64,000 nucleotides of DNA, from positions 62,001-126,000 of the IMG/VR virus record IMGVR_UViG_3300032242_003291; one strand, 5' to 3'. The position numbers were made by a program, and so were the translations under genes. The notes below the pieces were generated by a model. That model saw only the letters and a program-made list of their open reading frames with translations, did not search any database and was not told the DNA's origin. Positions 1 through 64,000 of this stretch are shown piece by piece (position 1 is the first letter of the stretch; each line of letters starts with the position of its first letter).

Positions 1-1066
1 TATCCAAGTCTTGGAATTCAGTTGCCTTCTTATATTTTCCATTTTGGATGTTTAACCAATATTCTTCTTTGTTGGTATACATTTTACCAATACTCTCGTG
101 TTCGATATATACACGGTCAGGAGCTTCAGCGTTGATATACTTTGTAATGTACTTCAAACCTGCGGCTTTGATACTTGAATTGATTGCTTGTGCTCTACGA
201 ACAGCGTGAATAATATCGATAACGTTATAACCCCAAATTGAAGTCTGAATATAATCTTCGACTTCATTTGCAAGTTTTAATATTGTTTCTTTTCTTGTGA
301 ACGAGTGTTGGGGATGTAATGAATGACAAGCCTTCTTTGGGTCAACACCTAATATTCTACATCTTTCAAATATCCAATGCCAGTCGAAGTTTGCGGAGTT
401 GTATCCACCAATAATACTTGGTTTGATTTCATCAATCACTTTGAAGAATTCAATGATGGCATTCTTCTCCTGAGACTCATCTATACACTCAATTACTCGG
501 TGGTACCCTTTATTCGTTTTGATTCCAATCATGAAAATACGACCATCCTTAGGGTCAAGAGCAGTCGTTTCTAAGTCGAATACAAGTCTGGTAACTTGCT
601 CATAGTCTTCAAAACCTTTGAATAATCTTTTTTCTTTTGAAATTAAGTATTGTTCTACAGGAGGTAGAATCATTATTTTGTCTTTGGATTTTTCACCCCA
701 AGGGTCACAACCACCATCTCTGAAGAATTGAATAAGTTCTCTATATCCTTTAAGAGATTTAACAATATAAGTTAAACCTTTCTCAAGTCTTTCATTACCC
801 TTTGTATCAAGTTTTTCAATCATGATACCATATTTGGACATTGCTTCTTTTTGTGCTGCTTTGGAGTCGCTATAAAATTTTAATCCTCGTAAGTCACCTA
901 CCCAAGCAAATGGGATAAATGTATCCTTACGGATTTCTTTACCTTTGCCAGGTATTTCTTTGATTTTGTAAATTGAATTGGATGCGTAGTCGAACTCGAT
1001 TGCGACTATAAATTCTTCAGGGTCATTACCATGTAAGAATGATTCTATCTCTTCATTAGATATCAT
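1..1066 (-). CDS. Family B DNA polymerase, N-terminal part with 3'-5' exonuclease domain (runs off the left edge; absent from ORF track)
   Basis: Manual translation from ATG at 1066: MISNEEIESFLHGNDPEEF... open to position 1. Contains ExoI VFDLETT and ExoII GGYNSANFDW motifs. Confidence 0.85.
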   Translation of the reverse strand, partial: MISNEEIESFLHGNDPEEFIVAIEFDYASNSIYKIKEIPGKGKEIRKDTFIPFAWVGDLRGLKFYSDSKAAQKEAMSKYGIMIEKLDTKGNERLEKGLTYIVKSLKGYRELIQFFRDGGCDPWGEKSKDKIMILPPVEQYLISKEKRLFKGFEDYEQVTRLVFDLETTALDPKDGRIFMIGIKTNKGYHRVIECIDESQEKNAIIEFFKVIDEIKPSIIGGYNSANFDWHWIFERCRILGVDPKKACHSLHPQHSFTRKETILKLANEVEDYIQTSIWGYNVIDIIHAVRRAQAINSSIKAAGLKYITKYINAEAPDRVYIEHESIGKMYTNKEEYWLNIQNGKYKKATEFQDLD

Positions 1067-1157
1067 AAAATATATTTTTAGATTGGTGTATTAGCTTTCA
1101 CAATACGTGAAATTTACCTTCTTCTATAAATATAAAAAATCTTACTAACTAATCAAA

Positions 1158-1535
1158 TTAACAACAAGCAGTTTCAGAAATAAAACTATCTTGGATATTG
1201 ATATAAAGCTCCTCTCTAATTGGTAATATTAAATTACCCTCATCGTTTTTAATTAAAAACTGACCTTGGTATCTACCCACGGTGTCTGTATCGTATTTTG
1301 TAAACTTAAAATAAATGTAATATTCAGGTGACGCTCCTTCAGGTAAAATTAAATTAACAATTTCACATGGGGCAGAAACAATCTTAGGAATACCCGTTTC
1401 TACATCAACCATAGAAAAATAAATTGATGATACTTCTAATGATTGCATCAGTTCAAGATACCCAGCTCTACCATCTTTTACTACCTGCATTTTCAACACA
1501 GGGAGTGTTGCATTTTTTTTGATAAAAAATTCCAT
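1158..1535 (-). CDS. Hypothetical protein, possibly BppU-N-like virion/baseplate adaptor
   Basis: Start reassigned to MEFFIKKNATLPVLKMQV (ATG 1535), 4 nt after a TATTTAT motif. Beta-rich, ends DTDTVGRYQGQF-type motif. Confidence 0.5.
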   Translation of the reverse strand: MEFFIKKNATLPVLKMQVVKDGRAGYLELMQSLEVSSIYFSMVDVETGIPKIVSAPCEIVNLILPEGASPEYYIYFKFTKYDTDTVGRYQGQFLIKNDEGNLILPIREELYINIQDSFISETACC

Positions 1536-1551
1536 AACAATAAATATATTG

Positions 1552-3228
1552 TTATGACTCTTTACGTAAGTCTCCGCTATAATGTTCAAATCTATTATGT
1601 TCAGTAGGTGTCATCAACAAGATACCAGGATATAACTCCTTTTTTTTGACTAACTGATACATATGACTCATCCAAGTTTGTTCGAAAGGATGTGCCCAAG
1701 TAGTATCCAAAAACATTTTTTTATTTCCTGTTTTACTTACAACTTGAGGCCAATTACAATAGTAAACCTCACCAACAGCATATGGTAATCCCTTATGTAT
1801 TATAATATTTTCGAACAAAGTTTTGGGAGCATTTGGGTCCAACCCTTGAACTGGTAATCTGTTTTTACCAGGCCAAAACTGTTCTCTAACATGTTGGGGA
1901 ACGTTATACCAAGCCCATTGAGTTCCATTGTCTCCATAAAATTCTGAGTAGTTCAACTTTAAAAAATCAAAATTTTCCTTTTTCATTATTTCTAATGACT
2001 TTGTATAAAGATTTGGAATAAATCTATTAAAACCGTTTCTACAAACTTCCCCTTCATGAGGAAAGAAAAACATATCATCTTCAAAAAACAAATAGTAATC
2101 CAAGTCAGTTGTATCAAAGTGCTCAGCAATAAATTGTCTTCCACCACAAATACCTAAATTATCTTTTTTAATATGTGTAAAATTATGTTCTTCACAAAGT
2201 GCTGAGTATTCTTCAAAAGTTGATACATCCGATGAATTATCCAACAAAAATTTTTCTGTCTTAATTAAATAATCCTTATCGTATTCAATCATAGATTTAA
2301 TTAAAGTCCTAAACTGATTCGGACTATTAAATGTTATAACATATAATCCAACTTTTGATGTATCTAAGGTATTAACGCTTTCAATAACTTTAGCTTCATT
2401 CTTTATTTTAAGAGTTTCGTTCTTCAAGTCTTCAAAGAATTTACCTACCAAACCATTTGATTCAATTTCAAAATAATTTATTAAATCTGAATGCTTGTAA
2501 CACATTATACTGAATATTGATTCTTCAGTACCCATGTAACCCTCATCTAAAGTTGTTTTTAACAATGAATAATATATCCCATTAATATCTCCAATCGAGT
2601 CTTTTGGTCCACCAAAAAACCCTCCTCTTGCAACTTTATTTACTTTATCTCCTGCAATAGAATTTAACTTATTATATTCAAACCCATGTATTTCATTTTC
2701 TGCATCATATGGAAAACAAATGAATGAAAATTTAGAAATATATTTTGATAACTTGTCTAAGACTTTATCGTGTGTAAAGTAACCTGGATGTACAGTATTT
2801 GTTAATCCACCATCAATCCAAAAAAGATATTCAGAATTGAATTGGTCCATTATTTTAGCATCATTTAACATGAATACTTTTGACATTACAAGAGGATTAT
2901 AGTTTTCCAATCTTGCTTGAGTTGAATCTTTTAACCATCCTGCTCGATTTGCCCAATCTTCGTTTGTTCTGATTTTTTGAATCATATCAAAAAACTCACT
3001 ATTCCTAAACCAATCTAAAGGTCTAACAATAAATTGAGTATTATCTTTTGACCTTCTCTCAAAAACAAAATCTCTTAGGCTTTCTTCACCAAATATAATC
3101 ATATTGGCGTCTACACCTAACAATGAACTAAATTTATCTAAATAATGTTGATAAGGTCTTGACCAACCTTCTTTAAGTTCATCTCTACCGATATCCCAAA
3201 TACCAGTTACTAAAGTTATATTACTCAT
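1552..3228 (-). CDS. HtrL/YibB-like domain fused to a C-terminal GT-A (GT2-like) glycosyltransferase domain
   Basis: N-half ITLVTGIWDIGR, LFWIDGG, GGFFGG. C-half has DxD-like YYLFFEDDMF and FEQTW. Confidence 0.6.
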   Translation of the reverse strand: MSNITLVTGIWDIGRDELKEGWSRPYQHYLDKFSSLLGVDANMIIFGEESLRDFVFERRSKDNTQFIVRPLDWFRNSEFFDMIQKIRTNEDWANRAGWLKDSTQARLENYNPLVMSKVFMLNDAKIMDQFNSEYLFWIDGGLTNTVHPGYFTHDKVLDKLSKYISKFSFICFPYDAENEIHGFEYNKLNSIAGDKVNKVARGGFFGGPKDSIGDINGIYYSLLKTTLDEGYMGTEESIFSIMCYKHSDLINYFEIESNGLVGKFFEDLKNETLKIKNEAKVIESVNTLDTSKVGLYVITFNSPNQFRTLIKSMIEYDKDYLIKTEKFLLDNSSDVSTFEEYSALCEEHNFTHIKKDNLGICGGRQFIAEHFDTTDLDYYLFFEDDMFFFPHEGEVCRNGFNRFIPNLYTKSLEIMKKENFDFLKLNYSEFYGDNGTQWAWYNVPQHVREQFWPGKNRLPVQGLDPNAPKTLFENIIIHKGLPYAVGEVYYCNWPQVVSKTGNKKMFLDTTWAHPFEQTWMSHMYQLVKKKELYPGILLMTPTEHNRFEHYSGDLRKES

Positions 3229-4105
3229 AAATTCTATTAAATTCTTCTAATATTCTATAAAAACTTTTATTGTTTTGGAACAACTCTTCTGATGTTCCTT
3301 GTGGTGCATTATCTCTACACCACCATATATCAAAATGTTTTCTTACAAATAGTTCTTTATGGTTGAAATACATTAAGGTCATTATTTGTTCTTCATGTGG
3401 TAACCCCTCGTCATTACCCAAAATACTTTGAACATAATTTTCAAACGTAGTTACCATTTCATCCCACTTATCTCTATGTCCACCAAACAATCCACCAATG
3501 ATATGAATACTTCTATCATACTCTTTATACCACTTTGAATTCACAGTTCCTGACCAATAATTTCTATCATTTTCTTTACCAAGGATAAGAAATTTATCTT
3601 GAGTATCCTCGATTAAGTTTTTCAAAAAGTCATTATTAAAGATTGTACTCTCATAAAATCTTCTCATTGGATGTTTATCATAGGTGAGGTATTTCAATGG
3701 AATTAAACCACAATGAGATAACCCTGCATCAATCCAATAATAAAAATCATAAGACTTATCTTCATTCCACCACCAACTCCATTTAGAATATTGAATTTCA
3801 ATACACCTATCACCTTTCTTTATTTCTTCGACATTTTTTCTCAAATTAATTAAATCCTTAAACTTACAATTTGATATGTCAAAAACTTCAAACTTTAATT
3901 GTGATTCAGGTATTTTGTTTTCACCATAAAAAAATTCTTTTAATGAACTAATTTCTCTATCTGAAGTATAACAAAGAAAATCTGCGTCAGTCATCTTTAA
4001 TAAAGATAAAAGACTATATCTGTAGTGACTACCTCTTGCAGGTCTTCCACCTAATTCGGTTCCATTCAAATCGCTATATATAGCTGTTATAAATCTAGTT
4101 GACAT
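3221..4105 (-). CDS. HtrL/YibB-like putative glycosyltransferase
   Basis: FITAIY, YYWIDAGLSH, IGGLFGG and EEQIMT parallel the N-half of the neighbouring gene. Start reassigned to MSTRF (4105). Confidence 0.55.
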   Translation of the reverse strand: MSTRFITAIYSDLNGTELGGRPARGSHYRYSLLSLLKMTDADFLCYTSDREISSLKEFFYGENKIPESQLKFEVFDISNCKFKDLINLRKNVEEIKKGDRCIEIQYSKWSWWWNEDKSYDFYYWIDAGLSHCGLIPLKYLTYDKHPMRRFYESTIFNNDFLKNLIEDTQDKFLILGKENDRNYWSGTVNSKWYKEYDRSIHIIGGLFGGHRDKWDEMVTTFENYVQSILGNDEGLPHEEQIMTLMYFNHKELFVRKHFDIWWCRDNAPQGTSEELFQNNKSFYRILEEFNRIYE

Positions 4106-4838
4106 TGTATTGTAAATGTTGTTTCTGAAGTTTAATGTTTTTATTCCCCTCTTCACTTAAATATTGACCAGGTATTTTAACTGGAGAATATTGGTTCCAA
4201 TTATATGTTTGAGTATAAAAATTGTTGTATTGACCATGAGATACATCAGAATATGAATTCTTTTGTGGAGCTATTGGTAATATTGGACAATAACTTTGAA
4301 TTACAGGATAAACATGTTTGACTAGTTGTTCATCAATAGGAAGAACATAATCACCGCTCTGAAATGCATATTCTTTAATACTTTCCACAAGTTCAAAAGA
4401 AGAAACATCATAAATTAGAATATTAGTTGCAAATGTTTCTGTTAATCTTTCGTTAGGTTTTGGTGGTAGATTAGTTAAATCTAACAACATGTTATATTTG
4501 TCACTAATATTCATTGGTCTATTTAATGTTGGTGCCAAATTCATAACACCAAAATCAATGTATTGAATTTGTTTTTCCAAATCATCAATAAATGATTTTG
4601 CATAAGGCATCACATCACAATCATCTTCAATAACCATCACACGTTTATACCCTCTTTCCTTAGCAATATTTATAATTCCTAAATGAGAAAGAGTACATCC
4701 CATGTAACTGTTTCTGTTAACAGCTTTGAATACTTCGTAGTCCCAACCGATATAATCTAATTCAAATTTAATATTATCTAATCTATCAGGTCTTGTTTCT
4801 AAATTAACTACAAACTTTGGTATTTCGTTGAATTTCAT
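4095..4838 (-). CDS. GT25 family glycosyltransferase (LgtB/Lic2A-like beta-galactosyltransferase family)
   Basis: FVVNLETRPDRL, GCTLSH, VMVIEDD, PIDE motifs. Confidence 0.75.
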   Translation of the reverse strand: MKFNEIPKFVVNLETRPDRLDNIKFELDYIGWDYEVFKAVNRNSYMGCTLSHLGIINIAKERGYKRVMVIEDDCDVMPYAKSFIDDLEKQIQYIDFGVMNLAPTLNRPMNISDKYNMLLDLTNLPPKPNERLTETFATNILIYDVSSFELVESIKEYAFQSGDYVLPIDEQLVKHVYPVIQSYCPILPIAPQKNSYSDVSHGQYNNFYTQTYNWNQYSPVKIPGQYLSEEGNKNIKLQKQHLQYNVN

Positions 4839-6103
4839 TAACTAACAACATTATGATTTAGTTGACCTGTTAATCTATCACACCATCCTTTCGATTCTGA
4901 GTGTGGCCAAACAACCCAATAAGTTGGCATTACAGTAGTTTGGAATTCTCTCCACACTTTACAGTAACCATCAGGGTCTCTCATGAAACCAGCAATCTCA
5001 TTTTTATCAGCATCTTTTCTGAATAATGTTTCATCATTAGGTCCGTGGAATGCAACAACCCAAAAGTCATAATCTTTTTCAGGTACACTAGTATAACCAA
5101 CATCGATACAATGTTTGTATATTGTTGCAAAACTTGCTTTCCATTCTTCTTCATCCTCAATAAACGGACTTGGAGGATATTTTTTATCTAAACAATGTTG
5201 GTCAATTGCTCTTTTTTCAAATAATAAACCAGCATATCTTTCATAATCTCTTAATGTTCTAACAGTACCAAAACCATAAGGACCATCATGACCTTCTTGA
5301 GTTTCACCATCCATACCAAATAATTTTCTATTAGTTAAATGTGAAATTCTATTTTTCTCTCCCCAAGTCTTATCATCATCCCATTGTTTTGTTCTACCTT
5401 TACGAGTGTATTCGTGATAAACTACAGGGATATGTGGGTGGAACAAATCATAACCCCACGTGTAAGCTCTTGCGGCAATTGATATTTCTTCTCCGTGGAA
5501 ATAATATTCAGGATTATGTTGAACCTCAGTCGAAAATTCTCCCGTAGTAAAACAGAAGTGAGCTGAGTAAAATCTTGCAGGTACAGGTTTTGTCATTTCC
5601 CTCCAACCTGGAATTGTTTCAGGTAAAAAGAATACTGCACCTTCAGGAATGAATCTATCAAAAGCCATTCTCCAAGCATCATTTGCTCTTCCCGCAGGGT
5701 CATTCTCGGGGTCAAAAGATGGGACATAACCCGTAAGTAGAGGTTTCTTATACCCATCTTTTTGGAGCCCCTTTACCATCTTAATTAAGATATCATCCCA
5801 ATCTTGTACAAACCTCATGTGAGAATCAATTTGCATTGTATAAGTCTCACCATCATATAATTGTTGCGTTAGGTTTCTTGCCCAACAAACTCCTTTAGCT
5901 TCCTCATAAGGAATATCTAATATTTTGAATCTTTTGTCTGTTCTGAATTCATCTAAGTTGTCGAAACCATCAGTTTCACTGAATTGTCTTGCTATGGAAA
6001 AAACCAAATTCTTGGGTTTCTTGGCGTGTGCAATCATATCCTTTAAGGTAGGGATTAATTGTGGGTCCCTGTATGATGCAATTTGAATAAAAATTTTGCT
6101 CAT
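4838..6103 (-). CDS. GT60 family polypeptide alpha-GlcNAc transferase (Gnt1/OGNT-like)
   Basis: IFIQIASYRD, AKGVCWAR, MQIDSHMRFVQDWD, FHGEEISIAARAYTWGYDLFHP, YHEY match remembered GT60 motifs in order. Confidence 0.82.
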   Translation of the reverse strand: MSKIFIQIASYRDPQLIPTLKDMIAHAKKPKNLVFSIARQFSETDGFDNLDEFRTDKRFKILDIPYEEAKGVCWARNLTQQLYDGETYTMQIDSHMRFVQDWDDILIKMVKGLQKDGYKKPLLTGYVPSFDPENDPAGRANDAWRMAFDRFIPEGAVFFLPETIPGWREMTKPVPARFYSAHFCFTTGEFSTEVQHNPEYYFHGEEISIAARAYTWGYDLFHPHIPVVYHEYTRKGRTKQWDDDKTWGEKNRISHLTNRKLFGMDGETQEGHDGPYGFGTVRTLRDYERYAGLLFEKRAIDQHCLDKKYPPSPFIEDEEEWKASFATIYKHCIDVGYTSVPEKDYDFWVVAFHGPNDETLFRKDADKNEIAGFMRDPDGYCKVWREFQTTVMPTYWVVWPHSESKGWCDRLTGQLNHNVVS

Positions 6104-6126
6104 TTATTATGTTTTGTCTTAAAAAT

Positions 6127-6156
6127 AAAAAACCCCCTACAAAAGTAGAGGGTTTT
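6127..6156. terminator. Intrinsic terminator-like hairpin between the PT-repeat genes and the GT60 gene
   Basis: AAAACCC-CCTAC-AAAA-GTAG-AGGGTTTT with flanking A/T tracts. Confidence 0.65.
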
Positions 6157-6177
6157 ATTTATATAATTTTTTTTATT

Positions 6178-7272
6178 TTACGTATGTGATGGTGTTGGTG
6201 TTGGAGTGTGACTTGTTGTTACGGTTGGTGTTGGGGTGTGAGATGCGGTTGGTGTTGGTGTTGGGGTGTGCGATGCAGTTGGTGTTGGTGTTACACTACA
6301 AAGTGTGCTGTATCCAAGAGTTGCCCCTGTTGCACATCCAATACCGCAATCATTATTTACATAGTAAACTATACCATCAAGAGCGTACCATCCATCAGGA
6401 TTTCCTGTGTTTACACCACCTGGGTCAGAGAAGAATAATGTTGATGCACTAAATTGAGGATGGTTAGTCCAAATCGTTGCATTAGTACTACAACTACAAG
6501 CTTCATCAGCACTTGACTCACTATGACATAAAGAAGTGTGAACGTATCTTGCTGGTTCTGTTGTTGATGGTGTAACTGTCGGTGTTGGAGTTGCAGTTGC
6601 TGTTTGTGTTATTGTTGGTGTAGGTGTTACTAAGTTAGCACATCCTGAAGTGTATTTTCCTGTAACTTCACCGAATCCACCTGATACAACATATAATATT
6701 GTTCCATCAGAGTAGTATCCGTCAGTAGCTCGGAATGTAGTTGTTGAATTAGTATATAATATTTCTGATACTTCAATTGTTGGTCCACCTGACCTTGTAC
6801 CATAATAAGCTGTTTCAGTTGCTCCACAAGCATCGTTTGGTGTTACACCATATCCCAATTGGAATTGATAATTGATTGCTGTTGGTGTAGGTGTTGGTGT
6901 TACCGCTGCCGTTCCTGTTTGAGTTGGTGTAGGTGTTGGTGTTGCTGCTGCCGTTTCTGTTGGAGTTGGTGTTGCCGCTGCCGTTCCTGTTTGAGTTGGT
7001 GTTATACTTGGTGTAGGAGTATTAGTTGGTGTTGTTGTTGGAGTTGGTGTAGGTGTTGCAGTCGCATAAAGTGGAGGGAAAGTTCCTGTATTAACCAATG
7101 CAATTGAGTGGTTAAATGCTGTTGAATAAGTCCCGTTAATCAACCAAATGCTTTTAGTTTCTCCTGGTAATAGTTCAACTTGGTATTCCCACATTGAATC
7201 ATCGCATCTTCTATAATTAAAATTAGTTATAGTAGAGCCTGTATTTGTTACGATATATTTGCTACACGCCAT
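6178..7272 (-). CDS. Mucin-like Thr/Pro-repeat protein with Cys-bracketed beta domains (putative virion surface protein)
   Basis: 364 aa; three globular segments separated by (TP)n linkers; TATTTAT motif 16 nt upstream. Confidence 0.75.
   Translation of the reverse strand: MACSKYIVTNTGSTITNFNYRRCDDSMWEYQVELLPGETKSIWLINGTYSTAFNHSIALVNTGTFPPLYATATPTPTPTTTPTNTPTPSITPTQTGTAAATPTPTETAAATPTPTPTQTGTAAVTPTPTPTAINYQFQLGYGVTPNDACGATETAYYGTRSGGPTIEVSEILYTNSTTTFRATDGYYSDGTILYVVSGGFGEVTGKYTSGCANLVTPTPTITQTATATPTPTVTPSTTEPARYVHTSLCHSESSADEACSCSTNATIWTNHPQFSASTLFFSDPGGVNTGNPDGWYALDGIVYYVNNDCGIGCATGATLGYSTLCSVTPTPTASHTPTPTPTASHTPTPTVTTSHTPTPTPSHT
6628..6876 (-). repeat. 83-codon domain duplicated at 7802..8050
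   Basis: INYQFQLGYGVTPNDAC...YGTRSGGPTIEV...VVSGGFGEVTGKY..GC.NLV occurs in both genes, with many synonymous differences. Confidence 0.9.
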
Positions 7273-7339
7273 TTTTTTATGTTTTCTAATAAATACTACG
7301 AATTACTCTAATTTATTTTTTAGAATATAAAAAATGTTA

Positions 7340-8458
7340 TTAAATACATGAAAAAGGTGAACCAACCACAAAACCATTACTGTTCAATTCAAGAACTGTA
7401 TTAGTGACAGAATAGAATCCTGTCATGTTAATTGTAACAGGTCCTGTACTATTATTATAAAATTGTGTATTGATACCGAAGTTTGGTGAATCACCATAAA
7501 TTAAAACAGCACTGAATTGTGAACAAGCATCTGCAAAATTAGTTCCTGAGTAAGATAAGAATGCATATCTTCTATGTGTTGGCGTTGGCGTTGGTGTGTT
7601 AGATGATGTAATACTTGGTGTTGGCGTATTAGTAGAAGTAACACTTGGTGTTACCGTCACTGTTGGAGTATTAGTTGGTGTTTCAGTATTAGTTGGTGTT
7701 AATGTATTAGTAGGAGTTGGCGTTGGTGTTGATGTTTCTGTTACAGACGGAGTTGGTGTTGGTGTATTTGTTGTTGTTTGTGTTACTGTTGGCGTTGGTG
7801 TTACTAAATTAAGGCAACCATTATTATATTTCCCTGTAACTTCACCAAATCCACCTGATACAACGTATAGTATTGTTCCTTCTGAATAGTATCCATCAGG
7901 TGCTGGAGTAGTTACACTTGCATTTGTGTATAAAATTTCAGTAACCTCAATAGTTGGTCCACCTGACCTTGTACCATAGAAATCAGTATTGAATGTTGAA
8001 CAAGCCTCATTTGGTGTAAATCCATACCCTAACTCAAATTGATAATTTATTGAAGTTGGCGTTTGGGTTAAAGTTGGAGTAGGTGTTGGTGTTTCAGAAC
8101 TTGTAATTGTTGGTGTTGGAGTTTCCGTATTTGTTGGAGTATTAGTTGGAGTCTCTGTAGTTGTTGGAGTTTGAGTTGGTGTTTCAGTATTTGTTGGTGT
8201 TAAATATAAAGTTTCTGTGGGAGTTACTGTTGGTGTTGGAGTTGGTGTCGGAGATGGACAAGGAATACTGATTACATATGTATAAGCATATGTTGATACG
8301 TAACAATCATAATTTCCATACCAATAATCAGTAACATACGTAAATGGGAAAGTTTGTGTTCCTAAATCAATTGTTCCACCAGAACAAGGAAAAAAGGTAA
8401 CATTTGCAGTTTGACCGCTTAAATTATCACTAAAAATTGAAACTCCACAATATGACAT
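7340..8458 (-). CDS. Mucin-like Thr/Pro-repeat protein, paralogue of 6178..7272
   Basis: 372 aa; two long TPT linkers; shares the 83-aa domain; TATTTAT 5 nt upstream. Confidence 0.75.
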   Translation of the reverse strand: MSYCGVSIFSDNLSGQTANVTFFPCSGGTIDLGTQTFPFTYVTDYWYGNYDCYVSTYAYTYVISIPCPSPTPTPTPTVTPTETLYLTPTNTETPTQTPTTTETPTNTPTNTETPTPTITSSETPTPTPTLTQTPTSINYQFELGYGFTPNEACSTFNTDFYGTRSGGPTIEVTEILYTNASVTTPAPDGYYSEGTILYVVSGGFGEVTGKYNNGCLNLVTPTPTVTQTTTNTPTPTPSVTETSTPTPTPTNTLTPTNTETPTNTPTVTVTPSVTSTNTPTPSITSSNTPTPTPTHRRYAFLSYSGTNFADACSQFSAVLIYGDSPNFGINTQFYNNSTGPVTINMTGFYSVTNTVLELNSNGFVVGSPFSCI

Positions 8459-8488
8459 AATATATAAATACTTAAAAAAAATGTTTTA

Positions 8489-9043
8489 TTAAAAACAAAT
8501 ACCGTTATTGATTACAAGTCCATCAGCAAAATCAACTTGAATCCATGTCGCTCCATCAGATATAATATTTCCTTGTAGTGTTGGAGGTATTGTACAAGCC
8601 GCATTTCCGTAAACGTAATCACCCGCAACCAATGATTCGAATGGTATTGCACTGTAAATTGCAACATTTGAAGGACCATTCCCAGCCTCATAACACGCAT
8701 CTTCAAAATAACCTGCAGACCATAAATTATAAACAGGAATATGTGTTTGAGTAATACTTGGTGTAACTGTCGGTGTTGGAGTTGGTGTTTGAGTTATGTT
8801 TGTTGGAGTTGGCGTTGGTGTAAATGATGGTGTTGGAGTAACCGAAGGACATACTCCAATGTAATTTACATTTAGGGGAGCACCATATTCTTCAACATAC
8901 AAATTCAAGGCACATATTTGATGAGACTCTAAAGGATTGATTGGTGTTACACTAATAATACCTGTACATCCTGTCCAAGCATAAAATCCTTGTTGAACGG
9001 TATTGTAGTTGATTATTTCGTAAAAATTACAAATGTCTGACAT
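8489..9043 (-). CDS. Short Thr/Pro-repeat protein with two Cys-containing domains
   Basis: 184 aa; CPSVTPTPSFTPTPTPT linker; C-terminal EDAC...GLVINNGICF domain. Confidence 0.7.
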   Translation of the reverse strand: MSDICNFYEIINYNTVQQGFYAWTGCTGIISVTPINPLESHQICALNLYVEEYGAPLNVNYIGVCPSVTPTPSFTPTPTPTNITQTPTPTPTVTPSITQTHIPVYNLWSAGYFEDACYEAGNGPSNVAIYSAIPFESLVAGDYVYGNAACTIPPTLQGNIISDGATWIQVDFADGLVINNGICF

Positions 9044-9044
9044 G

Positions 9045-11747
9045 TTATATAAATTGTCCGTGATAATTTGATAAGTTGTATTCCAAACTTGTTATATTTT
9101 CCCCATCAATACAGTTACCCATTAATTCTAAAGTTACTACTGTACCGTTCGAAACTGCCCCATGTGCCGCAGTAAATCCTACATTAATAAATGTATATTC
9201 ATCAGGTACTGCAACCATAGTACCTCCTTTATATAATACGGCCTGAATGTAAACAGGATTAGAACCTACGGTTCCGTACCACGCAGCATTAGTTGTTATT
9301 GTGATTACATTTTGACTCGGATAGTCGTTTTTGAATTGAATTAAGTCGATTAAAACTGATTCAAACCCTACACCTGTATTATCTCCACCCCAAGTGAGGA
9401 TTGGAGCACCTGAAGGGTATTCAAAAGAACAACACCATCCTATATAATCAGAAAGATTATTTTGTCCAATATCAGGAACCGTAACTCTTGTCCTTGTATC
9501 TAAATCTGTTCCGTCATTGAATGCATATGTCACAACAATATAATCCGCATCAAACACAAAACCACCAGGTACAAAAGGTATTGGTGTTGGCGTTGGAGTT
9601 GGAGTAGATTCTGGTGTTTCACTTAATGTCACCGAAGGTGTTTGTGTTGGTGTTGGCGTAGGATTTTGAGTAGACCCAATAGACGGAGTTGGAGTTGGTG
9701 TTTCGGTATTTGTCGGTGTTAAAGTTGGTGTTGGCGTAGGATTTTGAGTAGACCCAATTGTTGGTGTTGGGGTTGGTGTTGGAGGACAATTATATAAATC
9801 ATATCCCAAGTCATTACAAGGTAACGACAGATAAATTAAATCATTACAAGGTAACGTTAGGTAATATATGTCATTACTAGGCGTCGTAACCCTACAGTTA
9901 GGACAATCAGGGTCTAAAAGATTATATCTATTTTTTAATATTCTGAAGTTATGTTTAACTTGGGATGCGTTTAATGGTTCGGTGTACATTCTGAATGCAC
10001 TAATATCACCAATTAAACTACCACCAAATATTTCTTCAAGTTTTATATGAGTTGTTAGACCAGAATAAATTGTGTGGTCTAAGTCATGTGTAGTTAAAGA
10101 TTCGGGGTCTTGTTGGTAAACAATATCATTAACGGTATCAGGACATCCTCCTGAAAAAGTTAAGTTGTCGTGAAGGCCTTGAGTACCACCCCCAACTGAA
10201 ATGTTATATCCAACACCAATTTGTTTTTCTTTTGGTGTATTCAATAATCTTGGAATGATTTCTTCAAAATTTTCAGCAACCATAAACAACTTACCGTTAA
10301 CATAAAACTTCAATGTTCCGAGTCTATATTTTTGTTCCTCAGTCCACATATCAGTAAATGTTACAATTTCAGTAGTTGCAGGGTTATAATCTTTTTCGTG
10401 TGTGATTGGAGGTTCAATTAAACTTACACTATTGTTGGCTGGCGTTGCAGTAAAAATTGTATCAACAATTAATCCAAGTCCACCTTTCATATTCAAATCA
10501 CAAGGGTCGAACCATTCATTTCTTTGAAATACTGCGTCAATCTGAACCCAATGTTCCACATTCACATATGGTGTTTTAATACAATTATCAAATATACCTC
10601 TTGTAGAACACCACTCACTCACAGTAGTTCCTGTTTCATACGTCAATCCTGTAAGACAAGTTCCACTTGTTTCACATCCTCCAGTCATTCTATATGTCTT
10701 AACACATAACCTTGGATTACCAGTTTCCCCACTCAATCTTAGAGATAGACCATTTGACATACCGTCAAATGTTGGGTCAGTTTCAGGATATTTCACTGTT
10801 GTAGAACAATTACAAGGACAACCACAACTACAATTTGTTGATGTTCCTCCTGATTGTTGATATACATCAATACAGCTATGCTCTGCGGTTTTTCCTGTTT
10901 GTTCACATTCACAAGTGTGCATACAAGTTAAACCTGAAGTTACCCTTGTATATCCCGTATCTTGTGACGGACTACCGTCAGGGTAGTGATAAAATTTATT
11001 TTCAGCACGAGCTCCTAAATAAAAAAACGTACCTTTATTTTCAGGATATCTTTTATTTAATCCGAAATCAGTATTACCTGTCCACCTATATCTTAACATG
11101 AATTCCGCAGTCCAACCAAGAGAAGGTCTCTGTGGATATATTTGATAATCATAACCAGGTAGTTTGTAAAACCCTTGATAAAATCCTCCTTCTAATCTTG
11201 AAAAATACCCAACTGAATCACTGTCGGTGTGGTATTCCAAAGTATAGTCATAAGACCCGTCATTCCATAATCTATTGTCTGAAGTTGTAAATCCTGTAAT
11301 AGGGTGCAACTTCATTCTTCTGTCGTATTTGTATCTACTATATGTGTCAGCAGATGATGTATATAGTCCTGTAGTTATTTCAATTGTTTCACCTGACATT
11401 TTTTTAACCAAACCATTGTCAATACCTGTTAAACCTACATCACATAATTCAGTTGTAATTGGACAAAAGTTTGGGTCAACATCAACAGGATTCCAATAAT
11501 TTTCAGAGACAATAATGTCGTTATCGAAACTACAAGAATTATCTTGACAAATCGTTGTTGCAGAGTTATTCAAGTCAAATTTGAATGGCATTCTATTACC
11601 ATCATTCTCTCCAATTAGAAGTGGCGAAAATACAACCTCTTGGTCATAATCTTTTTCATCAGATGCAAGACAAATGTCTGTTATTTCATTAACAGGTTTA
11701 AGACCCCACCTTCTGTAATTATATTGATTAATGTTTTGATATGCCAT
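9045..11747 (-). CDS. Large Cys-rich protein with LamG/ConA-like lectin-fold segment and Thr/Pro linker (putative virion protein)
   Basis: 900 aa; [46 protein letters not shown] are LamG-like motifs; PTPT linker near the C-terminus. Confidence 0.6.
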
Positions 11748-11756
11748 AAACTAATG

Positions 11757-11783
11757 ATAAATACCTTGTATCCGAGTATTTAT
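11757..11783. promoter_or_regulatory. Back-to-back putative late promoters (TATTTAT on each coding strand) at a divergent junction
   Basis: ATAAATA 11757-11763 serves the minus gene at 11747; TATTTAT 11777-11783 serves the plus gene at 11800. The same motif precedes at least 20 genes in the window. Confidence 0.65.
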
Positions 11784-11799
11784 AGATTAAAAAGAAGAG

Positions 11800-12630
11800 A
11801 TGATTACCACAGATAGAGAATTTTATTCATCACCATATTATTTTTTCCTTAGAGATAAGGGAAAAGATTATTCTTTATACTTCTCAGTTGAAGAAACTTT
11901 AACTGAAGCAAGAAAAAAAGATGAGATGATTAAAGTACCAAAAGATAAGGTTAAACATGTTAAAGCATATTTGGAAAAGTTATTGAAAGGAAAAAAGAAA
12001 AAATCCACGAAGGATATTTCTGGTGAATTAGAAGAACTTGTAAACTTAGATGGTGCAATGTCAAATAGTAAAATACCTATTTTAGACCCAGCACTTCACC
12101 CAAAGAAAACAATGGACCAAACAGTTGCTGCCGCAAGAATTACAAACGACCCTATCTCTCGTGGTTATAGAACTTATTATGGTGAATCTGTTGAAGAAGA
12201 AATGACAGAAATTGATATGTCTGGTGCGTTTGGATATGAAGAAACTGAAGACATGGATGGTAAAGAAACTTTCGATTACATGGTTAAGAAGTTAGACATG
12301 GACCCTGAAGAAGCTAAAGATAGAACAGAACAACAAGGTAAAGACCCATCAGGTAAAAGAGATAAAAAGTCAAAATATTTCAAGGACAAAAATTTCATAA
12401 CAAGAGCAACTTTATCTGAAATTCAAAAAATGAAGGCAATTAAAATGGTTGAAGATTTATTAACAAAAAAGAGTTCTGACAATTCTGAAGTAGGTAAAAA
12501 AGTGAATGCAGATAATATTGAAGAATTACCTTTATTAATCAGAAAAAATTTAAAGTCTCTATTAAGTCAAGTTGAGAAACACGGTTTTTCTAAAGAAGAC
12601 ATAATTAAACTTATTAAAAAAGGTGAATAA
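11800..12630 (+). CDS. Hypothetical phage protein (charged, probably late/virion)
   Basis: 276-aa ORF after TATTTAT; no recognised family. Confidence 0.7.
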   Translation: MITTDREFYSSPYYFFLRDKGKDYSLYFSVEETLTEARKKDEMIKVPKDKVKHVKAYLEKLLKGKKKKSTKDISGELEELVNLDGAMSNSKIPILDPALHPKKTMDQTVAAARITNDPISRGYRTYYGESVEEEMTEIDMSGAFGYEETEDMDGKETFDYMVKKLDMDPEEAKDRTEQQGKDPSGKRDKKSKYFKDKNFITRATLSEIQKMKAIKMVEDLLTKKSSDNSEVGKKVNADNIEELPLLIRKNLKSLLSQVEKHGFSKEDIIKLIKKGE

Positions 12631-13099
12631 AGATTTATATAGTTCGGCTAAAGGGGAAATAGAATTTCCTAAAGACAAACAAGAACATATGAGAAAGTGT
12701 TTTCATATGGTTAAGGGTGCGAATGAAAATACCGAAGGATTCAAGAGAAATAAAGAATTACAAGGTCAAAACTTTATCGATTACAAACAATTAAAAAGAA
12801 TTAAAAACTTTTTTGATAATTTCAAAGGAAATGAAAAACATCCTTCATTTATTTTGAATGGTGGAGTAGTTATCAAAAATTGGGTTAACGATGAGTTAAG
12901 AAAAATGAGAGATTATACCAAGATGACCAAAAGAAACAAGATGGATACTGGTATGCAAAATCAATTTATTAAGCCACATGAAAAAAAGGTATTCCATAAT
13001 GTGAGACCTTCTCAAGAACATTCAAAAACTGTTGATAAATATAATGCGGCAGTTACTGAAAGTTTAATAAGAATAAACGAAATAATGTCAAAATTGTAA
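12623..13099 (+). CDS. Hypothetical phage protein
   Basis: 158-aa ORF overlapping the upstream stop. Confidence 0.7.
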   Translation: MNKDLYSSAKGEIEFPKDKQEHMRKCFHMVKGANENTEGFKRNKELQGQNFIDYKQLKRIKNFFDNFKGNEKHPSFILNGGVVIKNWVNDELRKMRDYTKMTKRNKMDTGMQNQFIKPHEKKVFHNVRPSQEHSKTVDKYNAAVTESLIRINEIMSKL

Positions 13100-13102
13100 T
13101 TT

Positions 13103-13402
13103 ATGGCAAATGAAATAGCAATCGATTTATCGCAAAACATTGCAAACTCACTTACAGCATATGCTGATGCTGAGAGAGCTAAGTTAATCCCTAAAAACGA
13201 CTACAACGCAGTTGGTAATCAATATTCAGATGTGAATAAGGATGCTGTAGCTGACGGAGACTCTATGGGTAGAGGTACAGGAGCGTTTTTAGATGTTTAC
13301 AATGTAAACGCTGGTACTATCGATGATATAGTAGAAAGAAAAAACGAAATTAAAATTAACCCTTACAATTCATCAAAACCTTATCCAAACTTCACACCAT
13401 AA
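13103..13402 (+). CDS. Hypothetical phage protein
   Basis: 99-aa ORF in a tight operon. Confidence 0.65.
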   Translation: MANEIAIDLSQNIANSLTAYADAERAKLIPKNDYNAVGNQYSDVNKDAVADGDSMGRGTGAFLDVYNVNAGTIDDIVERKNEIKINPYNSSKPYPNFTP

Positions 13403-13827
13403 TGAAACTGAACGGTACCTTAAAATCTTTAATTTGTGAAATCGCTTCTATTGATAGTGTACAAAGTGCTGTCAATAATAGAAACGTTGCAATCATAAAT
13501 TATGATGGTGATGAACCAGGTGGAAAAGGTATTCGTGAAGTTGAACCAGTTGCTTTGGGTAAAAGTAAGGCGGGAAATTTAGTGATGAGAGCATGGGACC
13601 GTGAAGGTGCTTCTCACACTGGTTATAAAGGTGAACAACCATTACCTGGTTGGAGGTTGTTTAGATTAGATAAAATCTTATCGTTCAAACCCACTGGTGA
13701 GATTTACAATGAAGTAAGACCAGGTTATAATTCAAATGGAGACAGGAGTATGGTGAGCGTTATTACTATTGCAAAATTTAATAATACTCCAACACCAAGT
13801 CCAACACCTCCACCACAAAACGTATAA
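13402..13827 (+). CDS. Stand-alone WYL-like domain protein
   Basis: INY...IREVEPVALG...MRAWD...WRLFRLDKI pattern of the WYL SH3-like fold. Confidence 0.6.
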   Translation: MKLNGTLKSLICEIASIDSVQSAVNNRNVAIINYDGDEPGGKGIREVEPVALGKSKAGNLVMRAWDREGASHTGYKGEQPLPGWRLFRLDKILSFKPTGEIYNEVRPGYNSNGDRSMVSVITIAKFNNTPTPSPTPPPQNV

Positions 13828-13828
13828 T

Positions 13829-14455
13829 ATGGAAGATTTAATGTCAAAATTAGTTAATGCCAAAGCAATAATGAATGCTATGGACACTAAACCAAGAGGT
13901 TCATCTCAAGGAGGATTTCCTCAGGAGTCAATTCAACAGTTTGATGTACCTAGTGCAAAATATAATATTCCTCAAGAATTTTTACAAGAACAACCATCTC
14001 AACAAATGCAACCTTATTTGTCTCAAGTACCAAGAGAGAATACAAAACCTGTTGGACAACCAACCGTAGATGCAATTAAGAATTCAAAATTACCTGATGA
14101 AATTAAAAGACTAATGATGGAACATCCAATTGCACAACCAGCGTCTGCAGCAGGTGGAGCAACTTTATCAGATGAATTAGTTGAAAAAGCGTCAAGATTA
14201 ATGAGAGGAGATTCAAATAATTATATCCCTGAATCCGCAACACCAAAAACTCAAAAACAATCTGCCCCAACACAATCCAACTCTCCAATAGATTATAAAT
14301 TAATTAAAAGAATGATTAGAGAGGCGGTTGATGAAGCATTACAAGAAAATGGTTTATTAACTGAAACTAGTGAAAAGGCGAATGAAATGTTATCCTTTAA
14401 AGTTGGTAAACATGTTTTTGAAGGTAAAGTAACAAAAATCAAAAAGTTAGTCTAA
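13829..14455 (+). CDS. Hypothetical phage protein (Gln/Pro-rich)
   Basis: Start reassigned to MEDLMSK at 13829, immediately after the upstream stop. Confidence 0.65.
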   Translation: MEDLMSKLVNAKAIMNAMDTKPRGSSQGGFPQESIQQFDVPSAKYNIPQEFLQEQPSQQMQPYLSQVPRENTKPVGQPTVDAIKNSKLPDEIKRLMMEHPIAQPASAAGGATLSDELVEKASRLMRGDSNNYIPESATPKTQKQSAPTQSNSPIDYKLIKRMIREAVDEALQENGLLTETSEKANEMLSFKVGKHVFEGKVTKIKKLV

Positions 14456-14510
14456 GTAGTTTTCTTATTCGACATAAGTTATTATATTTCATTAAATATA
14501 TTAATAATTT

Positions 14511-15722
14511 ATGTCAAAAATCAATGTACTAGTAGTTCCTTCCGACAGAACAGGTGTTGGTAAATTTAGGTCTGTAGACCCTCACATCTTCCTTCAATCA
14601 TTATATCCTGATGATTTTCATGTGGATATTATTTATGATTTCTCATATGACGATTTAGAGTTTTTCAAAAAATATCAAATAGTTTCTTTCCACAGAAGTA
14701 TTGGTCCTGATTTTGAAAGAGCACACGATTTAATTATAAAATTAAATAATCTTGGTATTGCCACTGTCGGAGATATCGATGATTATTGGATGCCAGGTAA
14801 AGAACACCCAATTCACGACATCATCAGATTTAACAAAATCAATGAGAAAATTATCGCAAACCTAAAGGTTACGAAATACGTTACAACAACTACGTCATTA
14901 TTTGCTGATGAAATAATGAAAATGAATAAAAATGTTGTTGTATTTCCTAACGCAATTAATCCAAAAGAATCTCAATTTAGAGAGCCGACTCCTGAATCTG
15001 ATAGATTAAGAATTGGATGGTTAGGTGGTTCGTCTCATCTTCACGACTTAGAATTGTTAGACCAATCTTTTAGTAAATTAACATCATATAGTGATAAACT
15101 ACAATATGTTTTATGTGGATTCGATACAAGAGGAACTGTTACTGAAATTAATCAACAAACAGGAGAACATACAAAAAGAAACATTACACCTCAAGAAACT
15201 GTTTGGGCTCAATATGAAAGTATTTTTACTCAGAAATATTCAACGATATCTGAAGACTACAAAAAATATTTACAAAAATATATTCAAGAACCATATCCAA
15301 ATGAGAATAATGAGGCATATTCAAGAGTATGGACAAAACCAGTTCAATCTTATGCTAAGAATTATTCTAAATTTGATGTATCTTTAGCACCAATCAAAAA
15401 TCATATGTTTAATAGAATGAAGTCTCAATTAAAAGTAATTGAAGCAGGTTTCTATAAAAAAGCACTAATCGCATCAAATGTTGGTCCATATACCATAGAT
15501 TTAAAACATTGTTTACAAAATGGTAATTTTGTTGATGGTAATGCGTTATTAGTCGATGAAAATAGAAATCATAGTGATTGGGCTAAATTCATCGAAAAGT
15601 TAATCAAAAACCCAAATATGGTTACTGATATGGGTGAAAGATTATATGAAACAGTCAAAGACACATATGACTTAAATGTTGTAACGAAAGCAAGAGCAGA
15701 ATTTTATAAATCAATTGTATGA
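14511..15722 (+). CDS. GT4-like (GT-B fold) glycosyltransferase
   Basis: DIDDYW, RIGWLGGSSH, FDVSLAP, KSQLKVIEAG, ALIASNVGPY. Confidence 0.8.
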   Translation: MSKINVLVVPSDRTGVGKFRSVDPHIFLQSLYPDDFHVDIIYDFSYDDLEFFKKYQIVSFHRSIGPDFERAHDLIIKLNNLGIATVGDIDDYWMPGKEHPIHDIIRFNKINEKIIANLKVTKYVTTTTSLFADEIMKMNKNVVVFPNAINPKESQFREPTPESDRLRIGWLGGSSHLHDLELLDQSFSKLTSYSDKLQYVLCGFDTRGTVTEINQQTGEHTKRNITPQETVWAQYESIFTQKYSTISEDYKKYLQKYIQEPYPNENNEAYSRVWTKPVQSYAKNYSKFDVSLAPIKNHMFNRMKSQLKVIEAGFYKKALIASNVGPYTIDLKHCLQNGNFVDGNALLVDENRNHSDWAKFIEKLIKNPNMVTDMGERLYETVKDTYDLNVVTKARAEFYKSIV

Positions 15723-16420
15723 TAAATGTACCATTAACAAAAATTTTATTCTTAGATATCGAAACAGTTGGTTGCGAATCCAATTGGGAAAATTTTAAGA
15801 AAAATAAAAAGGAACTTTCATTCCAATTTGAACATATCCAAGATAACCTCAGGAAACGATTTCCTGAGGAATCTGAAACTCCTATTGACCAATTATTTGT
15901 GAATAGGGCGGCATTAGTTCCTGAATTCTTAAAGATAGTTTGTGTTAGCGTTGCATTTGTTATGGATGATGGTAGTGTTAAATTACAATCATTTCATAGT
16001 GAAGATGAAGGAAAATTACTTCAAGACGTACAAAAATTATTGAATCGTACAGGAGACTTAGGTTTTTTCTTGTGCGGACACAATGTTAAAGGATTTGATA
16101 TTCCAACACTAGCGAAACGTATGATGATGTACGGATTAGAACCACCTAAGTTGTTACCAAGTTATGATACTAAACCTTGGGAGGTTAAGGCCATTGATAC
16201 TAAAGATATATGGCAATATGGTGGGTATGGTCAGTTCGCATCTCTTGAACTAATGTGTGTGTGTATGGGTGTTGAATCATCTAAGAATACAGAGGTTACT
16301 GGTAATCGAGTTCATGAAGCGTACTGGGTTGATAAAAATATTGAAGGTATTGTAAAGTACTGTGAGAAAGATGTTATAGTTCTAATTGACATAATAAAAA
16401 AATTAAAAAAACTAAAATAA
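15719..16420 (+). CDS. DEDD 3'-5' exonuclease (PolB-exo-related)
   Basis: LFLDIET, CGHNVKGFDIP, YCEKDV. Confidence 0.8.
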   Translation: MINVPLTKILFLDIETVGCESNWENFKKNKKELSFQFEHIQDNLRKRFPEESETPIDQLFVNRAALVPEFLKIVCVSVAFVMDDGSVKLQSFHSEDEGKLLQDVQKLLNRTGDLGFFLCGHNVKGFDIPTLAKRMMMYGLEPPKLLPSYDTKPWEVKAIDTKDIWQYGGYGQFASLELMCVCMGVESSKNTEVTGNRVHEAYWVDKNIEGIVKYCEKDVIVLIDIIKKLKKLK

Positions 16421-17046
16421 TGCTCCAATTAAATAATGTGAAAGATTCCGAACTATGGAATCAAATACAAGAACAATTTGAAAAATTAAAGAAAGATGCT
16501 GGTATTGAACCAGATGCTGATTACCAAAAAGAACTCGAAGAACTTTTGGGTATATCTGAAGATGAGCTTCGAGAAATGGATGGTCAAACTAAAACTATGT
16601 TATCAACAAAAAAAATTCAAGTAGAATCTATAAATGAGTTAGCAGTACTTCCAAAGTACGCATATCCAACCGATTCAGGATTTGATTTACATTCTGTCGT
16701 AGATTACACATTACCTCCATTAGGAAGAGCAATAATTCCAACAGGAATAAAAGTATCTTTCAGTGAGGGAATTGAATTACAAATTAGACCTAAAAGTGGA
16801 TTAGCAATCAACCAAGGGATTACCGTATTGAATACACCAGGAACTGTCGATGCTGGTTACACAGGTGAAATTAAGGTAATTGTATTTAACTCAAACAATT
16901 ATGATTACACCATAACAAAAGGAATGAAAATTGCACAAGGTGTTTTTGCACCTGTCTTCAATGGTAGAGTCATAAGTTTTGAAATGGTAGATAAGGTTGA
17001 AAATAAAGATAGAGGTGAAAATGGATTTGGTAGTACAGGAATTTAA
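16420..17046 (+). CDS. dut: Trimeric dUTPase with N-terminal extension
   Basis: SGFDL, RPKSGLA, GTVDAGYTGEI, IAQGV, RGENGFGSTG motifs I-V. Confidence 0.93.
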   Translation: MLQLNNVKDSELWNQIQEQFEKLKKDAGIEPDADYQKELEELLGISEDELREMDGQTKTMLSTKKIQVESINELAVLPKYAYPTDSGFDLHSVVDYTLPPLGRAIIPTGIKVSFSEGIELQIRPKSGLAINQGITVLNTPGTVDAGYTGEIKVIVFNSNNYDYTITKGMKIAQGVFAPVFNGRVISFEMVDKVENKDRGENGFGSTGI

Positions 17047-17058
17047 AAAATTAAAATA

Positions 17059-18687
17059 ATGTTAACAGTAGCATACTCAACAAGAGAATCGAAACCTGAA
17101 TTTATAGAATACTTGAAAAAAAGTTCAGGACAAAAAAAAATAGAAGTAATTGAAAAAGTGAACAAGGGAGATAAGTCTCTTGCACAGGTATATAATGAAG
17201 TTTTGTCTGAAGCGACGACTGACATAATTGTTTTTTGTCATGACGACATTTATTTTGATACAAATGGTTGGTACCATAAATTAATCAAACATTTTGAAAA
17301 ATCTGATTACGGTATTATTGGAATGGCGGGAACTACTTCTATGCCTGCAAGTGGTAAATGGTGGGAAGATAGAAAAAAAATGATAGGTATTGTTAACCAT
17401 GAACACGAAGGAAAAAAGTGGGAGTCAAAGTATTCAGAATCATTAAATAACTCAATTGAACAAACAGTCATTGTCGATGGTCTCTTTATTGCTGTAGACA
17501 GAAAAAAACTTAAAAAGAACTTCAATGAGGACTTCAAAGGGTTTCACTTCTACGATATACCATTTTGTTTTGAAAACCATTTAGAAGGTGTTAAAATAGG
17601 TGTAATTACAAATATTAGACTGACACATAAATCTATTGGACAAACTAATGAGCAATGGGAAATTAATAGGCAATTATTTGAAGAAAAATATAAAGATAGT
17701 CTTCCATTTAAATTACCAATTAATCCAAACAAAAGACTCAAGATTTTAATCTCTTGTTTATTCTTTAGAACATTTACAGGCTCTGAATTATATGTTTATG
17801 AATTAGCCAAAAATTTAATTAATATGAATTGTGATGTTACCATCGTATCTCAAATAGGTGGACCATTAACAGACATGGCAAAAAGATTAGGTATAAAATG
17901 TTTAAGCTTTGAACAATCACCAGGGTTCAAACTTGGAGATGGTGTGTGGGGATTTAATACACCTGAAGGATTCAAGGCTTCGACTGAAAATGTAATGTAT
18001 AGAGTTTCTGAAGTTAATTTCGATTTAATTCATATTCAACATAAACCTGTTGCAGAAAGAATGATTCAATTTTATCCTGAAATAGATAAAATCTACTCAA
18101 TACATTCTGAAGTGATTGAATTAGAAGACCCAATTAAACATGAGTCAATTAAAAAATACATAGCAATAAGACCAGAAATTAAAGATTATATGATTAATGA
18201 ATTTCAAATACCTGAAGAAGATATTGAAATCATATACAATCCTGTTGATAACGAAAAATTCAAACCAAGAAAAGTTAATGAACAAAATGCTCTTTTGTTT
18301 GTTGGTACAATCGATTATTTAAGAAGAGAAACAATTTTAGATTTAATTGATTATACAAAAGAAAATGGTAAAGAATTATGGTTAATGGGTGAAGATAAAC
18401 AAAATTATTTACCTTCATTACTTACACAACCACATATAAAACATTTTAAGTCATCTTGGAATGTTGAAAAACTAATGAATGAGTGTAATGAAACAGCAGG
18501 AATTCAATTAGGTAGAACAACAATTGAAAGTTGGTTATCAGGAAAACCAAGTTGGATTTATAAAGTAGATTCCACAGGATTAATTCAATCGAAAGAAAAA
18601 TTTGACCCTCCAACAGATGTTGAAAAATATTACGCTGAAAATGTTACCAAACAAATCAAAGAACAATATTTCAAAATCCTTTCATGA
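17059..18687 (+). CDS. Bifunctional glycosyltransferase: GT2-like (GT-A) fused to GT4-like (GT-B)
   Basis: VFCHDD, IVDGLFIA, FHFYD in the N-half; FTGSELYVYELA, IYNPVD, GRTTIES in the C-half. Confidence 0.72.
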   Translation: MLTVAYSTRESKPEFIEYLKKSSGQKKIEVIEKVNKGDKSLAQVYNEVLSEATTDIIVFCHDDIYFDTNGWYHKLIKHFEKSDYGIIGMAGTTSMPASGKWWEDRKKMIGIVNHEHEGKKWESKYSESLNNSIEQTVIVDGLFIAVDRKKLKKNFNEDFKGFHFYDIPFCFENHLEGVKIGVITNIRLTHKSIGQTNEQWEINRQLFEEKYKDSLPFKLPINPNKRLKILISCLFFRTFTGSELYVYELAKNLINMNCDVTIVSQIGGPLTDMAKRLGIKCLSFEQSPGFKLGDGVWGFNTPEGFKASTENVMYRVSEVNFDLIHIQHKPVAERMIQFYPEIDKIYSIHSEVIELEDPIKHESIKKYIAIRPEIKDYMINEFQIPEEDIEIIYNPVDNEKFKPRKVNEQNALLFVGTIDYLRRETILDLIDYTKENGKELWLMGEDKQNYLPSLLTQPHIKHFKSSWNVEKLMNECNETAGIQLGRTTIESWLSGKPSWIYKVDSTGLIQSKEKFDPPTDVEKYYAENVTKQIKEQYFKILS

Positions 18688-19394
18688 TTATTTTAACAAC
18701 AACATATAATTGTGCTCAATACGTGGAAAGATGTTTGTTGAGTATAATGTCTCAAAGATTCAAAGACTTTACTTGTTATATTACTGATGATTTATCAACA
18801 GACAATACAAGAGAAGTAGTCAAAAAGACTATTGAAGGTGACCCAAGATTTATTTTAATCGAAAATCACATAAAACTTTACCAACCTGGAAATTACGACC
18901 AAATTATTAATTGGAGAGGAATTCCTGGTGAAGAAATTTGTGTTGAAGTTGATGGTGATGATTGGTTACCTAATCCAAGTGTGTTCGATATAATTAACGA
19001 TACATATAAAGATGAAAACGTTTGGATGACAAGTGGTTCATTTAAGTATCATGATGGTAGACAAGGATTTGCAAATCCACCAACAAAATTTACAGATGTA
19101 AGAAAACAAACATTCACATTATCTCATTTGAGAACATGGAAATCGTGGTTATGGAAAAAAATTAAAGAAGAAGATTTGAAAGATGAAAATGGAAATTATT
19201 GGGACGTTGCAGGAGATTTATCATTCATGTTCCCGATGTTTGAAATGTCAGGTGAAGAACATTATAGATTCTTACCAAACATAAATTATATTTATAATGA
19301 ATCTAATCCAATCAATGACCACAAGGTTAATATGAGTAATGTAATTCAAACGGTTAATAAGATTAGAAATAAACAACCATATAAAAAAATTTAA
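18684..19394 (+). CDS. GT2 family glycosyltransferase
   Basis: ILTTTYN, ITDDLSTD, VEVDGDDWL, HLRTW. Confidence 0.78.
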   Translation: MIILTTTYNCAQYVERCLLSIMSQRFKDFTCYITDDLSTDNTREVVKKTIEGDPRFILIENHIKLYQPGNYDQIINWRGIPGEEICVEVDGDDWLPNPSVFDIINDTYKDENVWMTSGSFKYHDGRQGFANPPTKFTDVRKQTFTLSHLRTWKSWLWKKIKEEDLKDENGNYWDVAGDLSFMFPMFEMSGEEHYRFLPNINYIYNESNPINDHKVNMSNVIQTVNKIRNKQPYKKI

Positions 19395-20003
19395 ATGCAT
19401 ACAGAACATAATGATAGATGGAATAAAGATAATGGTAACTTCCATCTAGTTGCTAATTACCCATTAACAGAAGATTCTTGGGTTATCGAATTAGGAGGAT
19501 ATAAAGGAGAGTGGACTAATAGAATAGCATCGAACTACAAATCCAACATACTTGTTGTCGAACCAATAAAAGAATTTTGTCAATATATAATTGATTCACA
19601 AGGAACAAATCCAAAAGTAATTATTGAGAATAACGGTATTTCAACTGTAGAAAGAGTCACTCAATTATCTTTTAACGGAGACGCCTCTTCTGAATATCTT
19701 GAACAAACAAATGAAAAAAGAGATGTTACTTGTTATACTTTAGATTATTATATGTCAAAATATAACATTGATAAAGTAGATTTAATGCAAGTCAACATTG
19801 AAGGAGAAGAATATCCTTTATTTGAGCAGTGGATTAATTCTGATATTTTAAAAAAGTTTCAATACATTCAAATACAATTTCATAGAGTTGGTGACAATTA
19901 TGAAGAAAGAAGACAAAATATTCATAGAGGAATGGAAAATTTAGGGTTTGAGTTAAGATGGGATTACGATTATGTTTTTGAGTCTTGGAAAAATAAGAAT
20001 TAG
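19395..20003 (+). CDS. FkbM-family SAM-dependent methyltransferase
   Basis: VIELGGYKG, VVEP, LMQVNIEGEEY, QIQFH. Confidence 0.75.
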   Translation: MHTEHNDRWNKDNGNFHLVANYPLTEDSWVIELGGYKGEWTNRIASNYKSNILVVEPIKEFCQYIIDSQGTNPKVIIENNGISTVERVTQLSFNGDASSEYLEQTNEKRDVTCYTLDYYMSKYNIDKVDLMQVNIEGEEYPLFEQWINSDILKKFQYIQIQFHRVGDNYEERRQNIHRGMENLGFELRWDYDYVFESWKNKN

Positions 20004-20049
20004 GTATAGACATTAATATTGAATATATTAAGTTTATTTTAAAAAAAAT

Positions 20050-20877
20050 ATGAAAAACTTAATATCATGTAATCTAATGGGTGGGCTTGGTAATCAATTA
20101 TTTGAAGCGGCTCATGCATTAGCACAAGGTTGGAAACATAATAGAGAAACTGTGTTCCTTCCACATTCTTGGACACCAGGTCAAGGGAGAGGTGCCGAAA
20201 ATTACGTCAATAATGTATTCAGAAATCTAAAGTTTGTTGACCAAATTGAATCCGCAACAACAGTAAACGAAGGTTCATTTGAATATTCAGAAGTTAATCC
20301 AGTTGAAGAAAATACCTCATTTCACGGATATTTTCAATCAACAAAAAACTGGTTCGGATATGAAGATAAAATAAGAGAAATTTTTCAGGCGCCAGTAGAA
20401 CTTGTGGAAGAGTTTATGGGAAAATATCCCCAACTATCCCAACCTAATACGTTATCACTTCACGTTCGAAGAAGTGAGTATCTTCAGTTCCCTGAAATAC
20501 ACCCTACAATTAGCATAGAATACATTAAAGAGGCTTTAAAAGTTATTGGTGAGTATTCTACTGTTTTTGTTTTTAGTGACGACCATGACTTTGTAAAAGA
20601 TAATCTTAATTTTCCTTCAGTTATTTTTGTTAATGAACCTGAAGATTATAGAGAATTATGGTTAATGGGTTTATGTCAAAACCACATCATATCAAACTCT
20701 ACCTTCTCATGGTGGGGAGTTTTCCTAAACAAAAAATTAAATAAAAAAATAGTTGCACCATCAACTTGGTTTGGACCGAGAGGACCTCAATCAAAAGACA
20801 TCTATGAAGACTATTGGATAACAATACCTACAGAATGGACTGAAGGTGGAATTATAAAACCTACAAACAATGGATAA
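20050..20877 (+). CDS. GT11 alpha-1,2-fucosyltransferase family
   Basis: GGLGNQLF, GYFQS, SLHVRRSEY, FVFSDD, HIISNSTFSWW. Confidence 0.88.
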   Translation: MKNLISCNLMGGLGNQLFEAAHALAQGWKHNRETVFLPHSWTPGQGRGAENYVNNVFRNLKFVDQIESATTVNEGSFEYSEVNPVEENTSFHGYFQSTKNWFGYEDKIREIFQAPVELVEEFMGKYPQLSQPNTLSLHVRRSEYLQFPEIHPTISIEYIKEALKVIGEYSTVFVFSDDHDFVKDNLNFPSVIFVNEPEDYRELWLMGLCQNHIISNSTFSWWGVFLNKKLNKKIVAPSTWFGPRGPQSKDIYEDYWITIPTEWTEGGIIKPTNNG

Positions 20878-21703
20878 AGTAAAAATTAGAAAAGTATCTG
20901 ATTGGTGGGGTGAGTACGATTGCTCATCTAACCGCAACATGCCAAAGTACATTCAATGGCTACCAATAGAAACTCAAGACCCTTACGATGTGAGTGTTTA
21001 TGTTGATAATTACATCAAGGATTGGGGGTTCAATGACCCATCGAGAGAAAAGATTGCTTGGTTATTGGAGTCACCACAAATTAATGAAGGTGTCATCAAA
21101 TATCTTATAGATAATATTGATTTGACAAGAGAACATTTCAAATGGATTTTCACTTGTGTTGATAGTTTATTAGAATTAGGTCCCCCGTTTGTTTACAATA
21201 TTTCTAATGCCGCTCCTTGGATTTGGGAGAAAAATAGAATGATTCACCCCAAAACTAAGTTAGTGTCGATGATTGCATCAAGCAAAGGATGGTTACGTGG
21301 ACATCAGAATAGATTAGAATGGGTTGATAAATTAAAAGATAAAGTTGACTTATTCGGTTCAGGGAGACCTAACCAATTAAACGATAAAGAAGATGGATTG
21401 AAAGATTATATGTTTTCGGTTGCAATTGAAAACGATAACTCAGACACTTACTTCACAGAGAAATTAACTGACTGTTTCGCTATGGGTACAGTACCTGTTT
21501 ATTACGGCTCAAGAAAAGTTATTGAAAAATACTTTGACCCAGCAGGTGTTATTTTTTTAGAAGATGACCCCAAATTAGAAACATTAACGGCAGAAAAATA
21601 TCAATCAATGATGCCAGCAATAGAAAGAAATTTAATTGCGGCAAATAACCTACCTGTATCTGAAGATTATATGTGGGAAAATTATTTAAAAAATTTATTT
21701 TAA
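20870..21703 (+). CDS. GT10 alpha-1,3/4-fucosyltransferase-like
   Basis: SMIASSK, YMFSVAIEN, YFTEKLTDCF..GTVPVYYG. Confidence 0.78.
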   Translation: MDKVKIRKVSDWWGEYDCSSNRNMPKYIQWLPIETQDPYDVSVYVDNYIKDWGFNDPSREKIAWLLESPQINEGVIKYLIDNIDLTREHFKWIFTCVDSLLELGPPFVYNISNAAPWIWEKNRMIHPKTKLVSMIASSKGWLRGHQNRLEWVDKLKDKVDLFGSGRPNQLNDKEDGLKDYMFSVAIENDNSDTYFTEKLTDCFAMGTVPVYYGSRKVIEKYFDPAGVIFLEDDPKLETLTAEKYQSMMPAIERNLIAANNLPVSEDYMWENYLKNLF

Positions 21704-21704
21704 T

Positions 21705-22520
21705 ATGAAATACTTAGTACTAGGGTCGGCAGGCCAAATCGGAGCAGAACTTTGTAAATTCTTGAAGAAAGAAGGACATGAAGTTTTAACCTTTGATGTT
21801 GAAGATGATGCAATGCAAGACTTAAGAATTAAAGGAATGGTCGACTCTCTTGTTAGTCAATCAGACTTTGTGATGTTTTTAGCATTTGACGTTGGTGGTT
21901 CAAGATACTTGAAGAAATACCAACACACATATGATTTTATCGACAACAATGCAAGACTTATGGTTAATACATTTGACGCATTAAAATCATATAGAAAACC
22001 ATTTATTTTTGCATCTTCTCAGATGTCTAACATGTCATATTCCCCTTATGGAATTGCCAAAGCATTGGGCGAATCATACACAAGAGCATTAGGTGGTATC
22101 ACTGTTAAGTTTTGGAACGTTTACGGACCTGAACATGATTTAGAAAAATCTCACGTAATCACTGATTTCATTTTGAAAGCAAAGGATTATGCACACATTA
22201 CAATGATGACCGATGGAACAGAAGAGAGACAATTCCTTCATGCTGAAGATTGTTCAAACGCTCTCATGATTCTTTCTCAAAAATACCGAGAAATAAGTAG
22301 AGATGAAGAATTACACATAACAAACTTTGAATGGAATACAATTTTAGAAGTTGCAGATATTATTAAAGAAAGAATCTCTTGTAAGATAACACCATCTACA
22401 GAAATTGATACGGTACAACTTAACAAAAGAAACGAACCAGACCCTTATATATTAAACTTTTGGCAACCAAAAATTTCACTGAGAGATGGTATAAATAAAA
22501 TCATAGACGAAATGATATGA
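21705..22520 (+). CDS. NAD-dependent sugar-nucleotide epimerase/dehydratase
   Basis: LVLGSAGQIG, FASSQ, YGIAK, NVYG, RQFLHAED. Confidence 0.8.
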   Translation: MKYLVLGSAGQIGAELCKFLKKEGHEVLTFDVEDDAMQDLRIKGMVDSLVSQSDFVMFLAFDVGGSRYLKKYQHTYDFIDNNARLMVNTFDALKSYRKPFIFASSQMSNMSYSPYGIAKALGESYTRALGGITVKFWNVYGPEHDLEKSHVITDFILKAKDYAHITMMTDGTEERQFLHAEDCSNALMILSQKYREISRDEELHITNFEWNTILEVADIIKERISCKITPSTEIDTVQLNKRNEPDPYILNFWQPKISLRDGINKIIDEMI

Positions 22521-23419
22521 GAAAACTAATAACAGGAGGTAATGGATTAGTTGGTTCTTCATTCAAAGAAGGTATAAAAGTTGGGTCTAAAGAATTCAAT
22601 CTTATAAATCCTGAGGAAGTGGATAGAATGATTGAAACACATAACCCTGAAGTTATTATTCATACCGCAGCAAAAGTTGGTGGGATTGGTGGAAATGCCA
22701 AATATCCTGCCGATTATTTCTACGAAAACATAATGATGAATACAAATTTAATTCATAGTGCCTATAAACATAATGTACCAAAATTAGTTTGTTTTTTATC
22801 CACATGTATCTTTCCTGAAAAAGTTGATTATCCATTGGAAGAAGATAAAATCCATTTAAGTCCTCCCCACCCGTTACATTTATCTTACGGATATGCTAAA
22901 CGTATGGCCGAAATACAAATACAAGCTTACAACAAACAACACAACACACATTATTTTTCGGTAATTCCGACAAATATTTACGGACCAAGAGATAACTACG
23001 ATTTAGAACAAGGTCATGTTGTACCTATGTTAATCCATAAATGTTATTTAGCAAAACAAAATAATACAGATTTTGAGGTTTGGGGAACAGGAATTGCACT
23101 AAGAGAATTTATATATTCTGAAGACTTATCGGATATTATTGATATATTAGTTGATAAGTACGAAGGTACCGACCCAATCATTTTATCAAATCCAAAAGAA
23201 TATTCTATAAAAGAAGTGGTTGATTTAATTGTGGAATCAATCGATTTTAAAGGTAACGTTGTTTGGAGAAATGATAAACCAGATGGTCAACTAAAAAAAC
23301 CATCTTCAAACAAAAAACTTGTTAACATTATAGGTGAATATAATTTTACTCCTTTAGAAGAAGGAATAAAAAAATCGGTTGATTGGTTTGTTGAAAATTA
23401 TCCAAATGTCAGAAAATGA
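22517..23419 (+). CDS. fcl: GDP-L-fucose synthase
   Basis: HTAAKVGGIGGN, FLSTCIFP, YGYAKR, PTNIYGPRDN, HVVPMLI, REFIYSED, DGQLKK. Confidence 0.88.
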   Translation: MRKLITGGNGLVGSSFKEGIKVGSKEFNLINPEEVDRMIETHNPEVIIHTAAKVGGIGGNAKYPADYFYENIMMNTNLIHSAYKHNVPKLVCFLSTCIFPEKVDYPLEEDKIHLSPPHPLHLSYGYAKRMAEIQIQAYNKQHNTHYFSVIPTNIYGPRDNYDLEQGHVVPMLIHKCYLAKQNNTDFEVWGTGIALREFIYSEDLSDIIDILVDKYEGTDPIILSNPKEYSIKEVVDLIVESIDFKGNVVWRNDKPDGQLKKPSSNKKLVNIIGEYNFTPLEEGIKKSVDWFVENYPNVRK

Positions 23420-24408
23420 AAAAAGCACTAATAACAGGTATCAATGGACAAGATGGTTCTTATTTAGCAACATTCTTAATGGAAAAGGGTTATGAAGTTC
23501 ATGGAACTATGAAAAGAAATTCTGTATCTGAAAATCAAACTTCAAGACTTAATGAAGTTTTTCCCATACTGAGGGAAAATTTACATTATGCTGACATGAC
23601 AGATATGGCATCTTTAATAAAAATTCTTAACAAAATTCAACCTGATGAGATTTATAATTTAGCCGCTCAATCTCATGTTAGAGTTTCATTCGAACAACCA
23701 ATATATACCGCACAAGCAACAGGATTAGGAGTATTGAATTTACTAGAAGCGGTCAAAGAAATTTGCCCCAAAGCAAAAATTTACCAAGCATCTTCCTCAG
23801 AAATGTTTGGTAATAGTGTTGATGATGATGGATATCAAAGAGAAACCACTCCATTCAAACCAGTTTCACCGTATGGATGTTCCAAAGTATTTGCACACAA
23901 CATTTCTGTAAATTACAGAAATTCATACAATATGTTTATTTCTTGTGGTATTTTATTTAATCACGAATCACCAAGGAGGGGAACCAATTTTGTAACAAAC
24001 AAAGTTGTTAAGGATGCTGTTAAAATCAAATATGGTTTGACTAACGAACTTAGAATGGGTAATTTAGATGCAGCAAGAGATTGGGGTCACGCAATTGACT
24101 ACGTTGAAGCAATGTGGTTAATGTTACAACAAGATGAACCAGAAGATTTTGTTTGTGCAACAGGGGTATCTCATACTGTAAAAGATTTGATTGAATACGT
24201 TTTTAATAAATTAGAACTTGATTGGACAAAATATGTTAAAGTTGATAAAAAATATTTGAGACCTGAAGAACTTAATGTGTTAAAAGGTGATTGTTCTAAG
24301 TTAAAAAAAATTACAGGGTGGGTACCTAAATACACTTTCGAAACTATGATAGATGAAATGATTGAATATTGGATGGAAGAAATAAAACATTATAAAATAG
24401 ATAATTAA
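23416..24408 (+). CDS. gmd: GDP-mannose 4,6-dehydratase
   Basis: ALITGINGQDGSYL, YNLAAQSHV, QASSSEMFG, GILFNHESPRRG, RDWGHA. Confidence 0.93.
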   Translation: MKKALITGINGQDGSYLATFLMEKGYEVHGTMKRNSVSENQTSRLNEVFPILRENLHYADMTDMASLIKILNKIQPDEIYNLAAQSHVRVSFEQPIYTAQATGLGVLNLLEAVKEICPKAKIYQASSSEMFGNSVDDDGYQRETTPFKPVSPYGCSKVFAHNISVNYRNSYNMFISCGILFNHESPRRGTNFVTNKVVKDAVKIKYGLTNELRMGNLDAARDWGHAIDYVEAMWLMLQQDEPEDFVCATGVSHTVKDLIEYVFNKLELDWTKYVKVDKKYLRPEELNVLKGDCSKLKKITGWVPKYTFETMIDEMIEYWMEEIKHYKIDN

Positions 24409-24422
24409 CATTTTTTAATTTA

Positions 24423-25376
24423 ATGAAAGTAATCGCAACAACTACAATCAATCCGCCAACCGACGCTTTGATGAAATACATTAAAATGAAAGATTGGTCT
24501 ATCATAATTGCTGGCGATTTGAAAACTCCACACGAAGATTATTTGAAACTAGAAAAAGAATATTCAAATGTAACTTATTTTTCGCCCGAAGACCAGTTTA
24601 AAAAATACAAACAACTAAGTGAATTAATTGGGTGGAATTGTATTGAGAGACGTAATATGGCAATATTAGAAGCATTGGTTAGAGGTGCAGATGTTGTCGC
24701 ACTTATTGATGACGATAATATTCCTTATGAAGATTGGGGTAAGGATTTATGCGTAGATATTGAAACATCAGTAACAAAATACAATATTGATGATATTGCA
24801 TTTGACCCCATAGGAGCAACCATAGAACATAAAAATCTATGGCATAGAGGGTTTCCATTAGAACGTATTTCTCATAGGGACTACTCAAATAAAGAATCCA
24901 CCACGATAATACCAAAAGTACAAGCTATTTTTTGGAACGGCGACCCAGATGTTGATGCAGTTTGTAGAATGATTTATAATCCAAATTGTAACTTTAGTCC
25001 CAATCAATTTCCAATATCGTCAAATAAAATGGCACCATTCAATTCTCAAAATACTATTTTGAGTAAAGATGTTATTTCTGATTATTTTTTATTTCCACAA
25101 ACAGAAAGAATGCAAGACATATGGGCGGCATATTATTTACAAGCCAAAGGTCATAATGTAATCTTCACAAAGCCAGGTGTTTATAGTGATAGAACTTTGG
25201 GTACTTCTGGTAGATATTCAATTATTAATGATATGAAAAAAGAGTATCTTGGTATGGAAAATAATTTACAATTAATCCGAGATATAACTGAAAACCCTGA
25301 TAACATAAAAAAATATATAAGTGAAAGGTCTTGGAATGCTTTTCAAGAATGGAAAAAAATTATAAACAATTTATAA
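24423..25376 (+). CDS. STELLO/DUF288-like (GT75-related) putative glycosyltransferase
   Basis: IATTTIN, AGDLKTP, RRN, LIDDDN, DPDVDA, PFNSQNT, RMQDIW. Confidence 0.68.
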   Translation: MKVIATTTINPPTDALMKYIKMKDWSIIIAGDLKTPHEDYLKLEKEYSNVTYFSPEDQFKKYKQLSELIGWNCIERRNMAILEALVRGADVVALIDDDNIPYEDWGKDLCVDIETSVTKYNIDDIAFDPIGATIEHKNLWHRGFPLERISHRDYSNKESTTIIPKVQAIFWNGDPDVDAVCRMIYNPNCNFSPNQFPISSNKMAPFNSQNTILSKDVISDYFLFPQTERMQDIWAAYYLQAKGHNVIFTKPGVYSDRTLGTSGRYSIINDMKKEYLGMENNLQLIRDITENPDNIKKYISERSWNAFQEWKKIINNL

Positions 25377-25396
25377 AATAAACTAAAAATATAAAA

Positions 25397-26488
25397 ATGA
25401 AAAAAATAGTAGTACTTGGTGGTGGTGGATTTATTGGTGGTCACTTAGCCAAAAGATTAAAAGATGAAGGTAATCACGTAAGAATATGTGATATTAAAAA
25501 ACACGAATATTTCTTTCAAGACGAAATATGTCATGAATTTATCCAAGCAGATTTAACAGACCCAAAAGTTGTTGAGCTAGTTATTGAAGAAGGTGTTGAT
25601 GAAGTTTACCAATTGGCTGCAGATATGGGTGGAGCACTTTACATTTTTACTGGAGAACATGATGCAGATGTGATGCATAATTCAGCAACCATTAATCTTA
25701 ATGTTGCAAAAGAATGTGTTAAGAAAAAAGTGGGTAAAGTATTTTATTCGTCTTCAGCATGTATGTATCCTGAACACAATCAGTTAGACCCCAACAACCC
25801 AAATTGTGAAGAATCATCCGCATACCCCGCTAATCCAGATTCAGAATATGGGTGGGAGAAATTATTCTCGGAAAGAGTATATCTATCCTTTCACAGAAAC
25901 TATAATTTAAATGTTAGAATAGCAAGATTCCACAATATCTTTGGACCACAAGGTACTTGGAAAGGTGGTAGAGAAAAATCACCAGCAGCAATGTGTAGAA
26001 AGGCAGCAGAATCTAAAGACGGAGATGTTATTGAGGTGTGGGGTAACGGATTACAAACTCGTTCATTCTTATACGTTGATGAATGTGTTGAAGCCGTTCT
26101 AAAGCTAATGAAGTCAGATTTTACAGGTCCTGTAAACATTGGTAGTGAAGAAATGGTCACAATTAATCAATTGGCTAGCATGGCTATTGCAATTTCAGAA
26201 AAAGATATCAAAATAAAGAATATTGAAGGAGATGAATTTGTTCAAAAGTATGGATTCAAATGTCCATTAGGCGTTAAAGGTAGAAATTCTGATAATAAAC
26301 TATATAGAGATAAGATTGGGTGGGAAGTTAGTCAACCTCTTTCTATTGGTCTAAAAAAGACTTACAATTGGATAAAATCACAAGTAGATAGTATTGAAAA
26401 AGAAACTCCTTGGATTTATGAAAGCCCCGATGGAAAAACGGTTTATAAAAGAGAACCAGGAAGTACAGAAAGGATACAAATTAAATAA
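25397..26488 (+). CDS. GDP-mannose 3,5-epimerase-like
   Basis: GGGGFIGGHL, QLAADMGG, FYSSSACMYP, SEYGWEKLFSE, GGREKSPAA.CRK, GVKGRNSDN. Confidence 0.85.
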   Translation: MKKIVVLGGGGFIGGHLAKRLKDEGNHVRICDIKKHEYFFQDEICHEFIQADLTDPKVVELVIEEGVDEVYQLAADMGGALYIFTGEHDADVMHNSATINLNVAKECVKKKVGKVFYSSSACMYPEHNQLDPNNPNCEESSAYPANPDSEYGWEKLFSERVYLSFHRNYNLNVRIARFHNIFGPQGTWKGGREKSPAAMCRKAAESKDGDVIEVWGNGLQTRSFLYVDECVEAVLKLMKSDFTGPVNIGSEEMVTINQLASMAIAISEKDIKIKNIEGDEFVQKYGFKCPLGVKGRNSDNKLYRDKIGWEVSQPLSIGLKKTYNWIKSQVDSIEKETPWIYESPDGKTVYKREPGSTERIQIK

Positions 26489-26494
26489 AATAAT

Positions 26495-26875
26495 ATGATA
26501 TCAATACCTGTTAGTATCGGAGAAATGATTGATAAGTTATCAATACTCCAAGTAAAAAAGACAAAAATAAATGACAATAATAAATTAGAATTAGTCAATA
26601 AAGAGTTTGAGTTATTGTATAATTTCTCTTTAGAGTATCTGAATGATACTGAAATAGAAATCATTTACCATCAACTTGTCGAAGTTAACTCTAGTCTTTG
26701 GGATATCGAAGATAAGTTAAGAGTAATGGAATCCCAACAAAAATTTGATGATGAATTTGTTAAACTAGCTAGAAATGTCTATTTTACGAATGATGAAAGA
26801 TTCAGATTGAAAAACGAAATCAACTCAATCTCTAACTCAGAAATTAAAGAAGTTAAAGATTACGTGAAATACTAA
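26495..26875 (+). CDS. Conserved hypothetical protein often linked to glycosylation loci (DUF6165-like)
   Basis: IPVSIGEMIDKLSILQVK, VNSSLWDIED, LARNVY..NDERF.LK. Confidence 0.6.
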   Translation: MISIPVSIGEMIDKLSILQVKKTKINDNNKLELVNKEFELLYNFSLEYLNDTEIEIIYHQLVEVNSSLWDIEDKLRVMESQQKFDDEFVKLARNVYFTNDERFRLKNEINSISNSEIKEVKDYVKY

Positions 26876-26892
26876 ACCACAAAAAAAATTTA

Positions 26893-27630
26893 ATGGGTAA
26901 ACAAACAAGAAGAAGTAGTCCGACACCAACTCCAAACGATGAGTGGGTAAGTCCAAAAACAAAAAAACAAATAATTTGTTCACTTGTAAAGAAGAAAACT
27001 AAAGAAAAATTTTTATCAGAAAGTCAAAGAGATTATTACAATTTATTATCAAAAAACCAAATAACAATTTGCTCAGGTCCTGCTGGTGTGGGTAAAAGTT
27101 ATATTGCAATGAAATGTGCAGTTGATTTATTGGTAGACCCTGACACACCTTATGAAAAAATTATTATTGTAAGGCCAGCGGTCGAAGCTGAAGAAAAACT
27201 TGGAAGTCTTCCTGGGGGTGTTGAAGAAAAATTAGACCCATACATTTTCCCATCTTATTATCTTTTGAATAAAATTATCGGAAAGGATGTTAGGGAAAAA
27301 TTAAAAGATGCTGAAGCTATTGAAGTGTTTGCACTAGCATATATGAGGGGTATGAATATTGATAATTCAATATTAATATTTGAAGAGGCTCAGAATTCAA
27401 CTCCAAGTCAAATGAAACTTTTATTAACAAGAATTGGATTTAATTCTAAGTTTTTTATTTCGGGTGATTTGGAACAATTTGATAGACATAAAGATAAAAC
27501 ACAGACAGGTCTTTGGGATTCATTACAAAAGTTTCAGAACATGGACGATGTTGGTGTTTTTGAATTTAAACCTGAAGATATTGTTAGAAATCCTTTGATT
27601 TCAAAAATATTAAAAAGATATGAAGAATGA
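26893..27630 (+). CDS. phoH: PhoH-family ATPase
   Basis: GPAGVGKS, IVRPAVE, LGSLPG, YMRG, EEAQN, LTRIG, GDLEQ.D, VRNPL. Confidence 0.92.
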   Translation: MGKQTRRSSPTPTPNDEWVSPKTKKQIICSLVKKKTKEKFLSESQRDYYNLLSKNQITICSGPAGVGKSYIAMKCAVDLLVDPDTPYEKIIIVRPAVEAEEKLGSLPGGVEEKLDPYIFPSYYLLNKIIGKDVREKLKDAEAIEVFALAYMRGMNIDNSILIFEEAQNSTPSQMKLLLTRIGFNSKFFISGDLEQFDRHKDKTQTGLWDSLQKFQNMDDVGVFEFKPEDIVRNPLISKILKRYEE

Positions 27631-28238
27631 AAATAGGGATTGAAATAAATGGGGTGTTAAGAGATACGTTAAAGAAAGTCCAACAAGAGTATGAGAAATG
27701 GTACCTAAATGAAAATCTTAAAGAACTTAAATTAATTGAAAACGACCCTGAAGTTGAAAGAAAAATAATTTCCGATGTAACATCTTTAGAATTATCAAAA
27801 CACTTGTCGTTCAAAAATAATGACGAAGTCTACGATTTTTTATATAAGGAACACACAATGGAAATATTTGGTCATGCTGGTTCGGTAGAATATAGTAGTA
27901 TGAATGATTTGAATGACTTCTACTTTGAGACTAGAGATAACCATGACATTTTAATTGTTTCTGATGAAATAGGAAAATCAAAACCAGCGTCTTTATTTTT
28001 CTTAGCTAAGTTTGGATGTTTGATAGAAACTATAAAATTTTATAGCGAAATTACAATAAATTCGATGTGGGACTCAGTAGACGTTTTACTTACAGCAAAT
28101 CCTAATCTATTATTAACACACCCAACAAATAAATTAGTTATTAAATTTAATACTGAATATAATTCACATATTGAATCTGAACATTCGATATCAAGTATTA
28201 AAGAACTAACAAACAAAATAAAAGAAATTTATGATTAG
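27627..28238 (+). CDS. HAD/5'(3')-nucleotidase-like protein with degenerate motif I
   Basis: MKIGIEINGVLRD replaces the usual IGIDIDGVL. Confidence 0.5.
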   Translation: MKIGIEINGVLRDTLKKVQQEYEKWYLNENLKELKLIENDPEVERKIISDVTSLELSKHLSFKNNDEVYDFLYKEHTMEIFGHAGSVEYSSMNDLNDFYFETRDNHDILIVSDEIGKSKPASLFFLAKFGCLIETIKFYSEITINSMWDSVDVLLTANPNLLLTHPTNKLVIKFNTEYNSHIESEHSISSIKELTNKIKEIYD

Positions 28239-28509
28239 TGTTTTAGGAGAAAATTATTACATCGACTTAGATGTAATTGAAAAATATTTGGATATGAGTG
28301 ATTCTGAGCCAATTGAACCTGTGTCAGGTTCTACTGAAATGAGAATCAACATCATAAAATTTGAAATGGTAAAAATGTTACTTGAAACTGTTCTTAGTGA
28401 ATCTTTCGGTGAAGATGAAAAATTAGGAATGAAAAATTCGGCAACATCAATACCATTCAGGATAGCATTTAACAGTTTATTAAATAAAAAATTAATCAAT
28501 CACTACTAA
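28231..28509 (+). CDS. Hypothetical phage protein
   Basis: 92-aa ORF in the operon. Confidence 0.6.
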   Translation: MISVLGENYYIDLDVIEKYLDMSDSEPIEPVSGSTEMRINIIKFEMVKMLLETVLSESFGEDEKLGMKNSATSIPFRIAFNSLLNKKLINHY

Positions 28510-28510
28510 T

Positions 28511-29563
28511 ATGGAAAATTCATTAAAAGACAAAGTATTAAAGTCCATCGAGATATTAAAAGACAAACAAGCTAGATTATATTTCTTAGTTCAAGACACT
28601 AAGGGAAATGCAAAAGCTTCTGTTAGATTTATATATCAAGTGGCAAAAACATTAAAGGAAAATGGTTTCAATCCCATTCTACTACACGAAAAGAAAGACT
28701 ATGCAGGGGTTGCCGCATGGTTAGATGAGGAATATATGAAATTACCTCACAGAGTAATCGAAGGTCAAAATTTAGAAATTTCACCAGAAGATTTTTTAAT
28801 TATCCCTGAGATTTTTGCGTTTATGATGGACCAAGTGAAACAACTACCTTGTGCAAAAATTGTGTTAGCACAATCTTATGCATATATTGTTGAAACTTTA
28901 CAACCAGGTCAAAACTGGGCACAATATGGTTTTTTTAAATGTATCACAACAACAAACAATCAAAAAGAATATATTGAAAAGGTAATGAGACAATCAAGTT
29001 TTGATATAATTAAACCGTATATAACTGAAAGTTTTTACCCTAAATCGGTACCCCCGATGCCAATTATTGGTGTTCACACAAAAGAGCAAAGCGATGCTGT
29101 TAACATTATCAAAACATTTTATTTGAAATTTCCACAATATAGATGGTTCACTTTCAGAGATTTGAGAGGTCTCTCAGAAAGGGAATTTTCAAATTCACTA
29201 AGAGACTGTTTTGTAAGTGTTTGGATTGATGATGAAAGTGGATTTGGTACTTTTCCGTTAGAATCTATGAAATCTAATGTACCTGTAATTGGTAAGATAC
29301 CAAACTTAAAAGCTGAGTGGATGACTGAAGAAAATGGAATTTGGATTACTGACAAAACACTATTTGCTGATGTTATTGCAGACTTTATACAAAATTGGTT
29401 AGAGGATAATATCAAACCTGAACTTTATGACGAAATGAAGAAAACAGTCGAACCTTATACTAATAAACAAGAATTTGATAATTCTGTTGTTAACTTATTT
29501 AGTAGTTACTTAGAAAACAGAGGAAAATCATTTGAAGAACAATTAAACAAAACCGAAGAATAA
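28511..29563 (+). CDS. GT4-like (GT-B) glycosyltransferase
   Basis: DFLIIPE, FVSVWID..SGFGTFPLESM, VPVIG. Confidence 0.7.
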   Translation: MENSLKDKVLKSIEILKDKQARLYFLVQDTKGNAKASVRFIYQVAKTLKENGFNPILLHEKKDYAGVAAWLDEEYMKLPHRVIEGQNLEISPEDFLIIPEIFAFMMDQVKQLPCAKIVLAQSYAYIVETLQPGQNWAQYGFFKCITTTNNQKEYIEKVMRQSSFDIIKPYITESFYPKSVPPMPIIGVHTKEQSDAVNIIKTFYLKFPQYRWFTFRDLRGLSEREFSNSLRDCFVSVWIDDESGFGTFPLESMKSNVPVIGKIPNLKAEWMTEENGIWITDKTLFADVIADFIQNWLEDNIKPELYDEMKKTVEPYTNKQEFDNSVVNLFSSYLENRGKSFEEQLNKTEE

Positions 29564-29564
29564 C

Positions 29565-30371
29565 ATGGAAAATAAATTATCATTATCAGTTATATTACCA
29601 ATTAAATCATCCAAAGCGAGAAACTTTGATGAATATTTTCAAAAAGCAATAGATTCTTTGAAAAACCAAAAAGTTGAATTTGAAGAATTGGTAATTGTTC
29701 ATACTTTAGAAGAATCATTAATATCATTATTAGAAACATATGATTTTGGTAACTTAACTGTTACAAAAGTTTTATGGGATAAAGAACCAAATTACTGCTC
29801 ACAAGTTAATTTTGGAATTGAAAAGGCAAGAGGTCAGTGGGTTTCCTTGTTTGAATTTGATGATGAATACTCATCAATATGGTTCAAAAATGTTAAAACA
29901 TATATTAATTCATATCCAGAAACACAAATGTTTTTACCTGTAGTTGTTGAGACGGATGAAAAAGGTATGTTTGCTGGTTTTACAAACGAAGCAACATTTG
30001 CAGCTAATTTTACTCAAGAAATGGGTACATTAACAAATGAAACATTACACGACTATCAAAATTTTCAAACTGCTGGTAGTGTAATTAAAAAACAAGTGAT
30101 TGAAGATTTCGGTGGATTCAAACCATCAGTAAAACTGACATTTGTATACGAATTCTTATTAAGACTTACATATAATTCAGTTTCAGTAATGACAATACCA
30201 AAACTTGGATACAAACATACTAATCTAAGAGAAGGTTCAATCTTTTGGAATTATAAGAACGGTGACGTAAAAATGTTAGAAGATGAAGTAAAATTTTGGA
30301 TTCAAACCGCAAAAAAGGAATATTTTTTCACCGACGATAGAGTCATAAAATATCAATCAGAAAATGTATAA
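29565..30371 (+). CDS. GT2-like (GT-A) glycosyltransferase
   Basis: LSVILPI, NFGIEKA, SLFEFDDEY, YEFLLRL, GYKHTN. Confidence 0.7.
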   Translation: MENKLSLSVILPIKSSKARNFDEYFQKAIDSLKNQKVEFEELVIVHTLEESLISLLETYDFGNLTVTKVLWDKEPNYCSQVNFGIEKARGQWVSLFEFDDEYSSIWFKNVKTYINSYPETQMFLPVVVETDEKGMFAGFTNEATFAANFTQEMGTLTNETLHDYQNFQTAGSVIKKQVIEDFGGFKPSVKLTFVYEFLLRLTYNSVSVMTIPKLGYKHTNLREGSIFWNYKNGDVKMLEDEVKFWIQTAKKEYFFTDDRVIKYQSENV

Positions 30372-31153
30372 TGACAGAAACAATCTCTGCATCAACAGAG
30401 GATGTTTTATCTGAAACATTCTCTGCAACGACGGAAGATGTTTTATCAAAAAAAAGAGGTAGGAAGGCAGTTAAAGAAAATTATTTTGACATTCGAGAAG
30501 AAACTGCGGTTAGAAATTTTTTAGTCGCGGAAACTTATGAAGAAAAAAATAAAATATATAATCAATATCTTCGTGCACCTTTAGATAAGATGATTTCATC
30601 AATTATTAGACGATATAAATTATATCGTAAGGATATGGAATTTAATGAAATCCATACGGATACTCATTCATTCTTAATGACAAAGGTTGATAAGTTCAAA
30701 CCAGATAAAAATAAAAAAGCTTATTCATATTTTGGTACTATTTGTAAAAATTACTTAATGGGTCAAATTATCAAAGACCAAAAAGAAACAAATAGAAAAA
30801 TTTCATACGAAGATATTTCATCAAGTATTGAAGAAAGACCTGATTTGGTCTATCGAATAGATGATGATATTGTAGAAACTGATGTAATTATTGTTCAATA
30901 TCTAAAAGAATTACGTGAGTTCATCGAAACAGAAAACTTAAACGAAAATGAAAAGAAACTAGGATATGCTTTAATTGATTTGTTTGATAACTATGAAACT
31001 ATTTTTTCTGGTGCTGATAATAACAAATTTAACAAAAATGTTATTTTACTTTCTTTGAGAGAAATGACAAATTTAAGTACAAAAGAAATTAGAAGTTCCA
31101 TTAAAAGATTCAAAAAACTTTATTTAATTATTCAATTTAAGATGAAAAACTAA
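30371..31153 (+). CDS. T4 gp55-like late-transcription sigma factor
   Basis: KENYF, LDKMISSIIRRY, KFKPDKNKKAYSYFGTICKNYL (region-2-like); 260 aa; no recognisable host-type region 4. Confidence 0.65.
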   Translation: MTETISASTEDVLSETFSATTEDVLSKKRGRKAVKENYFDIREETAVRNFLVAETYEEKNKIYNQYLRAPLDKMISSIIRRYKLYRKDMEFNEIHTDTHSFLMTKVDKFKPDKNKKAYSYFGTICKNYLMGQIIKDQKETNRKISYEDISSSIEERPDLVYRIDDDIVETDVIIVQYLKELREFIETENLNENEKKLGYALIDLFDNYETIFSGADNNKFNKNVILLSLREMTNLSTKEIRSSIKRFKKLYLIIQFKMKN

Positions 31154-31171
31154 ATAAAAGTATTTATAGAT

Positions 31172-31537
31172 ATGCCAAGACCATTACGAAAAGAAATTAA
31201 TTTTACAAAAGATTCAATTTTGTCTCTATTACAAGAGATTTACAATGAACTTGTTGAACAAAGACAAACTGCAATTAGAATTCAAAATAAAATGTTGTCT
31301 ATGTTAAAAGACCCTACCGACATGGTAACTATCGGTCCTGTTATTGAAAAACAACAAAAAATTGTAAATGATTGTGTCGAGAAAAAAATTAGTCTTTCTA
31401 AATTACAATCAAGTATTTGGGAGAAATCAAATGCAAATACGGAATCATTTTCTCTTGCAGATTTGGATGATGACTTAATTCAAAATCTCATAGAGAAAGA
31501 TGTTTCTAATGATGAAGAAACATATAAAATGAAGTAA
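31172..31537 (+). CDS. Hypothetical phage protein (coiled coil)
   Basis: 121 aa; TATTTAT-N4-ATG. Confidence 0.65.
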   Translation: MPRPLRKEINFTKDSILSLLQEIYNELVEQRQTAIRIQNKMLSMLKDPTDMVTIGPVIEKQQKIVNDCVEKKISLSKLQSSIWEKSNANTESFSLADLDDDLIQNLIEKDVSNDEETYKMK

Positions 31538-31545
31538 ACTACATT

Positions 31546-33630
31546 ATGCCTTCACCAGATTTAAATTCCTTATCACAGAATATTTCAAGTAAGATAAATT
31601 CTGCTAAAACTGCAGTAGAGGCACTTAAGAATCAAAAAGACCTACAGAGCTCGGCTGCAAACTCGGCAACACAAGGATTAAATTTAATCACGTCTCAATT
31701 GGATTCTGTAAAAAATTTACAAAAAAGATACCAAAGAGACCCTCCTAATTCTACTGACCAATTATTAAATTTTTTAGGACAAACAAGAGGTACGGGACAA
31801 AATACGTTAAAATATCTAAGAAAAAAAATACTAGAAACGTCGACAACAATACAACCCAAAGTTGTTAATATATTCAAAGAACAAACAATGAAAGCTCTCG
31901 GGTGTTCTCAAGAGCAAACTTATAAAGGAGTAAGTGCTAACAGTTTATCGTTACAACCATTACCTCTAAGACCACAACAAGAAGGTATCTATATACCAGT
32001 TCAATCAGTTGACTTTTTTTCGAATCTAAAAAATTCAACTACTTCACCCGTTGGTCAAGTTTATTATGAACTACCAGAACCTTCGTCTGATACAAAATTT
32101 ATTCCTTACGGTGGAGATGTTCCGTTCCCAATGAATAAACAACTTAATCAGTTAATGGATTCTTCGAATGCAAATAGGTCTTATTCACAAATAAATGGAA
32201 AAAATTATCAGGGAAAATCAGGACAAAACCTTTTTGACATACAATATACAAGCACAAATAATTTTGGTGTGACAGGAGATTACTATAGGGTAATCTTGAT
32301 TGATAGGAGTGGTTCAGGTACAACAACGGTTAACAAAGTTGGTGAATTTATAAGTGATTACTATAGTACAATTAATTTTGTAGACCCTGTAAATGTGGGA
32401 GCTCAACTAGTAAATATTTTGTCGGGTGCAATGAGTATTAAAGCCAAACTTGGTTCGGGGGAAATACAAAATCAATCTGAATTTTTTCTTATCGCCCAAA
32501 GAATTTTAGGTTTATGTTTTGATGATAGGAGAGAAATTGATGTTAGTGGTATTTCTAAAGTTGCTGAGCTGGATGGAGTTGACCAATCATTTTACAAGTT
32601 AAACGAAATTGATTTAAGAAATATTGAACTTAATTTAACTAATGTTCAGAATGGTGTAATGGAATTTGAAGATTGTCAGAATGTAAAATTACCAGTAAAT
32701 GCGGACAATTTAGTTAGTCAATTAATTGATTTTAGAAATACTACAGGACAAACAACTCAACAACAAGTTAATAATTTAGAAACTATTTTAGATTCCATTT
32801 CTCAAAACCCAGATTGGAAATTGAAGCTTCCTAGTGATTTTAATGCTAATTTATCTATTGACCAAAATGTTATCAAGAAAATTCCTTTAGCTGTAGCCGC
32901 TGGAGTTCTAACGCCAAAAAATTTATTACCAGTATTCACTTTAATGTCGATTGTACAATCAGGTGCAACGTTTACTTACAATCAAGCCGTAACAAGTGCA
33001 AATACATTTATTACATCGGCTAATACCGCAAACCAAGATATAAGTGCTGCAGGAGCTAACATTATAAAAAACGGTACTGACTTTTTGAAAAAATGGGAGA
33101 AGTTTTCAATTCAGGTTATTAGTCAAATAAATGCTGAATTTCTGAATGTATTATTTGAATTATTAAAAAAAGATATAATTAATTTGATTGCCGCAATTAT
33201 ACTGGATATTGAAAAAGGAAAAATAACAAAAAGATATCAAATTATTTTAAGACTTGCAGGATTGTTGATTGCTGTAGGACAATTAATCAAAGATTATAGA
33301 CAATGTAAGTCACTATTAGATGATATTTTAGCAATACTTCTTTCATTAAACGGTTTAGCAACTGACACTGGAATTCCAATTAGTTTACTTGCATTAACTA
33401 AGATATTACCAGGTTTTTCACCTGAAAGAGCATTCATCAACGTTATTGAAGAACTTCAAGCAATAGGTATACCAACAGGTACGCTCCCTGACGGTTCACC
33501 AAACTTAATGTTGTTATATAATTTAGCAACTCATAAAGGTTCAGATAAAGAAAAGTCAGAAAACGGAAAACTTCAAGCTTTTGGTGTTAGTGCTTCAGGC
33601 TATGTTGAAGTTTTTGGAAAAGATACTTAA
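31546..33630 (+). CDS. Large hypothetical protein, probably virion/baseplate-associated
   Basis: 694-aa ORF directly upstream of the gp5-like gene; helical C-terminal third. Confidence 0.6.
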   Translation: MPSPDLNSLSQNISSKINSAKTAVEALKNQKDLQSSAANSATQGLNLITSQLDSVKNLQKRYQRDPPNSTDQLLNFLGQTRGTGQNTLKYLRKKILETSTTIQPKVVNIFKEQTMKALGCSQEQTYKGVSANSLSLQPLPLRPQQEGIYIPVQSVDFFSNLKNSTTSPVGQVYYELPEPSSDTKFIPYGGDVPFPMNKQLNQLMDSSNANRSYSQINGKNYQGKSGQNLFDIQYTSTNNFGVTGDYYRVILIDRSGSGTTTVNKVGEFISDYYSTINFVDPVNVGAQLVNILSGAMSIKAKLGSGEIQNQSEFFLIAQRILGLCFDDRREIDVSGISKVAELDGVDQSFYKLNEIDLRNIELNLTNVQNGVMEFEDCQNVKLPVNADNLVSQLIDFRNTTGQTTQQQVNNLETILDSISQNPDWKLKLPSDFNANLSIDQNVIKKIPLAVAAGVLTPKNLLPVFTLMSIVQSGATFTYNQAVTSANTFITSANTANQDISAAGANIIKNGTDFLKKWEKFSIQVISQINAEFLNVLFELLKKDIINLIAAIILDIEKGKITKRYQIILRLAGLLIAVGQLIKDYRQCKSLLDDILAILLSLNGLATDTGIPISLLALTKILPGFSPERAFINVIEELQAIGIPTGTLPDGSPNLMLLYNLATHKGSDKEKSENGKLQAFGVSASGYVEVFGKDT

Positions 33631-33631
33631 T

Positions 33632-33841
33632 ATGAAAAAAGAAGATTTAGAAAAAATTGTAATTGAACAGACAAATTTGAAAAATTTACCTAACACCGAA
33701 TTAGTAAATTTTATGGATTTGTTATCTGAAGACTTTGAATTGACCAAAGATAATATAATCAAAAGTACTCTTTATTTAGATAAGATAGAAGAGCTATACA
33801 ATAACGTATTAAAAGTATACCAAGATAGAAATGGAAGATAA
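33632..33841 (+). CDS. Small hypothetical protein
   Basis: Start reassigned to MKKEDLE (33632). Confidence 0.6.
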   Translation: MKKEDLEKIVIEQTNLKNLPNTELVNFMDLLSEDFELTKDNIIKSTLYLDKIEELYNNVLKVYQDRNGR

Positions 33842-35360
33842 TTCAATATTTTTTCAGTGTAAGGTTTTAGATAATCAGGACCCGATGATGTTGGGTAGAA
33901 TTCGTGCTGTAAGATTAATAGATAATGTTGACGATATTCTTAAAAGTGTATCCGACCCTCCATGGAATCAAGAGAAAGATATATGGACATCAAGAGACCC
34001 TTTAGTTTTTAACCCACTGTTACCTTACTTTGTATACTCAACACCAAAAGACGAGGAGTTAGTCCAAGCCATGTATTTGAATAAAGATTTCAGATATCAA
34101 AACCAATACTATATCCAAAATAGTACGTTTTCGTCTCCGACATCAACTTATCAAGAATATTGGTTTGGTGGAAATAAATTCACAGGTAATGGTACACAAA
34201 TCAAAAATCCAAAACCATTAAAAAACCAAGATGGAACATTTACGGACCAAGCGGTTCATGCTGGTGTATTCCCACAACCTGGAGACAATGCTTTATTAGG
34301 TCGTGGTAGTGCAGATTTAATTGTAAAACAAGATGAAGTTTTATTAAGAGCTGGTAAATTCAAAGGTGAATTATTACAACCAAATGTTGTTCCTGTTGCA
34401 AACCAACAAAGAGCCTTCCTACAATTATCTAAATTTCAAACGACCAAACAAAAATTACCAGATAAAACATATTATGAATTAAAAGAAAACGTTGTTTTAG
34501 TAAAATATCTAATTGAATGGGTTATAACAAACCCTGAAAACACTAAAAATATTTTTATTGGTTCTGTTTATTTGTATCAATTGAAAGCTGACGCAAGTAC
34601 AAATTCAAAAAATTTAACTGTAGATAGTGTTGTTGCTGAAAACTTGAAAACTTTAATTATTGAACATAATTTGAAAGGGACGTTACTTGAAATAGTAAAT
34701 CAAATTAATGGATTTATAAAAACTTGTAATACATCAAATTTCTTTAATGGAATTAAAATATTCCCCGATAATAATAATGATACAAAGTTTCCTATTTTTT
34801 ACAGAGCATCAAATGCAATGTATTCAAAAATAAATCCAAGCTCACCTTCGGGTAATACATCGTCTGTTGAAATTAATAATATCACTGCAATCAATAAATC
34901 AGTAAAATTAAATCCGAGTATCCAAGGTAATGGTGGATTAATTTATACAAAAGGTCAAGTTGGTACACCGACAAATCCTGTAAAAGTTGTTGTTCCTCAA
35001 ACTCAGTTTATTCCTCAACAAGCAACTTATGGTGCGTTTGGTGGTGATAAATTATTCTTGTTGTCACATAATTCTGCAATACCAGGGAAAGGAAAAATTA
35101 ATTTTGACAATACTTTATATGGTATTTCACCTGAACAATTTGGTGATGAGATAGTTCCAAAAACTTCAAGTATGGTTAGAGGTGAAGAACTAATGAGTTT
35201 GATTAATTTAATTGTCAGATTCTTAGTCACACATACACACGCATATCCTGGACTTCCACCAGTACCTGTTACTCAAGACGGAAGTCAAGCGCAAGATATA
35301 CTTTCAGAATTACAAAATGCCGTTAATACAATACTTAACGGAAATATCAGACTTAATTGA
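33831..35360 (+). CDS. Baseplate hub/spike protein, gp5/VgrG-like
   Basis: N-terminal OB-fold motif CKVLDNQDPMMLGRIRA; GDNALLGRGSADL; C-terminal VRGEEL...THTH metal-site-like motif. Confidence 0.62.
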   Translation: MEDNSIFFQCKVLDNQDPMMLGRIRAVRLIDNVDDILKSVSDPPWNQEKDIWTSRDPLVFNPLLPYFVYSTPKDEELVQAMYLNKDFRYQNQYYIQNSTFSSPTSTYQEYWFGGNKFTGNGTQIKNPKPLKNQDGTFTDQAVHAGVFPQPGDNALLGRGSADLIVKQDEVLLRAGKFKGELLQPNVVPVANQQRAFLQLSKFQTTKQKLPDKTYYELKENVVLVKYLIEWVITNPENTKNIFIGSVYLYQLKADASTNSKNLTVDSVVAENLKTLIIEHNLKGTLLEIVNQINGFIKTCNTSNFFNGIKIFPDNNNDTKFPIFYRASNAMYSKINPSSPSGNTSSVEINNITAINKSVKLNPSIQGNGGLIYTKGQVGTPTNPVKVVVPQTQFIPQQATYGAFGGDKLFLLSHNSAIPGKGKINFDNTLYGISPEQFGDEIVPKTSSMVRGEELMSLINLIVRFLVTHTHAYPGLPPVPVTQDGSQAQDILSELQNAVNTILNGNIRLN

Positions 35361-35379
35361 TATTTATTGAAAAACATTA

Positions 35380-36882
35380 ATGTCAATTTTAAGGTCATAC
35401 ATAGATAAGAATAATACGATTATTTCTAATTCATATACAAATACGGCTCGTAACCCTATTATTGAATTGAATTTTGGTGCTTCGGATTATATCATTCCTA
35501 ACTACGGATACACAAGGTTTATATTTGAATTAAACCTTTCATTACTTAGAGAAAATATTCAATCAGGTGTCATCACAACAGGTTGTACTGATAATATGAC
35601 TCACGTTTTGAAGATGACAAATACATCTTCATTTGACAATGAATTACTTAATTCTTTCATGTCCAATGAAAGAAGAAGAGCAACTTCATTTGATTTAATT
35701 TTATTCAGAATACCACAAACATCAGGAGATACTGGAAACCCACAATATTGGGATGAAGGTGTTGGATACGATTACAACGATTTTAACATTACCAAAAATA
35801 GTGCCCAAGGTGGTTCAACCCCACTTACATATGTAGATAGTAGAGCATTCTCTAATAGACCATCCAACTGGTATCAAACAACAACAATTAATAAATGGTC
35901 TCAACCTGGTATCTACAATAACAAAAACGAAGGATTGGTTAATTTTTCAGGTCTTACAATCATAGCAAGACAACATTTCCAACTTGGAAATGAAGACCTT
36001 AATATGGATATGACAAACGAGATTAATGGAATCTTAGATGGAACTATCACAGGAGTTACAGGCTGGGGAGTTGCTTATTTACCTGAAATTGAAAACATTA
36101 CAGGTTTAACTGACAGTTATAGTGTTGCATTCTTTTCAAAATATACACAAACATTTTATCAACCGTACCTTTTAACAAACTATAATGACTTAATTCAAGA
36201 CGATAGAAACATTTTCTTAAAAAGTCAGGAAAATAAATTGTTTCTGTACGTTTATCAAAATGGTGATTTAGTTAATTTAGATTCAGACCCATTTGTTAGA
36301 ATAGAAGATAGAACAGGTCTTGAGGTTTCGGGAATGGCAAGTTTGAGTACTTGTCCAAGAACAAAAGGTGTTTATGAAGTAGTAGTACCAAATGGTTTCC
36401 AAAATAGTCCAACTCCTTGCGTATTTTATGACGTATGGTCAGGATTAACAATTAACGGACAACCTCTTCCAAATGTCAGAAACCAATTTACACTACAACA
36501 ATATACCGCAGGAATTCAAATAGGTTCTGTATCTAAAGAACCACAAAAGTTTGGTTTTGATTTTTATGGTATATTACAAAACGAGCAAATTTTGGCTTCG
36601 GATATACGAAAGGTTGGGGTTACAATTAAAAAAGCCTATACAGGTCAACAAGTATTACAAAATGTTTCAGCATTTTATAGAGTTTATGTAAAAGAAGGAA
36701 CAACTGAAGTTCAAGTTCAAGATTGGACACCAATCAATAGAACACCAAATGAATACTATTTTATATTTGATATGAGAGACAAAATACCAAATCAATATTA
36801 TGTCGACATTCAAGTGAATACTTCAGGAGAGAAAGATACTTATAAGAAACAATTAACATTTAACATAGTGAACGTAAAATGA
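35380..36882 (+). CDS. Putative virion structural protein
   Basis: 500 aa, beta-rich; SFDL...WDEGVGYDY motif; TATTTAT 12 nt upstream. Confidence 0.6.
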   Translation: MSILRSYIDKNNTIISNSYTNTARNPIIELNFGASDYIIPNYGYTRFIFELNLSLLRENIQSGVITTGCTDNMTHVLKMTNTSSFDNELLNSFMSNERRRATSFDLILFRIPQTSGDTGNPQYWDEGVGYDYNDFNITKNSAQGGSTPLTYVDSRAFSNRPSNWYQTTTINKWSQPGIYNNKNEGLVNFSGLTIIARQHFQLGNEDLNMDMTNEINGILDGTITGVTGWGVAYLPEIENITGLTDSYSVAFFSKYTQTFYQPYLLTNYNDLIQDDRNIFLKSQENKLFLYVYQNGDLVNLDSDPFVRIEDRTGLEVSGMASLSTCPRTKGVYEVVVPNGFQNSPTPCVFYDVWSGLTINGQPLPNVRNQFTLQQYTAGIQIGSVSKEPQKFGFDFYGILQNEQILASDIRKVGVTIKKAYTGQQVLQNVSAFYRVYVKEGTTEVQVQDWTPINRTPNEYYFIFDMRDKIPNQYYVDIQVNTSGEKDTYKKQLTFNIVNVK

Positions 36883-37346
36883 GTAAAGTAGTAAAAATAA
36901 CAGAATCTGATTTATCAAGATTGGTAAAAAAAGTTCTTAAAGAACATGGTGAACAAACAAATTATATGTTCTTCAGTAATTTACAACAAATTAAAAGACA
37001 GTGTGAACTTTTAATGGAATTAGATAAACAAATGGTTGATGAAATATTAAATAACGGACATGATTGGGCTGATGACCATATTAGTGAAGCTAAAACAAAT
37101 ATTGACCAGGTTTTTGATTTTTTAATGAATGAAACTAAAAAACAAGATTCCTATGTTGATTATGAAGATATTCATGAAGGTAAGAAAAAAGCTGGTACAA
37201 AACTTTGTGCAAGAGGATTAGCAGCAGCAAAAGGAAAATTTAAAGTTCACCCCTCCGCTTATAGTAATGGGTACGGAGTCCAAGTATGTAAAGGTAAGAT
37301 GCCAGGTTTAGACGGTAAGAAACATTGTTCAGGAGCATATTGTTAA
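36879..37346 (+). CDS. Hypothetical protein with basic Cys-containing C-terminal module
   Basis: KITESDL.RLVK.VLKE N-terminus; LCARG...HPSAYSNG...CKG. Confidence 0.6.
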   Translation: MSKVVKITESDLSRLVKKVLKEHGEQTNYMFFSNLQQIKRQCELLMELDKQMVDEILNNGHDWADDHISEAKTNIDQVFDFLMNETKKQDSYVDYEDIHEGKKKAGTKLCARGLAAAKGKFKVHPSAYSNGYGVQVCKGKMPGLDGKKHCSGAYC

Positions 37347-37414
37347 AGTTTTTAAAAGGTTAAAATATTTTAACCTTTTTTTGTAATTTAATGTTTAGCC
37401 ATATATTTATTGAT

Positions 37415-37900
37415 ATGGATACTAAATTATGTACTATTTGTAGTCAAACAAAAACAATAGATAAATTTTATAAATCACAAAGGGGAAAGAAATGTATTTC
37501 TTGTGTTTTGGAAAAAGCCAGAAAATATAAAAAAAATAAACGTTCTAATATTGATGTTAGAAAAATTGAGGGTCAAAAACAAAAAGAAAGACGAGTTAGG
37601 TTATGGCAAAATACATTAATTAATGACTCAAAGAAAAGAGGTAAAGAACATACCTTAACTGTTAATGATATTAATGAAATGTATGAAAATCAAAACGGTT
37701 TATGTTATTGGTTTAAGATACCATTAATTCCATCTAACAATTCAAAAGACCCACAACAACCTTCGTTGGATAGATTGGACAGAAATAAAGGATATACGAA
37801 AGACAACGTAGTTTTAACTTGTTATTCGGCAAATATTGGTAGAAATGAAAATAATTTGGAAACTTGGAAAAATTTCTTAAATTTGCTATTCAAACATTAA
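37415..37900 (+). CDS. HNH-like (His-Me finger) free-standing endonuclease
   Basis: CTIC...CISC Zn motif; CYWF; PSLDRLDRNKGYTKDNVVLTC..AN..RN. Start 37415 follows TATTTAT-N4. Confidence 0.72.
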   Translation: MDTKLCTICSQTKTIDKFYKSQRGKKCISCVLEKARKYKKNKRSNIDVRKIEGQKQKERRVRLWQNTLINDSKKRGKEHTLTVNDINEMYENQNGLCYWFKIPLIPSNNSKDPQQPSLDRLDRNKGYTKDNVVLTCYSANIGRNENNLETWKNFLNLLFKH

Positions 37901-37901
37901 T

Positions 37902-38309
37902 ATGGAAAACAAAGTTGTAGGGTATATACCCCGTTTATTATTTAGAATTTATTTGAGTCTAAAAGAAAAATTTGACCCAACCCCACCTATTCCCGAAGAA
38001 GAAAGAATTACCGTAGAAATATGTAAAAAGTTAATTAATGACCCTGAGTCAAAATTAACTTACGCACCAATCTCAAACAAAAGATTTATCAAAAACGAAG
38101 AAAAAAGTATGTTTATCGTCATTGAACAACATACAATTAATCTTATTAATCACGTATATAGTTACTCGGTTTATTTGTCCAACTCAAATGATTACAACGA
38201 AATAATTACTAGCTTTGATAAAGTATTAGAATTTGAAAGACAATCCTTAGAAGATGAGATTAGAAGTAATATACAGCATTCTTTAACTACTATATTAGAA
38301 AAACTTTAA
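37902..38309 (+). CDS. Hypothetical phage protein
   Basis: 135-aa ORF. Confidence 0.6.
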   Translation: MENKVVGYIPRLLFRIYLSLKEKFDPTPPIPEEERITVEICKKLINDPESKLTYAPISNKRFIKNEEKSMFIVIEQHTINLINHVYSYSVYLSNSNDYNEIITSFDKVLEFERQSLEDEIRSNIQHSLTTILEKL

Positions 38310-38986
38310 TTAAAATTTTCTCTGATGACTCTCCTGATTATATCAGTTAGTTGTTCATTTTTTGGTTTGTAAGTAACCATTTTGGGCTTATTTCCTGTAC
38401 CTGACTTAGAATGAGTTTTTTCAGCCTTTCTTTTTTGTTGACACGCTGATTTTTTTTGGGATACAGACATTTTAGATGCAATGCCAGCGGCCCTACATTT
38501 AGGGTACCCCTTATCTTCGGCGTGTGACCTACCACAGGGAGGATGTTTTCCGTTTACCTTTCTACATATATTAACCCATGGACCTGCAGGTTGTTTACTG
38601 CCTTTGGGTTTTTTCTTTGTTCCGAACCAAACACCTAAATCTTCTCTAAACAATTCTTCTTTAATATTACTTGGTAATTGAACCTCATCTTGTCCAATAT
38701 CCCCACCATCATCATCGTTTTGATTTGTATAGAATTTTTTTAAATAATCATCAATTTCTGCAACTTTATCTGTTCTTGACTCAATACGTGCTCTTTCCTC
38801 AGGACTTTCTTTATAATCATCATCAGCTTCTTCATATGCCAGCTCAGCATTTTTATATTTATAAACTGGTTCAGTAAAAGGTCCTAATTGGTCATCCTTC
38901 CAAAGTTGTGGTGCCAGAACAATAGGAACTTTGAATTTTCCTGAACTTGATGCACCTGTGGCTTCATTTATTCGTCTTTTATTCAT
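38306..38986 (-). CDS. Hypothetical protein with basic Cys-rich module
   Basis: EDLGVWF...PWVNIC...PPCGR...YPKC...KMS...RK..EK; TATTTAT 8 nt upstream. Confidence 0.62.
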   Translation of the reverse strand: MNKRRINEATGASSSGKFKVPIVLAPQLWKDDQLGPFTEPVYKYKNAELAYEEADDDYKESPEERARIESRTDKVAEIDDYLKKFYTNQNDDDGGDIGQDEVQLPSNIKEELFREDLGVWFGTKKKPKGSKQPAGPWVNICRKVNGKHPPCGRSHAEDKGYPKCRAAGIASKMSVSQKKSACQQKRKAEKTHSKSGTGNKPKMVTYKPKNEQLTDIIRRVIRENFN

Positions 38987-39008
38987 ATATTACTATAAAT
39001 ATACTACT

Positions 39009-39236
39009 ATGGAAAAAGAAAAAACCCCAATTAAGTTATTGTTTGGAAACATTGCAATTTATAAAACTGAAGACGTAGATTCTTTAATTGATAATATGAA
39101 TTTTGAACAGTCTTTTTTTTATATTATGCAAGCCCTTCAATATGGACACAACTCAAATCTTTTTAGCTTACAAGAAAGTGAATTAATATCAAAAGCTTTA
39201 CGAATCTTAAATAAAGGAATTAAATCTGAAGAATAA
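39009..39236 (+). CDS. Small hypothetical protein
   Basis: Start reassigned to MEKEKTP (39009). Confidence 0.55.
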   Translation: MEKEKTPIKLLFGNIAIYKTEDVDSLIDNMNFEQSFFYIMQALQYGHNSNLFSLQESELISKALRILNKGIKSEE

Positions 39237-39263
39237 AAAAAGGACCTCACGGGGTCCTTTTTT
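39235..39263. terminator. Bidirectional intrinsic terminator
   Basis: AAAAAAAGGACC-TCACGG-GGTCCTTTTTT between convergent genes. Confidence 0.8.
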
Positions 39264-39265
39264 AT

Positions 39266-40096
39266 TTATAATTTGTTTCCACAAGACGGACAAAACTTAT
39301 AGTTTGATTTCATCTTGGTTCCACACTCAGTACAATATTGTCTAATTTCATCAACGTTAATGTTTTTTGAACTTTTAGGTTGAATCTTAAATTTAATTGT
39401 ATGGGATGTGTAATAATTAAATTGTTCGTAAGAGTTAGTAAAAGTTTGATTTGATTGTTCACCTTTTTCTACTCGACCAGTTTCTATGGATTTTTTTCCT
39501 TTTCTTTCAGAATATAAACCTCTGTCTTTAATGTCTCTCATTATTGCTCCAGTGTCAATTGAACTTGTATGAGTTGCATTTGAAGTGTTAAAGGTTGATA
39601 GTGAAGTTGTTCCATATGTAACTCCTCCTGTTGTACTTATCGTAGTTCCAAGTAATGGATTATAATTATGCATATGATTTCCATAGTATATACCACTACC
39701 ATAAATGGTTCTGTTACCACCTACATATAAAAAATTACTACTAATTTCTTGTTCATCATAGAACTCAATTTGAACGTCACCATTTAAATCAATTGCAGAC
39801 CTATTTTCAGACGTATCTTTTACCTGATAGGTACTGAACTCAAACTTGTTATTGGAGTCAAAGAAACGTTCTAAAAACACTCTCTGACCTGGTCTTAATA
39901 CAACACCATTGTTGGAAATGTATTCACCATTCAATTTGATTTTACAGAGAACCGATTTTTGTTTTGGATTATGGATTTCGAATTCGAAGTTGTCTTTATC
40001 GTTAAGGAAGACTACGTGGTCGTTATAGACCTTTAGACGTGACTTTTTCTTTGTAATGTGCGCAGTCGGCTTGCCCACTTGTGTTGCGTAATTCAT
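39266..40096 (-). CDS. Hypothetical protein with Ig-like N-domain and C-terminal double zinc ribbon
   Basis: LNGEYISNNGVVLRPGQRVFLERF; ETGRVEKG; CTECG...FCPSCG. Confidence 0.7.
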   Translation of the reverse strand: MNYATQVGKPTAHITKKKSRLKVYNDHVVFLNDKDNFEFEIHNPKQKSVLCKIKLNGEYISNNGVVLRPGQRVFLERFFDSNNKFEFSTYQVKDTSENRSAIDLNGDVQIEFYDEQEISSNFLYVGGNRTIYGSGIYYGNHMHNYNPLLGTTISTTGGVTYGTTSLSTFNTSNATHTSSIDTGAIMRDIKDRGLYSERKGKKSIETGRVEKGEQSNQTFTNSYEQFNYYTSHTIKFKIQPKSSKNINVDEIRQYCTECGTKMKSNYKFCPSCGNKL

Positions 40097-40234
40097 GTTT
40101 TTTAATTTTATATTAGCTTATGACTACGTTACCAATACCTTTATATCCGTGAATATTCAACAGCCTGTTATGGCTGGGGACTGATAAACTAAAATCTAAT
40201 AATAAATATATTCTACAATAAATTGTTGTAAATA

Positions 40235-40263
40235 AAAAAGGGTCCTTTTTGAGGACCCTTTTT
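40235..40263. terminator. Terminator downstream of the major capsid gene
   Basis: AAAAAGGGTCCT-TTTTG-AGGACCCTTTTT. Confidence 0.85.
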
Positions 40264-40281
40264 GTATCGTTAAAGAATAGA

Positions 40282-42093
40282 TTATCTCAATTCTTTTAAG
40301 TCGAATGTTCTTACGCCATCAACTGTGATTCTACCGTAGAATCTGTTGTTCACCATCTTCTTAGCGTATCTAGTCATGATACCTTTGATTGGTGTGAAGT
40401 TGAACGGATTGTACATTGTAGGAGTAAGTTGTAATGGAACGTATGGTGCGTAGATGTAACCTGTATCTAACAAAGAAGTACCTTTGTGACCCATTAACAC
40501 TTGGTTTGGTGGGAAGTAAGGGTCTCTGTAAACTTGGTATCTACCAGCTAATGTACCAACTCTTTCAATACCCATGTTGTATTGGTCTTGCTCAGGAGCT
40601 GCATTTGAAACGTGGAAATACTCCAAGTCATCAAAGATAGCACTGATTTCAGAAGAAACAACTATCCAGTTAGCACCACCTCTTAAAGTAGACTTATGGA
40701 TTTGTGCAGAAATTTGGTTGATTGCTGTGATTAACGTTTGGTTCCAGTCTTTTTGTGTGTAAGGTTGTGCCTGACCACCAAGTCTCTTCCATCCGTTGTA
40801 ATCCCATCTTAAGTTCCAAGCTGCACCTTTTCTTAAATCTCTCAAGATTTCTCTATCGATTTCAGCAGCAACTTGCTCAGATAATAATGCTGTTAATTCA
40901 GCTTCAGCGTCGATGTTGTGGAAAGCCGCAACGTCTTGAGCCATTTCAGGAGACCATTGTGCTCTTAATTTTCTTTCAGTTACAGAAACTGTTACTGACA
41001 TTAAGTCAAATGAAACCTCACCAATTTTATCTTCAAATTCTAAGTTCTTATAGATTCTATAAGTAGCTGAGAACGCGTTGTTAGTCGCTGTAGAAGAAGA
41101 GAATGTAGAACCTGTGTAACCGTCCATAGAACCGCCACAAGTAATACATACTGGTACTTGTAAATCAACCTCTAAGTAGATGAATCCTTGTGCATCACAG
41201 ATGTTGTCATATTGACCACCATCAGTTAATGAGTTAGGGAATACTAATGTAGTGTTGTTGTTACCGTATTGAACGATACCTTTACCATATCTTTGAGTTA
41301 CAACTCTGAATAAGTAAGGACCACCGCCTGCAGTTGTAGTGTTTGTAGAAACACCATTGATTGTTAAATCAGCTAAGAAAGACTCAGTATCCATTGGTTG
41401 ACCGTCTGGACCGATTAACTTACCAGCTCCATCAGATGCGAAACCTGACATGATAACTAATACTTTTCTGTAATCAGTTAATGCGTAAGCTGCTGGTTCT
41501 AAATTTAATGTTGTGCTATTCCATTGTGCAGTAACAACTGAAGTGTTTGCAGATGTAATAGAACTGAATTGTCCTTTAGAATAGTCATATAAACCTGGAG
41601 GGTCTAATGCTGGTTCAGCACCTTCGTAGAATCTATCGTAAAGGTCTCTACCTGTATTATAGTCATAACCTGCGTTAGGTGATGCTGGACCGTTTGGTGC
41701 TCCAAAAGGTGAATAATGAATACCAGTGTTGTCGTTTTGACCACCACCTACTTCATATTGTTGAATGTTTGGTACAAAGTAGAATAATTTACCGATTGGT
41801 AAGTTCATAGCTTGTACTGAAACGATATCGTTAGCTAACAATTTAGAGAAAACTCTTCTTACGATTGGAAATACAACAGTTTCAAATGCACCTGTGTCAG
41901 ATGTAGATGAAGCTTCGTTGATTAAGAAAGACGCTTGGTTTTCATATAATTGTGCTACGTTTTCTCTCATGTGACCTTTAAGACCTTCTAAAAAGCCTAA
42001 TTTGTCCCATTTGTTGATTGTATCTTCTTTGATAACTTTAAGGTGCTTAAGACCGATGTTACCAACAAGACCTGATTCTAATAATGCTCCCAT
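40282..42093 (-). CDS. Major capsid protein, T4 gp23-like
   Basis: IVRRVF, VSVQAMNLPIGKLFY, VTERKLRAQWS.E.AQD...H.IDAE.EL, EIDREI, YAPYVPL, GIMTRY. Confidence 0.95.
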   Translation of the reverse strand: MGALLESGLVGNIGLKHLKVIKEDTINKWDKLGFLEGLKGHMRENVAQLYENQASFLINEASSTSDTGAFETVVFPIVRRVFSKLLANDIVSVQAMNLPIGKLFYFVPNIQQYEVGGGQNDNTGIHYSPFGAPNGPASPNAGYDYNTGRDLYDRFYEGAEPALDPPGLYDYSKGQFSSITSANTSVVTAQWNSTTLNLEPAAYALTDYRKVLVIMSGFASDGAGKLIGPDGQPMDTESFLADLTINGVSTNTTTAGGGPYLFRVVTQRYGKGIVQYGNNNTTLVFPNSLTDGGQYDNICDAQGFIYLEVDLQVPVCITCGGSMDGYTGSTFSSSTATNNAFSATYRIYKNLEFEDKIGEVSFDLMSVTVSVTERKLRAQWSPEMAQDVAAFHNIDAEAELTALLSEQVAAEIDREILRDLRKGAAWNLRWDYNGWKRLGGQAQPYTQKDWNQTLITAINQISAQIHKSTLRGGANWIVVSSEISAIFDDLEYFHVSNAAPEQDQYNMGIERVGTLAGRYQVYRDPYFPPNQVLMGHKGTSLLDTGYIYAPYVPLQLTPTMYNPFNFTPIKGIMTRYAKKMVNNRFYGRITVDGVRTFDLKELR

Positions 42094-42124
42094 TTTTAGT
42101 ATTTTTTTTGTTTTATTTATTTTA

Positions 42125-43738
42125 TTAACCTAATTTACCCATCAAGTCCTTCATTCTTAAGAATTGAGGATTCTCATAAGTTTTTGATTCAATTAAGGTT
42201 GTTGAAGAACCAGAAGAAACTTGTTTGTTTAATTTAACTTCCACTGACTCGTTCATTGGTTTTGATTCTGTTTTTGCTAACTCGTCTTTCAAAGACTTAT
42301 AAAGATTTTTAGATTCTTTCAAAGTTTCAACATTGTCAAATCTTCTAAGAATATTAATTTTTTCTTTTTTAGTTGTTGAATGTTCAGTAAACAATCTTGT
42401 AGCATATGCCAAGTTGGAATTGAATATCGCAACTTCATTAAGTTTTTCTCTGAAAACATTTAATGCTTTTCTATATTCTTCATTCTTTTCTCTTAACATT
42501 TTGACTTCAATATCAACAGATTCTTTTTTGATAGCAGTATTTGCTTTAGAATGAGCTCTTGGTTTTGGTAAACCACCCTTTCTAAAATTACTACCCATTC
42601 CTAAAGTTCTTGCTTCTTCTTTCGTTTCCGCCTTTTTGATAACTTTAGATTTTCCTTCCATATTTGCACCTTTCTTGTATTCGAATTTAGCCTTGCCAGT
42701 TCCCATTGTTTTAGGTCCTTCTTTTTTATCTTCTTTGAAACCACCTTTACCAGTTGATTTGTAAGAAAACTTAGGGCCATGACCAAGTCCAACACCTTTA
42801 GGTTTTTTTACTCCTAATTTTTTAGCCTCTTTAATTGAGTTGTAAGATTCTTCCATTTCATCAGATTCATCCATTTCGTCATAAGACTCCTCCATTTCAT
42901 CGGACTCATCCATTTCGTCAGCTTCATCTAAATCATCAGCTTCATCTAAATCATCAGATTCATCTAAATCATCAGACTCATCCATTTCATCAGACTCATC
43001 CATTTCATCAGACTCATCCATTTCATCAGACTCATCCATTTCATCAGCTTCATCTAAATCATCAGACTCATCCATTTCATCAGCTTCATCTAAATCATCA
43101 GCTTCATCGAATTCGATTTCGTACATAACTTCATCGCTGTCCATCTCATCTTGGTCAACATCAAAATCTGAAGTTTTACCATCTTTTGAGAAAATTGCGT
43201 CAATAACATCTTGTGTATCAACGTCGTGTTGTTCTTTAATTTTCATTTTTTTGTTTAAGGGTTTTTCTTCAGACTCACCAAGTTTAACTAGATATTCTAC
43301 ATCAGCATCATTATCTTTTAAATGAACGTTGTCACCATCTTTTTTCACGATGATTCCATCTTCTTCACCCATAGCTTTGAATACTTTAAGAATTTCTTCG
43401 TCAGACGCGTCAGTTAAATCTATCGGAGAATCTTCGGAATCCATGTCCATATCCATGTCCATGTCATCCACATTATCTGCATCCATATCTACATCATCAG
43501 AATCCATATCCATGTCAACATCTGTGTCAACATCTGTGTCTTCGTCATCAGTATCAATATCAGCATCTACGTCAACCTCATCATCAGTTTGTTCTGAAAG
43601 AGATTCTTTTACTAATTGATTGATTTCTTGCTTCATTGTAGCAGCAAGTATTCCTTTTGCATTTTCGGCTATCGCTTCTTCAACGTTTTTCATTTGAATT
43701 AGGGCCTCTTCTACTGGATTTTTCTTAGTATCTTGCAT
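42125..43738 (-). CDS. Prohead core scaffolding protein (gp22-like position), extremely acidic
   Basis: Lies between protease and MCP; coiled-coil C-terminus (LNEVAIFNSNLAY...RFD.VET.KE); long D/E tracts. Confidence 0.75.
   Translation of the reverse strand: MQDTKKNPVEEALIQMKNVEEAIAENAKGILAATMKQEINQLVKESLSEQTDDEVDVDADIDTDDEDTDVDTDVDMDMDSDDVDMDADNVDDMDMDMDMDSEDSPIDLTDASDEEILKVFKAMGEEDGIIVKKDGDNVHLKDNDADVEYLVKLGESEEKPLNKKMKIKEQHDVDTQDVIDAIFSKDGKTSDFDVDQDEMDSDEVMYEIEFDEADDLDEADEMDESDDLDEADEMDESDEMDESDEMDESDEMDESDDLDESDDLDEADDLDEADEMDESDEMEESYDEMDESDEMEESYNSIKEAKKLGVKKPKGVGLGHGPKFSYKSTGKGGFKEDKKEGPKTMGTGKAKFEYKKGANMEGKSKVIKKAETKEEARTLGMGSNFRKGGLPKPRAHSKANTAIKKESVDIEVKMLREKNEEYRKALNVFREKLNEVAIFNSNLAYATRLFTEHSTTKKEKINILRRFDNVETLKESKNLYKSLKDELAKTESKPMNESVEVKLNKQVSSGSSTTLIESKTYENPQFLRMKDLMGKLG
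42842..43108 (-). repeat. Coding 18-nt tandem repeat, about 14 x D-E-[AS]-D-[DE]-[LM]
   Basis: Units such as TCATCAGACTCATCCATT on the plus strand; 89 codons in total. Confidence 0.92.
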
Positions 43739-43794
43739 GAAAAATTTTAATTATTTAATGATAAATAGTATCCTACTTGAAAAAAGTTGATTTT

Positions 43795-44118
43795 TTATAG
43801 TTGAACAAACGTTCTTTTTTGAAGTGATATGTTTTGAACTGACATATCTGTTTGTGCTTCAACCCATTTATTAACGTTTGAATAAGTATCATAAATGATG
43901 TATGTCGATATTGTATTTGTAATAGTATCTTTCAATCCAACATTATATGATTCGTCAGAAGACGAATTAACAAGGATAAGTGTTTGTTGTTGAATATTGA
44001 TTGATTGAATAATACTTCCTGTACCTTCTGCCCATGATGTACAATCTCCCCATGTGTTGCCGCTTACTAAAGATGCATTTCCAATACCACTAGTTTGTAA
44101 ACTTACGCTAAATAACAT
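43795..44118 (-). CDS. Hypothetical protein
   Basis: 107 aa, with its own TATTTAT motifs at 44135 and 44147. Confidence 0.55.
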   Translation of the reverse strand: MLFSVSLQTSGIGNASLVSGNTWGDCTSWAEGTGSIIQSINIQQQTLILVNSSSDESYNVGLKDTITNTISTYIIYDTYSNVNKWVEAQTDMSVQNISLQKRTFVQL

Positions 44119-44156
44119 ATTTTTATAATTTACTATAAATATGTCTATAAATAAAA

Positions 44157-44177
44157 AAAGTGGTCATAGACCACTTT
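44157..44177. terminator. Intrinsic terminator-like hairpin
   Basis: AAAGTGGTC-ATA-GACCACTTT, with a U tract on the minus strand. Confidence 0.7.
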
Positions 44178-44179
44178 AT

Positions 44180-44392
44180 TTAACCTTCGATTACTTCATC
44201 GATTTTACTTTCCGACACTGAAGTTATTCTCCAATCGTGTGTAAAACCCTCATATCGTTTTGTAACTTTCGCTTCAACGTCTGTTACTGAAAAACCTTTT
44301 ACAAGTTTTTCTTCTCTAATTTTTTTAATTTTTCCCGAATTTTCATCAGGTAAATCGTACTGAATTTTTGCTACAAAGAATTTTTCGTCCAT
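44180..44392 (-). CDS. Small conserved hypothetical protein in the head operon
   Basis: 70 aa, YDL..ENSGKIKK.REE.LV.G.SVTD.EAKV. Confidence 0.65.
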   Translation of the reverse strand: MDEKFFVAKIQYDLPDENSGKIKKIREEKLVKGFSVTDVEAKVTKRYEGFTHDWRITSVSESKIDEVIEG

Positions 44393-44396
44393 AATT

Positions 44397-45113
44397 TTAT
44401 TTTCCCAAAAAATCGGTTAATTTCTTCATTAAGTCAATAGACTTATCCATTCCTGTAGATTCTTGTTTAATTCTTCTCTCTTCATCTAAGTTTTCTTCAT
44501 ATTTGTCCCTATCCTCAACGTTTGAAAATAAATAAGCTCCTGGTGTTGATGGTGATGATACTAAGTCAAAACAAATTAATTCAAAATCATCTTGTACTTC
44601 ATTTCTTTCTCCCACTTTTTTGAGAGAACCCACACCTCTTGAAGATATACCTAAAGTAACCCCTTGTCTCATCAAGTTTGCCGCTTGGTCTCCTTTAGTA
44701 GAAACAATACCTCTTTCGTGAAAACCTGGTGAAGTTAATAATTTAAGTTTACCCATTAAAATATTTTTATCCCACCATATATCAGTAATAATATGAGATA
44801 CTCTATCTAAGTCTATTAAAGAGGATTCAGGATGATTTAATTCGGATGTTGATAATCCTTTGGCAATTGCCTTTTTATAGTTATCGGCTTCTCTTTTTAA
44901 TATTTGTTCGGGATAAAATCTACCATTTCTGTTTGGTGTATTATATTTTTGAAGAACCGCATAAAATTCGAATGGGTTTCTATAGTCCATGTTTGCCGCT
45001 TCTTTTAATATATCAGCGTTGAGTCTATCTTTTGGAGATATATAACCAGCATCCATTTCAACTAAAATACCGTGACCAACTTCGCTAGCCTCTAAAATTC
45101 TTAAATTTTTCAT
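44397..45113 (-). CDS. Prohead protease, T4 gp21-like
   Basis: NRNGRFYP, SELNHP, LGISSRGVGS, FDLVSSPSTPGA. Confidence 0.93.
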   Translation of the reverse strand: MKNLRILEASEVGHGILVEMDAGYISPKDRLNADILKEAANMDYRNPFEFYAVLQKYNTPNRNGRFYPEQILKREADNYKKAIAKGLSTSELNHPESSLIDLDRVSHIITDIWWDKNILMGKLKLLTSPGFHERGIVSTKGDQAANLMRQGVTLGISSRGVGSLKKVGERNEVQDDFELICFDLVSSPSTPGAYLFSNVEDRDKYEENLDEERRIKQESTGMDKSIDLMKKLTDFLGK

Positions 45114-45149
45114 CTAATCTTTTATGATAAATATATGATATACCGTAGT

Positions 45150-45590
45150 TTATACAGGAATGTCTTTTTTTGAAATTGAAAAATCAAAATATTTGTTTTG
45201 TTTAATGTTATCTCTGAATATGTTTTTTACTATTTGCTTAATTGAATCTTTCAATTCATTTGACTTGAAGTCAAGTTCAGACAATGTGTATAAGTTAACT
45301 TCTAAATTGAAAAAGGATTTTTTTCCATTAGATATCCCACTTGTTCGTAAATCTAAATCAACAATACTTTGCTCTTGAAATAATTCATGATTTATTGAAT
45401 TAAAAACTGAATGTTTTATTTCTCTACTTAAATTACAAACAATCCTATTCCAATTATCTGTTTCATATTTTGGTGTTACCCATGATTGTATGTTTATATA
45501 AACAGATTTAAGGTTTTTGGAATCCACCGTTCCATAGATTGATTTGATTGGATTAAATAGATTTAACTTTACACTTTTTCCTTTTTTCAT
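45150..45590 (-). CDS. Hypothetical phage protein
   Basis: 146-aa ORF. Confidence 0.65.
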   Translation of the reverse strand: MKKGKSVKLNLFNPIKSIYGTVDSKNLKSVYINIQSWVTPKYETDNWNRIVCNLSREIKHSVFNSINHELFQEQSIVDLDLRTSGISNGKKSFFNLEVNLYTLSELDFKSNELKDSIKQIVKNIFRDNIKQNKYFDFSISKKDIPV

Positions 45591-45685
45591 TAATTTTCAT
45601 AATTGTTATGGTTTATTTATTAAAAAATAACATATATAACCATCAATGTCAAAAATTTTCACAAAAAACAAGATATTTGTAGAAT

Positions 45686-45871
45686 ATGATAATAATAGAA
45701 ATTAAAAATGGTGATAACATAGAGAGAGCACTCAAGACTCTTAAATCTAAAGTTATCAAAACAAAACAAACACAAAAATTAAATTCGAAAAAAGAATATA
45801 CAAAAAAATCTGTACTTAGAAGGGCACAGATTTTGAAGGCGAAATATATTCAAAGTAAAAAAAATAATTAG
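45686..45871 (+). CDS. rpsU: Ribosomal protein bS21 homologue
   Basis: 61 aa, basic; IEIKNGDNIERALKTLK.KV.KT....L...KEYTKKSV.RR matches the bS21 pattern; antisense to the head genes. Confidence 0.82.
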   Translation: MIIIEIKNGDNIERALKTLKSKVIKTKQTQKLNSKKEYTKKSVLRRAQILKAKYIQSKKNN

Positions 45872-46563
45872 ATTGATTCTTCTAATTTTTTAAGTTTTAA
45901 AAAATTAACTTGGTCAAACTTTTCAGATTTTAATCTATCTATAGTCTCAGAAATTTTTGTTTTCAATTCAAATTCTTTTTCGTTTTCTAAGATAGTTTGT
46001 AATTTAGTTATTGTGCCTTCTCTTAAAGTTTCAAATTTTGTTTCCAACGATTTAGAATCTTCAGAAATTAATTTGAAAAATTCTTTTTTAGACGTTTCAT
46101 CTAAGTTATCGATGTATGTTCTCAAAGTTTGATTGGCAATGTTGACCATTGATTTAATTGGTATATTAATTGACTCTTTTACAGAATTTGACTCAGTTTT
46201 TAATAAGGAAATTATATTCTTCTTAGCTTGAATTCTTTCGTGTAAATTTAATTTTCCTGAAACTAACACATCAATATCGGAATATTTGTTATTAACATTT
46301 TCCTGAATTGGCTTTGGGAGTTTGATTGATGGTAAAATTTTTCCTAAAAGATTTAAACCTTCTTCTAAAAATTCTTTGGCGTCGGATTCTGAAAGACCTT
46401 GTGGTGTACTCAATTGGTCATACAAAGCATATGCTTTAGATATAGACTTATTGTTCAATACATTTTGTTTGAACTCTCTCAAGGACTTCTTGAATTCTTT
46501 TTCGTTTGTATACGACTCAAGAAGATTTTTTTCAATTATGGATTTGATTGTGCCAAAGGTCAT
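45868..46563 (-). CDS. Hypothetical helical protein of the head module
   Basis: 231 aa; TATTTAT 14 nt upstream. Confidence 0.65.
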   Translation of the reverse strand: MTFGTIKSIIEKNLLESYTNEKEFKKSLREFKQNVLNNKSISKAYALYDQLSTPQGLSESDAKEFLEEGLNLLGKILPSIKLPKPIQENVNNKYSDIDVLVSGKLNLHERIQAKKNIISLLKTESNSVKESINIPIKSMVNIANQTLRTYIDNLDETSKKEFFKLISEDSKSLETKFETLREGTITKLQTILENEKEFELKTKISETIDRLKSEKFDQVNFLKLKKLEESI

Positions 46564-46584
46564 CTTAATATTTTTCTATAAATA

Positions 46585-48465
46585 CTATGAATTTAGTAAC
46601 TTATTCAATTCTTTTGTAATTTCTCCTAAAGAATCTTGTCCGTGACCCAAATCAATAAATTTATCACCATGAATGAAGTTATTTTCTACTAAAATACTTA
46701 AATTATCCATTCTTGATTCAGGTATTGGTGGTTCAGCTCCTGGTGGTGCTTCTGGTGGTGGAGGTCCTCCTGCTTCAGGTGCTCCTCCTGCTTCTGGTGG
46801 TGGCGGAGCTCCTCCTTCTTCACCTCCACCTGATGATGGTGGTGGTGCACCTAATTCTTCAGTTCCTCCTGGTGTAGTTGCTGCGCCAGCATTTGCTGTG
46901 GCGCCTGAAGGACTACCATAAAGTTTATCTATATTATCAAATAATCCTGTCTTAGTAATGACTGTAGGTGTTGCCTTAAGTTCTTCACCAACCGCTCTTT
47001 CAATTCTTTGTTGTTGTAAATCAAGTCTAATTTCTTCATCAGACCAATCAAATATGTGTTTCTTAGCCCAAGTAGATGAAGTTGCTTGAATACCATTTCC
47101 TGGGTCTGCAACCAAATCTTTGTACAATAATATTTTTTCTTTCCAAACATCAACTTTCAACAAGTCAGCTTGAGTAGATGGGTTTGTAAGACCCAATGTG
47201 AAGTTTGAAAGTTCATCTTCAAATCCTAATAAAAATAAATGTATGATAGCAATCTTATTAAGTTCCGCTAACATACTTTTTTGAATCCTATTAATTGTAC
47301 GAGCAAATCTAATATCTTGTAGTGCAAGATTTTTTCCATCACCAACAACTTCTTCAAATCCTAAGAATGCCTTCGGAACACGAAGTGCAGTTAATAATTT
47401 CTTCTGAATATATTCAATGTCGGCAATTTCAGATAAATTTTGAGCTCCTGGTAAAGTATCAATTGGACTTGGTGCTGCTGGGTCTCTAACAGGAACAAAG
47501 TAATCTTGGTCAACTGCCATTTGATTAAATCTCATATCTACATTACCCGTCTTGTTATCAACAATTTGTTCTCTCTTGAATTTGTTAGCAACACGTTGTA
47601 CGTATGCTTCTACATCATCATCATTCATATTTCCAACAAACACTTTGAATATTCTTCTTTCAGGTGCTCTTGATGTTCTATATATTAACATCGCATCTTC
47701 ACACAACAAAAGTTGTTTCCAAGTTCTTCTTGCCTTTTCCAACATAGAAGTACCATAAGGAAGTTTTCTATCGTCACCTAACAATCTGAAGTGAGCAATT
47801 TCCCATGATTGAAATTCCATGTTTTTGTTCTTCCAAGTAAAGTGTAATGCTTTTTTATCTTTGTCTAACTCTTGTGTAATATCTACAGATATCTTTTGAC
47901 TAACACCAACTTCATGTCTTTCAATTTCAATTGTTGGTAATTGTTGTACTCCAGTCACACCTTTTTCAGGGTCCAATTTTAAGTAAACAAAGTTATCACC
48001 GTACTTACAAGTGTTTCTTGTCCACATTGGTAAGTTGGTATTAATATCAAGTGCATTGTTAAATAAGTCAGCTAGTACACCTTTAATTCTTTTTGATTCT
48101 GAATAAATTTGTAAAATAAATCCATCTTCGTTTGTTGTTGTAGATTCTTCCGCATAGATGTCTAACGCTGCAGAAATCTCAGGAGTATACTCCATTGACT
48201 CATAATCGTATTGTGATGACAATCTTGTTGGCTCATAATAAATTGCTTGAGAATATAAATTGTTCTCAACCTTAGCCCATTGATTAGCTAAATAAAAAGT
48301 TTGTTGAGCTTGTAGTTTTTCATTTTCGTACTCTTGCTTGTTTGTAGTACGCAATAATTCCTTCTTATCAAACTTAAAAGTTGGATAATCTTGTCCTAAT
48401 AGAGAGTTTGGTCCAAAAGTTTTGGATAATCTCTGCCATACCGTCTGATTGTTTTGTTCAGCCAT
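46585..48465 (-). CDS. Portal protein, T4 gp20-like
   Basis: EISAALDIY.EE, KYGDNF, YGTSMLE.AR..WKQL.L.EDAMLIYR.SRAPERRIF, EDY-like QDYFVP, DIRFARTI.RIQ. Confidence 0.93.
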   Translation of the reverse strand: MAEQNNQTVWQRLSKTFGPNSLLGQDYPTFKFDKKELLRTTNKQEYENEKLQAQQTFYLANQWAKVENNLYSQAIYYEPTRLSSQYDYESMEYTPEISAALDIYAEESTTTNEDGFILQIYSESKRIKGVLADLFNNALDINTNLPMWTRNTCKYGDNFVYLKLDPEKGVTGVQQLPTIEIERHEVGVSQKISVDITQELDKDKKALHFTWKNKNMEFQSWEIAHFRLLGDDRKLPYGTSMLEKARRTWKQLLLCEDAMLIYRTSRAPERRIFKVFVGNMNDDDVEAYVQRVANKFKREQIVDNKTGNVDMRFNQMAVDQDYFVPVRDPAAPSPIDTLPGAQNLSEIADIEYIQKKLLTALRVPKAFLGFEEVVGDGKNLALQDIRFARTINRIQKSMLAELNKIAIIHLFLLGFEDELSNFTLGLTNPSTQADLLKVDVWKEKILLYKDLVADPGNGIQATSSTWAKKHIFDWSDEEIRLDLQQQRIERAVGEELKATPTVITKTGLFDNIDKLYGSPSGATANAGAATTPGGTEELGAPPPSSGGGEEGGAPPPPEAGGAPEAGGPPPPEAPPGAEPPIPESRMDNLSILVENNFIHGDKFIDLGHGQDSLGEITKELNKLLNS

Positions 48466-48502
48466 ATTACAATTTTACTTATTACCTTGATAATATAAAT
48501 AG

Positions 48503-50260
48503 TTATTTAGCACCAAATAACCATCCATACTTCATGTAATCGGCTTTGCTCGGCCCTTCGTTTAATTGGCTTTGTCTACCCATTTGAGGTATATATGGGT
48601 TAAAGTATTCCGAAGTATTTTTGTTCTCGTTGGATATAGATGTCCAAGAGTTTAACATAGCCTTAGTATGATTAACGACTTTCTGTAAAGATTGGAATGA
48701 TTTTTCAGCAACGTAAATTGCCATTGAAATACCCATAATACAGTCATCATGGTGGCCCTTCTGATGGTCAGGTCTACCATTAATGTATACAAATGTATTC
48801 ATTTCATTATACAATCTATGAGAATAAATTTTGAAATCATGTCTTGCGGCTTCTTCTAACGATGCAATAATTTGAACTCTTTTGCTGTTGAAATTAATAC
48901 CAGGAATTTTTTCATTTATTTTAGGGTCCCATTTCCATTTGTTGGTTGTATCAACATTATCAACATACATTCCACCTTGGTATCCCAACTCCTGCATTTT
49001 TCTTGCTGTTGCAACTCCCATACCACCAGTTAAATCGACAACACAATATGCATTATACATTGTTCCCCACTTGTAAGCAATCTCGGCAGTTACATCTGGT
49101 GGTACTTTTCCGACGTATTCAAGGACTTGCTCTCTTGTATCAAAGTCAATTATCTCAATAGAACTAAAGTCTTCGGAATCCCCTCTTGATACGTCCACAC
49201 CCATTACATATTTGTGTCCCTGTTCTGCTTCTTTAAAAATCCACAAAGCACTACCCATCATTTTTGCAATAGGTTCTCTTAAATGGTTTTTGGCTATGTT
49301 TTGCATTAATTCAGAATCAAATACGTTATCACCCGAACCTAAGAAATTACATTCTAACTCCTGAGCCACCTTTCTCCTATCAAACTTCAATTTCTTAACC
49401 ATACCTTCAAACCAAGCTGAACATGGTTTATATCCTTTAGAGATATAATCGGTTGTAATTGAGTGGTCTCTTTCATAAGGATTATCAACAGATAAATCCA
49501 CAACAACATCCTGTGGATAGTCTTCTCTGTTTAATAAAAAATGAACCAAGTCATTTGTTTTAACCATATACAAATCTTTTGTATATCTTGGGTCACGGAA
49601 CCAAAACATTTCAGATATTTTGAAATCATTCATGTTTCTTAATGACTGGTCATAAATTTCATAATAGATTGGGTCATATCCGTTTGGTGTGGATACAACG
49701 ATAACCTTACCACCCGTAGATAGTGAGGCCATACAGGCAGACCAGAAATCTCCGTCTGCCTCAATGAACGCCGCCTCATCAAAGATAAGAATAGTCGGAG
49801 TATAACCTCTCAACGCATCCTTTGATGTCGCAACCGCCTTAACTTCGCAGTCATTTGTAAGTTTGAAATGTCTTTGTGAATTCTTTTCTTGTGAAAATCC
49901 AACGCCAACCCATGCTGGCCATTGTTCTGTAAAGTTTCTAATCTTGTTAGCCATCTCCACAGATGTATCTAACTTATTGGCAATGATTAGAATTTTTTCA
50001 GGCTTTTGTTTTTTAGCAAACACAAGTTTTTTAGAAGCCCATGCAGCAGTTACTGTTGATACACCTGCCTGACGATACTTCAATGCAATATTTTCATTAT
50101 ATGCATCGTAATCTTCTATTAGGCTAACTTGGTCGGGGAATAAATCTAACGGAACATATTTTGATACCGTATTATCGTAAGTCTGTAAATAAGTACGAAG
50201 TGCATATGGTGTGTTTCTCATGCACTTCGTAACTTCTATAATTAATTGTTCTTTAGTCAT
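48503..50260 (-). CDS. Terminase large subunit, T4 gp17-like
   Basis: LKYRQAGVST, IFDEAAF, VVSTPNG, GVDVSRGDSEDFS, HDDCIM. Confidence 0.93.
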   Translation of the reverse strand: MTKEQLIIEVTKCMRNTPYALRTYLQTYDNTVSKYVPLDLFPDQVSLIEDYDAYNENIALKYRQAGVSTVTAAWASKKLVFAKKQKPEKILIIANKLDTSVEMANKIRNFTEQWPAWVGVGFSQEKNSQRHFKLTNDCEVKAVATSKDALRGYTPTILIFDEAAFIEADGDFWSACMASLSTGGKVIVVSTPNGYDPIYYEIYDQSLRNMNDFKISEMFWFRDPRYTKDLYMVKTNDLVHFLLNREDYPQDVVVDLSVDNPYERDHSITTDYISKGYKPCSAWFEGMVKKLKFDRRKVAQELECNFLGSGDNVFDSELMQNIAKNHLREPIAKMMGSALWIFKEAEQGHKYVMGVDVSRGDSEDFSSIEIIDFDTREQVLEYVGKVPPDVTAEIAYKWGTMYNAYCVVDLTGGMGVATARKMQELGYQGGMYVDNVDTTNKWKWDPKINEKIPGINFNSKRVQIIASLEEAARHDFKIYSHRLYNEMNTFVYINGRPDHQKGHHDDCIMGISMAIYVAEKSFQSLQKVVNHTKAMLNSWTSISNENKNTSEYFNPYIPQMGRQSQLNEGPSKADYMKYGWLFGAK

Positions 50261-50266
50261 TAATTG

Positions 50267-51589
50267 TTATTTGGGTCTTGATATCCCCAAACTACCAAAG
50301 AAATCATCTAGACCATCATCTTCATCTTCGTCCTCGATGTCATTTTCTTCTTTGTAGTCTTCGTACTCGCTTTTCAAATTTTGAGCTTCTTTCATAATTT
50401 CTGTGAATTTGGAAGTTGCTTTTTTAACCTTTGACTCATCTTCAGAAATTGCGTTTCCTATAATTTCTAAAAATTCTTGTGCTGGTATTTGATATAACAA
50501 GATTTGGAACCAGTTTATTAAACCTTTATTTGAATCATCAAACATTTCATCTGGTAATGCATGTCTGAATTTTTCTACGATTTCAGGTCCTATTCTTAAT
50601 TGCATTGGTTCGTTAGATAATACATCAACCGCACCTCTTACTTTATCTCTGATACTTTTATTTTGGGAATGTCCGTGTCTACCTTTAGCTTCTTCTAATC
50701 CTTTAATAATTTCATGACATAAAATAGGGAATATCATTCCTGTTGCAACAATTTTTGTGTCAGGTTTTTCTTCACCTTCTCCTTCTTCATCACCACCTTC
50801 TTCTCCACCTTCTGAATCATCATTATTTTCTAATGATACTTTACCTGCAACACCTTGACCTGTTTGACTCATCATTTCAATCATTTGTTCCATACTAAAA
50901 TATAAGAAATCATTGATTGCCATGATACCCAAGTAATCTCTATAAAGGGATGGATTAATTTCATCTAATCTAGCCTTAACCCAAGGTTCTTGGAAAATAT
51001 AGTGTCCTCTTTTAGCTGACCCTTGGATGATAGCATTGATAATATTTCTCTTATGTTTTTCTAATTCTAATTCTTCTTCATCTGTCAAATCTTCAACATC
51101 GAATGATGGAATTTCTAATTCATCTTTTTCTTCATCATCATCATTTTCTTCTTCATCATCTGTTGGTTCTTCAGGTGCATATCTAAAATCTGAAACATCT
51201 GGCATCTCACCTAAATGTGGTTCAATTACATACCAATCTTCAGGTACTTGTTGCTCATGTAAACAAGCATCAATCGCTAATTGCTCAAGAGCCTGTTTAT
51301 TCGCAGCTTCGATACTCATAATACCTCTAAGCTTAGCCATTTGTTCCTGATAAATCATCTGTTGAACTCCTTGAGAACTGATATTTTGAATACCTGTAAC
51401 TTCTTTTAATTTATCAGCAACTTTACCAAATCTTTGACTAACTAACCTTTGTACGTCAGCAGGTCCTTTTCTCATAGCTGGATTTTGACCATATAAACTA
51501 TCAGGACTTGCCAACTTTCTTTCCAAACTTGGGTCCATTCTTTCACGTCTATTGCCGTAATCTAACTGTTCTTTTAATTTTTTTGCCAT
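50267..51589 (-). CDS. Acidic hypothetical protein
   Basis: Start reassigned to MAKKLKEQ (51589); E/D tracts; KRNIINAIIQG. Confidence 0.65.
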   Translation of the reverse strand: MAKKLKEQLDYGNRRERMDPSLERKLASPDSLYGQNPAMRKGPADVQRLVSQRFGKVADKLKEVTGIQNISSQGVQQMIYQEQMAKLRGIMSIEAANKQALEQLAIDACLHEQQVPEDWYVIEPHLGEMPDVSDFRYAPEEPTDDEEENDDDEEKDELEIPSFDVEDLTDEEELELEKHKRNIINAIIQGSAKRGHYIFQEPWVKARLDEINPSLYRDYLGIMAINDFLYFSMEQMIEMMSQTGQGVAGKVSLENNDDSEGGEEGGDEEGEGEEKPDTKIVATGMIFPILCHEIIKGLEEAKGRHGHSQNKSIRDKVRGAVDVLSNEPMQLRIGPEIVEKFRHALPDEMFDDSNKGLINWFQILLYQIPAQEFLEIIGNAISEDESKVKKATSKFTEIMKEAQNLKSEYEDYKEENDIEDEDEDDGLDDFFGSLGISRPK

Positions 51590-51593
51590 TTTC

Positions 51594-52301
51594 TTATTTT
51601 TGTAAAAGTTGCATAATAACATCTATAACCTCTTTTTTAGCCTTTTCAGGTGAAACCTTTTTTGCCTTTGGAGATTCTTTTTCACCTGGATTTGGATTTT
51701 TACCTGGATGTGCAGGTCTTTGAGGTTTTGTACCAGGTTTTGTTGTCGGTTTTGTAACTGGTTTTGTGGGTGCCGTTGATGGACTGTTCTCACTTAAATA
51801 CTTAACCAAATCACCTTTAGTGATTCTTGGAGGTAAATTTCTTTCTACTATATTCATAATTTGATTTTCAAGAAACAAAGATACAGGATTTTTTCCTTCT
51901 CCCAATTGTTTTTTTACTTCTCTTACACATCTTTCCCATTTTCTTGACTTTTTAGGTCCTACTTGAGAATGACAAATTGCCCATGGATTAGGTTTGTTTT
52001 TATCTTTTTCCTCAAACATACCCATACCGTCGTCCGTTGCATCAGGGTCTTTAGTCAAATCAACGTCTACATCCTCTTCCATTTCCTTTTCCGTCATAGT
52101 GACATTAACACCTTGAGCATTCAAATTTTTGGCAATTTGAGCTGCGGAAGGATTTTTACTACTTACTGCAGTAGTACCTTTCACTTGCTCGTTTATTAAT
52201 TTTGAATATAACACATCTATTTGTGACTCAGTCAATTTAGATACTGTTTTTGCCGACAATCCTTTATCAATTAATTTGACCGCTTTTTTATTAATTCTCA
52301 T
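51594..52301 (-). CDS. Hypothetical protein with NPWAIC module and TKP repeats
   Basis: NPWAICHSQVG...WERCV; PTKPVTKPTTKPGTKP. Confidence 0.65.
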   Translation of the reverse strand: MRINKKAVKLIDKGLSAKTVSKLTESQIDVLYSKLINEQVKGTTAVSSKNPSAAQIAKNLNAQGVNVTMTEKEMEEDVDVDLTKDPDATDDGMGMFEEKDKNKPNPWAICHSQVGPKKSRKWERCVREVKKQLGEGKNPVSLFLENQIMNIVERNLPPRITKGDLVKYLSENSPSTAPTKPVTKPTTKPGTKPQRPAHPGKNPNPGEKESPKAKKVSPEKAKKEVIDVIMQLLQK

Positions 52302-52686
52302 AAACTACTTTTTTTTCAAATTCCAAAATCAAATCTCTTTCGTAGAGCTTATCTTTTATTTCTTGTTCTGTTGTTCCAAATCTAAAAACTAGTCTTTTTT
52401 GACCATCAGTTTCTTCATTTTCCCAAGCTAATGCTACAACATCATCCATAGCATCTATCATACAAAAAAAATCGGAGTTCTGAATCAATTCCAACTTTAC
52501 ATCAGTATTTCTCAGAACTCCTACCTTCTTGATATATTTTAATTCAGGTGGAGTTGGGTATCCATTACATGGTTTACTTTCCCAAGATTCTCCCCAAACA
52601 TCTTCACTATCAGAGAAAATAAACTCGTAAAGATTGTCTCCCTTATAATTGGGTCCCAAACCATTTACGTAGATTAATTTACTCAT
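52291..52686 (-). CDS. Hypothetical phage protein
   Basis: 131-aa ORF in the operon. Confidence 0.65.
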   Translation of the reverse strand: MSKLIYVNGLGPNYKGDNLYEFIFSDSEDVWGESWESKPCNGYPTPPELKYIKKVGVLRNTDVKLELIQNSDFFCMIDAMDDVVALAWENEETDGQKRLVFRFGTTEQEIKDKLYERDLILEFEKKVVYEN

Positions 52687-52687
52687 A

Positions 52688-53956
52688 TTACGCCAATAAT
52701 CCTTCAGGTGATATTCTCACTTGTTTTCCTTTATTTTCGAATACTAGATTCTTCTTGTTTGTTTTACCTATAATTTTAGCACCAGAGTTTTCTTGTAAAA
52801 ATTTCTTGGAAGCTAATTCTTGTTCAATTGTTTCAGTTAATTTAACAACTTCTTTCATTTGTCTTTTAACCTCTAATACTTTTTTCTGTGTATTCTTTTG
52901 TCTGTTTTCTAAAATTTCTTTTTTACTAACTTCAAAATATTTTGAAATAACCTTATCTACTTTTGATTCACCAAATATATGGTCTAAAATTGCTCCGTGT
53001 TTTGATGCTTCTCTAAATTCTCCTTCAACAGGCATTTCTTGTCCGCCTTCTGCACCCATATCAGAACCCATATCACCTCCTAAATCAGGTTGCTCCTCGT
53101 TACCCATTTCATCACCACCCATATTCTCTCCACCTTCTTCTCTTTCGTCAGCATCTTCAAACTTAGTTAAAATGTCTTCTTTATCTTCTTCTGAAAGATT
53201 CTTCAAATCTAAGGATGATAAAACCATGTTGATAACGTATTTGATATCTTCAGAAGTCATTCCTTGTTCGTTATCTAAAGTTCTAATTTTTTGAGTTAAT
53301 TTACCAGTAAGTTTTTGAATTGTTTTGAAGGTAACTTTTTCATCTAAACCCTGTCCTCCTTCATTTCCCATATCTTCTCCACCCATATCTTCTCCACCCA
53401 TTTCATCACCACCTTCTGGTTGTCCGCCACCCATTTCATCACCCATAGGTGCTTCACCACCTTCTGCAGGTGGAACATCACCACCAACTGGAGATGGTGG
53501 AAGTTCTGGTGAAGGAACTGCTGGTGGAGCTGCAGGTGTCTCTGCTGCTGGTGCTGGTAATTCTTCAGGTGCTGGTTTTGGTGTTCTTAAAACAAACTTT
53601 TTTTGTTCACCATACAATGAAAGACCTTCTTCGTTTTCGTTAATTTTATTTAACTCGCCAGCAACAAGATTCAATCTTTTGAATGCTTGCGAATACGATG
53701 AATAATATTTTCTATTTTTCATCGGTTCGATATATTCTGTTTCAGATTCTGTCACAATTTTTTTGATAACATATCCTTGTCTCTCTCTTACAATTTCATA
53801 ATTGTTACCATCAGCTAATTGAATTGAATATTCTGATTTGGCAGTTTCGTTGATACTATTTGGAATAACTTCATTGAATCTAGCAATTTCCATTATTCTT
53901 TTTAATTTGTCTTGACCTTGAAGTTTTTCACTTCCAAGTGGTTTTAAATCTCCCAT
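52688..53956 (-). CDS. Hypothetical protein with Pro/Gly/Glu/Met low-complexity linkers
   Basis: 422 aa; PAPEELPAP..., GGDEMGGEDMGGEDM. Confidence 0.65.
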   Translation of the reverse strand: MGDLKPLGSEKLQGQDKLKRIMEIARFNEVIPNSINETAKSEYSIQLADGNNYEIVRERQGYVIKKIVTESETEYIEPMKNRKYYSSYSQAFKRLNLVAGELNKINENEEGLSLYGEQKKFVLRTPKPAPEELPAPAAETPAAPPAVPSPELPPSPVGGDVPPAEGGEAPMGDEMGGGQPEGGDEMGGEDMGGEDMGNEGGQGLDEKVTFKTIQKLTGKLTQKIRTLDNEQGMTSEDIKYVINMVLSSLDLKNLSEEDKEDILTKFEDADEREEGGENMGGDEMGNEEQPDLGGDMGSDMGAEGGQEMPVEGEFREASKHGAILDHIFGESKVDKVISKYFEVSKKEILENRQKNTQKKVLEVKRQMKEVVKLTETIEQELASKKFLQENSGAKIIGKTNKKNLVFENKGKQVRISPEGLLA

Positions 53957-53975
53957 TGTATATTAATTTATATTT

Positions 53976-54425
53976 TTAATTATTTAATCCGTTTTGTCCT
54001 CCAAGTTCAACCATATTTAATTGAACTACTTGGATAGTATTTCCATTATTTGTATCGCTAACCCATTTAGCATACGGTACTTGAACTCCCGCAGGTAATG
54101 TACCACCACTAAATGACCCTTCCATTTCTGCAGTATATTGATAAAACTCATTCACCGAAATACCACTGTAGAATGGAGTTGAACTTGGTGTTGGTGTATG
54201 TGTTGGTGTTGGTGTATGACTTGAAGTAATACTTGGTGTTACGCTTGGCGTGTTTGTTTGAGTAGGTGTATGACTCGGTGTAACACTTGGCGTCACTGTT
54301 GCAGATGCAGTAATACTTGGTGTAGGGGTATGTGTTGCAGATGCAGTAATACTCGGTGTAGGAGTATGTGTCGGTGTTATACTTGGGGTCACCGTTGGGG
54401 TCGGTGTCGGAGTCTCAGTTGCCAT
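53976..54425 (-). CDS. Thr/Pro/Ser-repeat (mucin-like) protein with small C-terminal domain
   Basis: About 80 N-terminal residues are TPT(P/A)S repeats; TATTTAT 19 nt upstream. Confidence 0.7.
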
Positions 54426-54483
54426 TATCTAAATTATTTTCTTTATAAATATATGATTAGTGGTAATTATCTTAACTTTGGAT

Positions 54484-55215
54484 TTAGTCCTCTATTTTTC
54501 TTTCAACAGATAACTCTTTATCCAAAGTTTTATTTAATGTATCAAATAAGTTTTGAATGTGTCCCGACCTCCTCAAGAATTTGAATACCAAATTTTCGTA
54601 AGAAAGTTCCCCATCTTTTTCAAGTCCAGAGTTTCTATATTCTTTTAACTTGTCTTTAAGGGTGTCTAATTTAGAATTATCTTCATCTTCAACTGCTGCG
54701 TCAATTTTGTCTGTCCAAGTTTTGATTTTGTGTTTTAGTACTTCTTGGTCTACTTGATTTTTCATCTTATTTGGAACATTAATCCATTCGTCATTCATAA
54801 TTGAAAAAACACCAGAACTATAATGAGCCTCCTCGGTATCTTGAGCATAAAGTTCAACATCGTATCCAAAGATTTTGATGTCATGTTTATCGTTGAAAAG
54901 TTGTTTTTTTAGGTTGAATAATTCTTTGTATAAATCAGATTCTTCATCATATTGACTTAAATCAACATGAACGTGTAAATCAAAATCTGAAAATTCGGAC
55001 CAATTAAAATTAGCCAAAGAACCTGTGAGCACAATATCCTCAACGAAAATTTCGTCACCTAAGTAGTCAATAAATTTTTCAGCAATTTTAAGAAGTGCTT
55101 TTCTAACCTTTGTGACCATTTTAGACTTTTTAGGGTCTTTAGGGTTTTCCCAAATTTTAGGATTCAAAGTACTCTTTACAGAAAAACTATCGAGGATTTT
55201 TTGAAAATTACTCAT
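54484..55215 (-). CDS. Pol-beta superfamily nucleotidyltransferase
   Basis: IVLTGSLANFNW..FSDFDLH (GS...DxD) and VELYAQD. Confidence 0.75.
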   Translation of the reverse strand: MSNFQKILDSFSVKSTLNPKIWENPKDPKKSKMVTKVRKALLKIAEKFIDYLGDEIFVEDIVLTGSLANFNWSEFSDFDLHVHVDLSQYDEESDLYKELFNLKKQLFNDKHDIKIFGYDVELYAQDTEEAHYSSGVFSIMNDEWINVPNKMKNQVDQEVLKHKIKTWTDKIDAAVEDEDNSKLDTLKDKLKEYRNSGLEKDGELSYENLVFKFLRRSGHIQNLFDTLNKTLDKELSVERKIED

Positions 55216-55236
55216 CCTTAATAAATACTACAAACC

Positions 55237-55479
55237 TTATAGTTTTTTGTATTTGTATTTTTTAGATATATCTGTGGTAAAAAATTTACCTTGAGATTCA
55301 GCTTTTCTGAATTTTGTGTACTCTTGGTGAGGTACTTCTTCGTACTGGTATCTATGACCGTTAGCAAATTCTACAATCATTAATTTTGTTTCAGTATCGT
55401 ATTCTGATTTTTTAAGATTTGAAGATTTAATTTCATTCAGAATCTTCGTCCCCTTGATTTCTTCTTTTGTAATCGACAT
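55237..55479 (-). CDS. KTSC domain protein
   Basis: SSNL..SEYD.ETK.MIVEF..G..Y.Y..VP...Y..F..A.S.GKFF...I. Confidence 0.85.
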   Translation of the reverse strand: MSITKEEIKGTKILNEIKSSNLKKSEYDTETKLMIVEFANGHRYQYEEVPHQEYTKFRKAESQGKFFTTDISKKYKYKKL

Positions 55480-55780
55480 GGCTTAATGGTGTTAATTCAT
55501 CAATTTTATTTAATAATGGCTGTAAATATGATACTAAGTCATCATCATTTATTTCAAAACCATAATCTTTTATTTGTTTTAATAAAGCGTTTTTTCTGTG
55601 AGTAAATTGGGATTCACTATTCATCATTCCTGTAGTATAAATTGGAGGGTTTTCCAAATCTTTTTGACTAAACCCAAGTTCTTGAAAATGTTGTCTCAAA
55701 AAAAGGTATATATCCAATAATTCTCTAACTTTTGAGTTAGTTTCTAAAAATTTATGTAATAGACGTTTATGTGGATTCAT
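55433..55780 (-). CDS. Hypothetical phage protein
   Basis: 115 aa; TATTTAT-N5-ATG. Confidence 0.55.
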   Translation of the reverse strand: MNPHKRLLHKFLETNSKVRELLDIYLFLRQHFQELGFSQKDLENPPIYTTGMMNSESQFTHRKNALLKQIKDYGFEINDDDLVSYLQPLLNKIDELTPLSHVDYKRRNQGDEDSE

Positions 55781-55841
55781 ACATTATAAATACAAAACCC
55801 CCACCAAAAATGATGAGGGTTTGTTTCGCGGTGTGTCTCAA

Positions 55842-56246
55842 TTAAAGTAGACTTACTCTTTTCTTCTCTTGTTTTTTGAAGTTAGGAATGAACACGGTTA
55901 GAAGACCGTCTTCTATTGTTGCCTCAATGGACTCGGGATTCAAATCAGTACCAATTGTAAATTTCTCTTCAATTGATTTTGTTTTTTCTTCCCCATTTAA
56001 TTTGTACGTTCTACTTCCTTGGATATGAATGATACCATTCTCCACTTCAACTTTCAAAGTTGTTTTATTAAAACCTGGCGCTTCAAAGAAAAGATATGCA
56101 CCGTCTTTTGTGTAATTAATCTCGTGAGCGTCAGCACCTTGAGTTGTTATTTTAGTTGTTCTATATGTTGGTCTTTCGTAATTTAACATTTCCAACACCT
56201 TTTCAAAATCATAACTAGGTCCTCCGAATAAACTTCTGTAAATCAT
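55842..56246 (-). CDS. Small heat-shock protein (Hsp20/alpha-crystallin)
   Basis: FEAPGFNK..LKVEVENG.IHIQG...F.I...LNPESIEAT.EDGLLTVFIP, C-terminal RVSLL. Confidence 0.85.
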   Translation of the reverse strand: MIYRSLFGGPSYDFEKVLEMLNYERPTYRTTKITTQGADAHEINYTKDGAYLFFEAPGFNKTTLKVEVENGIIHIQGSRTYKLNGEEKTKSIEEKFTIGTDLNPESIEATIEDGLLTVFIPNFKKQEKKRVSLL

Positions 56247-56290
56247 AATAGTTTTGTTTGTTTTAATTTTATTTATTTATCTTTACATAA

Positions 56291-56428
56291 TCAAGTTATG
56301 TGCCACCACGAATATACTGAAAAAATTTCAGTTCTTTTATTACACATACGACAAAATGTCAGTTAAAAAAAATATTACCGACAATTTGACAAATTATTTG
56401 GCAGTGTCCAATTTTTGATACACCTTTG
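56291..56428. promoter_or_regulatory. Divergent control region for hsp20 and clpC: sigma54-like box, three phased palindromes, Bacteroidota-type promoter
   Basis: TGGCAC-N5-TTGA (minus, 56291-56305); ACTGAAA-N3-TTTCAGT 56316-56332; GACA-N3-TGTCA 56350-56361; GACA-N3-TGACA 56380-56391; TTTG(56397)-N20-CACCTTTG(56421). Confidence 0.5.
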
Positions 56429-56444
56429 ATAAAATTATTTAATT

Positions 56445-58457
56445 ATGAACGATTTAATGGACGACGACGACAAAATGAGTAAAAAACAAAAACAATCCTC
56501 TGACAGCAGTACACCTGTGTTGGATAACTTTAGTCGAGACCTAAACAAATTGGCCGCTGATGGCAAATTAGACCCTGTCATTGGGCGTGACAGAGAGATT
56601 TTGAGAATCGCTCAGATTCTATCTCGTAGAAAAAAGAATAACCCAATTATTATTGGTGAACCTGGTTGTGGTAAAACAGCACTTGTTGAAGGTTTGGCTA
56701 TCAAAATTGTAAATGGTGATTGTCCTCGCAACTTAGTTGATAAACGAATCGTTAACCTTGACTTAACTTCAGTGGTTGCTGGTACAAAGTACCGTGGTCA
56801 ATTTGAAGAAAGAATGAAGGTTATTATTGAAGAACTTCAAGCAAACCCAAATATCATCGTATTCATTGATGAAATACATACCTTGGTTGGCTCAGGTAAT
56901 TCAGCTGGTTCTATGGATGGTTCAAACATATTCAAACCCGCATTATCTCGCGGTGAACTTCAATGTATTGGTGCAACTACATTGGATGAATTCAGAAAAA
57001 ATATTGAAAAAGACGGAGCACTCGAACGTAGATTCCAAAAGGTAATGGTTGAGCCATCATCAGTGGAGGAAACAATTCAAATCTTGAAGAATGTTCGTGA
57101 CAAATACGAAACATTCCATAAGGTAACTTACACAGATGAAATCATCGAGACTTGTGTTAAATTGGCTGACCGTTATATCACGGACCGTGAGTTTCCTGAT
57201 AAAGCGTTTGATATCTTGGATGAAGTTGGAGCTCGTATGCAAACCGAACTTAAGATTCCTGAATCAATCGAATTATTGAAGAAAGCTGCCGCTGATATCA
57301 AACAACAAAAAACTGATGTTGTTAAGAAACAAAACTATGAGCAAGCCGCTCAATTAAGAGACAAGGAGAAAAAATTGTTGGCAAAGTTAGAATCTGAAAA
57401 CTCAAAGTTCGAAGAAGCTATGTTGAAAGACAAACAAAAAATTGCTCTTGATGATGTTTATGATGTTGTATCTAATATGACAAAAATCCCTGTGAACAAA
57501 ATGAGTGTAGATGATGCAAAAGCATTAATCAACTTAGATAAAGAATTGATTGGTAAAGTTATTGGTCAAGACTCAGCTGTCGTTAAGATTGCAAAATCAA
57601 TTAAGAGAAACAGATTGGGTATCAAAGACCCTAACCGTCCAATCGGTTCATTCATTTTCTTAGGCTCAACAGGTGTAGGTAAGACTCACTTGGCTAAACA
57701 ATTGGCTAAAGAGATGTTTGGTTCTGAAGATTCACTTATCCGTGTGGATATGTCTGAATACCAAGAGAAACATACTGTATCTAAATTGGTGGGAGCTCCT
57801 CCAGGTTATGTTGGATATGAAGAAGGTGGTCAATTAACTGAAAAGGTAAAGAACAAACCATACTCAGTAATCTTATTTGATGAGGTTGAAAAAGCTCACA
57901 AAGATGTGTTTACAGTATTACTTCAAATCTTGGATGATGGTCACGCAACAGATAGTTTAGGTAGAAAGATTAACTTCAAGAATACTTTAATCATCTTGAC
58001 GTCAAATTTAGGTGTGAAAAAATTACAAGACTTTGGCACAGGTATTGGTTTCTCTAATAACTCTTACGGAAACGAAGAGGCTAAGAAACAAGTACTGATG
58101 AAAGAAATGAAGAATTTCTTTTCACCTGAGTTCTTAAACCGTATTGATGACACTATTGTCTTCAACTCTTTGACTCCTGAGGATATCAAGAAAATCACTG
58201 AAATTGAATTGAAGAAGTTAACAGCTCGTTTGTCTGAGATGAAATACAACATCAGTTATGATGAGACATTAGTTGACTACTTAGCTAAGATTGGTTTCGA
58301 CGAATTATACGGAGCTAGACCACTTAAAAGAGCAATCCAAGACAAAGTTGAGGACTTGTTATCTGAAGAAGTTCTAACAGGTAAAATGATTGAAGGTAAG
58401 AATTACATTATCAAAGTGGATAATGAAGAAGTTAAGGTTACCAAGAAAGGTAGATAA
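56445..58457 (+). CDS. clpC: ClpC-type AAA+ unfoldase lacking the N-terminal Clp-repeat domain
   Basis: Two AAA modules (GEPGCGKT/FIDEIH and GSTGVGKT/LFDEVEK); pore loops KYRG and GYVG; UVR-type middle domain (QNYEQAAQLRDKE); IGF ClpP-docking loop. Confidence 0.88.
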   Translation: MNDLMDDDDKMSKKQKQSSDSSTPVLDNFSRDLNKLAADGKLDPVIGRDREILRIAQILSRRKKNNPIIIGEPGCGKTALVEGLAIKIVNGDCPRNLVDKRIVNLDLTSVVAGTKYRGQFEERMKVIIEELQANPNIIVFIDEIHTLVGSGNSAGSMDGSNIFKPALSRGELQCIGATTLDEFRKNIEKDGALERRFQKVMVEPSSVEETIQILKNVRDKYETFHKVTYTDEIIETCVKLADRYITDREFPDKAFDILDEVGARMQTELKIPESIELLKKAAADIKQQKTDVVKKQNYEQAAQLRDKEKKLLAKLESENSKFEEAMLKDKQKIALDDVYDVVSNMTKIPVNKMSVDDAKALINLDKELIGKVIGQDSAVVKIAKSIKRNRLGIKDPNRPIGSFIFLGSTGVGKTHLAKQLAKEMFGSEDSLIRVDMSEYQEKHTVSKLVGAPPGYVGYEEGGQLTEKVKNKPYSVILFDEVEKAHKDVFTVLLQILDDGHATDSLGRKINFKNTLIILTSNLGVKKLQDFGTGIGFSNNSYGNEEAKKQVLMKEMKNFFSPEFLNRIDDTIVFNSLTPEDIKKITEIELKKLTARLSEMKYNISYDETLVDYLAKIGFDELYGARPLKRAIQDKVEDLLSEEVLTGKMIEGKNYIIKVDNEEVKVTKKGR

Positions 58458-58463
58458 TTAATG

Positions 58464-58491
58464 AACCCTCACAGAAATGTGGGGGTTTTTT
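58464..58491 (+). terminator. Intrinsic terminator after clpC (identical copy at 63195)
   Basis: AACCCTCACA-GAAA-TGTGGGGGTT-TTTT. Confidence 0.85.
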
Positions 58492-58509
58492 ATATCAATA
58501 TAATGCATA

Positions 58510-58536
58510 AAAAAAATCGGGTGAAAACACCCGATT
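58510..58536 (-). terminator. Intrinsic terminator for the peptidase gene
   Basis: AATCGGGTG-AAAA-CACCCGATT, with a U tract on the minus strand. Confidence 0.75.
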
Positions 58537-58558
58537 ATAAAAAGATATATAAGTTTAA

Positions 58559-59398
58559 TTAAAATAAGAATCTAGCAAACTCTTTTGGTTGTGATTCTTT
58601 GTAGTGAAGTTTGTATCCCAAACTTTCTATCATTTTTCTACCCATATCAATTCCGTTAAAAACATCCTCAACAACGACATATTCATTTTTTGTGTGGTAG
58701 TTATAATATCCGATTGAAAAATTGATACAAGAAAAATTAAATTTAGTTCTTAAAGCATAAACATCAGTGTATGGATGTACCATATATTGCATGTCCTCAT
58801 TATTCATTCCTTCAGTTAATATTTGGTCCACCTTTTCAAAAAACTCTGAATTTCTGTCGAATAGAACTTGACCAAAACATTTTTCAGTAATCATCCAGTT
58901 TTCAGGTGCATCAAATTGAATTCCATATCCAACATTATTGAAGAATTCTTCTTTAGCTTTCTTTGAACCGTGACATCCTGTTTCCTCAGAAACAAAAAAT
59001 GCGGCCTTAAGATAAGGTAATTCTTTCAAAAGGGTTAAACACGCAAATACTCCACACTTATCATCACCACCAATCCCTGTTGGATTTCCTAAGTCGTTAT
59101 ACGCTTTATATGATAGTTTTAATTCACCTTGTGTATTAGGTAATTGTTCTTCTTGGATGTTGATTGTATCAATATCATGAACTGTGTCCGTATGCGCAAT
59201 TACGCAAGGGAAATAGAAATCAGGAGGAATCAATACAGACTCTTGTTTTGTTGCATACACATTTTTGTATTCATCAACAAAAAATTCAATATTATTTTCT
59301 TTAAGCCATTGAACTAAGTAGACGACCATAAGGTCTTCTTTATAAGTTTTGGTTGGGACACTTAAAACGTCCTTTAATAGTTGTAAATTTTTTTCCAT
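58559..59398 (-). CDS. M28/M20-clan zinc peptidase
   Basis: IAHTDTV, GIGGDDKCG, FVSEETGCHGS, QFDAP, GYYNYHTKNE. Confidence 0.85.
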   Translation of the reverse strand: MEKNLQLLKDVLSVPTKTYKEDLMVVYLVQWLKENNIEFFVDEYKNVYATKQESVLIPPDFYFPCVIAHTDTVHDIDTINIQEEQLPNTQGELKLSYKAYNDLGNPTGIGGDDKCGVFACLTLLKELPYLKAAFFVSEETGCHGSKKAKEEFFNNVGYGIQFDAPENWMITEKCFGQVLFDRNSEFFEKVDQILTEGMNNEDMQYMVHPYTDVYALRTKFNFSCINFSIGYYNYHTKNEYVVVEDVFNGIDMGRKMIESLGYKLHYKESQPKEFARFLF

Positions 59399-59402
59399 AC
59401 CA

Positions 59403-59434
59403 CAAAGGTAGGTAAATTATTCGTCATCTCCAAA
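59403..59434 (-). promoter_or_regulatory. Bacteroidota housekeeping-sigma promoter (-33/-7)
   Basis: TTTG-N20-TACCTTTG on the minus strand, ending 4 nt before the peptidase ATG. Confidence 0.72.
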
Positions 59435-61231
59435 TAAATCAAACAATTCAGGTTGATATAACAATTTTAAAAATGCTTCTTCGGATAGTGAAAAATCTTT
59501 GGACCCTTTAAAACTAGAAGTAATTCTAACATTTACTTTCATTTTGTCTCTGTCAAACCCTAAAACTTTAAATTTTATATTTTTGTCTTTTGGTAATTCA
59601 TACCAAGTATTAATTTTATATTTAGATTCTATCCTTTTCCTAAATTCAATGAAATTTTTCAATTCACCTTCTTCATTTTCAATTTTGTCAATAATTTTGT
59701 CAAAATATGATTCCGCGGTTCTATTAAATGATACGGAATCAAAATTGTCAGAATCTTGGAATTCATAAGAATTTTCTGCCCATCCTCCTATATCTTTACC
59801 ATGTTGTTCGATTATTTGATTAAATAAAGATATTACATCTGTTTTATGTATATCTAATCTTGTGGACCACATCAACAAATTAGCAACAGTTGTAGAAATA
59901 TAATCATATTTTCTATGGATTTTAAATCCAACAGATTCGAGTAAATTATTCAAATCTTTGTCAATTTGTACTCTTGCTGTTGCATTCATTTCATTTTCTT
60001 TTTCCGAATGATAATCACCAATAATCCAATCCATTTCATTTTCAAATGTGTCCAATAATGCTTCTGCAAGTTGTTGTCTATAACCCTCGTCATCCAACTT
60101 ATACTCTATGTTAGGTAAAAGTGCGGATGCAATTTCTTTTAATTTTTCTTTATTTTCATCATTTAATTCATAAAAAATAATATATCCGTTTTTGAAATCA
60201 TCTTCGATGGTATATCTATCCATAAATTCATACCCACTATAGTGACTTTCAATTGCATTTAAAAACCAAATATCATCCTCATGTAAATCTAATGAATTAA
60301 AAAATTTATCGTCGTTGTCAAAGTCAATTATTATAATACTTTGACCTAAGGGTTCTCTTTCATCTACCGCGTATATTCCATCATCAGAATTTGCTAAACC
60401 TGTGGAAGAAACCTTTTTTCTAATGAACCCTCTCAACGACTTTGAAAAATCACTTACTCCGAGTAATTCATCTATCAAATCTATTTGTTGTGGAAATTCT
60501 TTTCTCAATTCATCAGGACCAACTAATACATCCGATGAGTTATAAACTTCTTTTCTTTTTTCTTCCGTATCTACGAACAACGCGAGTTTATTTCCGTCAT
60601 TTTTATTAATGAAATAATATAATTCCCCTTTTTCTGCATATTGTCTAAAATAATGAGATGTCTGTTTGTTTGTAGTGCACCATTTAGTATTTGCACCATA
60701 ATAACAAGAGGCGGCATATGTCTTTGGCATAACAACCAAAACATTTTCATCTTCATACAATTTTTCAGCTTGAGATTTCAATTCTCTCTCAAGTTCTTTA
60801 TTTGTTTTTCTACTATCAACAACTTCCATCAATTCTTCTAAAAAGGCTGGGTTTGTATATTGGTTGATATCTTTTGGATTGTCAGCAAGATTATTGATAT
60901 TATCGAATACTCCATGTCTTGCTCTATACTTTGTTTCAGTTTTCCAAATGTCATCTGAAGTTATCTTATCAACATTTTGGTGAAACCAAGGAATAATCGT
61001 ATAAAAAACATCAGAAACTGCTGTTCTTTGGTCTAAATTCAATCCACCTTCAGGACCACTTAATTGAGGTATGATTTTATTTAATTGATTGGCAAGATAA
61101 TCCACATACTTGTACCTTGTTGGGTCAATATTCAGTACTTGGTCAATAAAATTAGTGTCGTATTTAAACTTTTGTTTAAGTTTTTTAGCAACTTCCTCTT
61201 TTTTCCCTTCTATTAGTATCTTTTTGGACAT
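59417..61231 (-). CDS. Large protein with PcfJ-like domain
   Basis: KLYEDENVLVV.PKTY.ASCYYGANTKWCTT...YF..Y...GELYYFI; TATTTAT-N5-ATG. Confidence 0.6.
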   Translation of the reverse strand: MSKKILIEGKKEEVAKKLKQKFKYDTNFIDQVLNIDPTRYKYVDYLANQLNKIIPQLSGPEGGLNLDQRTAVSDVFYTIIPWFHQNVDKITSDDIWKTETKYRARHGVFDNINNLADNPKDINQYTNPAFLEELMEVVDSRKTNKELERELKSQAEKLYEDENVLVVMPKTYAASCYYGANTKWCTTNKQTSHYFRQYAEKGELYYFINKNDGNKLALFVDTEEKRKEVYNSSDVLVGPDELRKEFPQQIDLIDELLGVSDFSKSLRGFIRKKVSSTGLANSDDGIYAVDEREPLGQSIIIIDFDNDDKFFNSLDLHEDDIWFLNAIESHYSGYEFMDRYTIEDDFKNGYIIFYELNDENKEKLKEIASALLPNIEYKLDDEGYRQQLAEALLDTFENEMDWIIGDYHSEKENEMNATARVQIDKDLNNLLESVGFKIHRKYDYISTTVANLLMWSTRLDIHKTDVISLFNQIIEQHGKDIGGWAENSYEFQDSDNFDSVSFNRTAESYFDKIIDKIENEEGELKNFIEFRKRIESKYKINTWYELPKDKNIKFKVLGFDRDKMKVNVRITSSFKGSKDFSLSEEAFLKLLYQPELFDLFGDDE

Positions 61232-61252
61232 TAAACATAAATATAATTTTTG

Positions 61253-61283
61253 TTTGGAATTTCAATATTTATCATTATCTTTG
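61253..61283 (+). promoter_or_regulatory. Bacteroidota-type promoter with embedded TATTTAT motif, driving tmRNA
   Basis: TTTG(61253)-N19-TATCTTTG(61276). The core AATATTTATCATTATCTTTGT recurs at about 62334-62354. Confidence 0.75.
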
Positions 61284-61303
61284 TGATAGTTCTTTAAAAT
61301 ATT

Positions 61304-61700
61304 GGGGATGCAAGGTATTGACGGCCATTCGTATGGTAAATGGGCACGTAGTCAGAATTCATCTATGACTTAAATCCACGGTGAAAAAACTCAAATGGCA
61401 ATACTTTTGCTAAAATGGCTACTTTAGGTTTAACTAGAGAAGCTGTTGTTGTTGCTGCTTAATAGTAGAGAACAACGTTCGGGTCGGTTAGGACATATAA
61501 CCTAGGAACAGAAGTCCGTAATACGGGTCACAGGTCAGAGCTCGTTTAAAATAATTCTGAGACCAGGTAATTTGTGAGTTTGGTTCCCACATATATCAAA
61601 CTTAATATTTCGTAACATTGAGAAACAATGTTGTACTAAACGTGTAGTCCATTTATGGTTCAGTGGTTCGGACGCGGCTTCGATGCCGCCATCTCCACCA
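61304..61700 (+). ncRNA. ssrA: tmRNA (397 nt)
   Basis: 5' GGGGATG pairs with 3' CATCTCC-A-CCA, including the G3:U alanine identity pair; T-arm GCGGC/GCCGC; internal ORF ending ...GCT GCT TAA TAG TAG. Confidence 0.93.
61397..61462 (+). other. tmRNA tag reading frame, (A)GNTFAKMATLGLTREAVVVAA*
   Basis: In-frame translation ending in AA and triple stop. The resume codon GGC is inferred from position after the A-rich AAACTCAAAT segment. Confidence 0.7.
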
Positions 61701-61705
61701 TATAT

Positions 61706-61734
61706 AAAAAAGGTTCCTATTTGGAACCTTTTTT
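61706..61734. terminator. Bidirectional terminator between tmRNA and the HNH gene
   Basis: AAAAAAGGTTCC-TATTT-GGAACCTTTTTT; contains the HNH TAG stop. Confidence 0.85.
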
Positions 61735-62262
61735 ATTTTCAATAATTAATTCTATCAATTCATTAACCATATCATCAGACATATCATTTTTCATCCAATT
61801 AATGGCTCTTGACACCCATCTAATATTTCCTTTAATATAACCTTTAGAACTATCTATTCTATCCAAAGATGCTGTATAAATTGGGTTTTTGTTAATCTTA
61901 CTATAAGTTGATAGTATAAGATTTACTCCACTAAATTCGCAAATACCGTTTTGTTTTTCCCATTTTTCTTTCAAATCATCAATTGTTATATCAATAACTT
62001 GATTTCTGGTTTTAATATTCCTAAAATGATATTTGAATTTAGTATATTCATCACCTTTTCGTTTATACCCAAATTTTGATATATCAATTCTTTTATCTCC
62101 AAAATTTTTAATATTGTGTTTCCCGACACAAGTTCTAGTACAAAAATTAGGTCTATTTAATTTTTCATTTCTTCTTATTTCTGTTAAAGGTTTTTCAAAT
62201 TCAATACCGCAGTTTTTACAAACACATTTACCCATTTTGTATTTTTTTGTTTTGATTCCCAT
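61717..62262 (-). CDS. HNH-like free-standing endonuclease with N-terminal Zn finger
   Basis: CKNC...FCTRTC; CEFSG; ASLDRIDSSKGYIKGNIRWVS..IN.MK; TATTTAT-N4-ATG. Confidence 0.75.
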   Translation of the reverse strand: MGIKTKKYKMGKCVCKNCGIEFEKPLTEIRRNEKLNRPNFCTRTCVGKHNIKNFGDKRIDISKFGYKRKGDEYTKFKYHFRNIKTRNQVIDITIDDLKEKWEKQNGICEFSGVNLILSTYSKINKNPIYTASLDRIDSSKGYIKGNIRWVSRAINWMKNDMSDDMVNELIELIIENKKGSK

Positions 62263-62321
62263 ATTAATAAATATATGGATATGGGTTAAAAATCGTGGAG
62301 ATGATAAAAAATATTAAACTA

Positions 62322-62353
62322 TTTGGTTAATTTAATATTTATCATTATCTTTG
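62322..62353 (+). promoter_or_regulatory. Bacteroidota-type promoter with embedded TATTTAT
   Basis: TTTG(62322)-N20-TATCTTTG(62346). Confidence 0.75.
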
Positions 62354-62367
62354 TTTAAATTCTTAAT

Positions 62368-62529
62368 ATGAAAAAACTATTATTTTTTTTATTGATTGCT
62401 ATGACTTTCAGTAGTTGTATGTATTATCCTTATGGATATTCATATCGTCCTCATTATGGTGGTATATACCGTGGTGGATATCATGGTGGTGGTTCATTCC
62501 GTGGATACGGAGGATATAGAAGACATTAG
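62368..62529 (+). CDS. Small Gly/Tyr/Arg-rich lipoprotein (53 aa; below the ORF-track cutoff)
   Basis: MKKLLFFLLIAMTFSS-C-MYYPYGYSYRPHYGGIYRGGYHGGGSFRGYGGYRRH; SPII-type signal with Cys17. Confidence 0.72.
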   Translation: MKKLLFFLLIAMTFSSCMYYPYGYSYRPHYGGIYRGGYHGGGSFRGYGGYRRH

Positions 62530-62635
62530 GACACTCAACCTAAACCATTGATTTTAACAATCAATTAACTATTTATAAGAGTATGTAAAATAATTTTTCA
62601 TATTTTATATGCAATAAAATTCTAAACAAAAAAAC

Positions 62636-63172
62636 ATGAAAAAACAATTTAAATTCATTTTAGGAGCTTTGGCATTAATGTTCATTTCGCTTACCTCAAA
62701 TGCACAATTTAAAAAAACAGAAAAGTTCTTAGAAGGAACAGTTTCTTATTCAAAAGCTACAGGTGCTGTAAGACAGTACAGTATTAACCCTTCATTCGGT
62801 TATTTCTTAACTAATCGTTTTGCAGTAGGTGTTAATGGTGGAATTGGTGAAGATGCTTCAACAAAGAAAACAGTATTAGGTGCTTTCGGAAGATGTTACA
62901 TAATGAACATTGGAGATAAATTAAACATTTTCTCTCAATTAAGTGTTTCAAGTAACAAAGCAGAAATTGGTAAAACTAAAACAACAACAACTAACTCAAA
63001 TTTAGGTATTGGTGCAAATTATTTCGTATCTAAGAAAATAGCACTTACTACAACGTTAGCTGGTTTAGTTGATTATAGTGAAGTTCATTCCAAATCTACA
63101 TTCTCAGTAGGATTCAACGGAATTAACAACCCATTAACTACAGCTCAATTTGGTGTTTTATACAAATTTTAA
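62636..63172 (+). CDS. Outer-membrane beta-barrel protein (8-strand, Bacteroidota-type)
   Basis: Signal peptide ending SNA-Q; alternating amphipathic strands (FGYFLTNRFAVG, GANYFVSKKIAL); terminal GVLYKF BAM signal. Confidence 0.8.
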   Translation: MKKQFKFILGALALMFISLTSNAQFKKTEKFLEGTVSYSKATGAVRQYSINPSFGYFLTNRFAVGVNGGIGEDASTKKTVLGAFGRCYIMNIGDKLNIFSQLSVSSNKAEIGKTKTTTTNSNLGIGANYFVSKKIALTTTLAGLVDYSEVHSKSTFSVGFNGINNPLTTAQFGVLYKF

Positions 63173-63194
63173 TTAAAAAAAATAATACACAAAC

Positions 63195-63223
63195 AACCCT
63201 CACAGAAATGTGGGGGTTTTTTA
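63195..63223 (+). terminator. Intrinsic terminator after the OMP gene
   Basis: Identical 29-mer to the one at 58464. Confidence 0.85.
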
Positions 63224-63251
63224 TGTAATAAACTTTTACTATATTTGTATC

Positions 63252-63602
63252 ATGAATAGAATTTTAATAGGGTTATTTATTTTTGTAGCCTACACAATAT
63301 CTCAAATTTTTACGTTTTATCAATTACAGGGACACCTGTGGAATAAGTGGATTAAAGAACATCCACTTTTAATGACCATATTTGGACTCCCAATCGGTTA
63401 TGTGGTTATATTAGCCAGTAGACAAATGGTCGAACTGTGGGGAGGACAAACGTGGCCAAACAGGATTATAGGATTTTGTCTTGGGGTCATAGTTTTTAGT
63501 TTTATGTCTTGGTTTATGTTGAAAGAACCAATTACCGTTAAAACATCAGTTTGTCTCTTATTAAGTTTTGTTATTCTTGGGATTCAATTGTTTTGGAAAT
63601 AA
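63252..63602 (+). CDS. Small 4-TM membrane protein, SMR/DMT-like
   Basis: Start reassigned to MNRILIG (63252), 4 nt after TATATTTG; four hydrophobic helices; L.KEPIT.K...C..L motif. Confidence 0.6.
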   Translation: MNRILIGLFIFVAYTISQIFTFYQLQGHLWNKWIKEHPLLMTIFGLPIGYVVILASRQMVELWGGQTWPNRIIGFCLGVIVFSFMSWFMLKEPITVKTSVCLLLSFVILGIQLFWK

Positions 63603-63617
63603 AAGGTATTTATGAAT

Positions 63618-64000
63618 ATGAAATTCATGGGTATCTTATTAAAGGAGGGTCGTAGAGAAGATTTAAAGAAAAAATATTCAACAAAGTTTAATGAAGAAGA
63701 CTTAGACTTTATTTTGAATATTTCCGATTTGAAAGATTTCAATCACAAGTACACCGATTTTGTATTAAAAAATACAGATGGTGATGGTGAATTGGATACT
63801 AATGAATTAGAACATCTGATAGGTCTCATAAAAGATTTTGACAAGTATCAATCTCAACTCCCTAAAAAAGATATCAATCAATATGTATCCATGAATGAAC
63901 TTGAAAAAGTAATTCTATATATTAGGGGAAAAAACAAAGATAAAGAATTAGAAAAACAAGTAGACAAAATTTATGAAGATGATAAGTTTCTTGTTGTAAA
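63618..64000 (+). CDS. N-terminal part of a paralogue of the PcfJ-like protein (runs off the right edge)
   Basis: MKFMGILLKEGRREDLKKKY...KDINQY...KELEKQVDKIYEDDKFLVV parallels 59417..61231 (KDINQY...RELKSQAEKLYEDENVLVV). Confidence 0.72.
   Translation, partial: MKFMGILLKEGRREDLKKKYSTKFNEEDLDFILNISDLKDFNHKYTDFVLKNTDGDGELDTNELEHLIGLIKDFDKYQSQLPKKDINQYVSMNELEKVILYIRGKNKDKELEKQVDKIYEDDKFLVV

What the first reader, a model, noticed from the sequence alone, without database searches (positions are those of the whole stretch)
1552..11747. Candidate phage-encoded mucin-type O-glycosylation system: GT60 initiating transferase encoded right after four mucin-like Thr/Pro proteins
Seen: four consecutive minus-strand genes carry long (TP)n tracts, followed directly by GT60, GT25 and two HtrL-like genes. 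Established: characterised GT60 enzymes put alpha-GlcNAc directly on protein (Dictyostelium Skp1 hydroxyproline; trypanosomatid mucin Thr), and GT25 enzymes typically add beta-Gal. Inference: the phage primes its own Thr-rich virion proteins with GlcNAc and extends the chain, building a glycocalyx-like coat. No prolyl hydroxylase is visible in this window, which favours Thr as acceptor. I know of no characterised phage system pairing a eukaryote-type mucin initiator with its substrates.
Basis: partly seen in the sequence, partly recalled or inferred. Interest (0 to 1): 0.88.

Follow-up and report, generated by a model that had tools for sequence, protein, structure and literature searches.

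The report
Phage mucin-like protein glycosylation cassette
An uncultured giant freshwater phage carries four proteins with long Thr-Pro tracts beside a sugar-adding enzyme of the family that starts mucin-type chains in protists, and the same pairing in unrelated phages and bacteria suggests an undescribed way of coating proteins with sugars.

Summary
Four consecutive minus-strand genes (6178-11747) carry Thr/Pro tracts. They are followed by GT60 (PF11397, 1e-66), GT25, a divergent HtrL-like gene, and an HtrL+GT2 two-module transferase. The window is a T4-type jumbo phage from a very abundant uncultured lineage (contigs up to about 326 kb).

In 34 of 34 close relatives with enough upstream DNA, 1-4 hypervariable PT genes sit directly upstream of a conserved GT60 block. 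The GT60 + HtrL-GT2 pair also lies next to PT-tract proteins with unrelated globular parts in four other settings: XacN1-like jumbo phages, another viral lineage, Bacteroidota and Verrucomicrobia chromosomes, and Gemmatimonadaceae. In cellular loci there are 9 such neighbours against 1.6 expected (P about 4e-5).

All enzymes and PT proteins lack membrane or secretion signals, and no prolyl hydroxylase was found, so cytoplasmic Thr O-glycosylation is the best model. A 16-kb plus-strand block (GDP-mannose dehydratase, GT10/GT11-like genes, more transferases) probably supplies and extends the glycan.

Not shown: sugar identity, transfer to Thr, or virion location of the PT proteins. "Eukaryote-type" is misleading, because the cassette is widespread in bacteria. 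I rate it a new variant of a known kind, of high interest.

The parts
9045..11747 (-). 900-aa PT protein: conserved N-terminal region of about 650 aa (25 Cys), a 78-residue Thr/Pro tract (651-728), and a variable C-terminal domain (729-900). Candidate fibre/adhesin and glycosylation substrate.
   Evidence: The N-terminal 650 aa are highly conserved in at least 2703 clusters whose total length varies from 663 to 1496 aa; many relatives carry PF13385 Laminin_G_3 in the variable C-terminal part. The C-terminus matches phrog_24956 (9e-23). No TM segment or signal peptide.
8489..9043 (-). 184-aa PT protein: two small Cys-containing modules joined by a 37-residue Thr/Pro tract (64-100).
   Evidence: Homologs at 41-75% identity in relatives.
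7340..8458 (-). 372-aa PT protein: three small modules separated by Thr/Pro tracts, 147 tract residues in all, 44% Thr.
   Evidence: Module 138-225 is 76% identical to 133-223 of the 364-aa protein.
6178..7272 (-). 364-aa PT protein: three small modules and four Thr/Pro tracts (122 residues), one of them at the C-terminal end.
   Evidence: A PT gene of this type is the one most constantly found next to GT60 in relatives.
6129..6156 (-). Terminator-like hairpin (12-bp stem followed by a T-run) in the 74-bp gap between the PT genes and GT60.
   Evidence: It is a consensus scan only, but it was the only strong minus-strand site in the region.
4838..6103 (-). GT60-family glycosyltransferase (residues 1 to about 296) with a conserved C-terminal extension of about 120 aa. 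Proposed initiating polypeptide O-glycosyltransferase.
   Evidence: PF11397 at 1e-66 and phrog_24687 at 7e-163. D93-S94-H95 and H222-P223-H224 are invariant in alignment A1. At least 6775 clusters in metagenomes. Soluble.
4095..4838 (-). GT25-family glycosyltransferase; proposed chain-extending enzyme. It is the most variable and replaceable member of the cassette.
   Evidence: PF01755 at 3e-10. 31-88% identity in relatives; replaced by 4-6 kb inserts carrying other transferases and methyltransferases in some.
3221..4156 (-). 311-aa divergent HtrL-like protein, a probable GT-A transferase.
   Evidence: No Pfam hit. Pairwise E=2e-4 to the HtrL part of the 558-aa protein. Profile-profile 98% probability, E=1.7e-13. 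Conserved in XacN1-like phages at 26-31% identity.
1552..3228 (-). 558-aa two-module glycosyltransferase: HtrL_YibB module (1 to about 280) plus a GT2-like module (about 290-558) with an invariant E383-D384-D385. It is the constant partner of GT60.
   Evidence: PF09612 at 1e-18. Homologs also hit PF00535. AF2 pLDDT 86. Best Foldseek matches are tandem GT-A bifunctional enzymes at E about 1e-10. Adjacent to GT60 in most cellular and viral loci.
1158..1589 (-). Conserved 143-aa ORF at the end of the cassette; function unknown.
   Evidence: 60-98% identity at the same position in relatives. No family hit.
14511..15722 (+). GT1-like (GT-B) glycosyltransferase.
   Evidence: phrog_7162 at 1e-44. Pfam Glyco_trans_1_4 and Glycos_transf_1 are below their cut-offs.
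17059..21703 (+). Five glycan genes: GT2_5+GT4 fusion (17059-18687), GT2 (18684-19394), FkbM methyltransferase (19395-20003), GT11 fucosyltransferase-like (20050-20877), GT10 fucosyltransferase-like (20870-21703).
   Evidence: E from 2e-32 to 2e-12, all above gathering scores.
21705..26488 (+). Nucleotide-sugar block: SDR epimerase/reductases (21705-22520, 22517-23419), GDP-mannose 4,6-dehydratase (23416-24408), an unknown ORF (24423-25376), and an epimerase/dehydratase (25397-26488). Probable supply of GDP-fucose or another 6-deoxyhexose.
   Evidence: GMD at 1e-119.
28511..30371 (+). Weak GT1-like gene (28511-29563) and a GT2 gene (29565-30371).
   Evidence: The first is below the gathering score; the second scores 26.2 bits against 23.3.
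53976..54425 (-). Fifth PT protein, 149 aa, with an N-terminal Thr/Pro/Ser tract of about 90 residues. It lies inside the T4-type head module and is a possible further substrate.
   Evidence: Neighbouring genes are the S77 prohead protease, MCP, portal and TerL.

Best explanation
The region is the substrate-plus-enzyme core of a soluble, cytoplasmic protein O-glycosylation system in a T4-type jumbo phage. Shown: a GT60-family transferase, a GT25, an HtrL-like protein and an HtrL+GT2 two-module transferase lie next to four proteins whose globular modules are joined by long Thr/Pro tracts, and this pairing recurs in independent lineages. Inferred: during infection the GT60 enzyme adds the first sugar directly to Thr (less likely Ser) in the tracts of the newly made PT proteins. 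By analogy with characterised family members, that sugar would be alpha-GlcNAc from host UDP-GlcNAc. The two-module enzyme then adds the next two sugars, and GT25, the HtrL-like enzyme and the plus-strand transferases (GT10/GT11-like, GT2, GT4, methyltransferase) extend and decorate the chain, using phage-made GDP-6-deoxyhexose or GDP-fucose. The result would be stiff, protease-resistant, mucin-like stalks. These would carry small Cys-containing or lectin-like modules, most likely on fibres or adhesins exposed on the virion after lysis. Tandem-repeat slippage and module shuffling vary the substrates, and gene swapping in the cassette varies the glycan.
For: GT60, GT25 and HtrL assignments. Invariant DSH motif. 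The 558-aa enzyme is a confident tandem GT-A model whose best matches are bifunctional transferases, including protein-directed LH3 and COLGALT1. Linkage holds in 34 of 34 close relatives, with hypervariable PT genes beside a conserved GT block. Independent recurrences of the pairing: (a) Saprospiraceae, Lewinellaceae, Cytophagales and Verrucomicrobia chromosomes, where the PT proteins have RR-type N-termini and a T9SS sorting domain; (b) Gemmatimonadaceae PqqD-domain proteins with a PT tail; (c) viral lineage L132/L134; (d) the large convergent PT-bearing genes of XacN1-like phages. Enrichment is 9 observed against 1.55 expected, P=3.6e-5, and 0 of 6 in loci lacking the two-module partner. 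No TM segment, signal peptide, flippase, polymerase or lipid-priming transferase. No prolyl hydroxylase found. Characterised GT60 enzymes act on polypeptide Thr or Hyp (PMC9472816; PMC6939170). XacN1, which has a GT60 ortholog at 47% identity, has at least two PAS-positive virion proteins (PMC5852040). Cassette gene swapping resembles that of glycan-structure loci.
Against: There is no biochemical evidence for donor, acceptor or linkage. All characterised GT60 enzymes are eukaryotic and distant. The close relatives are not independent, and many cellular loci are related to each other, so the P value is optimistic. Under a strict tract threshold only 9 of 24 cellular loci have a neighbouring PT gene. 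A terminator-like site separates the PT genes from the enzymes. XacN1 itself has only a 37-residue PT linker in its neighbouring giant protein. PT linkers are common in modular extracellular proteins whether or not they are glycosylated. Virion location of the PT proteins is not shown.
Confidence: 0.58

Rival explanations
1. The transferases build a glycan on a non-protein acceptor, such as a host envelope polysaccharide or LPS for superinfection exclusion, or a free oligosaccharide. On this view the PT tracts are ordinary flexible linkers, and the adjacency is inherited synteny.
For: HtrL/YibB and GT25 were first described in LPS core loci (family descriptions). The plus-strand block resembles an O-antigen-like gene set. 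A terminator-like site separates the PT genes from the enzymes. Some GT60 loci have no nearby PT gene.
Against: No flippase, polymerase, lipid-priming transferase or any membrane protein is present in the 30-kb glycan region. The compact bacterial islands contain only a PT protein, GT60 and HtrL-GT2 (plus a sulfotransferase or carbamoyltransferase) among housekeeping genes. The pairing recurs with unrelated PT proteins in five lineages. Known GT60 enzymes are polypeptide-directed.
Confidence: 0.17
2. The system does glycosylate PT tracts, but the PT proteins are not virion parts. They would instead be released at lysis or act inside or on the infected cell, for example as soluble adhesins, decoys or matrix-binding proteins. 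Alternatively, the phage enzymes mainly modify the host's own PT-tract surface protein.
For: There is no structural-protein homology for any PT protein. The bacterial counterparts are exported cell-surface-type proteins with a T9SS sorting domain. The phage GT60 is about 70% identical to a Saprospiraceae chromosomal gene.
Against: The 900-aa family has a conserved N-terminal region and swappable lectin-like C-termini, as in fibres. In XacN1-like phages the PT-bearing gene follows the baseplate wedge genes. A fifth PT protein lies in the head module. XacN1 virions carry glycoproteins.
Confidence: 0.17
3. The acceptor is hydroxyproline rather than Thr, as in the Skp1 pathway, with a prolyl hydroxylase encoded elsewhere in the roughly 320-kb genome or supplied by the host.
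For: The best-studied cytoplasmic GT60, Gnt1, is Hyp-specific. The tracts are 22-29% Pro. Only 64 kb of the genome is visible.
Against: No 2OG-oxygenase was found in any scanned ORF of the window or in the compact bacterial cassettes. Thr outnumbers Pro in every tract, and some bacterial tails are Ser/Thr/Ala-rich with few Pro.
Confidence: 0.06

Closest known systems
Trypanosoma cruzi mucin O-glycosylation (TcOGNT, CAZy GT60)
   Same: It uses a GT60-family initiating enzyme. The acceptors are Thr-rich, mucin-like tracts. The first sugar is then extended by further transferases (PMC9472816).
   Different: The T. cruzi enzyme is a Golgi membrane protein acting on secreted, GPI-anchored mucins. 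Here the enzyme and its candidate substrates are soluble and cytoplasmic, phage-encoded and gene-linked, and the donor and linkage are untested.
Skp1 hydroxyproline glycosylation in Dictyostelium and Toxoplasma (PhyA, Gnt1, PgtA)
   Same: It uses a cytoplasmic, soluble GT60 enzyme, followed by a two-module di-glycosyltransferase containing a GT2 domain. PgtA is GT74+GT2, and here the partner is HtrL+GT2. Fucose-related genes are also present here.
   Different: There is no prolyl hydroxylase and no Skp1. The Skp1 pathway modifies one site on one protein, whereas here there are hundreds of candidate Thr sites in repeats. Equivalence of HtrL and GT74 could not be tested.
Mycobacteriophage virion glycosylation (Freeman et al. 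2023, as cited in PMC12582341 and PMC10568470)
   Same: Phage-encoded glycosyltransferases modify the phage's own structural proteins in the cytoplasm.
   Different: From my own knowledge, since the paper is not held: those phages use one to a few transferases of other families, acting on C-terminal regions of capsid and tail-tube subunits. They have no GT60, no dedicated mucin-like repeat proteins and no nucleotide-sugar pathway of this size.
Chlorovirus PBCV-1 and mimivirus self-encoded glycosylation
   Same: Large viruses that encode GDP-mannose dehydratase, many transferases and their own glycoprotein machinery independent of ER/Golgi (PMC5408694 and PMC9614988, listed). The top structural match of the 558-aa enzyme is mimivirus R699.
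   Different: They are eukaryotic viruses. PBCV-1 glycans are N-linked to the major capsid protein, and no GT60-plus-PT-repeat pairing has been described.
O-glycosylated Pro/Thr linkers of bacterial cellulases, cellulosomes and actinobacterial secreted proteins
   Same: Thr/Pro-rich linkers between globular modules carry O-glycans that stiffen and protect them (own knowledge). A PT linker in a solved glycoside hydrolase was the only PDB match.
   Different: Those are modified during or after export by membrane-bound Pmt-type or other enzymes, not by a cytoplasmic GT60 encoded next to the substrate.

Membership tests
CAZy GT60 / Pfam PF11397 (GlcNAc transferase) | Sequence match to the family model above the curated threshold | tested here: met
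   226.3 bits against a cut-off of 21, E=1e-66. The best stretch covers residues 54-296 on model positions 94-351 of 352.
CAZy GT60 / Pfam PF11397 (GlcNAc transferase) | GT-A type metal-binding D-x-H motif conserved | tested here: met
   D93-S94-H95 is invariant across phage sequences of 50-84% identity to the window's GT60, and H222/H224 are also invariant (alignment A1). Their role as metal ligands is inferred.
CAZy GT60 / Pfam PF11397 (GlcNAc transferase) | Transfers alpha-GlcNAc from UDP-GlcNAc directly to polypeptide Thr or Hyp | not testable with these tools
   Needs an enzyme assay or glycoproteomics. Characterised members do this.
CAZy GT25 / Pfam PF01755 | Sequence match above the curated threshold | tested here: met
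   40.7 bits against 24, E=3e-10, but in two short stretches (best 46-102 on model positions 68-122 of 199), so coverage is partial.
HtrL_YibB / Pfam PF09612 | Sequence match above the curated threshold (558-aa protein, N-terminal module) | tested here: met
   68.3 bits against 24.1. The NCBIfam equivalog cut-offs (264.9 and 342) are not reached, so it is a family member but not an ortholog of E. coli YibB.
HtrL_YibB / Pfam PF09612 | The 311-aa protein belongs to the same superfamily | tested here: met
   No direct Pfam hit, but profile-profile probability is 98%, E=1.7e-13 over 219 columns. The alignment includes the WIDxG, GGxFGG and EE motifs.
Mucin-type protein O-glycosylation system (functional class) | Thr/Pro-rich tandem-repeat acceptor domains | tested here: met
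   Tracts of 37-147 residues, 32-44% Thr, encoded by tandem repeats.
Mucin-type protein O-glycosylation system (functional class) | Enzyme and substrate in the same compartment | tested here: met
   No TM segment or signal peptide in any transferase or PT protein (hydropathy scan).
Mucin-type protein O-glycosylation system (functional class) | Initiating enzyme and repeat substrates co-occur beyond shared descent | tested here: met
   The pairing recurs in five lineages with unrelated globular parts. 9 observed against 1.55 expected.
Mucin-type protein O-glycosylation system (functional class) | Glycans actually attached to tract Thr residues | not testable with these tools
   Needs mass spectrometry.
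Skp1-type Gnt1/PgtA pathway | Prolyl 4-hydroxylase that creates the acceptor | tested here: not met
   No 2OG-Fe(II) oxygenase among about 50 window ORFs scanned with Pfam or in the bacterial cassettes. Only 64 kb of a roughly 320-kb genome was visible.
Skp1-type Gnt1/PgtA pathway | GT74+GT2 bifunctional second enzyme (PgtA) | tested here: inconclusive
   The partner is a tandem GT-A enzyme with a GT2 module. Its HtrL module has eukaryotic homologs. No PgtA or GT74 sequence was available for a direct comparison.
Phage virion glycosylation (mycobacteriophage type) | Glycosylated proteins are components of the particle | tested here: inconclusive
   The architecture is fibre-like and XacN1 virions are PAS-positive. 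There is no structural homology and the AF2 model failed.

The most novel reading that the evidence does not exclude
The GT60 + HtrL-GT2 pair, together with a neighbouring Thr/Pro-tract protein, is an undescribed and widespread prokaryotic and viral system of cytoplasmic mucin-type O-glycosylation. Bacteria would use it on exported surface proteins (RR-type N-termini, T9SS sorting domain) and on PqqD-fused peptides. Jumbo phages would use it to build glycan-coated stalks on their particles. It would also be the prokaryotic counterpart, and possibly the evolutionary source, of the protist Gnt1/PgtA pathway that modifies Skp1.
Probability: 0.3. Interest if true: 0.9.

Novelty: new variant of a known kind. 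Interest (0 to 1): 0.8.

Why it matters
If the model is right, one of the most abundant uncultured freshwater jumbo-phage lineages spends about 30 kb of genome on making heavily glycosylated, mucin-like proteins. The GT60 has at least 6775 protein clusters and the 900-aa protein at least 2703. Such glycans would affect how these particles stick to hosts and organic matter, how they resist proteases, and how they are recognised. The model would also give the first function for GT60 and HtrL-type enzymes in prokaryotes and viruses. It would define a compact substrate-plus-enzyme cassette usable for glyco-engineering in bacterial cytoplasm. It would offer a testable origin for the cytoplasmic Skp1 glycosylation pathway of protists. 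The hypothesis can be tested directly with three or four cloned genes and synthetic (TP)n peptides.

Tried and rejected
- Megablast of the 10-kb region against GenBank phages found nothing.
- tblastn of the 900-aa N-terminal region against cultured phages found nothing.
- Sequence searches of GT60 and the 900-aa protein against PDB found nothing, and a profile search matched only PT linkers.
- The AlphaFold model of the 900-aa N-terminal region failed (pLDDT 27.6), so no fold search was run on it.
- XacN1 ORF325 was examined as a possible substrate. It has only one 37-residue PT linker and no homology to the window's PT proteins. I kept it only as weak support; its relatives L119 and L131 have much longer tracts.
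- I tried to test whether HtrL equals CAZy GT74 (the PgtA fucosyltransferase module). Literature searches gave nothing direct and the key papers are not held. The exhaustive HMMER search found eukaryotic HtrL-module proteins (Gracilaria, Paulinella), but their other halves do not match the GT2 module at BLAST level. The question is unresolved.
- DNA glycosylation was considered because of a weak phrog_842 hit. I rejected it as the main role, because a set of more than a dozen transferases, with fucosyltransferase-like and methyltransferase genes, does not fit mono- or disaccharide base modification, and because of the PT co-occurrence.
- Lipid-linked polysaccharide export was considered and ranked low for lack of any membrane component.
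- The plus-strand PS-rich ORFs at 52755-53705 are antisense shadows of a low-complexity minus-strand gene and were discarded.
- The Tat-signal reading of the bacterial PT proteins is by eye only; Pfam's TAT_signal model did not hit.

Full report
**1. What is in the sequence**

ORF calling shows nine co-directional, tightly packed minus-strand genes between 1158 and 11747. The first four, in transcription order, are proteins of 900, 184, 372 and 364 aa. In each, small globular modules, most with 2-6 Cys, are joined by Thr/Pro tracts of 37-147 residues. The tracts are 32-44% Thr and 22-29% Pro, with 155 tract Thr in all. They are encoded by imperfect tandem repeats with periods of 6-72 nt.

A window-wide scan finds such tracts only in these four genes and in one 149-aa gene at 53976-54425.

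The next genes are:
- a GT60-family transferase (PF11397, E=1e-66; phrog_24687, 7e-163);
- a GT25 (PF01755, 3e-10);
- a 311-aa protein with no direct family hit;
- a 558-aa protein whose N-terminal half is HtrL_YibB (1e-18).

Homologs of the 558-aa protein also hit GT2 in the C-terminal half. Its AlphaFold model is confident (pLDDT 86). The best PDB matches are all tandem two-domain GT-A enzymes: mimivirus R699, LH3, COLGALT1, LARGE1, K4CP and heparosan synthase 2, at E about 1e-10. It is therefore best read as a bifunctional di-glycosyltransferase.

A strong terminator-like hairpin at 6156-6129 sits exactly between the last PT gene and GT60. The substrates and the enzymes are therefore probably separate transcription units.

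**2. What genome this is**

The window encodes a T4-type major capsid protein, an S77 prohead protease, a portal and a large terminase, plus PhoH.
- No cultured phage is close at the DNA level.
- The nearest capsid relatives are an uncultured huge phage and phages of Microcystis, Flavobacterium and Rhodothermus.
- The GT60 has 346 relatives in IMG/VR, some on contigs up to 326 kb, and at least 6775 clusters in the protein collection.

This is an abundant, uncultured jumbo-phage lineage. Its GT60 is about 70% identical to a gene on a genuine Saprospiraceae chromosome, flanked by NAD kinase, a BamA-like gene, OmpA and NIF3. That suggests a Bacteroidota host and gene exchange with it.

**3. The wider glycan machinery**

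It contains:
- a GT1-like gene, a GT2_5+GT4 fusion and a GT2;
- an FkbM methyltransferase;
- GT11 and GT10 fucosyltransferase-like genes;
- three SDR epimerase/reductases and GDP-mannose 4,6-dehydratase (1e-119);
- two more transferase-like genes.

None of the transferases or PT proteins has a transmembrane segment or signal peptide. There is no flippase, polymerase or lipid-priming transferase. The machinery is soluble and cytoplasmic, which fits direct modification of proteins better than lipid-linked polysaccharide export.

**4. Is GT60 linked to PT genes beyond chance and descent?**

Close relatives: all 34 with at least 8 kb of upstream DNA have 1-4 PT genes directly upstream of GT60.
- The gap is usually 73-98 bp.
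- There are 155-646 tract residues per locus.
- The PT proteins are 71-1786 aa long.
- There are 24 distinct array configurations.

Meanwhile the GT60 / HtrL-like / HtrL-GT2 / 143-aa block is conserved. GT25 is the variable member. In some relatives it is replaced by 4-6 kb inserts carrying a methyltransferase and RXYLT1-like, GT2-, GT10- and GT7-like genes. The cassette thus diversifies the way glycan-structure loci do. These relatives are not independent, so I looked further afield.

A scan of one genome per prokaryotic species found 32 loci. GT60 is nearly always followed by a homolog of the 558-aa enzyme, and a PT-tract ORF often lies next to the pair. The PT neighbours have unrelated globular parts:
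- In Saprospiraceae, Lewinellaceae, Jiulongibacter, Arcticibacterium and a Verrucomicrobia MAG, they start with RR-type, Tat-like N-termini (judged by eye). Some end in a T9SS sorting domain (PF18962).
- In Gemmatimonadaceae, they are PqqD-domain proteins (PF05402, E=6e-6 and 1.5e-7) with a C-terminal PT/ST tail.

With a strict tract threshold, 9 PT ORFs lie within 1.5 kb of the pair, against 1.55 expected from the flanks of the same loci (P=3.6e-5). None of the six loci that lack the two-module partner has one.

Among viruses:
- XacN1-like jumbo phages keep GT60, a carbamoyltransferase, the HtrL-like gene and HtrL-GT2.
- In several of them the large convergent gene just beyond the cassette has PT tracts of up to 311 residues (L119, L131). 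In XacN1 that gene follows the baseplate wedge genes.
- A further viral lineage (L132/L134; GT60 at 37-39%) has a 402-aa protein directly upstream of GT60. It consists of small Cys-containing modules joined by (PT)n linkers.

The PT tract is therefore the common denominator across at least five contexts.

**5. Mechanism**

Characterised GT60 enzymes transfer alpha-GlcNAc directly to polypeptide: to Thr in T. cruzi mucins (PMC9472816) and to Hyp in Skp1 (PMC6939170). The phage enzyme keeps an invariant D-S-H motif. It also has a conserved C-terminal extension of about 120 aa of unknown role, present from phages to bacteria.

No 2OG-oxygenase was found in the window's scanned ORFs or in the compact bacterial islands, and Thr outnumbers Pro in every tract. 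Thr is therefore the likelier acceptor.

The best model is this. GT60 initiates on tract Thr in the cytoplasm. The two-module enzyme adds the next two sugars. GT25, the HtrL-like enzyme and the plus-strand enzymes then extend, fucosylate or methylate the chain.

The shown parts are the gene content, the fold of the second enzyme, the soluble nature of all parts and the co-occurrence. The inferred parts are the donor sugar, the acceptor residue, the order of steps and the biological role.

**6. Are the PT proteins virion parts?**

This is the weakest step. Evidence against, or simply missing:
- They have no homologs in cultured phages and no solved relatives.
- The model of the 900-aa N-terminal region failed.

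Evidence in favour:
- The 900-aa family has a strongly conserved N-terminal 650 aa followed by a PT tract and a swappable C-terminus, which in many relatives is a Laminin-G/ConA-like lectin domain. This is the usual layout of fibres and receptor-binding proteins.
- The fifth PT protein lies in the head module.
- The PT-bearing gene of XacN1-like phages follows the baseplate genes.
- XacN1 virions contain at least two PAS-positive proteins, and its authors suggested the phage's own transferases make them, ORF334 being the GT60 ortholog (PMC5852040).

I put the virion reading at roughly even odds, given that the tracts are glycosylated at all.

**7. Comparison with known systems and novelty**

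The system works like trypanosomatid mucin initiation, with a GT60 acting on Thr-rich repeats. In its cytoplasmic, soluble, two-step logic it is like the Skp1 Gnt1/PgtA pathway, where PgtA is a GT74+GT2 tandem. It fails a defining feature of the Skp1 pathway (no hydroxylase, no Skp1). I could not test whether HtrL equals GT74, although the HtrL module has clear eukaryotic homologs.

Phage-encoded virion glycosylation is known in mycobacteriophages (cited) and in giant eukaryotic viruses. Neither uses GT60 or dedicated mucin-like repeat proteins.

No paper in the searchable library describes a prokaryotic or viral GT60. "Eukaryote-type" should be dropped, because the cassette is common in bacteria.

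I rate the finding a new variant of a known kind. It is of high interest because it is abundant in nature, mechanistically specific and cheap to test.

Noticed in passing
window 14511-30371 (+): A large glycan and nucleotide-sugar block: a GT1-like gene, a GT2_5+GT4 fusion, a GT2, an FkbM methyltransferase, GT11 and GT10 fucosyltransferase-like genes, three SDR epimerase/reductases, GDP-mannose 4,6-dehydratase, DUF6165, PhoH, and two more transferase-like genes. With the minus-strand cassette, this makes about 17 glycan-related genes in 30 kb.
   Followed up: partly
window 53976-54425 (-): A fifth PT protein (149 aa, with an N-terminal Thr/Pro/Ser tract of about 90 residues), inside the T4-type head module. 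It is a possible head-associated substrate.
   Followed up: partly
window 6129-6156 (-): A terminator-like hairpin (12-bp stem, T-run) between the PT genes and GT60, suggesting separate or attenuated transcription of the substrates and the enzymes.
   Followed up: no
window 52688-53956 (-): A 422-aa acidic, Gly/Glu/Met/Pro-rich low-complexity protein (scaffold-like?). Its antisense frames produce spurious Pro/Ser-rich ORFs at 52755-53294 and 53325-53705 (+).
   Followed up: no
window 56445-58457 (+): An FtsH-like ATP-dependent protease (phrog_4871, E=2e-242), unusual cargo for a phage. FtsH-like genes also lie near the GT60 cassette in bacterial loci L110 and L116, which is probably coincidence.
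   Followed up: no
window 40282-42093 (-): The major capsid protein is 603 aa. It aligns to T4-type capsid proteins in two pieces covering only about 55%, implying a large insertion domain.
   Followed up: no
window 1158-1589 (-): A 143-aa ORF conserved at 60-98% identity at the end of the cassette in all relatives, with no family match.
   Followed up: no
L087 6349-9649; L104 7948-15151: The bacterial cassettes add other modifying enzymes. Saprospiraceae has a 691-aa sulfotransferase next to the PT gene. Jiulongibacter has a second GT60-like gene, a carbamoyltransferase (as in XacN1) and an FkbM methyltransferase fused to HtrL-GT2.
   Followed up: partly
L097 8510-9235, L102 9230-9955 and other Gemmatimonadaceae loci: PqqD (RiPP-recognition-type) domain proteins with a hydrophobic segment and a C-terminal PT/ST tail lie directly upstream of GT60. 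This hints at a RiPP-like, leader-guided glycosylation.
   Followed up: partly
P0375 (Gracilaria KAI0558802.1), P0387 (Paulinella): Eukaryotic proteins carry a C-terminal HtrL module 33-34% identical to the phage one (E from 1e-36 to 1e-40). Across 1.84 billion representatives, the module family has 2284 members in several fusion architectures.
   Followed up: partly
L046 10885-16756, L024 3664-7474 and similar loci: In some close relatives GT25 is replaced by 4-6 kb inserts with methyltransferase, RXYLT1-like, GT2-like, GT10 and GT7-like genes. This is strain-level glycan diversification.
   Followed up: partly

What the first reader, a model, noticed from the sequence alone, without database searches (positions are those of the whole stretch)
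11757..11783. Genome-wide late-promoter candidate TATTTAT is the reverse complement of the T4 late promoter
Seen: TATTTAT on the coding strand just before the ATG of genes starting at 1535, 7272, 8458, 11747, 11800, 31172, 35380, 37415, 38986, 43738, 44118, 45113, 46563, 48465, 54425, 55215, 55780, 61231, 62262 and 63618, mostly at operon heads of structural or endonuclease genes. Established: the T4 gp55 promoter is TATAAATA on the coding strand, and its reverse complement is TATTTATA. Here the orientation is consistently inverted, suggesting the gp55-like sigma at 30371 reads a different -10 element.
Basis: partly seen in the sequence, partly recalled or inferred. Interest (0 to 1): 0.6.

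Follow-up and report, generated by a model that had tools for sequence, protein, structure and literature searches.

The report
Phage-specific promoter box TATTTAT
A short DNA word, TATTTAT, sits just before about a quarter of the genes of a 317-kb T4-related phage and its relatives. It is most likely the promoter read by the phage's own divergent sigma factor: a variant of the classic T4 late promoter, not an inverted copy of it.

Summary
All 20 listed sites exist. TATTTAT is not over-represented in the window as a whole (40 found, 40 expected). It is, however, strongly strand- and position-specific: 20 sense hits lie within 45 nt upstream of genes against 3.1±1.8 in shuffles. Genome-wide the figures are 96 against 14.9±3.9.

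The exact 7-mer is kept at 38 of 41 orthologous upstream regions in a relative averaging 62% protein identity. At the reported locus it is unchanged in 44 distinct relatives while the flanks vary.

It behaves as a -10-like promoter core. It has no -35/-33 partner and often follows a terminator. A is favoured 11-13 nt after the motif's first base. In about 40% of sites the ATG sits exactly there, so those mRNAs would be leaderless.

The same genome also carries ordinary Bacteroidota promoters (TTTG...TAnnTTTG) as a separate class.

ORF 30371/30407-31153 has a sigma region-2 domain and a weak likeness to T4 gp55. Its family co-occurs with TATTTAT or TATTTAA in three distant cultured phages, one of which infects a cyanobacterium.

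"Inverted orientation" is not supported: in the same orientation TATTTATA differs from T4's TATAAATA at only two central bases. "Late" is only partly right, because the DNA polymerase gene also carries the motif. No transcript data could be obtained.

The parts
11757..11763 (-). TATTTAT box serving the 900-aa gene 9045-11747 (starts 16 nt before its ATG)
   Evidence: Unchanged in 44 distinct relatives' sequences while the spacer between the two boxes varies.
11777..11783 (+). TATTTAT box at the head of the long plus-strand gene block that starts at 11800 (starts 23 nt before the ATG)
   Evidence: Position kept at -22 to -25 in relatives whose protein is 53-84% identical.
1540..1546 (-). Box 11 nt before the ATG at 1535 (leaderless-type spacing)
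   Evidence: Same spacing in the G001 ortholog.
1126..1132 (-). Box 66 nt before the DNA polymerase B gene (2-1066, minus strand), followed by a conserved leader hairpin
   Evidence: Box and hairpin are both kept in G001.
7289..7295 (-). Box before gene 6178-7272. A sister site at 8464-8470 (minus) precedes gene 7340-8458.
   Evidence: The two genes are paralogs (phrog_15511).
30371..31153 (+). Sigma-like gene, the candidate reader of the box. Most homologs were called from the ATG at 30407 (248 aa). The ATG at 30371 overlaps the upstream stop codon (TAATG) in nearly all relatives.
31161..31167 (+). Box 11 nt before the 121-aa ORF 31172-31537, directly after the sigma-like gene
   Evidence: Present in 66 of 71 distinct related contigs, with the ATG 10-13 nt after the box start. 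A box lies 21 nt before the gene in the same position (78906-79256) in phage immuto.
35361..35367 (+). Box 19 nt before gene 35380-36882
   Evidence: Kept in G001 at -21.
37404..37410 (+). Box 11 nt before the ATG at 37415, just after a hairpin and T-run
38995..39001 (-). Box 15 nt before gene 38306-38986
43761..43767 (-). Box at the head of the operon 42125-43738 plus the gp23-type major capsid gene 40282-42093
   Evidence: Kept in G001. The capsid gene has no box of its own.
44135..44153 (-). Two boxes 12 nt apart before gene 43795-44118, directly after a terminator hairpin
45127..45133 (-). Box 20 nt before the gp21-type prohead protease gene 44397-45113
46578..46584 (-). Box 21 nt before gene 45868-46563
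48495..48501 (-). Box 36 nt before the gp20-type portal gene 46585-48465
   Evidence: Kept at -35 in G001. A box also precedes the portal gene of phage immuto.
54445..54451 (-). Box before gene 53976-54425. Further boxes at 55221-55227 and 55786-55792 (both minus) lie 12 nt before the ATGs at 55215 and 55780.
   Evidence: The 55786 box abuts a 12-pair terminator hairpin.
61237..61243 (-). Box 12 nt before gene 59417-61231. A box at 62267-62273 (minus) lies 11 nt before gene 61717-62262.
63607..63613 (+). Box 11 nt before the ATG at 63618
61253..61283 (+). Host-type promoter (TTTG, 19 nt, TATCTTTG) with a TATTTAT (61266-61272) inside its spacer, upstream of the tmRNA gene. A near-copy at 62322-62353 precedes a 53-aa ORF.

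Best explanation
TATTTAT, usually followed by A or T and preceded by a purine, is the -10-like core of a phage-specific promoter class. The phage is a 317-kb member of the T4 superfamily that infects a Bacteroidota host.

The box needs no -35/-33 partner. Transcription is inferred to start at an A, 11-13 nt after the first T of the box. In about 40% of sites that A is the A of the start codon, so those messages would be leaderless. Most of the other sites would give leaders of roughly 5-30 nt.

The class drives the virion genes (portal, protease, capsid operon, tail fibre) and also some DNA-metabolism genes. It is distinct from the host-type promoters (TTTG...TAnnTTTG) that the same genome uses for about 40 other, mostly small, genes.

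The likeliest reader is host core RNA polymerase carrying the phage protein encoded at 30371/30407-31153. This protein is a divergent sigma with a region-2 domain, distantly like T4 gp55.

Shown here: enrichment, polarity, spacing, conservation, co-occurrence with the sigma family, and the sigma fold.
For: Position and strand bias hold against shuffles of the same AT-rich stretches, and TATTTAT is the top 7-mer upstream of genes.

Conservation:
- The exact word is kept at 38 of 41 orthologous upstream regions in genome G001, where the flanks are only 53-62% identical (Fisher p 1e-28).
- It is invariant at the reported locus in 44 distinct relatives.

Not a ribosome-binding signal:
- Only 5 of 151 genes with an upstream gap of 10 nt or less carry it.
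- It often follows terminator hairpins.
- In Microcystis phage Mel-JY01 the same word lies 39-51 nt upstream, with a separate GGAG-like element nearer the ATG.

Geometry:
- Distances from box start to ATG peak at -11/-12 (36 sites) and at -21 to -23.
- A makes up 75-78% of bases at +11 to +13 in sites with leaders, exactly where the ATG's A lies in the -11/-12 class.
- The host-type -7 boxes in this genome show the same geometry.
- In Flavobacterium the start site lies 4-5 nt after the -7 box (PMC6847099).
- No conserved upstream element was seen.

- 37 of 53 family members hit Pfam Sigma70_r2.
- The family profile finds SigA and T4 gp55 in the PDB.
- hhalign against gp55 gives E 1e-4 over 82 columns.
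- Model residues 26-126 superpose on sigma region 2 (Z about 9.5, rmsd 2.5-3.2 A).
- Phage immuto has the motif and this family but no canonical sigma.
- RM378 and Mel-JY01 also have the family, together with TATTTAA and TATTTAT respectively.
Against: - No transcript 5' ends: no RNA run was listed.
- The sigma-like gene has no promoter of its own. It is always fused to the upstream gene, inside a block whose only recognisable promoter is itself a TATTTAT box 18.6 kb upstream. How it is first expressed is unexplained.
- The likeness to gp55 is weak (PDB profile E 0.066; hhalign probability 56%).
- The protein carries an extra C-terminal domain with no clear structural match.
- No gp45-type clamp was found by Pfam, and the family profile shows no likeness to gp33.
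- In the -11 class the start would lie only 3 nt after the 8-mer, one less than in host promoters.
- Some genes that are early or middle in T4, such as the DNA polymerase, carry the motif.
Confidence: 0.72

Rival explanations
1. The box is a promoter, but it is read by the phage's RpoD-like sigma (265 aa, genome position 277416-278213, outside the window). The protein at 30371 would then act later or on other sites.
For: This sigma has regions 2 and 4. It lies in an operon headed by a host-type promoter, so it could be made first. That would resolve how the TATTTAT-driven block holding the other sigma gets transcribed. It is conserved in three complete relatives.
Against: No -35-like partner accompanies the box. 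Phage immuto has the box but no Sigma70_r2 match, whereas it does have the other family. No third motif was found that the protein at 30371 could read.
Confidence: 0.15
2. The box is read by a host sigma factor: the housekeeping one with relaxed specificity or modified by a phage protein, or a host alternative sigma.
For: The box shares T, A, T and T with positions 1, 2, 5 and 7 of the Bacteroidota -7 element and has the same spacing to the ATG (PMC6847099).
Against: The same word is used by a relative that infects a cyanobacterium, and a one-base variant by a Rhodothermus phage. Variants nearer the host consensus are not enriched. The host-type class is a separate set of sites.
Confidence: 0.08
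3. The box is an RNA-level signal, acting as a translation enhancer or ribosome-binding substitute in a host that lacks Shine-Dalgarno pairing, or as a processing site.
For: In the -11/-12 class the box occupies the place of a Shine-Dalgarno element.
Against: It is nearly absent before tightly packed internal genes (5 of 151). There is a second distance mode at -21 to -23, and conserved sites at -36 to -66. In Mel-JY01 it lies 39-51 nt upstream, with its own GGAG-like element closer to the ATG. It abuts terminators.
Confidence: 0.04
4. It is a chance product of AT-rich intergenic DNA.
For: The whole-window count equals expectation. The genome is 33% G+C.
Against: Shuffles of the same upstream stretches give 3.1 against 20 observed. 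There is strand bias, exact-word specificity and conservation across orthologs.
Confidence: 0.01

Closest known systems
T4 late promoter (TATAAATA), read by gp55 with gp33 and the gp45 clamp
   Same: - An 8-bp AT-rich box at the -10 position, with no -35 element and an AT-rich stretch downstream.
- Tens of sites on both strands, before virion genes (PMC2988020).
- The phage has T4-type capsid, portal, protease and terminase genes.
- It also has a sigma with only a region-2 likeness to canonical sigmas.
- Six of the eight bases are identical in the same orientation.
   Different: - Positions 4 and 5 are T, not A. TATAAATA itself is not enriched here.
- The sigma-like protein is 248-260 aa, against 185 for gp55. 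It has an extra C-terminal domain and no obvious clamp-binding tail like that of gp55.
- No gp45 match by Pfam, and no gp33 likeness in the family profile.
- Many sites are fused to the start codon.
- The DNA polymerase gene also carries the box.
Bacteroidota housekeeping promoter (-33 TTTG / -7 TAnnTTTG)
   Same: It starts with TA at about -12, has T at positions 5 and 7, and shows the same distances to the ATG in this genome (PMC6847099).
   Different: It has A instead of T at position 6 and A/T instead of G at position 8. There is no -33 element. The phage carries genuine host-type promoters as a separate set.
Late-promoter variants in other T4 relatives (cyanophage S-PM2, KVP40, Aeh1)
   Same: Consensus drift within the T4 family is already documented, for example at -13/-12 in Aeh1 (PMC2988020).
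   Different: Those variants keep the central AAA. Here the central bases change, and the sigma is far more divergent.

Membership tests
T4-type late promoter | Consensus TATAAATA | tested here: not met
   TATAAATA: 9 sense hits at -30 to -11. TATTTATA: 47.
T4-type late promoter | No conserved -35 element; AT-rich segment downstream of the box | tested here: met
   Information content is near zero from -40 to -16. A-run at +11 to +13.
T4-type late promoter | Box about one helical turn upstream of a mapped RNA start | not testable with these tools
   No RNA run was listed. Spacing to the ATG and the A-run agree with it.
T4-type late promoter | Precedes late (virion) genes only | tested here: inconclusive
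   Found before the portal, protease, capsid operon and tail fibre genes, but also before the DNA polymerase and a methyltransferase.
T4-type late promoter | Depends on gp55, gp33 and the gp45 clamp | tested here: inconclusive
   A gp55-like protein is present. The Pfam gp45 models PF09116 and PF02916 found nothing. gp33 matched nothing in the sigma-family profile and was not searched for genome-wide.
Bacteroidota -33/-7 promoter | T-12, A-11, T-8, T-7, T-6, G-5, plus TTTG near -33 | tested here: not met
   A at the sixth base, A/T at the eighth, no upstream TTTG. The variant TATTTGT is not enriched.
gp55 family (for ORF 30371/30407-31153) | Sigma region-2 domain | tested here: met
   37 of 53 relatives hit PF04542. 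Structural Z is 9-9.5 over 93-99 residues.
gp55 family (for ORF 30371/30407-31153) | Recognisable sequence kinship with gp55 | tested here: inconclusive
   PDB profile E 0.066. hhalign probability 56%, E 1e-4. gp55 is the only hit besides self in a small database (E 1.5e-4).
gp55 family (for ORF 30371/30407-31153) | Small protein with no domains beyond region 2, ending in a clamp-binding motif | tested here: not met
   It has an extra 100-residue helical C-terminal domain. The tail does not resemble that of gp55 (by eye).
Leaderless mRNA | AUG at or within a few nucleotides of the 5' end | not testable with these tools
   Inferred from 36 sites with the ATG 11-12 nt after the box start. That spacing is kept to within 1 nt in most G001 orthologs although the intervening bases differ.

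The most novel reading that the evidence does not exclude
A deep-branching clade of T4-superfamily phages shares two things. Its members are the freshwater jumbo phages, Flavobacterium phage immuto, Microcystis phage Mel-JY01 and Rhodothermus phage RM378.

The first is an unannotated sigma family (gp55-like region 2 plus a new C-terminal domain; more than 1,000 clusters at 50% identity). The second is its own -10-only promoter, TATTTA followed by T or A. This pair works across host phyla. In Bacteroidota and Rhodothermus hosts the promoter is fused to the start codon, giving leaderless or nearly leaderless messages.
Probability: 0.4. Interest if true: 0.65.

Novelty: new variant of a known kind. 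Interest (0 to 1): 0.5.

Why it matters
It would extend the T4 late-transcription model to a large and very abundant environmental phage clade. The sigma family has over 1,000 clusters at 50% identity, and it is labelled 'hypothetical protein' in the two cultured-phage records whose annotation was read (immuto, RM378).

It shows how a minimal sigma and its promoter drift together. It gives an easy rule for marking transcription units in these genomes. It also points to leaderless messages as a phage strategy in hosts that do not use Shine-Dalgarno pairing.

Because a cultured relative (phage immuto on Flavobacterium sp. LMO8) carries both the box and the sigma, the idea can be tested directly.

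Tried and rejected
- RNA evidence: the look-up of sequencing runs listed no RNA run.
- Close relatives among cultured phages: none by DNA, and none with two proteins. Only the portal protein reached distant cultured phages.
- Phage RNA polymerase: no beta, beta' or T7-type match. The control for the T7-type family rang nowhere, so that blank is weak. The giant ORFs gave no PHROG hit.
- Single-sequence searches of the sigma-like protein in Pfam, PHROGs and the PDB were blank or marginal. Only the family profile and the structure model resolved it.
- The C-terminal domain, modelled alone, has no clear match in the PDB. A region-4 identity is therefore not claimed.
- No likeness to gp33 in the family profile, and no gp45 Pfam match.
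- A look-up of a distant family member returned only a 1.5-kb contig.
- No third promoter motif turned up among 87 upstream regions that lack both classes.
- Sigma-70 type promoters are not enriched (74 found against 85.5 in shuffles).
- Pfam gave no function for ten small or medium box-headed genes, so 'endonuclease' is unconfirmed.
- The antisense excess in the 80 related loci was not interpreted, because those loci are not independent.

Full report
**What the window is.** The window is bases 62001-126000 of a single 317,259-bp virus record with 33% G+C, rated complete by CheckV. It encodes a gp23-type major capsid protein (40282-42093, minus strand), a gp20-type portal (46585-48465, minus), a gp21-type prohead protease (44397-45113, minus) and a T4-type large terminase (48503-50260, minus). 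It is therefore a jumbo member of the T4 superfamily. The nearest cultured phages by portal protein are Microcystis phage Mel-JY01 (39%), Flavobacterium phage immuto (38%) and Rhodothermus phage RM378 (35%). No phage RNA polymerase was detected.

**Checking the observation.** The reported interval holds two copies of TATTTAT, one for each of two divergent genes. All 20 listed sites exist. The total count in the window is at chance, 40 against 40.25, so the claim rests on position and strand.
- In the 45 nt upstream of ORFs there are 20 sense hits in the window against 3.1±1.8 in dinucleotide shuffles of those same stretches. Genome-wide the figures are 96 against 14.9±3.9.
- In spacers between genes on the same strand the ratio is 76 sense to 16 antisense.
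- It is the most enriched 7-mer upstream of genes.
- None of its 21 one-base variants shows a sense bias.

**Conservation.**
- At the reported locus both copies are unchanged in 44 distinct sequences from relatives whose adjacent protein is 53-84% identical. The 11 nt or so between the copies, and the bases between box and ATG, vary.
- In a complete relative (G001: 326 kb, 221 reciprocal-best orthologs, mean 62% identity) the same positional peak appears. The exact word is kept at 38 of 41 orthologous upstream regions, although the flanks are only 53-62% identical.
- A box lies directly after the sigma-like gene in 66 of 71 distinct related contigs.

**Anatomy.**
- A purine precedes the box and A or T follows it. 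Nothing is conserved at -35 or -33.
- The distance from the first T to the ATG has two modes: 11-12 nt (36 sites) and 21-23 nt.
- In sites with a leader, A occupies +11 to +13 in 75-78% of cases. That is exactly where the start codon's A lies in the 11-12 class.
- The 11-12 spacing is kept to within 1 nt in most orthologs although the intervening bases differ.
- Many boxes follow hairpin and T-run terminators.
- Only 5 of 151 genes packed within 10 nt of their upstream neighbour carry a box.
- Together these point to a -10-like promoter core that starts transcription at an A about 5-6 nt after the 7-mer, with leaderless messages in the 11-12 class. The start sites are inferred, not measured.

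**A second class in the same genome.** About 40 genes, mostly small and lying at 120-290 kb, are preceded by TTTG, about 19 nt, then TAnnTTTG (often TATCTTTG). This is the Bacteroidota housekeeping promoter, whose start site lies 4-5 nt after the -7 box (PMC6847099). Its presence supports a Bacteroidota host, and it shows the same distances to the ATG as the TATTTAT class. Sigma-70 type promoters are not enriched.

**The sigma-like protein.**
- ORF 30371/30407-31153 alone gave only marginal hits.
- Its family is very large: about 8,000 near relatives, and 1,101 clusters at 50% identity.
- Of 53 diverse members, 37 match Pfam Sigma70_r2.
- The family profile finds SigA proteins (E 0.006-0.018) and T4 gp55 (E 0.066) in the PDB.
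- hhalign against gp55 aligns 82 columns (E 1e-4, probability 56%).
- In a small database, gp55 is the only hit besides the protein itself; the phage's own RpoD-like sigma is not hit.
- The model (pLDDT 88) superposes on sigma region 2 at Z about 9.5.
- The C-terminal 100 residues fold confidently but match nothing clearly.
- The protein is therefore a sigma with a gp55-like core, but not a typical gp55.

**Linking box and sigma.**
- Phage immuto shows the same positional peak of TATTTAT, before its terminase, portal, tail-fibre and virion genes. It encodes a family member (E 6e-36) but has no canonical sigma.
- RM378 encodes a family member (E 7e-14). Its top upstream word is TATTTAA, with 39 of 61 genome copies in sense upstream stretches and 11 of them exactly 13 nt before the ATG.
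- Mel-JY01, whose host is a cyanobacterium, encodes a member (E 7e-30). It uses ATATTTAT 39-51 nt upstream, with a GGAG-like element nearer the ATG.
- The word follows the phage lineage and this sigma family, not the host phylum. Its distance to the ATG changes with the host's mode of translation. This argues for a promoter read by a phage factor and against a ribosome-binding role.

**Relation to T4.** T4 late promoters are an 8-bp box at -10, with an AT-rich stretch downstream, no -35 element, and about 50 sites on both strands (PMC2988020). TATTTATA is the reverse complement of TATAAATA only because the T4 box is nearly palindromic. In the same orientation the two differ at bases 4 and 5 alone. 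Nothing suggests an inverted mechanism. TATAAATA itself is not enriched here.

**Open problems.**
- The sigma-like gene is always fused to the upstream gene and has no recognisable early promoter.
- The phage also has an RpoD-like sigma made from a host-type promoter, which remains a rival reader.
- The DNA polymerase gene carries a conserved box 66 nt upstream, so the class is not strictly late.
- No RNA data were available.

Noticed in passing
window 61304-61700 (+): A phage-encoded tmRNA gene (Rfam RF00023, 80.6 bits, E 1e-29). ARAGORN did not call it. It lies about 20 nt downstream of the promoter at 61253-61283.
   Followed up: partly
window 61253-61283 (+) and 62322-62353 (+): Two near-identical cassettes in which a TATTTAT box sits inside the spacer of a host-type TTTG...TATCTTTG promoter. 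These may be dual-class promoters. One precedes the tmRNA gene, the other a 53-aa Gly/Tyr-rich ORF (62368-62529).
   Followed up: partly
window 1067-1132 (-): The leader of the DNA polymerase B gene holds a hairpin (TTCAC, 5-nt loop, GTGAA) that is conserved in relative G001 together with the box at -66. It may be a translational operator like that of T4 gene 43.
   Followed up: partly
genome G000 277416-278213 (-), locus L001 1078-1875: A second phage sigma of 265 aa, RpoD/RpoS-like with regions 2 and 4. It lies in an operon behind a host-type TATCTTTG box and is conserved in three complete relatives.
   Followed up: partly
window 56445-58457 (+): A ClpB-like double AAA+ chaperone gene in the phage genome.
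   Followed up: no
window about 28500-30371 (+): Two genes with glycosyltransferase matches (29565-30371 family 2; 28511-29563 a weak group 1 hit) lie directly upstream of the sigma-like gene in the same plus-strand block. The nearer one ends in a TAATG overlap with the sigma-like gene that is conserved across relatives.
   Followed up: partly
Flavobacterium phage immuto, NC_055915 (loci L104-L111): Besides TATTTAT, a second variant, TATTTAG, is sense-enriched upstream of genes (20 sense, 5 antisense), for example before the gene block that holds its sigma-like gene. It may be a second promoter class.
   Followed up: no
genome G000 120559-121398 (window 58559-59398, -) versus its G001 ortholog: This ortholog pair differs in promoter class: a host-type TACCTTTG box here, a TATTTAT box in G001.
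   Followed up: no
genome G000 ends (1-100 and 317160-317259) and about 132-134 kb: The record begins and ends inside a repetitive gene. Upstream stretches near 133 kb look like tRNA genes. Neither was examined.
   Followed up: no

What the first reader, a model, noticed from the sequence alone, without database searches (positions are those of the whole stretch)
14511..30371. ~16 kb nucleotide-sugar and fucosylation island; with GT60/GT25 it supplies the enzyme set for an H/Lewis-like glycan
Seen: Gmd, Fcl, GT11, GT10, several GT2/GT4 domains, an FkbM methyltransferase, an SDR epimerase, a GME-like and a STELLO-like gene. Established: Gmd+Fcl make GDP-L-Fuc; GT11 adds alpha-1,2-Fuc to Gal; GT10 adds alpha-1,3/4-Fuc to GlcNAc. 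Inference: with GlcNAc (GT60) and Gal (GT25) this could build a Fuc-Gal-(Fuc-)GlcNAc-O-Thr type core, possibly O-methylated. Alternative targets are host LPS/capsule (receptor masking) or phage DNA, since dUTPase and an exonuclease are interspersed, but no base hydroxymethylase is visible in this window.
Basis: partly seen in the sequence, partly recalled or inferred. Interest (0 to 1): 0.75.

Follow-up and report, generated by a model that had tools for sequence, protein, structure and literature searches.

The report
Swappable sugar-coat gene cassette in jumbo phage
A 317-kb lake phage carries a swappable block of genes that makes three rare L-sugar donors and about nine sugar-adding enzymes, probably to coat its own Thr-Pro-rich tail and head proteins rather than DNA or the host surface.

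Summary
Window 14511-30371 holds Gmd, Fcl, GDP-mannose 3,5-epimerase (GME), GT11, GT10, an FkbM methyltransferase, a fourth SDR and six or seven further glycosyltransferase domains, with an exonuclease, dUTPase and PhoH interspersed.

- The 'STELLO-like' gene is a homologue of MtdL, the GDP-L-galactose pyranose-furanose mutase. It sits directly upstream of GME.
- In this phage clade the conserved module is GME + short SDR + GT10 + GT11. Gmd and Fcl are a rare insert, absent from three complete sister genomes. L-galactose is therefore the ancestral donor, not fucose.
- The region is a hypervariable slot between conserved genes. Relatives carry other sugar cassettes there.

The likeliest target is the phage's own Thr-Pro-linker proteins:
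- A GT60 gene follows such proteins in 37 of 37 related loci.
- In one lineage a GME cassette lies inside the GT60 gene array.
- Xanthomonas phage XacN1 has the same GT60 module, a homologous Thr-Pro protein and stained virion glycoproteins.
- The phage has no lipid-carrier glycan machinery.

The exact glycan, including any Lewis-like structure, and the target itself remain inferred. Similar islands are already annotated in cyanophages.

The parts
11748..11799 (.). 52-bp divergent intergenic region with two copies of the phage upstream motif (G)TATTTAT, one facing each way
   Evidence: Sequence read. One copy lies 16 nt upstream of the TP900 start codon (- strand) and the other 23 nt upstream of the 11800 ORF (+ strand). 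TATTTATA occurs in 52 of 377 upstream regions against about 3 expected.
11800..14455 (+). Five small leader ORFs of the + strand array (276, 158, 99, 141 with a WYL domain, 228 aa); conserved backbone
   Evidence: ORFs. WYL domain at E 2e-4. Homologues are present in related loci.
14511..15722 (+). Probable GT-B glycosyltransferase (403 aa); conserved left flank
   Evidence: Sub-threshold Glyco_trans_1_4 and Glycos_transf_1 hits. 63-85% identical copies in relatives.
15719..16420 (+). PolB-like 3'-5' exonuclease (backbone, not glycan-related)
   Evidence: PF10108 at E 4e-13.
16420..17046 (+). dUTPase (backbone); left border of the variable slot
   Evidence: PF00692 at E 1.4e-26. Synteny.
17059..18687 (+). 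Two-domain glycosyltransferase (GT-A Glyco_tranf_2_5 plus GT-B Glyco_transf_4 N-terminal domain)
   Evidence: PF13712 at 112.8 bits and PF13439 at 41.8 bits.
18684..19394 (+). GT2 glycosyltransferase
   Evidence: PF00535 at E 4.5e-15.
19395..20003 (+). FkbM-family methyltransferase (probable sugar O-methylation)
   Evidence: PF05050 at E 1.8e-11 and TIGR01444 at 42.9 bits, above its cut-off.
20050..20877 (+). GT11 alpha-1,2-L-fucosyl-type transferase
   Evidence: PF01531 at 80 bits. Motifs HVRRSEY and SNSTFSWWG.
20870..21703 (+). GT10 alpha-1,3/4-L-fucosyl-type transferase
   Evidence: PF00852 at 47.5 bits. Motif FSVAIENDNSDTYFTEK aligned to solved fucosyltransferases.
21705..22520 (+). Short extended SDR (271 aa), specificity unknown; travels with GME, GT10 and GT11
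   Evidence: PF01370 at E 1.3e-27. GSAGQIG and YGIAK motifs. 54% identical homologue in cyanophage S-SSM7.
22517..23419 (+). GDP-L-fucose synthase (Fcl/GMER)
   Evidence: Human GFUS 4e5y at E 5e-80, full length, with S-x-C, YxxxK and His conserved. NCBIfam NF047922 gives 232 bits, under its cut-off.
23416..24408 (+). GDP-mannose 4,6-dehydratase (Gmd)
   Evidence: TIGR01472 at 416.7 bits against a cut-off of 415; PF16363 at E 1e-119.
24423..25376 (+).
   Evidence: A family profile hits only MtdL chains in the PDB, at E 1.3e-25. The top six Foldseek hits are MtdL, at E 2.5e-15. DDDN, NSQNT and GRMDDIW are invariant.
25397..26488 (+). GDP-mannose 3,5-epimerase (GME); clade-conserved right border of the variable slot
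   Evidence: 2c59 at E 1e-93, with catalytic Cys, YxxxK and Lys conserved. At least 591 IMG/VR relatives.
26495..26875 (+). DUF6165 protein, function unknown
   Evidence: PF19662 at E 1.3e-9.
26893..27630 (+). PhoH-like ATPase (backbone)
   Evidence: PF02562 at E 1.4e-61.
27627..28509 (+). HAD/NT5C-like protein (203 aa, weak hit) and a 92-aa ORF; conserved backbone
   Evidence: synteny.
28511..29563 (+). GT-B (GT4-like) glycosyltransferase; conserved right flank
   Evidence: Weak PF00534 hit. All named ESM Atlas neighbours belong to the Glycos_transf_1 clan. Present in 52 of 80 loci.
29565..30371 (+). GT2 glycosyltransferase; conserved right flank
   Evidence: PF00535 at 26.2 bits. Present in 52 of 80 loci.
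30371..31153 (+). 260-aa conserved ORF, last gene before the next upstream motif; weak sigma-70-like hit
   Evidence: No Pfam hit. TIGR02937 at 17 bits, below its cut-off. The next motif lies before 31172.
9045..11747 (-). TP900: LamG-like N-terminal region, Thr-Pro linker, C-terminal domain shared with tail-associated proteins; candidate glycan acceptor
   Evidence: Sequence. ESM Atlas neighbours include Laminin_G_3 clusters. The C-terminal domain is also found in XacN1 ORF372, S-SSM7 gene 230 (next to gp9) and a crAssphage putative tail protein.
6178..9043 (-). Three further Thr-Pro-repeat proteins (364, 372 and 184 aa); candidate acceptors
   Evidence: Sequences. Upstream motif before two of them. 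The Thr-Pro stretch is predicted disordered, pLDDT 24-25.
4838..6103 (-). GT60 polypeptide GlcNAc-transferase-like enzyme; probable initiating transferase
   Evidence: PF11397 at E 1e-66. phrog_24687 at E 1.6e-162. 47% identical to XacN1 ORF334.
1552..4838 (-). GT25, a 311-aa ORF and an HtrL_YibB-domain protein (558 aa), co-directional with GT60
   Evidence: PF01755 at 40.7 bits and PF09612 at 68.3 bits. The 311-aa ORF and HtrL have homologues next to GT60 in XacN1.
53976..54425 (-). TP149: an 85-aa Thr-Pro/Ser-Pro N-terminus plus a small C-terminal domain, inside the head/packaging block
   Evidence: Sequence. The portal and terminase genes lie a few genes away in the same - strand block. Upstream motif at -26.

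Best explanation
The region is the variable glycan cassette of a 25-gene co-directional array (window 11800-31153). The array belongs to a 317-kb T4-like jumbo phage from fresh water, whose host is probably a member of the Bacteroidota.

Shown by homology and conserved catalytic residues:
- Three branches start from host GDP-mannose. The phage has no NDP-sugar pyrophosphorylase of its own.
- Gmd plus Fcl give GDP-L-fucose.
- The MtdL-like mutase next to GME should convert the GDP-L-hexopyranose to its furanose form.
- Eight or nine soluble glycosyltransferase domains, including GT10 and GT11, and an FkbM methyltransferase then assemble and methylate a glycan.

Inferred:
- Assembly happens in the cytoplasm, on the phage's own proteins that carry long Thr-Pro mucin-like linkers. 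These are TP900 and three neighbours, TP149 in the head block, and six more elsewhere in the genome.
- The neighbouring GT60 module (GT60, GT25, the 311-aa ORF, HtrL) starts the chains. The conserved flanking transferases build a core.
- The swappable cassette supplies the outer L-Fuc, L-Gal or L-Galf caps.
- Because relatives carry different cassettes at the same slot, virions of the clade would differ in surface glycan, much as bacteria differ in O-antigen.
For: Enzymology:
- Family assignments and catalytic residues.
- Mutase: profile E 1.3e-25 to MtdL only; fold E 2.5e-15; the residues mutated in the MtdL structures (S228, R257) align with invariant Ser and Arg of the phage family.
- The mutase gene is adjacent to GME here. 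Homologues accompany GME in 12 of 45 clade loci and lie within about 6 kb of GME in cyanophages S-T4, Sf-CH5 and Sf-CH8.
- No PF00483 (NDP-sugar pyrophosphorylase) anywhere in the genome.

One transcription unit:
- The largest gap between genes is 55 nt. There is no convincing terminator and no internal copy of the upstream motif.

Variable slot:
- Relatives carry TylF, DegT, acyltransferase and other genes between the same flanks.
- Gmd and Fcl occur in 1 of 45 clade loci and are absent from three complete sister genomes.

Protein target:
- All transferases lack transmembrane segments, and no ORF in the genome has more than five.
- No Bac_transf-type or WecA-type initiating transferase.
- GT60 is preceded by Thr-Pro ORFs in 37 of 37 loci.
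- In record G006, a Thr-Pro/LamG protein, GT60, GT25, GT61, a Fringe-like gene, GME and HtrL form one array.
- XacN1 has the GT60 module, a Thr-Pro protein with a domain homologous to TP900, and Schiff-stained virion glycoproteins (PMC5852040).
- The TP900 C-terminal domain recurs in tail or baseplate contexts.
- The same upstream motif precedes the portal gene, the gene just upstream of the major head protein gene, the Thr-Pro genes and the array.
Against: - No direct evidence shows that any protein of this phage is glycosylated or is in the virion.
- The link between the island and the GT60/Thr-Pro module rests on adjacency, plus one lineage in which the two are fused.
- GT25, HtrL, GT2 and GT4 are families typical of LPS and capsule synthesis. 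Soluble transferases can act on host undecaprenyl-linked intermediates.
- dUTPase, an exonuclease and PhoH in the same array suggest an early or middle metabolic region rather than a late structural one.
- The upstream motif precedes 100 of 377 genes, so it does not by itself mark late genes.
- Equivalent islands in cyanophages are read in the literature as host cell-wall genes (PMC9602691).
- The complex prediction of GT60 with a Thr-Pro peptide gave no answer.
- Metatranscriptome contigs gave nothing usable.
Confidence: 0.45

Rival explanations
1. Host-envelope remodelling. The soluble phage transferases and GDP-sugar enzymes feed into the host's own lipid-linked LPS, capsule or general O-glycosylation pathway during infection. 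This would change the cell surface, for example to block superinfection or grazing. It is the usual reading of such islands in cyanophages.
For: - Families typical of LPS and capsule loci are present: GT25, HtrL_YibB, GT2, GT4, and WcbI in a relative.
- Homologous GME, GT10, GT11 and Gmd/Fcl islands in cyanomyoviruses are annotated as cell-wall genes (PMC9602691).
- Hypervariability is also expected for a trait that acts on surface receptors.
Against: - The phage has no initiating phosphoglycosyltransferase, flippase, polymerase or ligase.
- GT60 is a polypeptide-modifying family. It is tightly and universally linked to Thr-Pro proteins that lack signal peptides.
- XacN1, which carries the same module, has virion glycoproteins.
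Confidence: 0.3
2. The glycan is built on another acceptor: a non-structural phage or host cytoplasmic protein, a free or secreted oligosaccharide, or a small molecule. MtdL and a GME homologue act in the biosynthesis of the nucleoside antibiotic A201A.
For: - The only characterised relatives of the GME plus mutase pair act in a natural-product pathway (PMC6678494).
- Many transferase domains have no assignable acceptor.
Against: - There are no polyketide, nonribosomal-peptide or nucleoside-scaffold genes in the array.
- The Thr-Pro acceptor candidates are conserved next to GT60.
Confidence: 0.15
3. Glycosylation of phage DNA bases as protection against restriction.
For: - dUTPase and an exonuclease lie within the array.
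- Phage glycosyltransferases are known to hypermodify DNA (cited in PMC12619734).
Against: - The genome's only thymidylate-synthase-family protein matches canonical thymidylate synthases, best at E 4e-73. No dCMP or dUMP hydroxymethylase appears among the 60 best PDB matches listed.
- To my knowledge, GT10, GT11 and GT60 are not known to act on DNA.
- dUTPase and the exonuclease are conserved backbone genes, outside the variable cassette.
Confidence: 0.03

Closest known systems
Glycan ('LPS/cell-wall') gene islands of T4-like cyanophages, e.g. S-SCSM1 and S-SSM7
   Same: - S-SCSM1 is reported to encode Gmd, Fcl, GME, an alpha-1,2-fucosyltransferase and several other transferases side by side (PMC9602691).
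- S-SSM7 has homologues of GME (58% identity), the short SDR (54%) and GT10 (42%), plus three GT11 homologues.
- 37 isolated-phage records carry a GME homologue and 103 carry a GT11 homologue.
- Like this phage, they have a gp23-type major head protein.
   Different: - There the genes are interpreted as host cell-wall genes, and no acceptor has been proposed.
- Here the island sits beside a GT60 module and Thr-Pro-linker proteins.
- It carries an MtdL-like mutase, which only S-T4, Sf-CH5 and Sf-CH8 share among isolates.
- It is shown here to occupy a defined hypervariable slot in a freshwater jumbo-phage clade.
A201A sugar pathway of Marinactinospora thermotolerans (a GME activity plus the mutase MtdL)
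   Same: [quoted passage not shown] The phage pair is homologous to both enzymes and the two genes are adjacent.
   Different: - About 20% identity to MtdL.
- The context is a phage glycan cassette, not an antibiotic cluster.
- The substrate could be GDP-L-fucose as well, since Gmd and Fcl lie just upstream.
Virion glycosylation by virus-encoded enzymes (mycobacteriophages Che8, Corndog and Myrna; chlorovirus PBCV-1; Xanthomonas phage XacN1)
   Same: - Virus-encoded soluble transferases act in the cytoplasm on structural proteins.
- PBCV-1 also encodes Gmd and a GDP-fucose synthase and methylates its glycan (my own knowledge).
- XacN1 shares homologues of GT60, the 311-aa ORF and HtrL, and has stained virion glycoproteins.
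   Different: - The acceptors here would be long Thr-Pro linkers. In mycobacteriophages they are C-terminal tails of the capsid and tail-tube proteins; in PBCV-1 they are Asn residues.
- No experiment exists for this clade.
- The donor set (L-Gal, L-Galf) and the cassette swapping are not described for any of these systems.
Mucin-type O-GlcNAc initiation by GT60 enzymes of Trypanosoma cruzi and Dictyostelium
   Same: The Pfam GlcNAc family PF11397 matches at E 1e-66. The candidate acceptors are Thr- and Pro-rich repeats, as in the mucins and spore-coat proteins that those enzymes modify (my own knowledge).
   Different: - The phage enzyme has no membrane anchor.
- Its activity and acceptor are untested.
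Lewis and H antigen synthesis on Helicobacter pylori LPS (GT10 FutA/B, GT11 FutC)
   Same: GT10 and GT11 members with the family motifs are present, together with a GT25 galactosyltransferase-family gene.
   Different: - The H. pylori glycan is built on lipid-linked O-antigen.
- Here the GT10/GT11 pair is linked evolutionarily to GME rather than to the fucose pathway.
- Nothing shows a LacNAc acceptor.

Membership tests
GDP-mannose 4,6-dehydratase (Gmd, TIGR01472) | Whole-protein score at or above the curated equivalog cut-off | tested here: met
   416.7 bits against a cut-off of 415. PF16363 at E 1e-119 over the full profile.
GDP-L-fucose synthase (Fcl/GMER) | Score at or above the NCBIfam equivalog cut-off (NF047922, 500 bits) | tested here: not met
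   231.7 bits. It is still by far the best family, but too divergent from the bacterial model.
GDP-L-fucose synthase (Fcl/GMER) | Full-length similarity to solved enzymes, with the S-x-C, YxxxK and catalytic His motifs | tested here: met
   4e5y at E 5e-80 over residues 2-300. LSTCIFP, YGYAKRM and GHVVP align with the human enzyme.
GDP-mannose 3,5-epimerase (GME) | Full-length similarity to the characterised plant enzyme, with catalytic Cys, Tyr-x3-Lys and Lys | tested here: met
   2c59 at E 1e-93 over residues 3-332. SSACMYPE, EYGWEKL and GGREKSPAA align with the Arabidopsis motifs.
MtdL-type GDP-L-hexose pyranose-furanose mutase (GT75-like) | Sequence and fold homology to MtdL | tested here: met
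   The profile of 13 family members hits only MtdL chains, at E 1.3e-25. Foldseek E 2.5e-15, TM-score 0.66/0.58. Rice UDP-arabinopyranose mutase is next, at 1.5e-6.
MtdL-type GDP-L-hexose pyranose-furanose mutase (GT75-like) | Metal-binding DxD motif, plus the Ser and Arg probed by mutation in the MtdL structures (S228A, R257K) | tested here: met
   DDDN, NSQNT (Ser208) and GRMDDIW (Arg229) are invariant in 13 sequences. They align with the MtdL motifs DDDN, NSQNT and ERFGDIF. The residue mapping is by my count of the printed alignment.
MtdL-type GDP-L-hexose pyranose-furanose mutase (GT75-like) | Mutase activity on GDP-L-galactose or GDP-L-fucose | not testable with these tools
   Only gene context is available: adjacent to GME here, with homologues accompanying GME in relatives.
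GT11 alpha-1,2-fucosyltransferases | Pfam score above the gathering cut-off, plus the HxRRxxY and SNSTFSWW motifs | tested here: met
   PF01531 at 80 bits against a cut-off of 23.9. HVRRSEY and SNSTFSWWG are seen.
GT11 and GT10 fucosyltransferases | Donor is GDP-L-fucose, with a Gal or GlcNAc acceptor in a defined linkage | not testable with these tools
   Co-inheritance with GME rather than with Gmd/Fcl makes GDP-L-galactose an equally plausible donor.
GT10 alpha-1,3/4-fucosyltransferases | C-terminal catalytic domain with the FxxAxENxxxxxYxTEK motif | tested here: met
   PF00852 at 47.5 bits against a cut-off of 23.9. The motif aligns to a solved glycoprotein 3-alpha-L-fucosyltransferase (9s6a). 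H. pylori FucT and human FUT9 are also matched.
GT60 polypeptide alpha-GlcNAc transferases | Pfam PF11397 score above the cut-off | tested here: met
   226.3 bits against a cut-off of 21. Transfer to Thr in Thr-Pro repeats is not testable here.
Virus-encoded virion glycosylation systems | Glycan covalently bound to virion proteins | not testable with these tools
   Indirect only: XacN1, which carries the homologous module, has Schiff-stained virion bands.
Virus-encoded virion glycosylation systems | Soluble virus-encoded transferases plus structural proteins with a recognisable acceptor region | tested here: met
   No transmembrane segments in any transferase. 11 ORFs carry two or more TPTP motifs. 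Thr-Pro ORFs precede GT60 in 37 of 37 loci. The structural role of these proteins is inferred from domain homology.
Lipid-linked (Wzx/Wzy or ABC) O-antigen or capsule assembly loci | Initiating phosphoglycosyltransferase, flippase, polymerase or ligase | tested here: not met
   No PF02397 or PF00953 match. No ORF has more than five hydrophobic segments. Use of the host's machinery cannot be excluded.
Phage DNA base glycosylation systems | Enzyme that makes a hydroxymethylated pyrimidine | tested here: not met
   One PF00303 protein in the genome, at 324 bits. Its best PDB matches are canonical thymidylate synthases.

The most novel reading that the evidence does not exclude
A widespread freshwater jumbo-phage clade runs its own mucin-type O-glycosylation system, independent of the host's. 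GT60 starts chains on the Thr-Pro linkers of tail and head appendages. A cassette exchanged between phages like an O-antigen locus caps the chains with methylated L-fucose, L-galactose and the very rare L-galactofuranose. The result would be virion 'glycotypes'.
Probability: 0.3. Interest if true: 0.85.

Novelty: new variant of a known kind. Interest (0 to 1): 0.6.

Why it matters
Sugar islands have been annotated in large aquatic phages for about twenty years and are usually called host cell-wall genes, to my knowledge without a test.

This window offers a concrete, testable alternative. It has acceptor candidates (Thr-Pro-linker proteins), an initiating enzyme (GT60) and a defined swappable slot. 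A culturable proxy, XacN1, has the same module and stained virion glycoproteins.

It also places a GME plus MtdL-like mutase pair in phages. That implies L-galactofuranose or L-fucofuranose, sugars hardly known in nature, in an abundant lake virus group. IMG/VR holds at least 591 contigs with a GME relative and 344 with a GT60 relative.

If virions carry variable glycan coats, that would bear on phage adsorption, aggregation, grazing, antibody or lectin recognition, and on how 'auxiliary metabolic genes' are counted.

Tried and rejected
- Megablast of the island against isolated phages: no match.
- PHROGs on the Thr-Pro proteins: only unknown-function families, probably driven by the repeats.
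- Sigma-70 promoter scan: fewer hits than in shuffled sequence, so uninformative. The terminator scan found only weak sites inside coding sequence.
- T4 late-promoter consensus TATAAATA: 18 matches against 10.5 expected, but in the wrong orientation. This led to the real enriched motif, TATTTAT(A) on the sense strand.
- Donor lineage of Gmd: the best bacterial homologues are 48-56% identical and spread over many phyla, so no donor or host signal.
- Fcl relatives in IMG/VR: 27 loci, at most 51% identical. No near copy of the insert was listed, although the tool may leave out records of this genome or ones very near it.
- Sequencing runs: the exact island is found only in DNA metagenomes.
- Lake metatranscriptome contigs laid on 20489-26488 gave short pieces, nearly all under 90% identical and mostly on Gmd. 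Transcription was not shown.
- Complex prediction of GT60 + Mn + a 71-aa Thr-Pro segment: 'no answer'.
- AlphaFold model of the TP900 C-terminal domain: pLDDT 48, too poor for a fold search.
- The 'moraphage' paper (PMC12619734) describes aquatic jumbo phages of Bacteroidota with four core glycosyltransferase groups. I could not establish whether this clade belongs to them.
- The specificity of the short SDR could not be resolved from PDB or NCBIfam matches.

Full report
**Setting.** The window is bases 62001-126000 of a 317,259-bp IMG/VR virus record that CheckV rates 100% complete. GC content is 33%. The record has a T4 gp23-type major head protein at 40282-42093, a portal gene at 46585-48465 and a large terminase gene at 48503-50260. 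The nearest isolated relatives by head protein are a Microcystis phage, Flavobacterium 'immuto' phages and uncultured huge phages, at 42-44% identity. A Bacteroidota-like -7 promoter word, TAnnTTTG, is enriched upstream of genes: TATCTTTG occurs 16 times against 2.2 expected. Reading that word as Bacteroidota-like rests on my own knowledge. A Bacteroidota host is therefore plausible but not shown.

From 11800 to 31153 there are 25 + strand ORFs with overlapping or nearly abutting ends; the largest gap is 55 nt. Within 14511-30371 the searches confirm the following.
- Gmd scores 416.7 bits on TIGR01472, above the curated cut-off of 415.
- Fcl aligns full length to human GDP-L-fucose synthase at E 5e-80, with the S-x-C, YxxxK and His motifs. 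It is below the NCBIfam equivalog cut-off.
- GME matches Arabidopsis 2c59 at E 1e-93, with catalytic Cys, Tyr/Lys and Lys conserved.
- GT11 and GT10 score above Pfam cut-offs and carry their family motifs.
- Also confirmed: an FkbM methyltransferase, a 271-aa SDR with an intact Rossmann motif and YxxxK, two GT2 proteins, and a two-domain Glyco_tranf_2_5/Glyco_transf_4 protein.
- Two GT-B-like proteins have only sub-threshold Pfam hits. One of them is backed by ESM Atlas neighbours.

All four SDR genes of the genome lie in the island, and so do three of its six GT2 matches. A PolB-like exonuclease, dUTPase, DUF6165, PhoH and a HAD-like protein are interspersed.

**The 'STELLO-like' gene is a mutase.** The ORF at 24423-25376 has no Pfam or NCBIfam hit. 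ESM Atlas places it among viral clusters in which some members carry the STELLO or RGP family.
- A profile built from 13 clade homologues matches only one set of PDB proteins: the MtdL chains, at E 1.3e-25 over 230 positions.
- An AlphaFold model (pLDDT 72, pTM 0.77) has MtdL as its six best Foldseek matches, at E 2.5e-15 and TM-score 0.66/0.58. Rice UDP-arabinopyranose mutase follows.
- PDB entry titles describe MtdL as a metal-dependent, arginine-mediated pyranose-furanose mutase, with structures soaked in GDP-fucopyranose.
- Identifying MtdL as the GDP-L-galactose mutase of the A201A pathway is my own recollection of Zhu et al., PNAS 2017. That paper could not be read. Its title names a GDP-L-galactose mutase, and PMC6678494 and PMC7700177 cite it.
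- According to PMC6678494, a GDP-mannose 3,5-epimerase activity in that pathway supplies the L-galactose, which ends up in furanose form.
- The residues mutated in the MtdL structures (S228A, R257K) align, by my count of the printed alignment, with invariant Ser208 (NSQNT) and Arg229 (GRMDDIW) of the phage family. A DDDN motif is also invariant.

The gene lies directly upstream of GME. Homologues accompany GME in 12 of 45 informative clade loci. They also lie within about 6 kb of GME in cyanophages S-T4, Sf-CH5 and Sf-CH8.

The island therefore encodes three branches from GDP-mannose: GDP-L-fucose, GDP-L-galactose, and a GDP-L-hexofuranose. The phage has no NDP-sugar pyrophosphorylase, so GDP-mannose must come from the host.

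**Comparative anatomy changes the emphasis.** IMG/VR holds at least 591 contigs with a GME relative and 344 with a GT60 relative. Several are complete genomes of 317-326 kb, so this is a large clade. Labels on the sequencing runs that hold near-identical sequence point to lakes and an estuary.

Gene-order maps of 80 loci show a conserved backbone on both sides of a slot whose content varies.
- Left side: the small ORFs, a GT-B gene, the exonuclease and dUTPase.
- Right side: GME, sometimes DUF6165, PhoH, the HAD-like gene, the 92-aa ORF, a GT-B gene, a GT2 gene, the 260-aa ORF and onward.

Other slot contents include a TylF O-methyltransferase with a galactosyltransferase-like gene (L021). Another version has SAM methyltransferases, FkbM, an acyltransferase, a DegT aminotransferase and a Zn-dehydrogenase (L004).

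Among 45 clade loci with at least 8 kb upstream of GME:
- 26 have GT11, 14 have GT10 and 12 have the short SDR. All 12 with the SDR carry GT11, GT10 and the SDR together.
- Only one has Gmd and Fcl.
- None has the combination seen in this window.

Three complete sister genomes have GT11, GT10, the SDR and GME but no Gmd or Fcl anywhere. Cyanophage S-SSM7 has the same four-gene set without Gmd or Fcl nearby. The closest viral Fcl found is only about 50% identical.

So the conserved module is GME-centred, and Gmd and Fcl are a rare insert. GDP-L-galactose is at least as likely as GDP-fucose to be the donor for the GT10 and GT11 enzymes. That some fucosyltransferases accept GDP-L-galactose is my own knowledge from plant mur1 mutants; it was not tested here.

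**What the glycan is put on.** Immediately upstream, on the other strand, lie four proteins with long (Thr-Pro)n linkers of 900, 184, 372 and 364 aa. They are followed on the same strand by GT60 (PF11397, E 1e-66), GT25, a 311-aa ORF and an HtrL_YibB protein.
- Genome-wide, 11 of 526 ORFs have two or more TPTP motifs. One is a 149-aa protein in the head/packaging block.
- None of the proteins whose sequences I read has an evident signal peptide.
- A 71-aa Thr-Pro stretch of the 364-aa protein is predicted disordered.
- In all 37 related loci with enough upstream sequence, GT60 is preceded on the same strand by at least one Thr-Pro ORF. The length and number of these ORFs vary.
- In record G006, one co-directional array runs from a Thr-Pro/LamG protein through GT60, GT25, the 311-aa homologue, GT61, a Fringe-like gene, GME and WcbI to HtrL. 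There the GME cassette sits inside the GT60 gene set.
- GT60 homologues occur in only four isolated-phage records: Xanthomonas phages XacN1 and Xoo-sp13, and Stenotrophomonas phages CM1 and RAS14.
- XacN1 also has the 311-aa and HtrL homologues next to its GT60. Its ORF372 has Thr-Pro linkers flanking a domain 36% identical to the C-terminal domain of TP900.
- The XacN1 authors saw at least two Schiff-stained glycoproteins in virions (PMC5852040).
- The TP900 C-terminal domain also occurs in S-SSM7 gene 230, next to the gp9 baseplate gene, and in a crAssphage 'putative tail protein'. The N-terminal part of TP900 resembles LamG/ConA-like viral proteins.

**What argues against a lipid-linked pathway or DNA.**
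- No transferase in the region has a hydrophobic segment, and no ORF in the genome has more than five.
- There is no Bac_transf-type or WecA-type initiating transferase.
- The single thymidylate-synthase-family protein resembles canonical ThyA.

None of this excludes soluble phage transferases acting on host lipid-linked intermediates. That is the standard reading of the cyanophage islands (PMC9602691).

**Expression hints.** A sense-strand word, TATTTAT(A), lies 11-36 nt upstream of many start codons, most often at 11-12 or 21-23 nt. TATTTATA is present in 52 of 377 upstream regions against about 3 expected. It precedes the portal gene, the gene just upstream of the major head protein gene, TP149, TP364, TP372 and TP900.
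- Two divergent copies occupy the 52-bp gap between TP900 and the first + strand gene at 11800.
- No further copy occurs until 31172. This makes the array the longest motif-free run I saw on the genome map.
- No convincing terminator lies inside it.
- GT60 has its own TAnnTTTG word, preceded by a hairpin with a T-run.

This fits co-regulation of the array with morphogenesis genes. It is weak evidence, because the motif precedes about a quarter of all genes and the array also holds nucleotide-metabolism genes.

**Verdict.** The gene content is confirmed and better defined. The Lewis-like structure is unsupported speculation.

The most likely function is cytoplasmic O-glycosylation of Thr-Pro-linker virion proteins with a clade-variable outer glycan. 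My confidence in this is about 0.45. Host-envelope remodelling is the main rival, at about 0.3.

Comparable islands are already annotated in cyanophages. New here are:
- the defined variable slot;
- the pairing of GME with an MtdL-like mutase;
- the link to GT60 and the Thr-Pro proteins.

Noticed in passing
whole genome; window examples 11777-11783 (+), 48494-48501, 54444-54451: A sense-strand word, TATTTAT(A), lies upstream of 100 of 377 genes, most often starting 11-12 or 21-23 nt before the ATG. It looks like a phage-specific -10-type promoter. The closer class would give leaderless or near-leaderless mRNAs. It is close to the reverse complement of the T4 late consensus TATAAATA (which is TATTTATA).
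   Followed up: partly
whole genome; e.g. window 6103 upstream (-44), 37902 upstream (-24): TAnnTTTG (TATCTTTG 16 times against 2.2 expected) is enriched upstream of genes, mostly in the 200-300 kb part of the genome. It resembles the Bacteroidota -7 promoter element, which hints at a Bacteroidota host and an early gene class.
   Followed up: partly
window 30371-31153: A conserved 260-aa ORF at the end of the array has a weak, sub-threshold match to sigma-70/ECF factors (17 bits). It could be a phage sigma factor. This is a lead only.
   Followed up: no
window 40282-42093: The major head protein is 603 aa. Homologues align in two pieces covering only about 55% of it, so it seems to carry a large Ser/Thr/Asn/Gly-rich insertion (roughly residues 110-340).
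   Followed up: no
window 6125-6165 (- strand): A GC-rich hairpin followed by a T-run lies between the 364-aa Thr-Pro gene and GT60. This suggests that the Thr-Pro genes and the GT60 set are separate transcription units.
   Followed up: no
window 56445-58457: A 670-aa ATP-dependent (Lon-like) protease gene (phrog_4871, E 2e-242) on the + strand, between - strand genes just past the head/packaging block.
   Followed up: no
G000 155483-156544 (locus L176 1483-2544): The thymidylate synthase is 353 aa, against about 264-320 aa in solved enzymes, and aligns to them in two or three pieces. It appears to carry an insertion.
   Followed up: no
G000 221.6 kb and 231-232.5 kb (loci L166, L167, L171, L175): Three more GT2-type matches lie outside the window, so the phage has further glycosyltransferases beyond the two modules described.
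   Followed up: no
GenBank cyanophage records, e.g. S-SSM7 200671-201726, S-B05, S-T4, S-CAM9: Homologues 53-58% identical to this GME are annotated as 'UDP-glucose 4-epimerase' or 'nucleotide-sugar epimerase'. They are probably GDP-mannose 3,5-epimerases.
   Followed up: partly
L052 2452-8696 (record G006): In another lineage the cassette contains a GT61 gene, a Fringe-like GT31 gene, a PRK/uridine-kinase-domain protein and a class II aldolase. These transferase families are best known from eukaryotic protein O-glycan extension.
   Followed up: partly
XacN1 203370-213311 (ORF325) and 258445-261711 (ORF372): Two very large XacN1 proteins carry Thr-Pro-type linkers. ORF325 lies next to baseplate wedge genes and near the GT9 and GT60 genes. 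Both are candidates for the unidentified Schiff-positive virion bands.
   Followed up: partly
window 13402-13827: A WYL-domain protein (E 2e-4) lies among the small leader ORFs of the array. WYL domains are usually ligand-sensing regulators.
   Followed up: no
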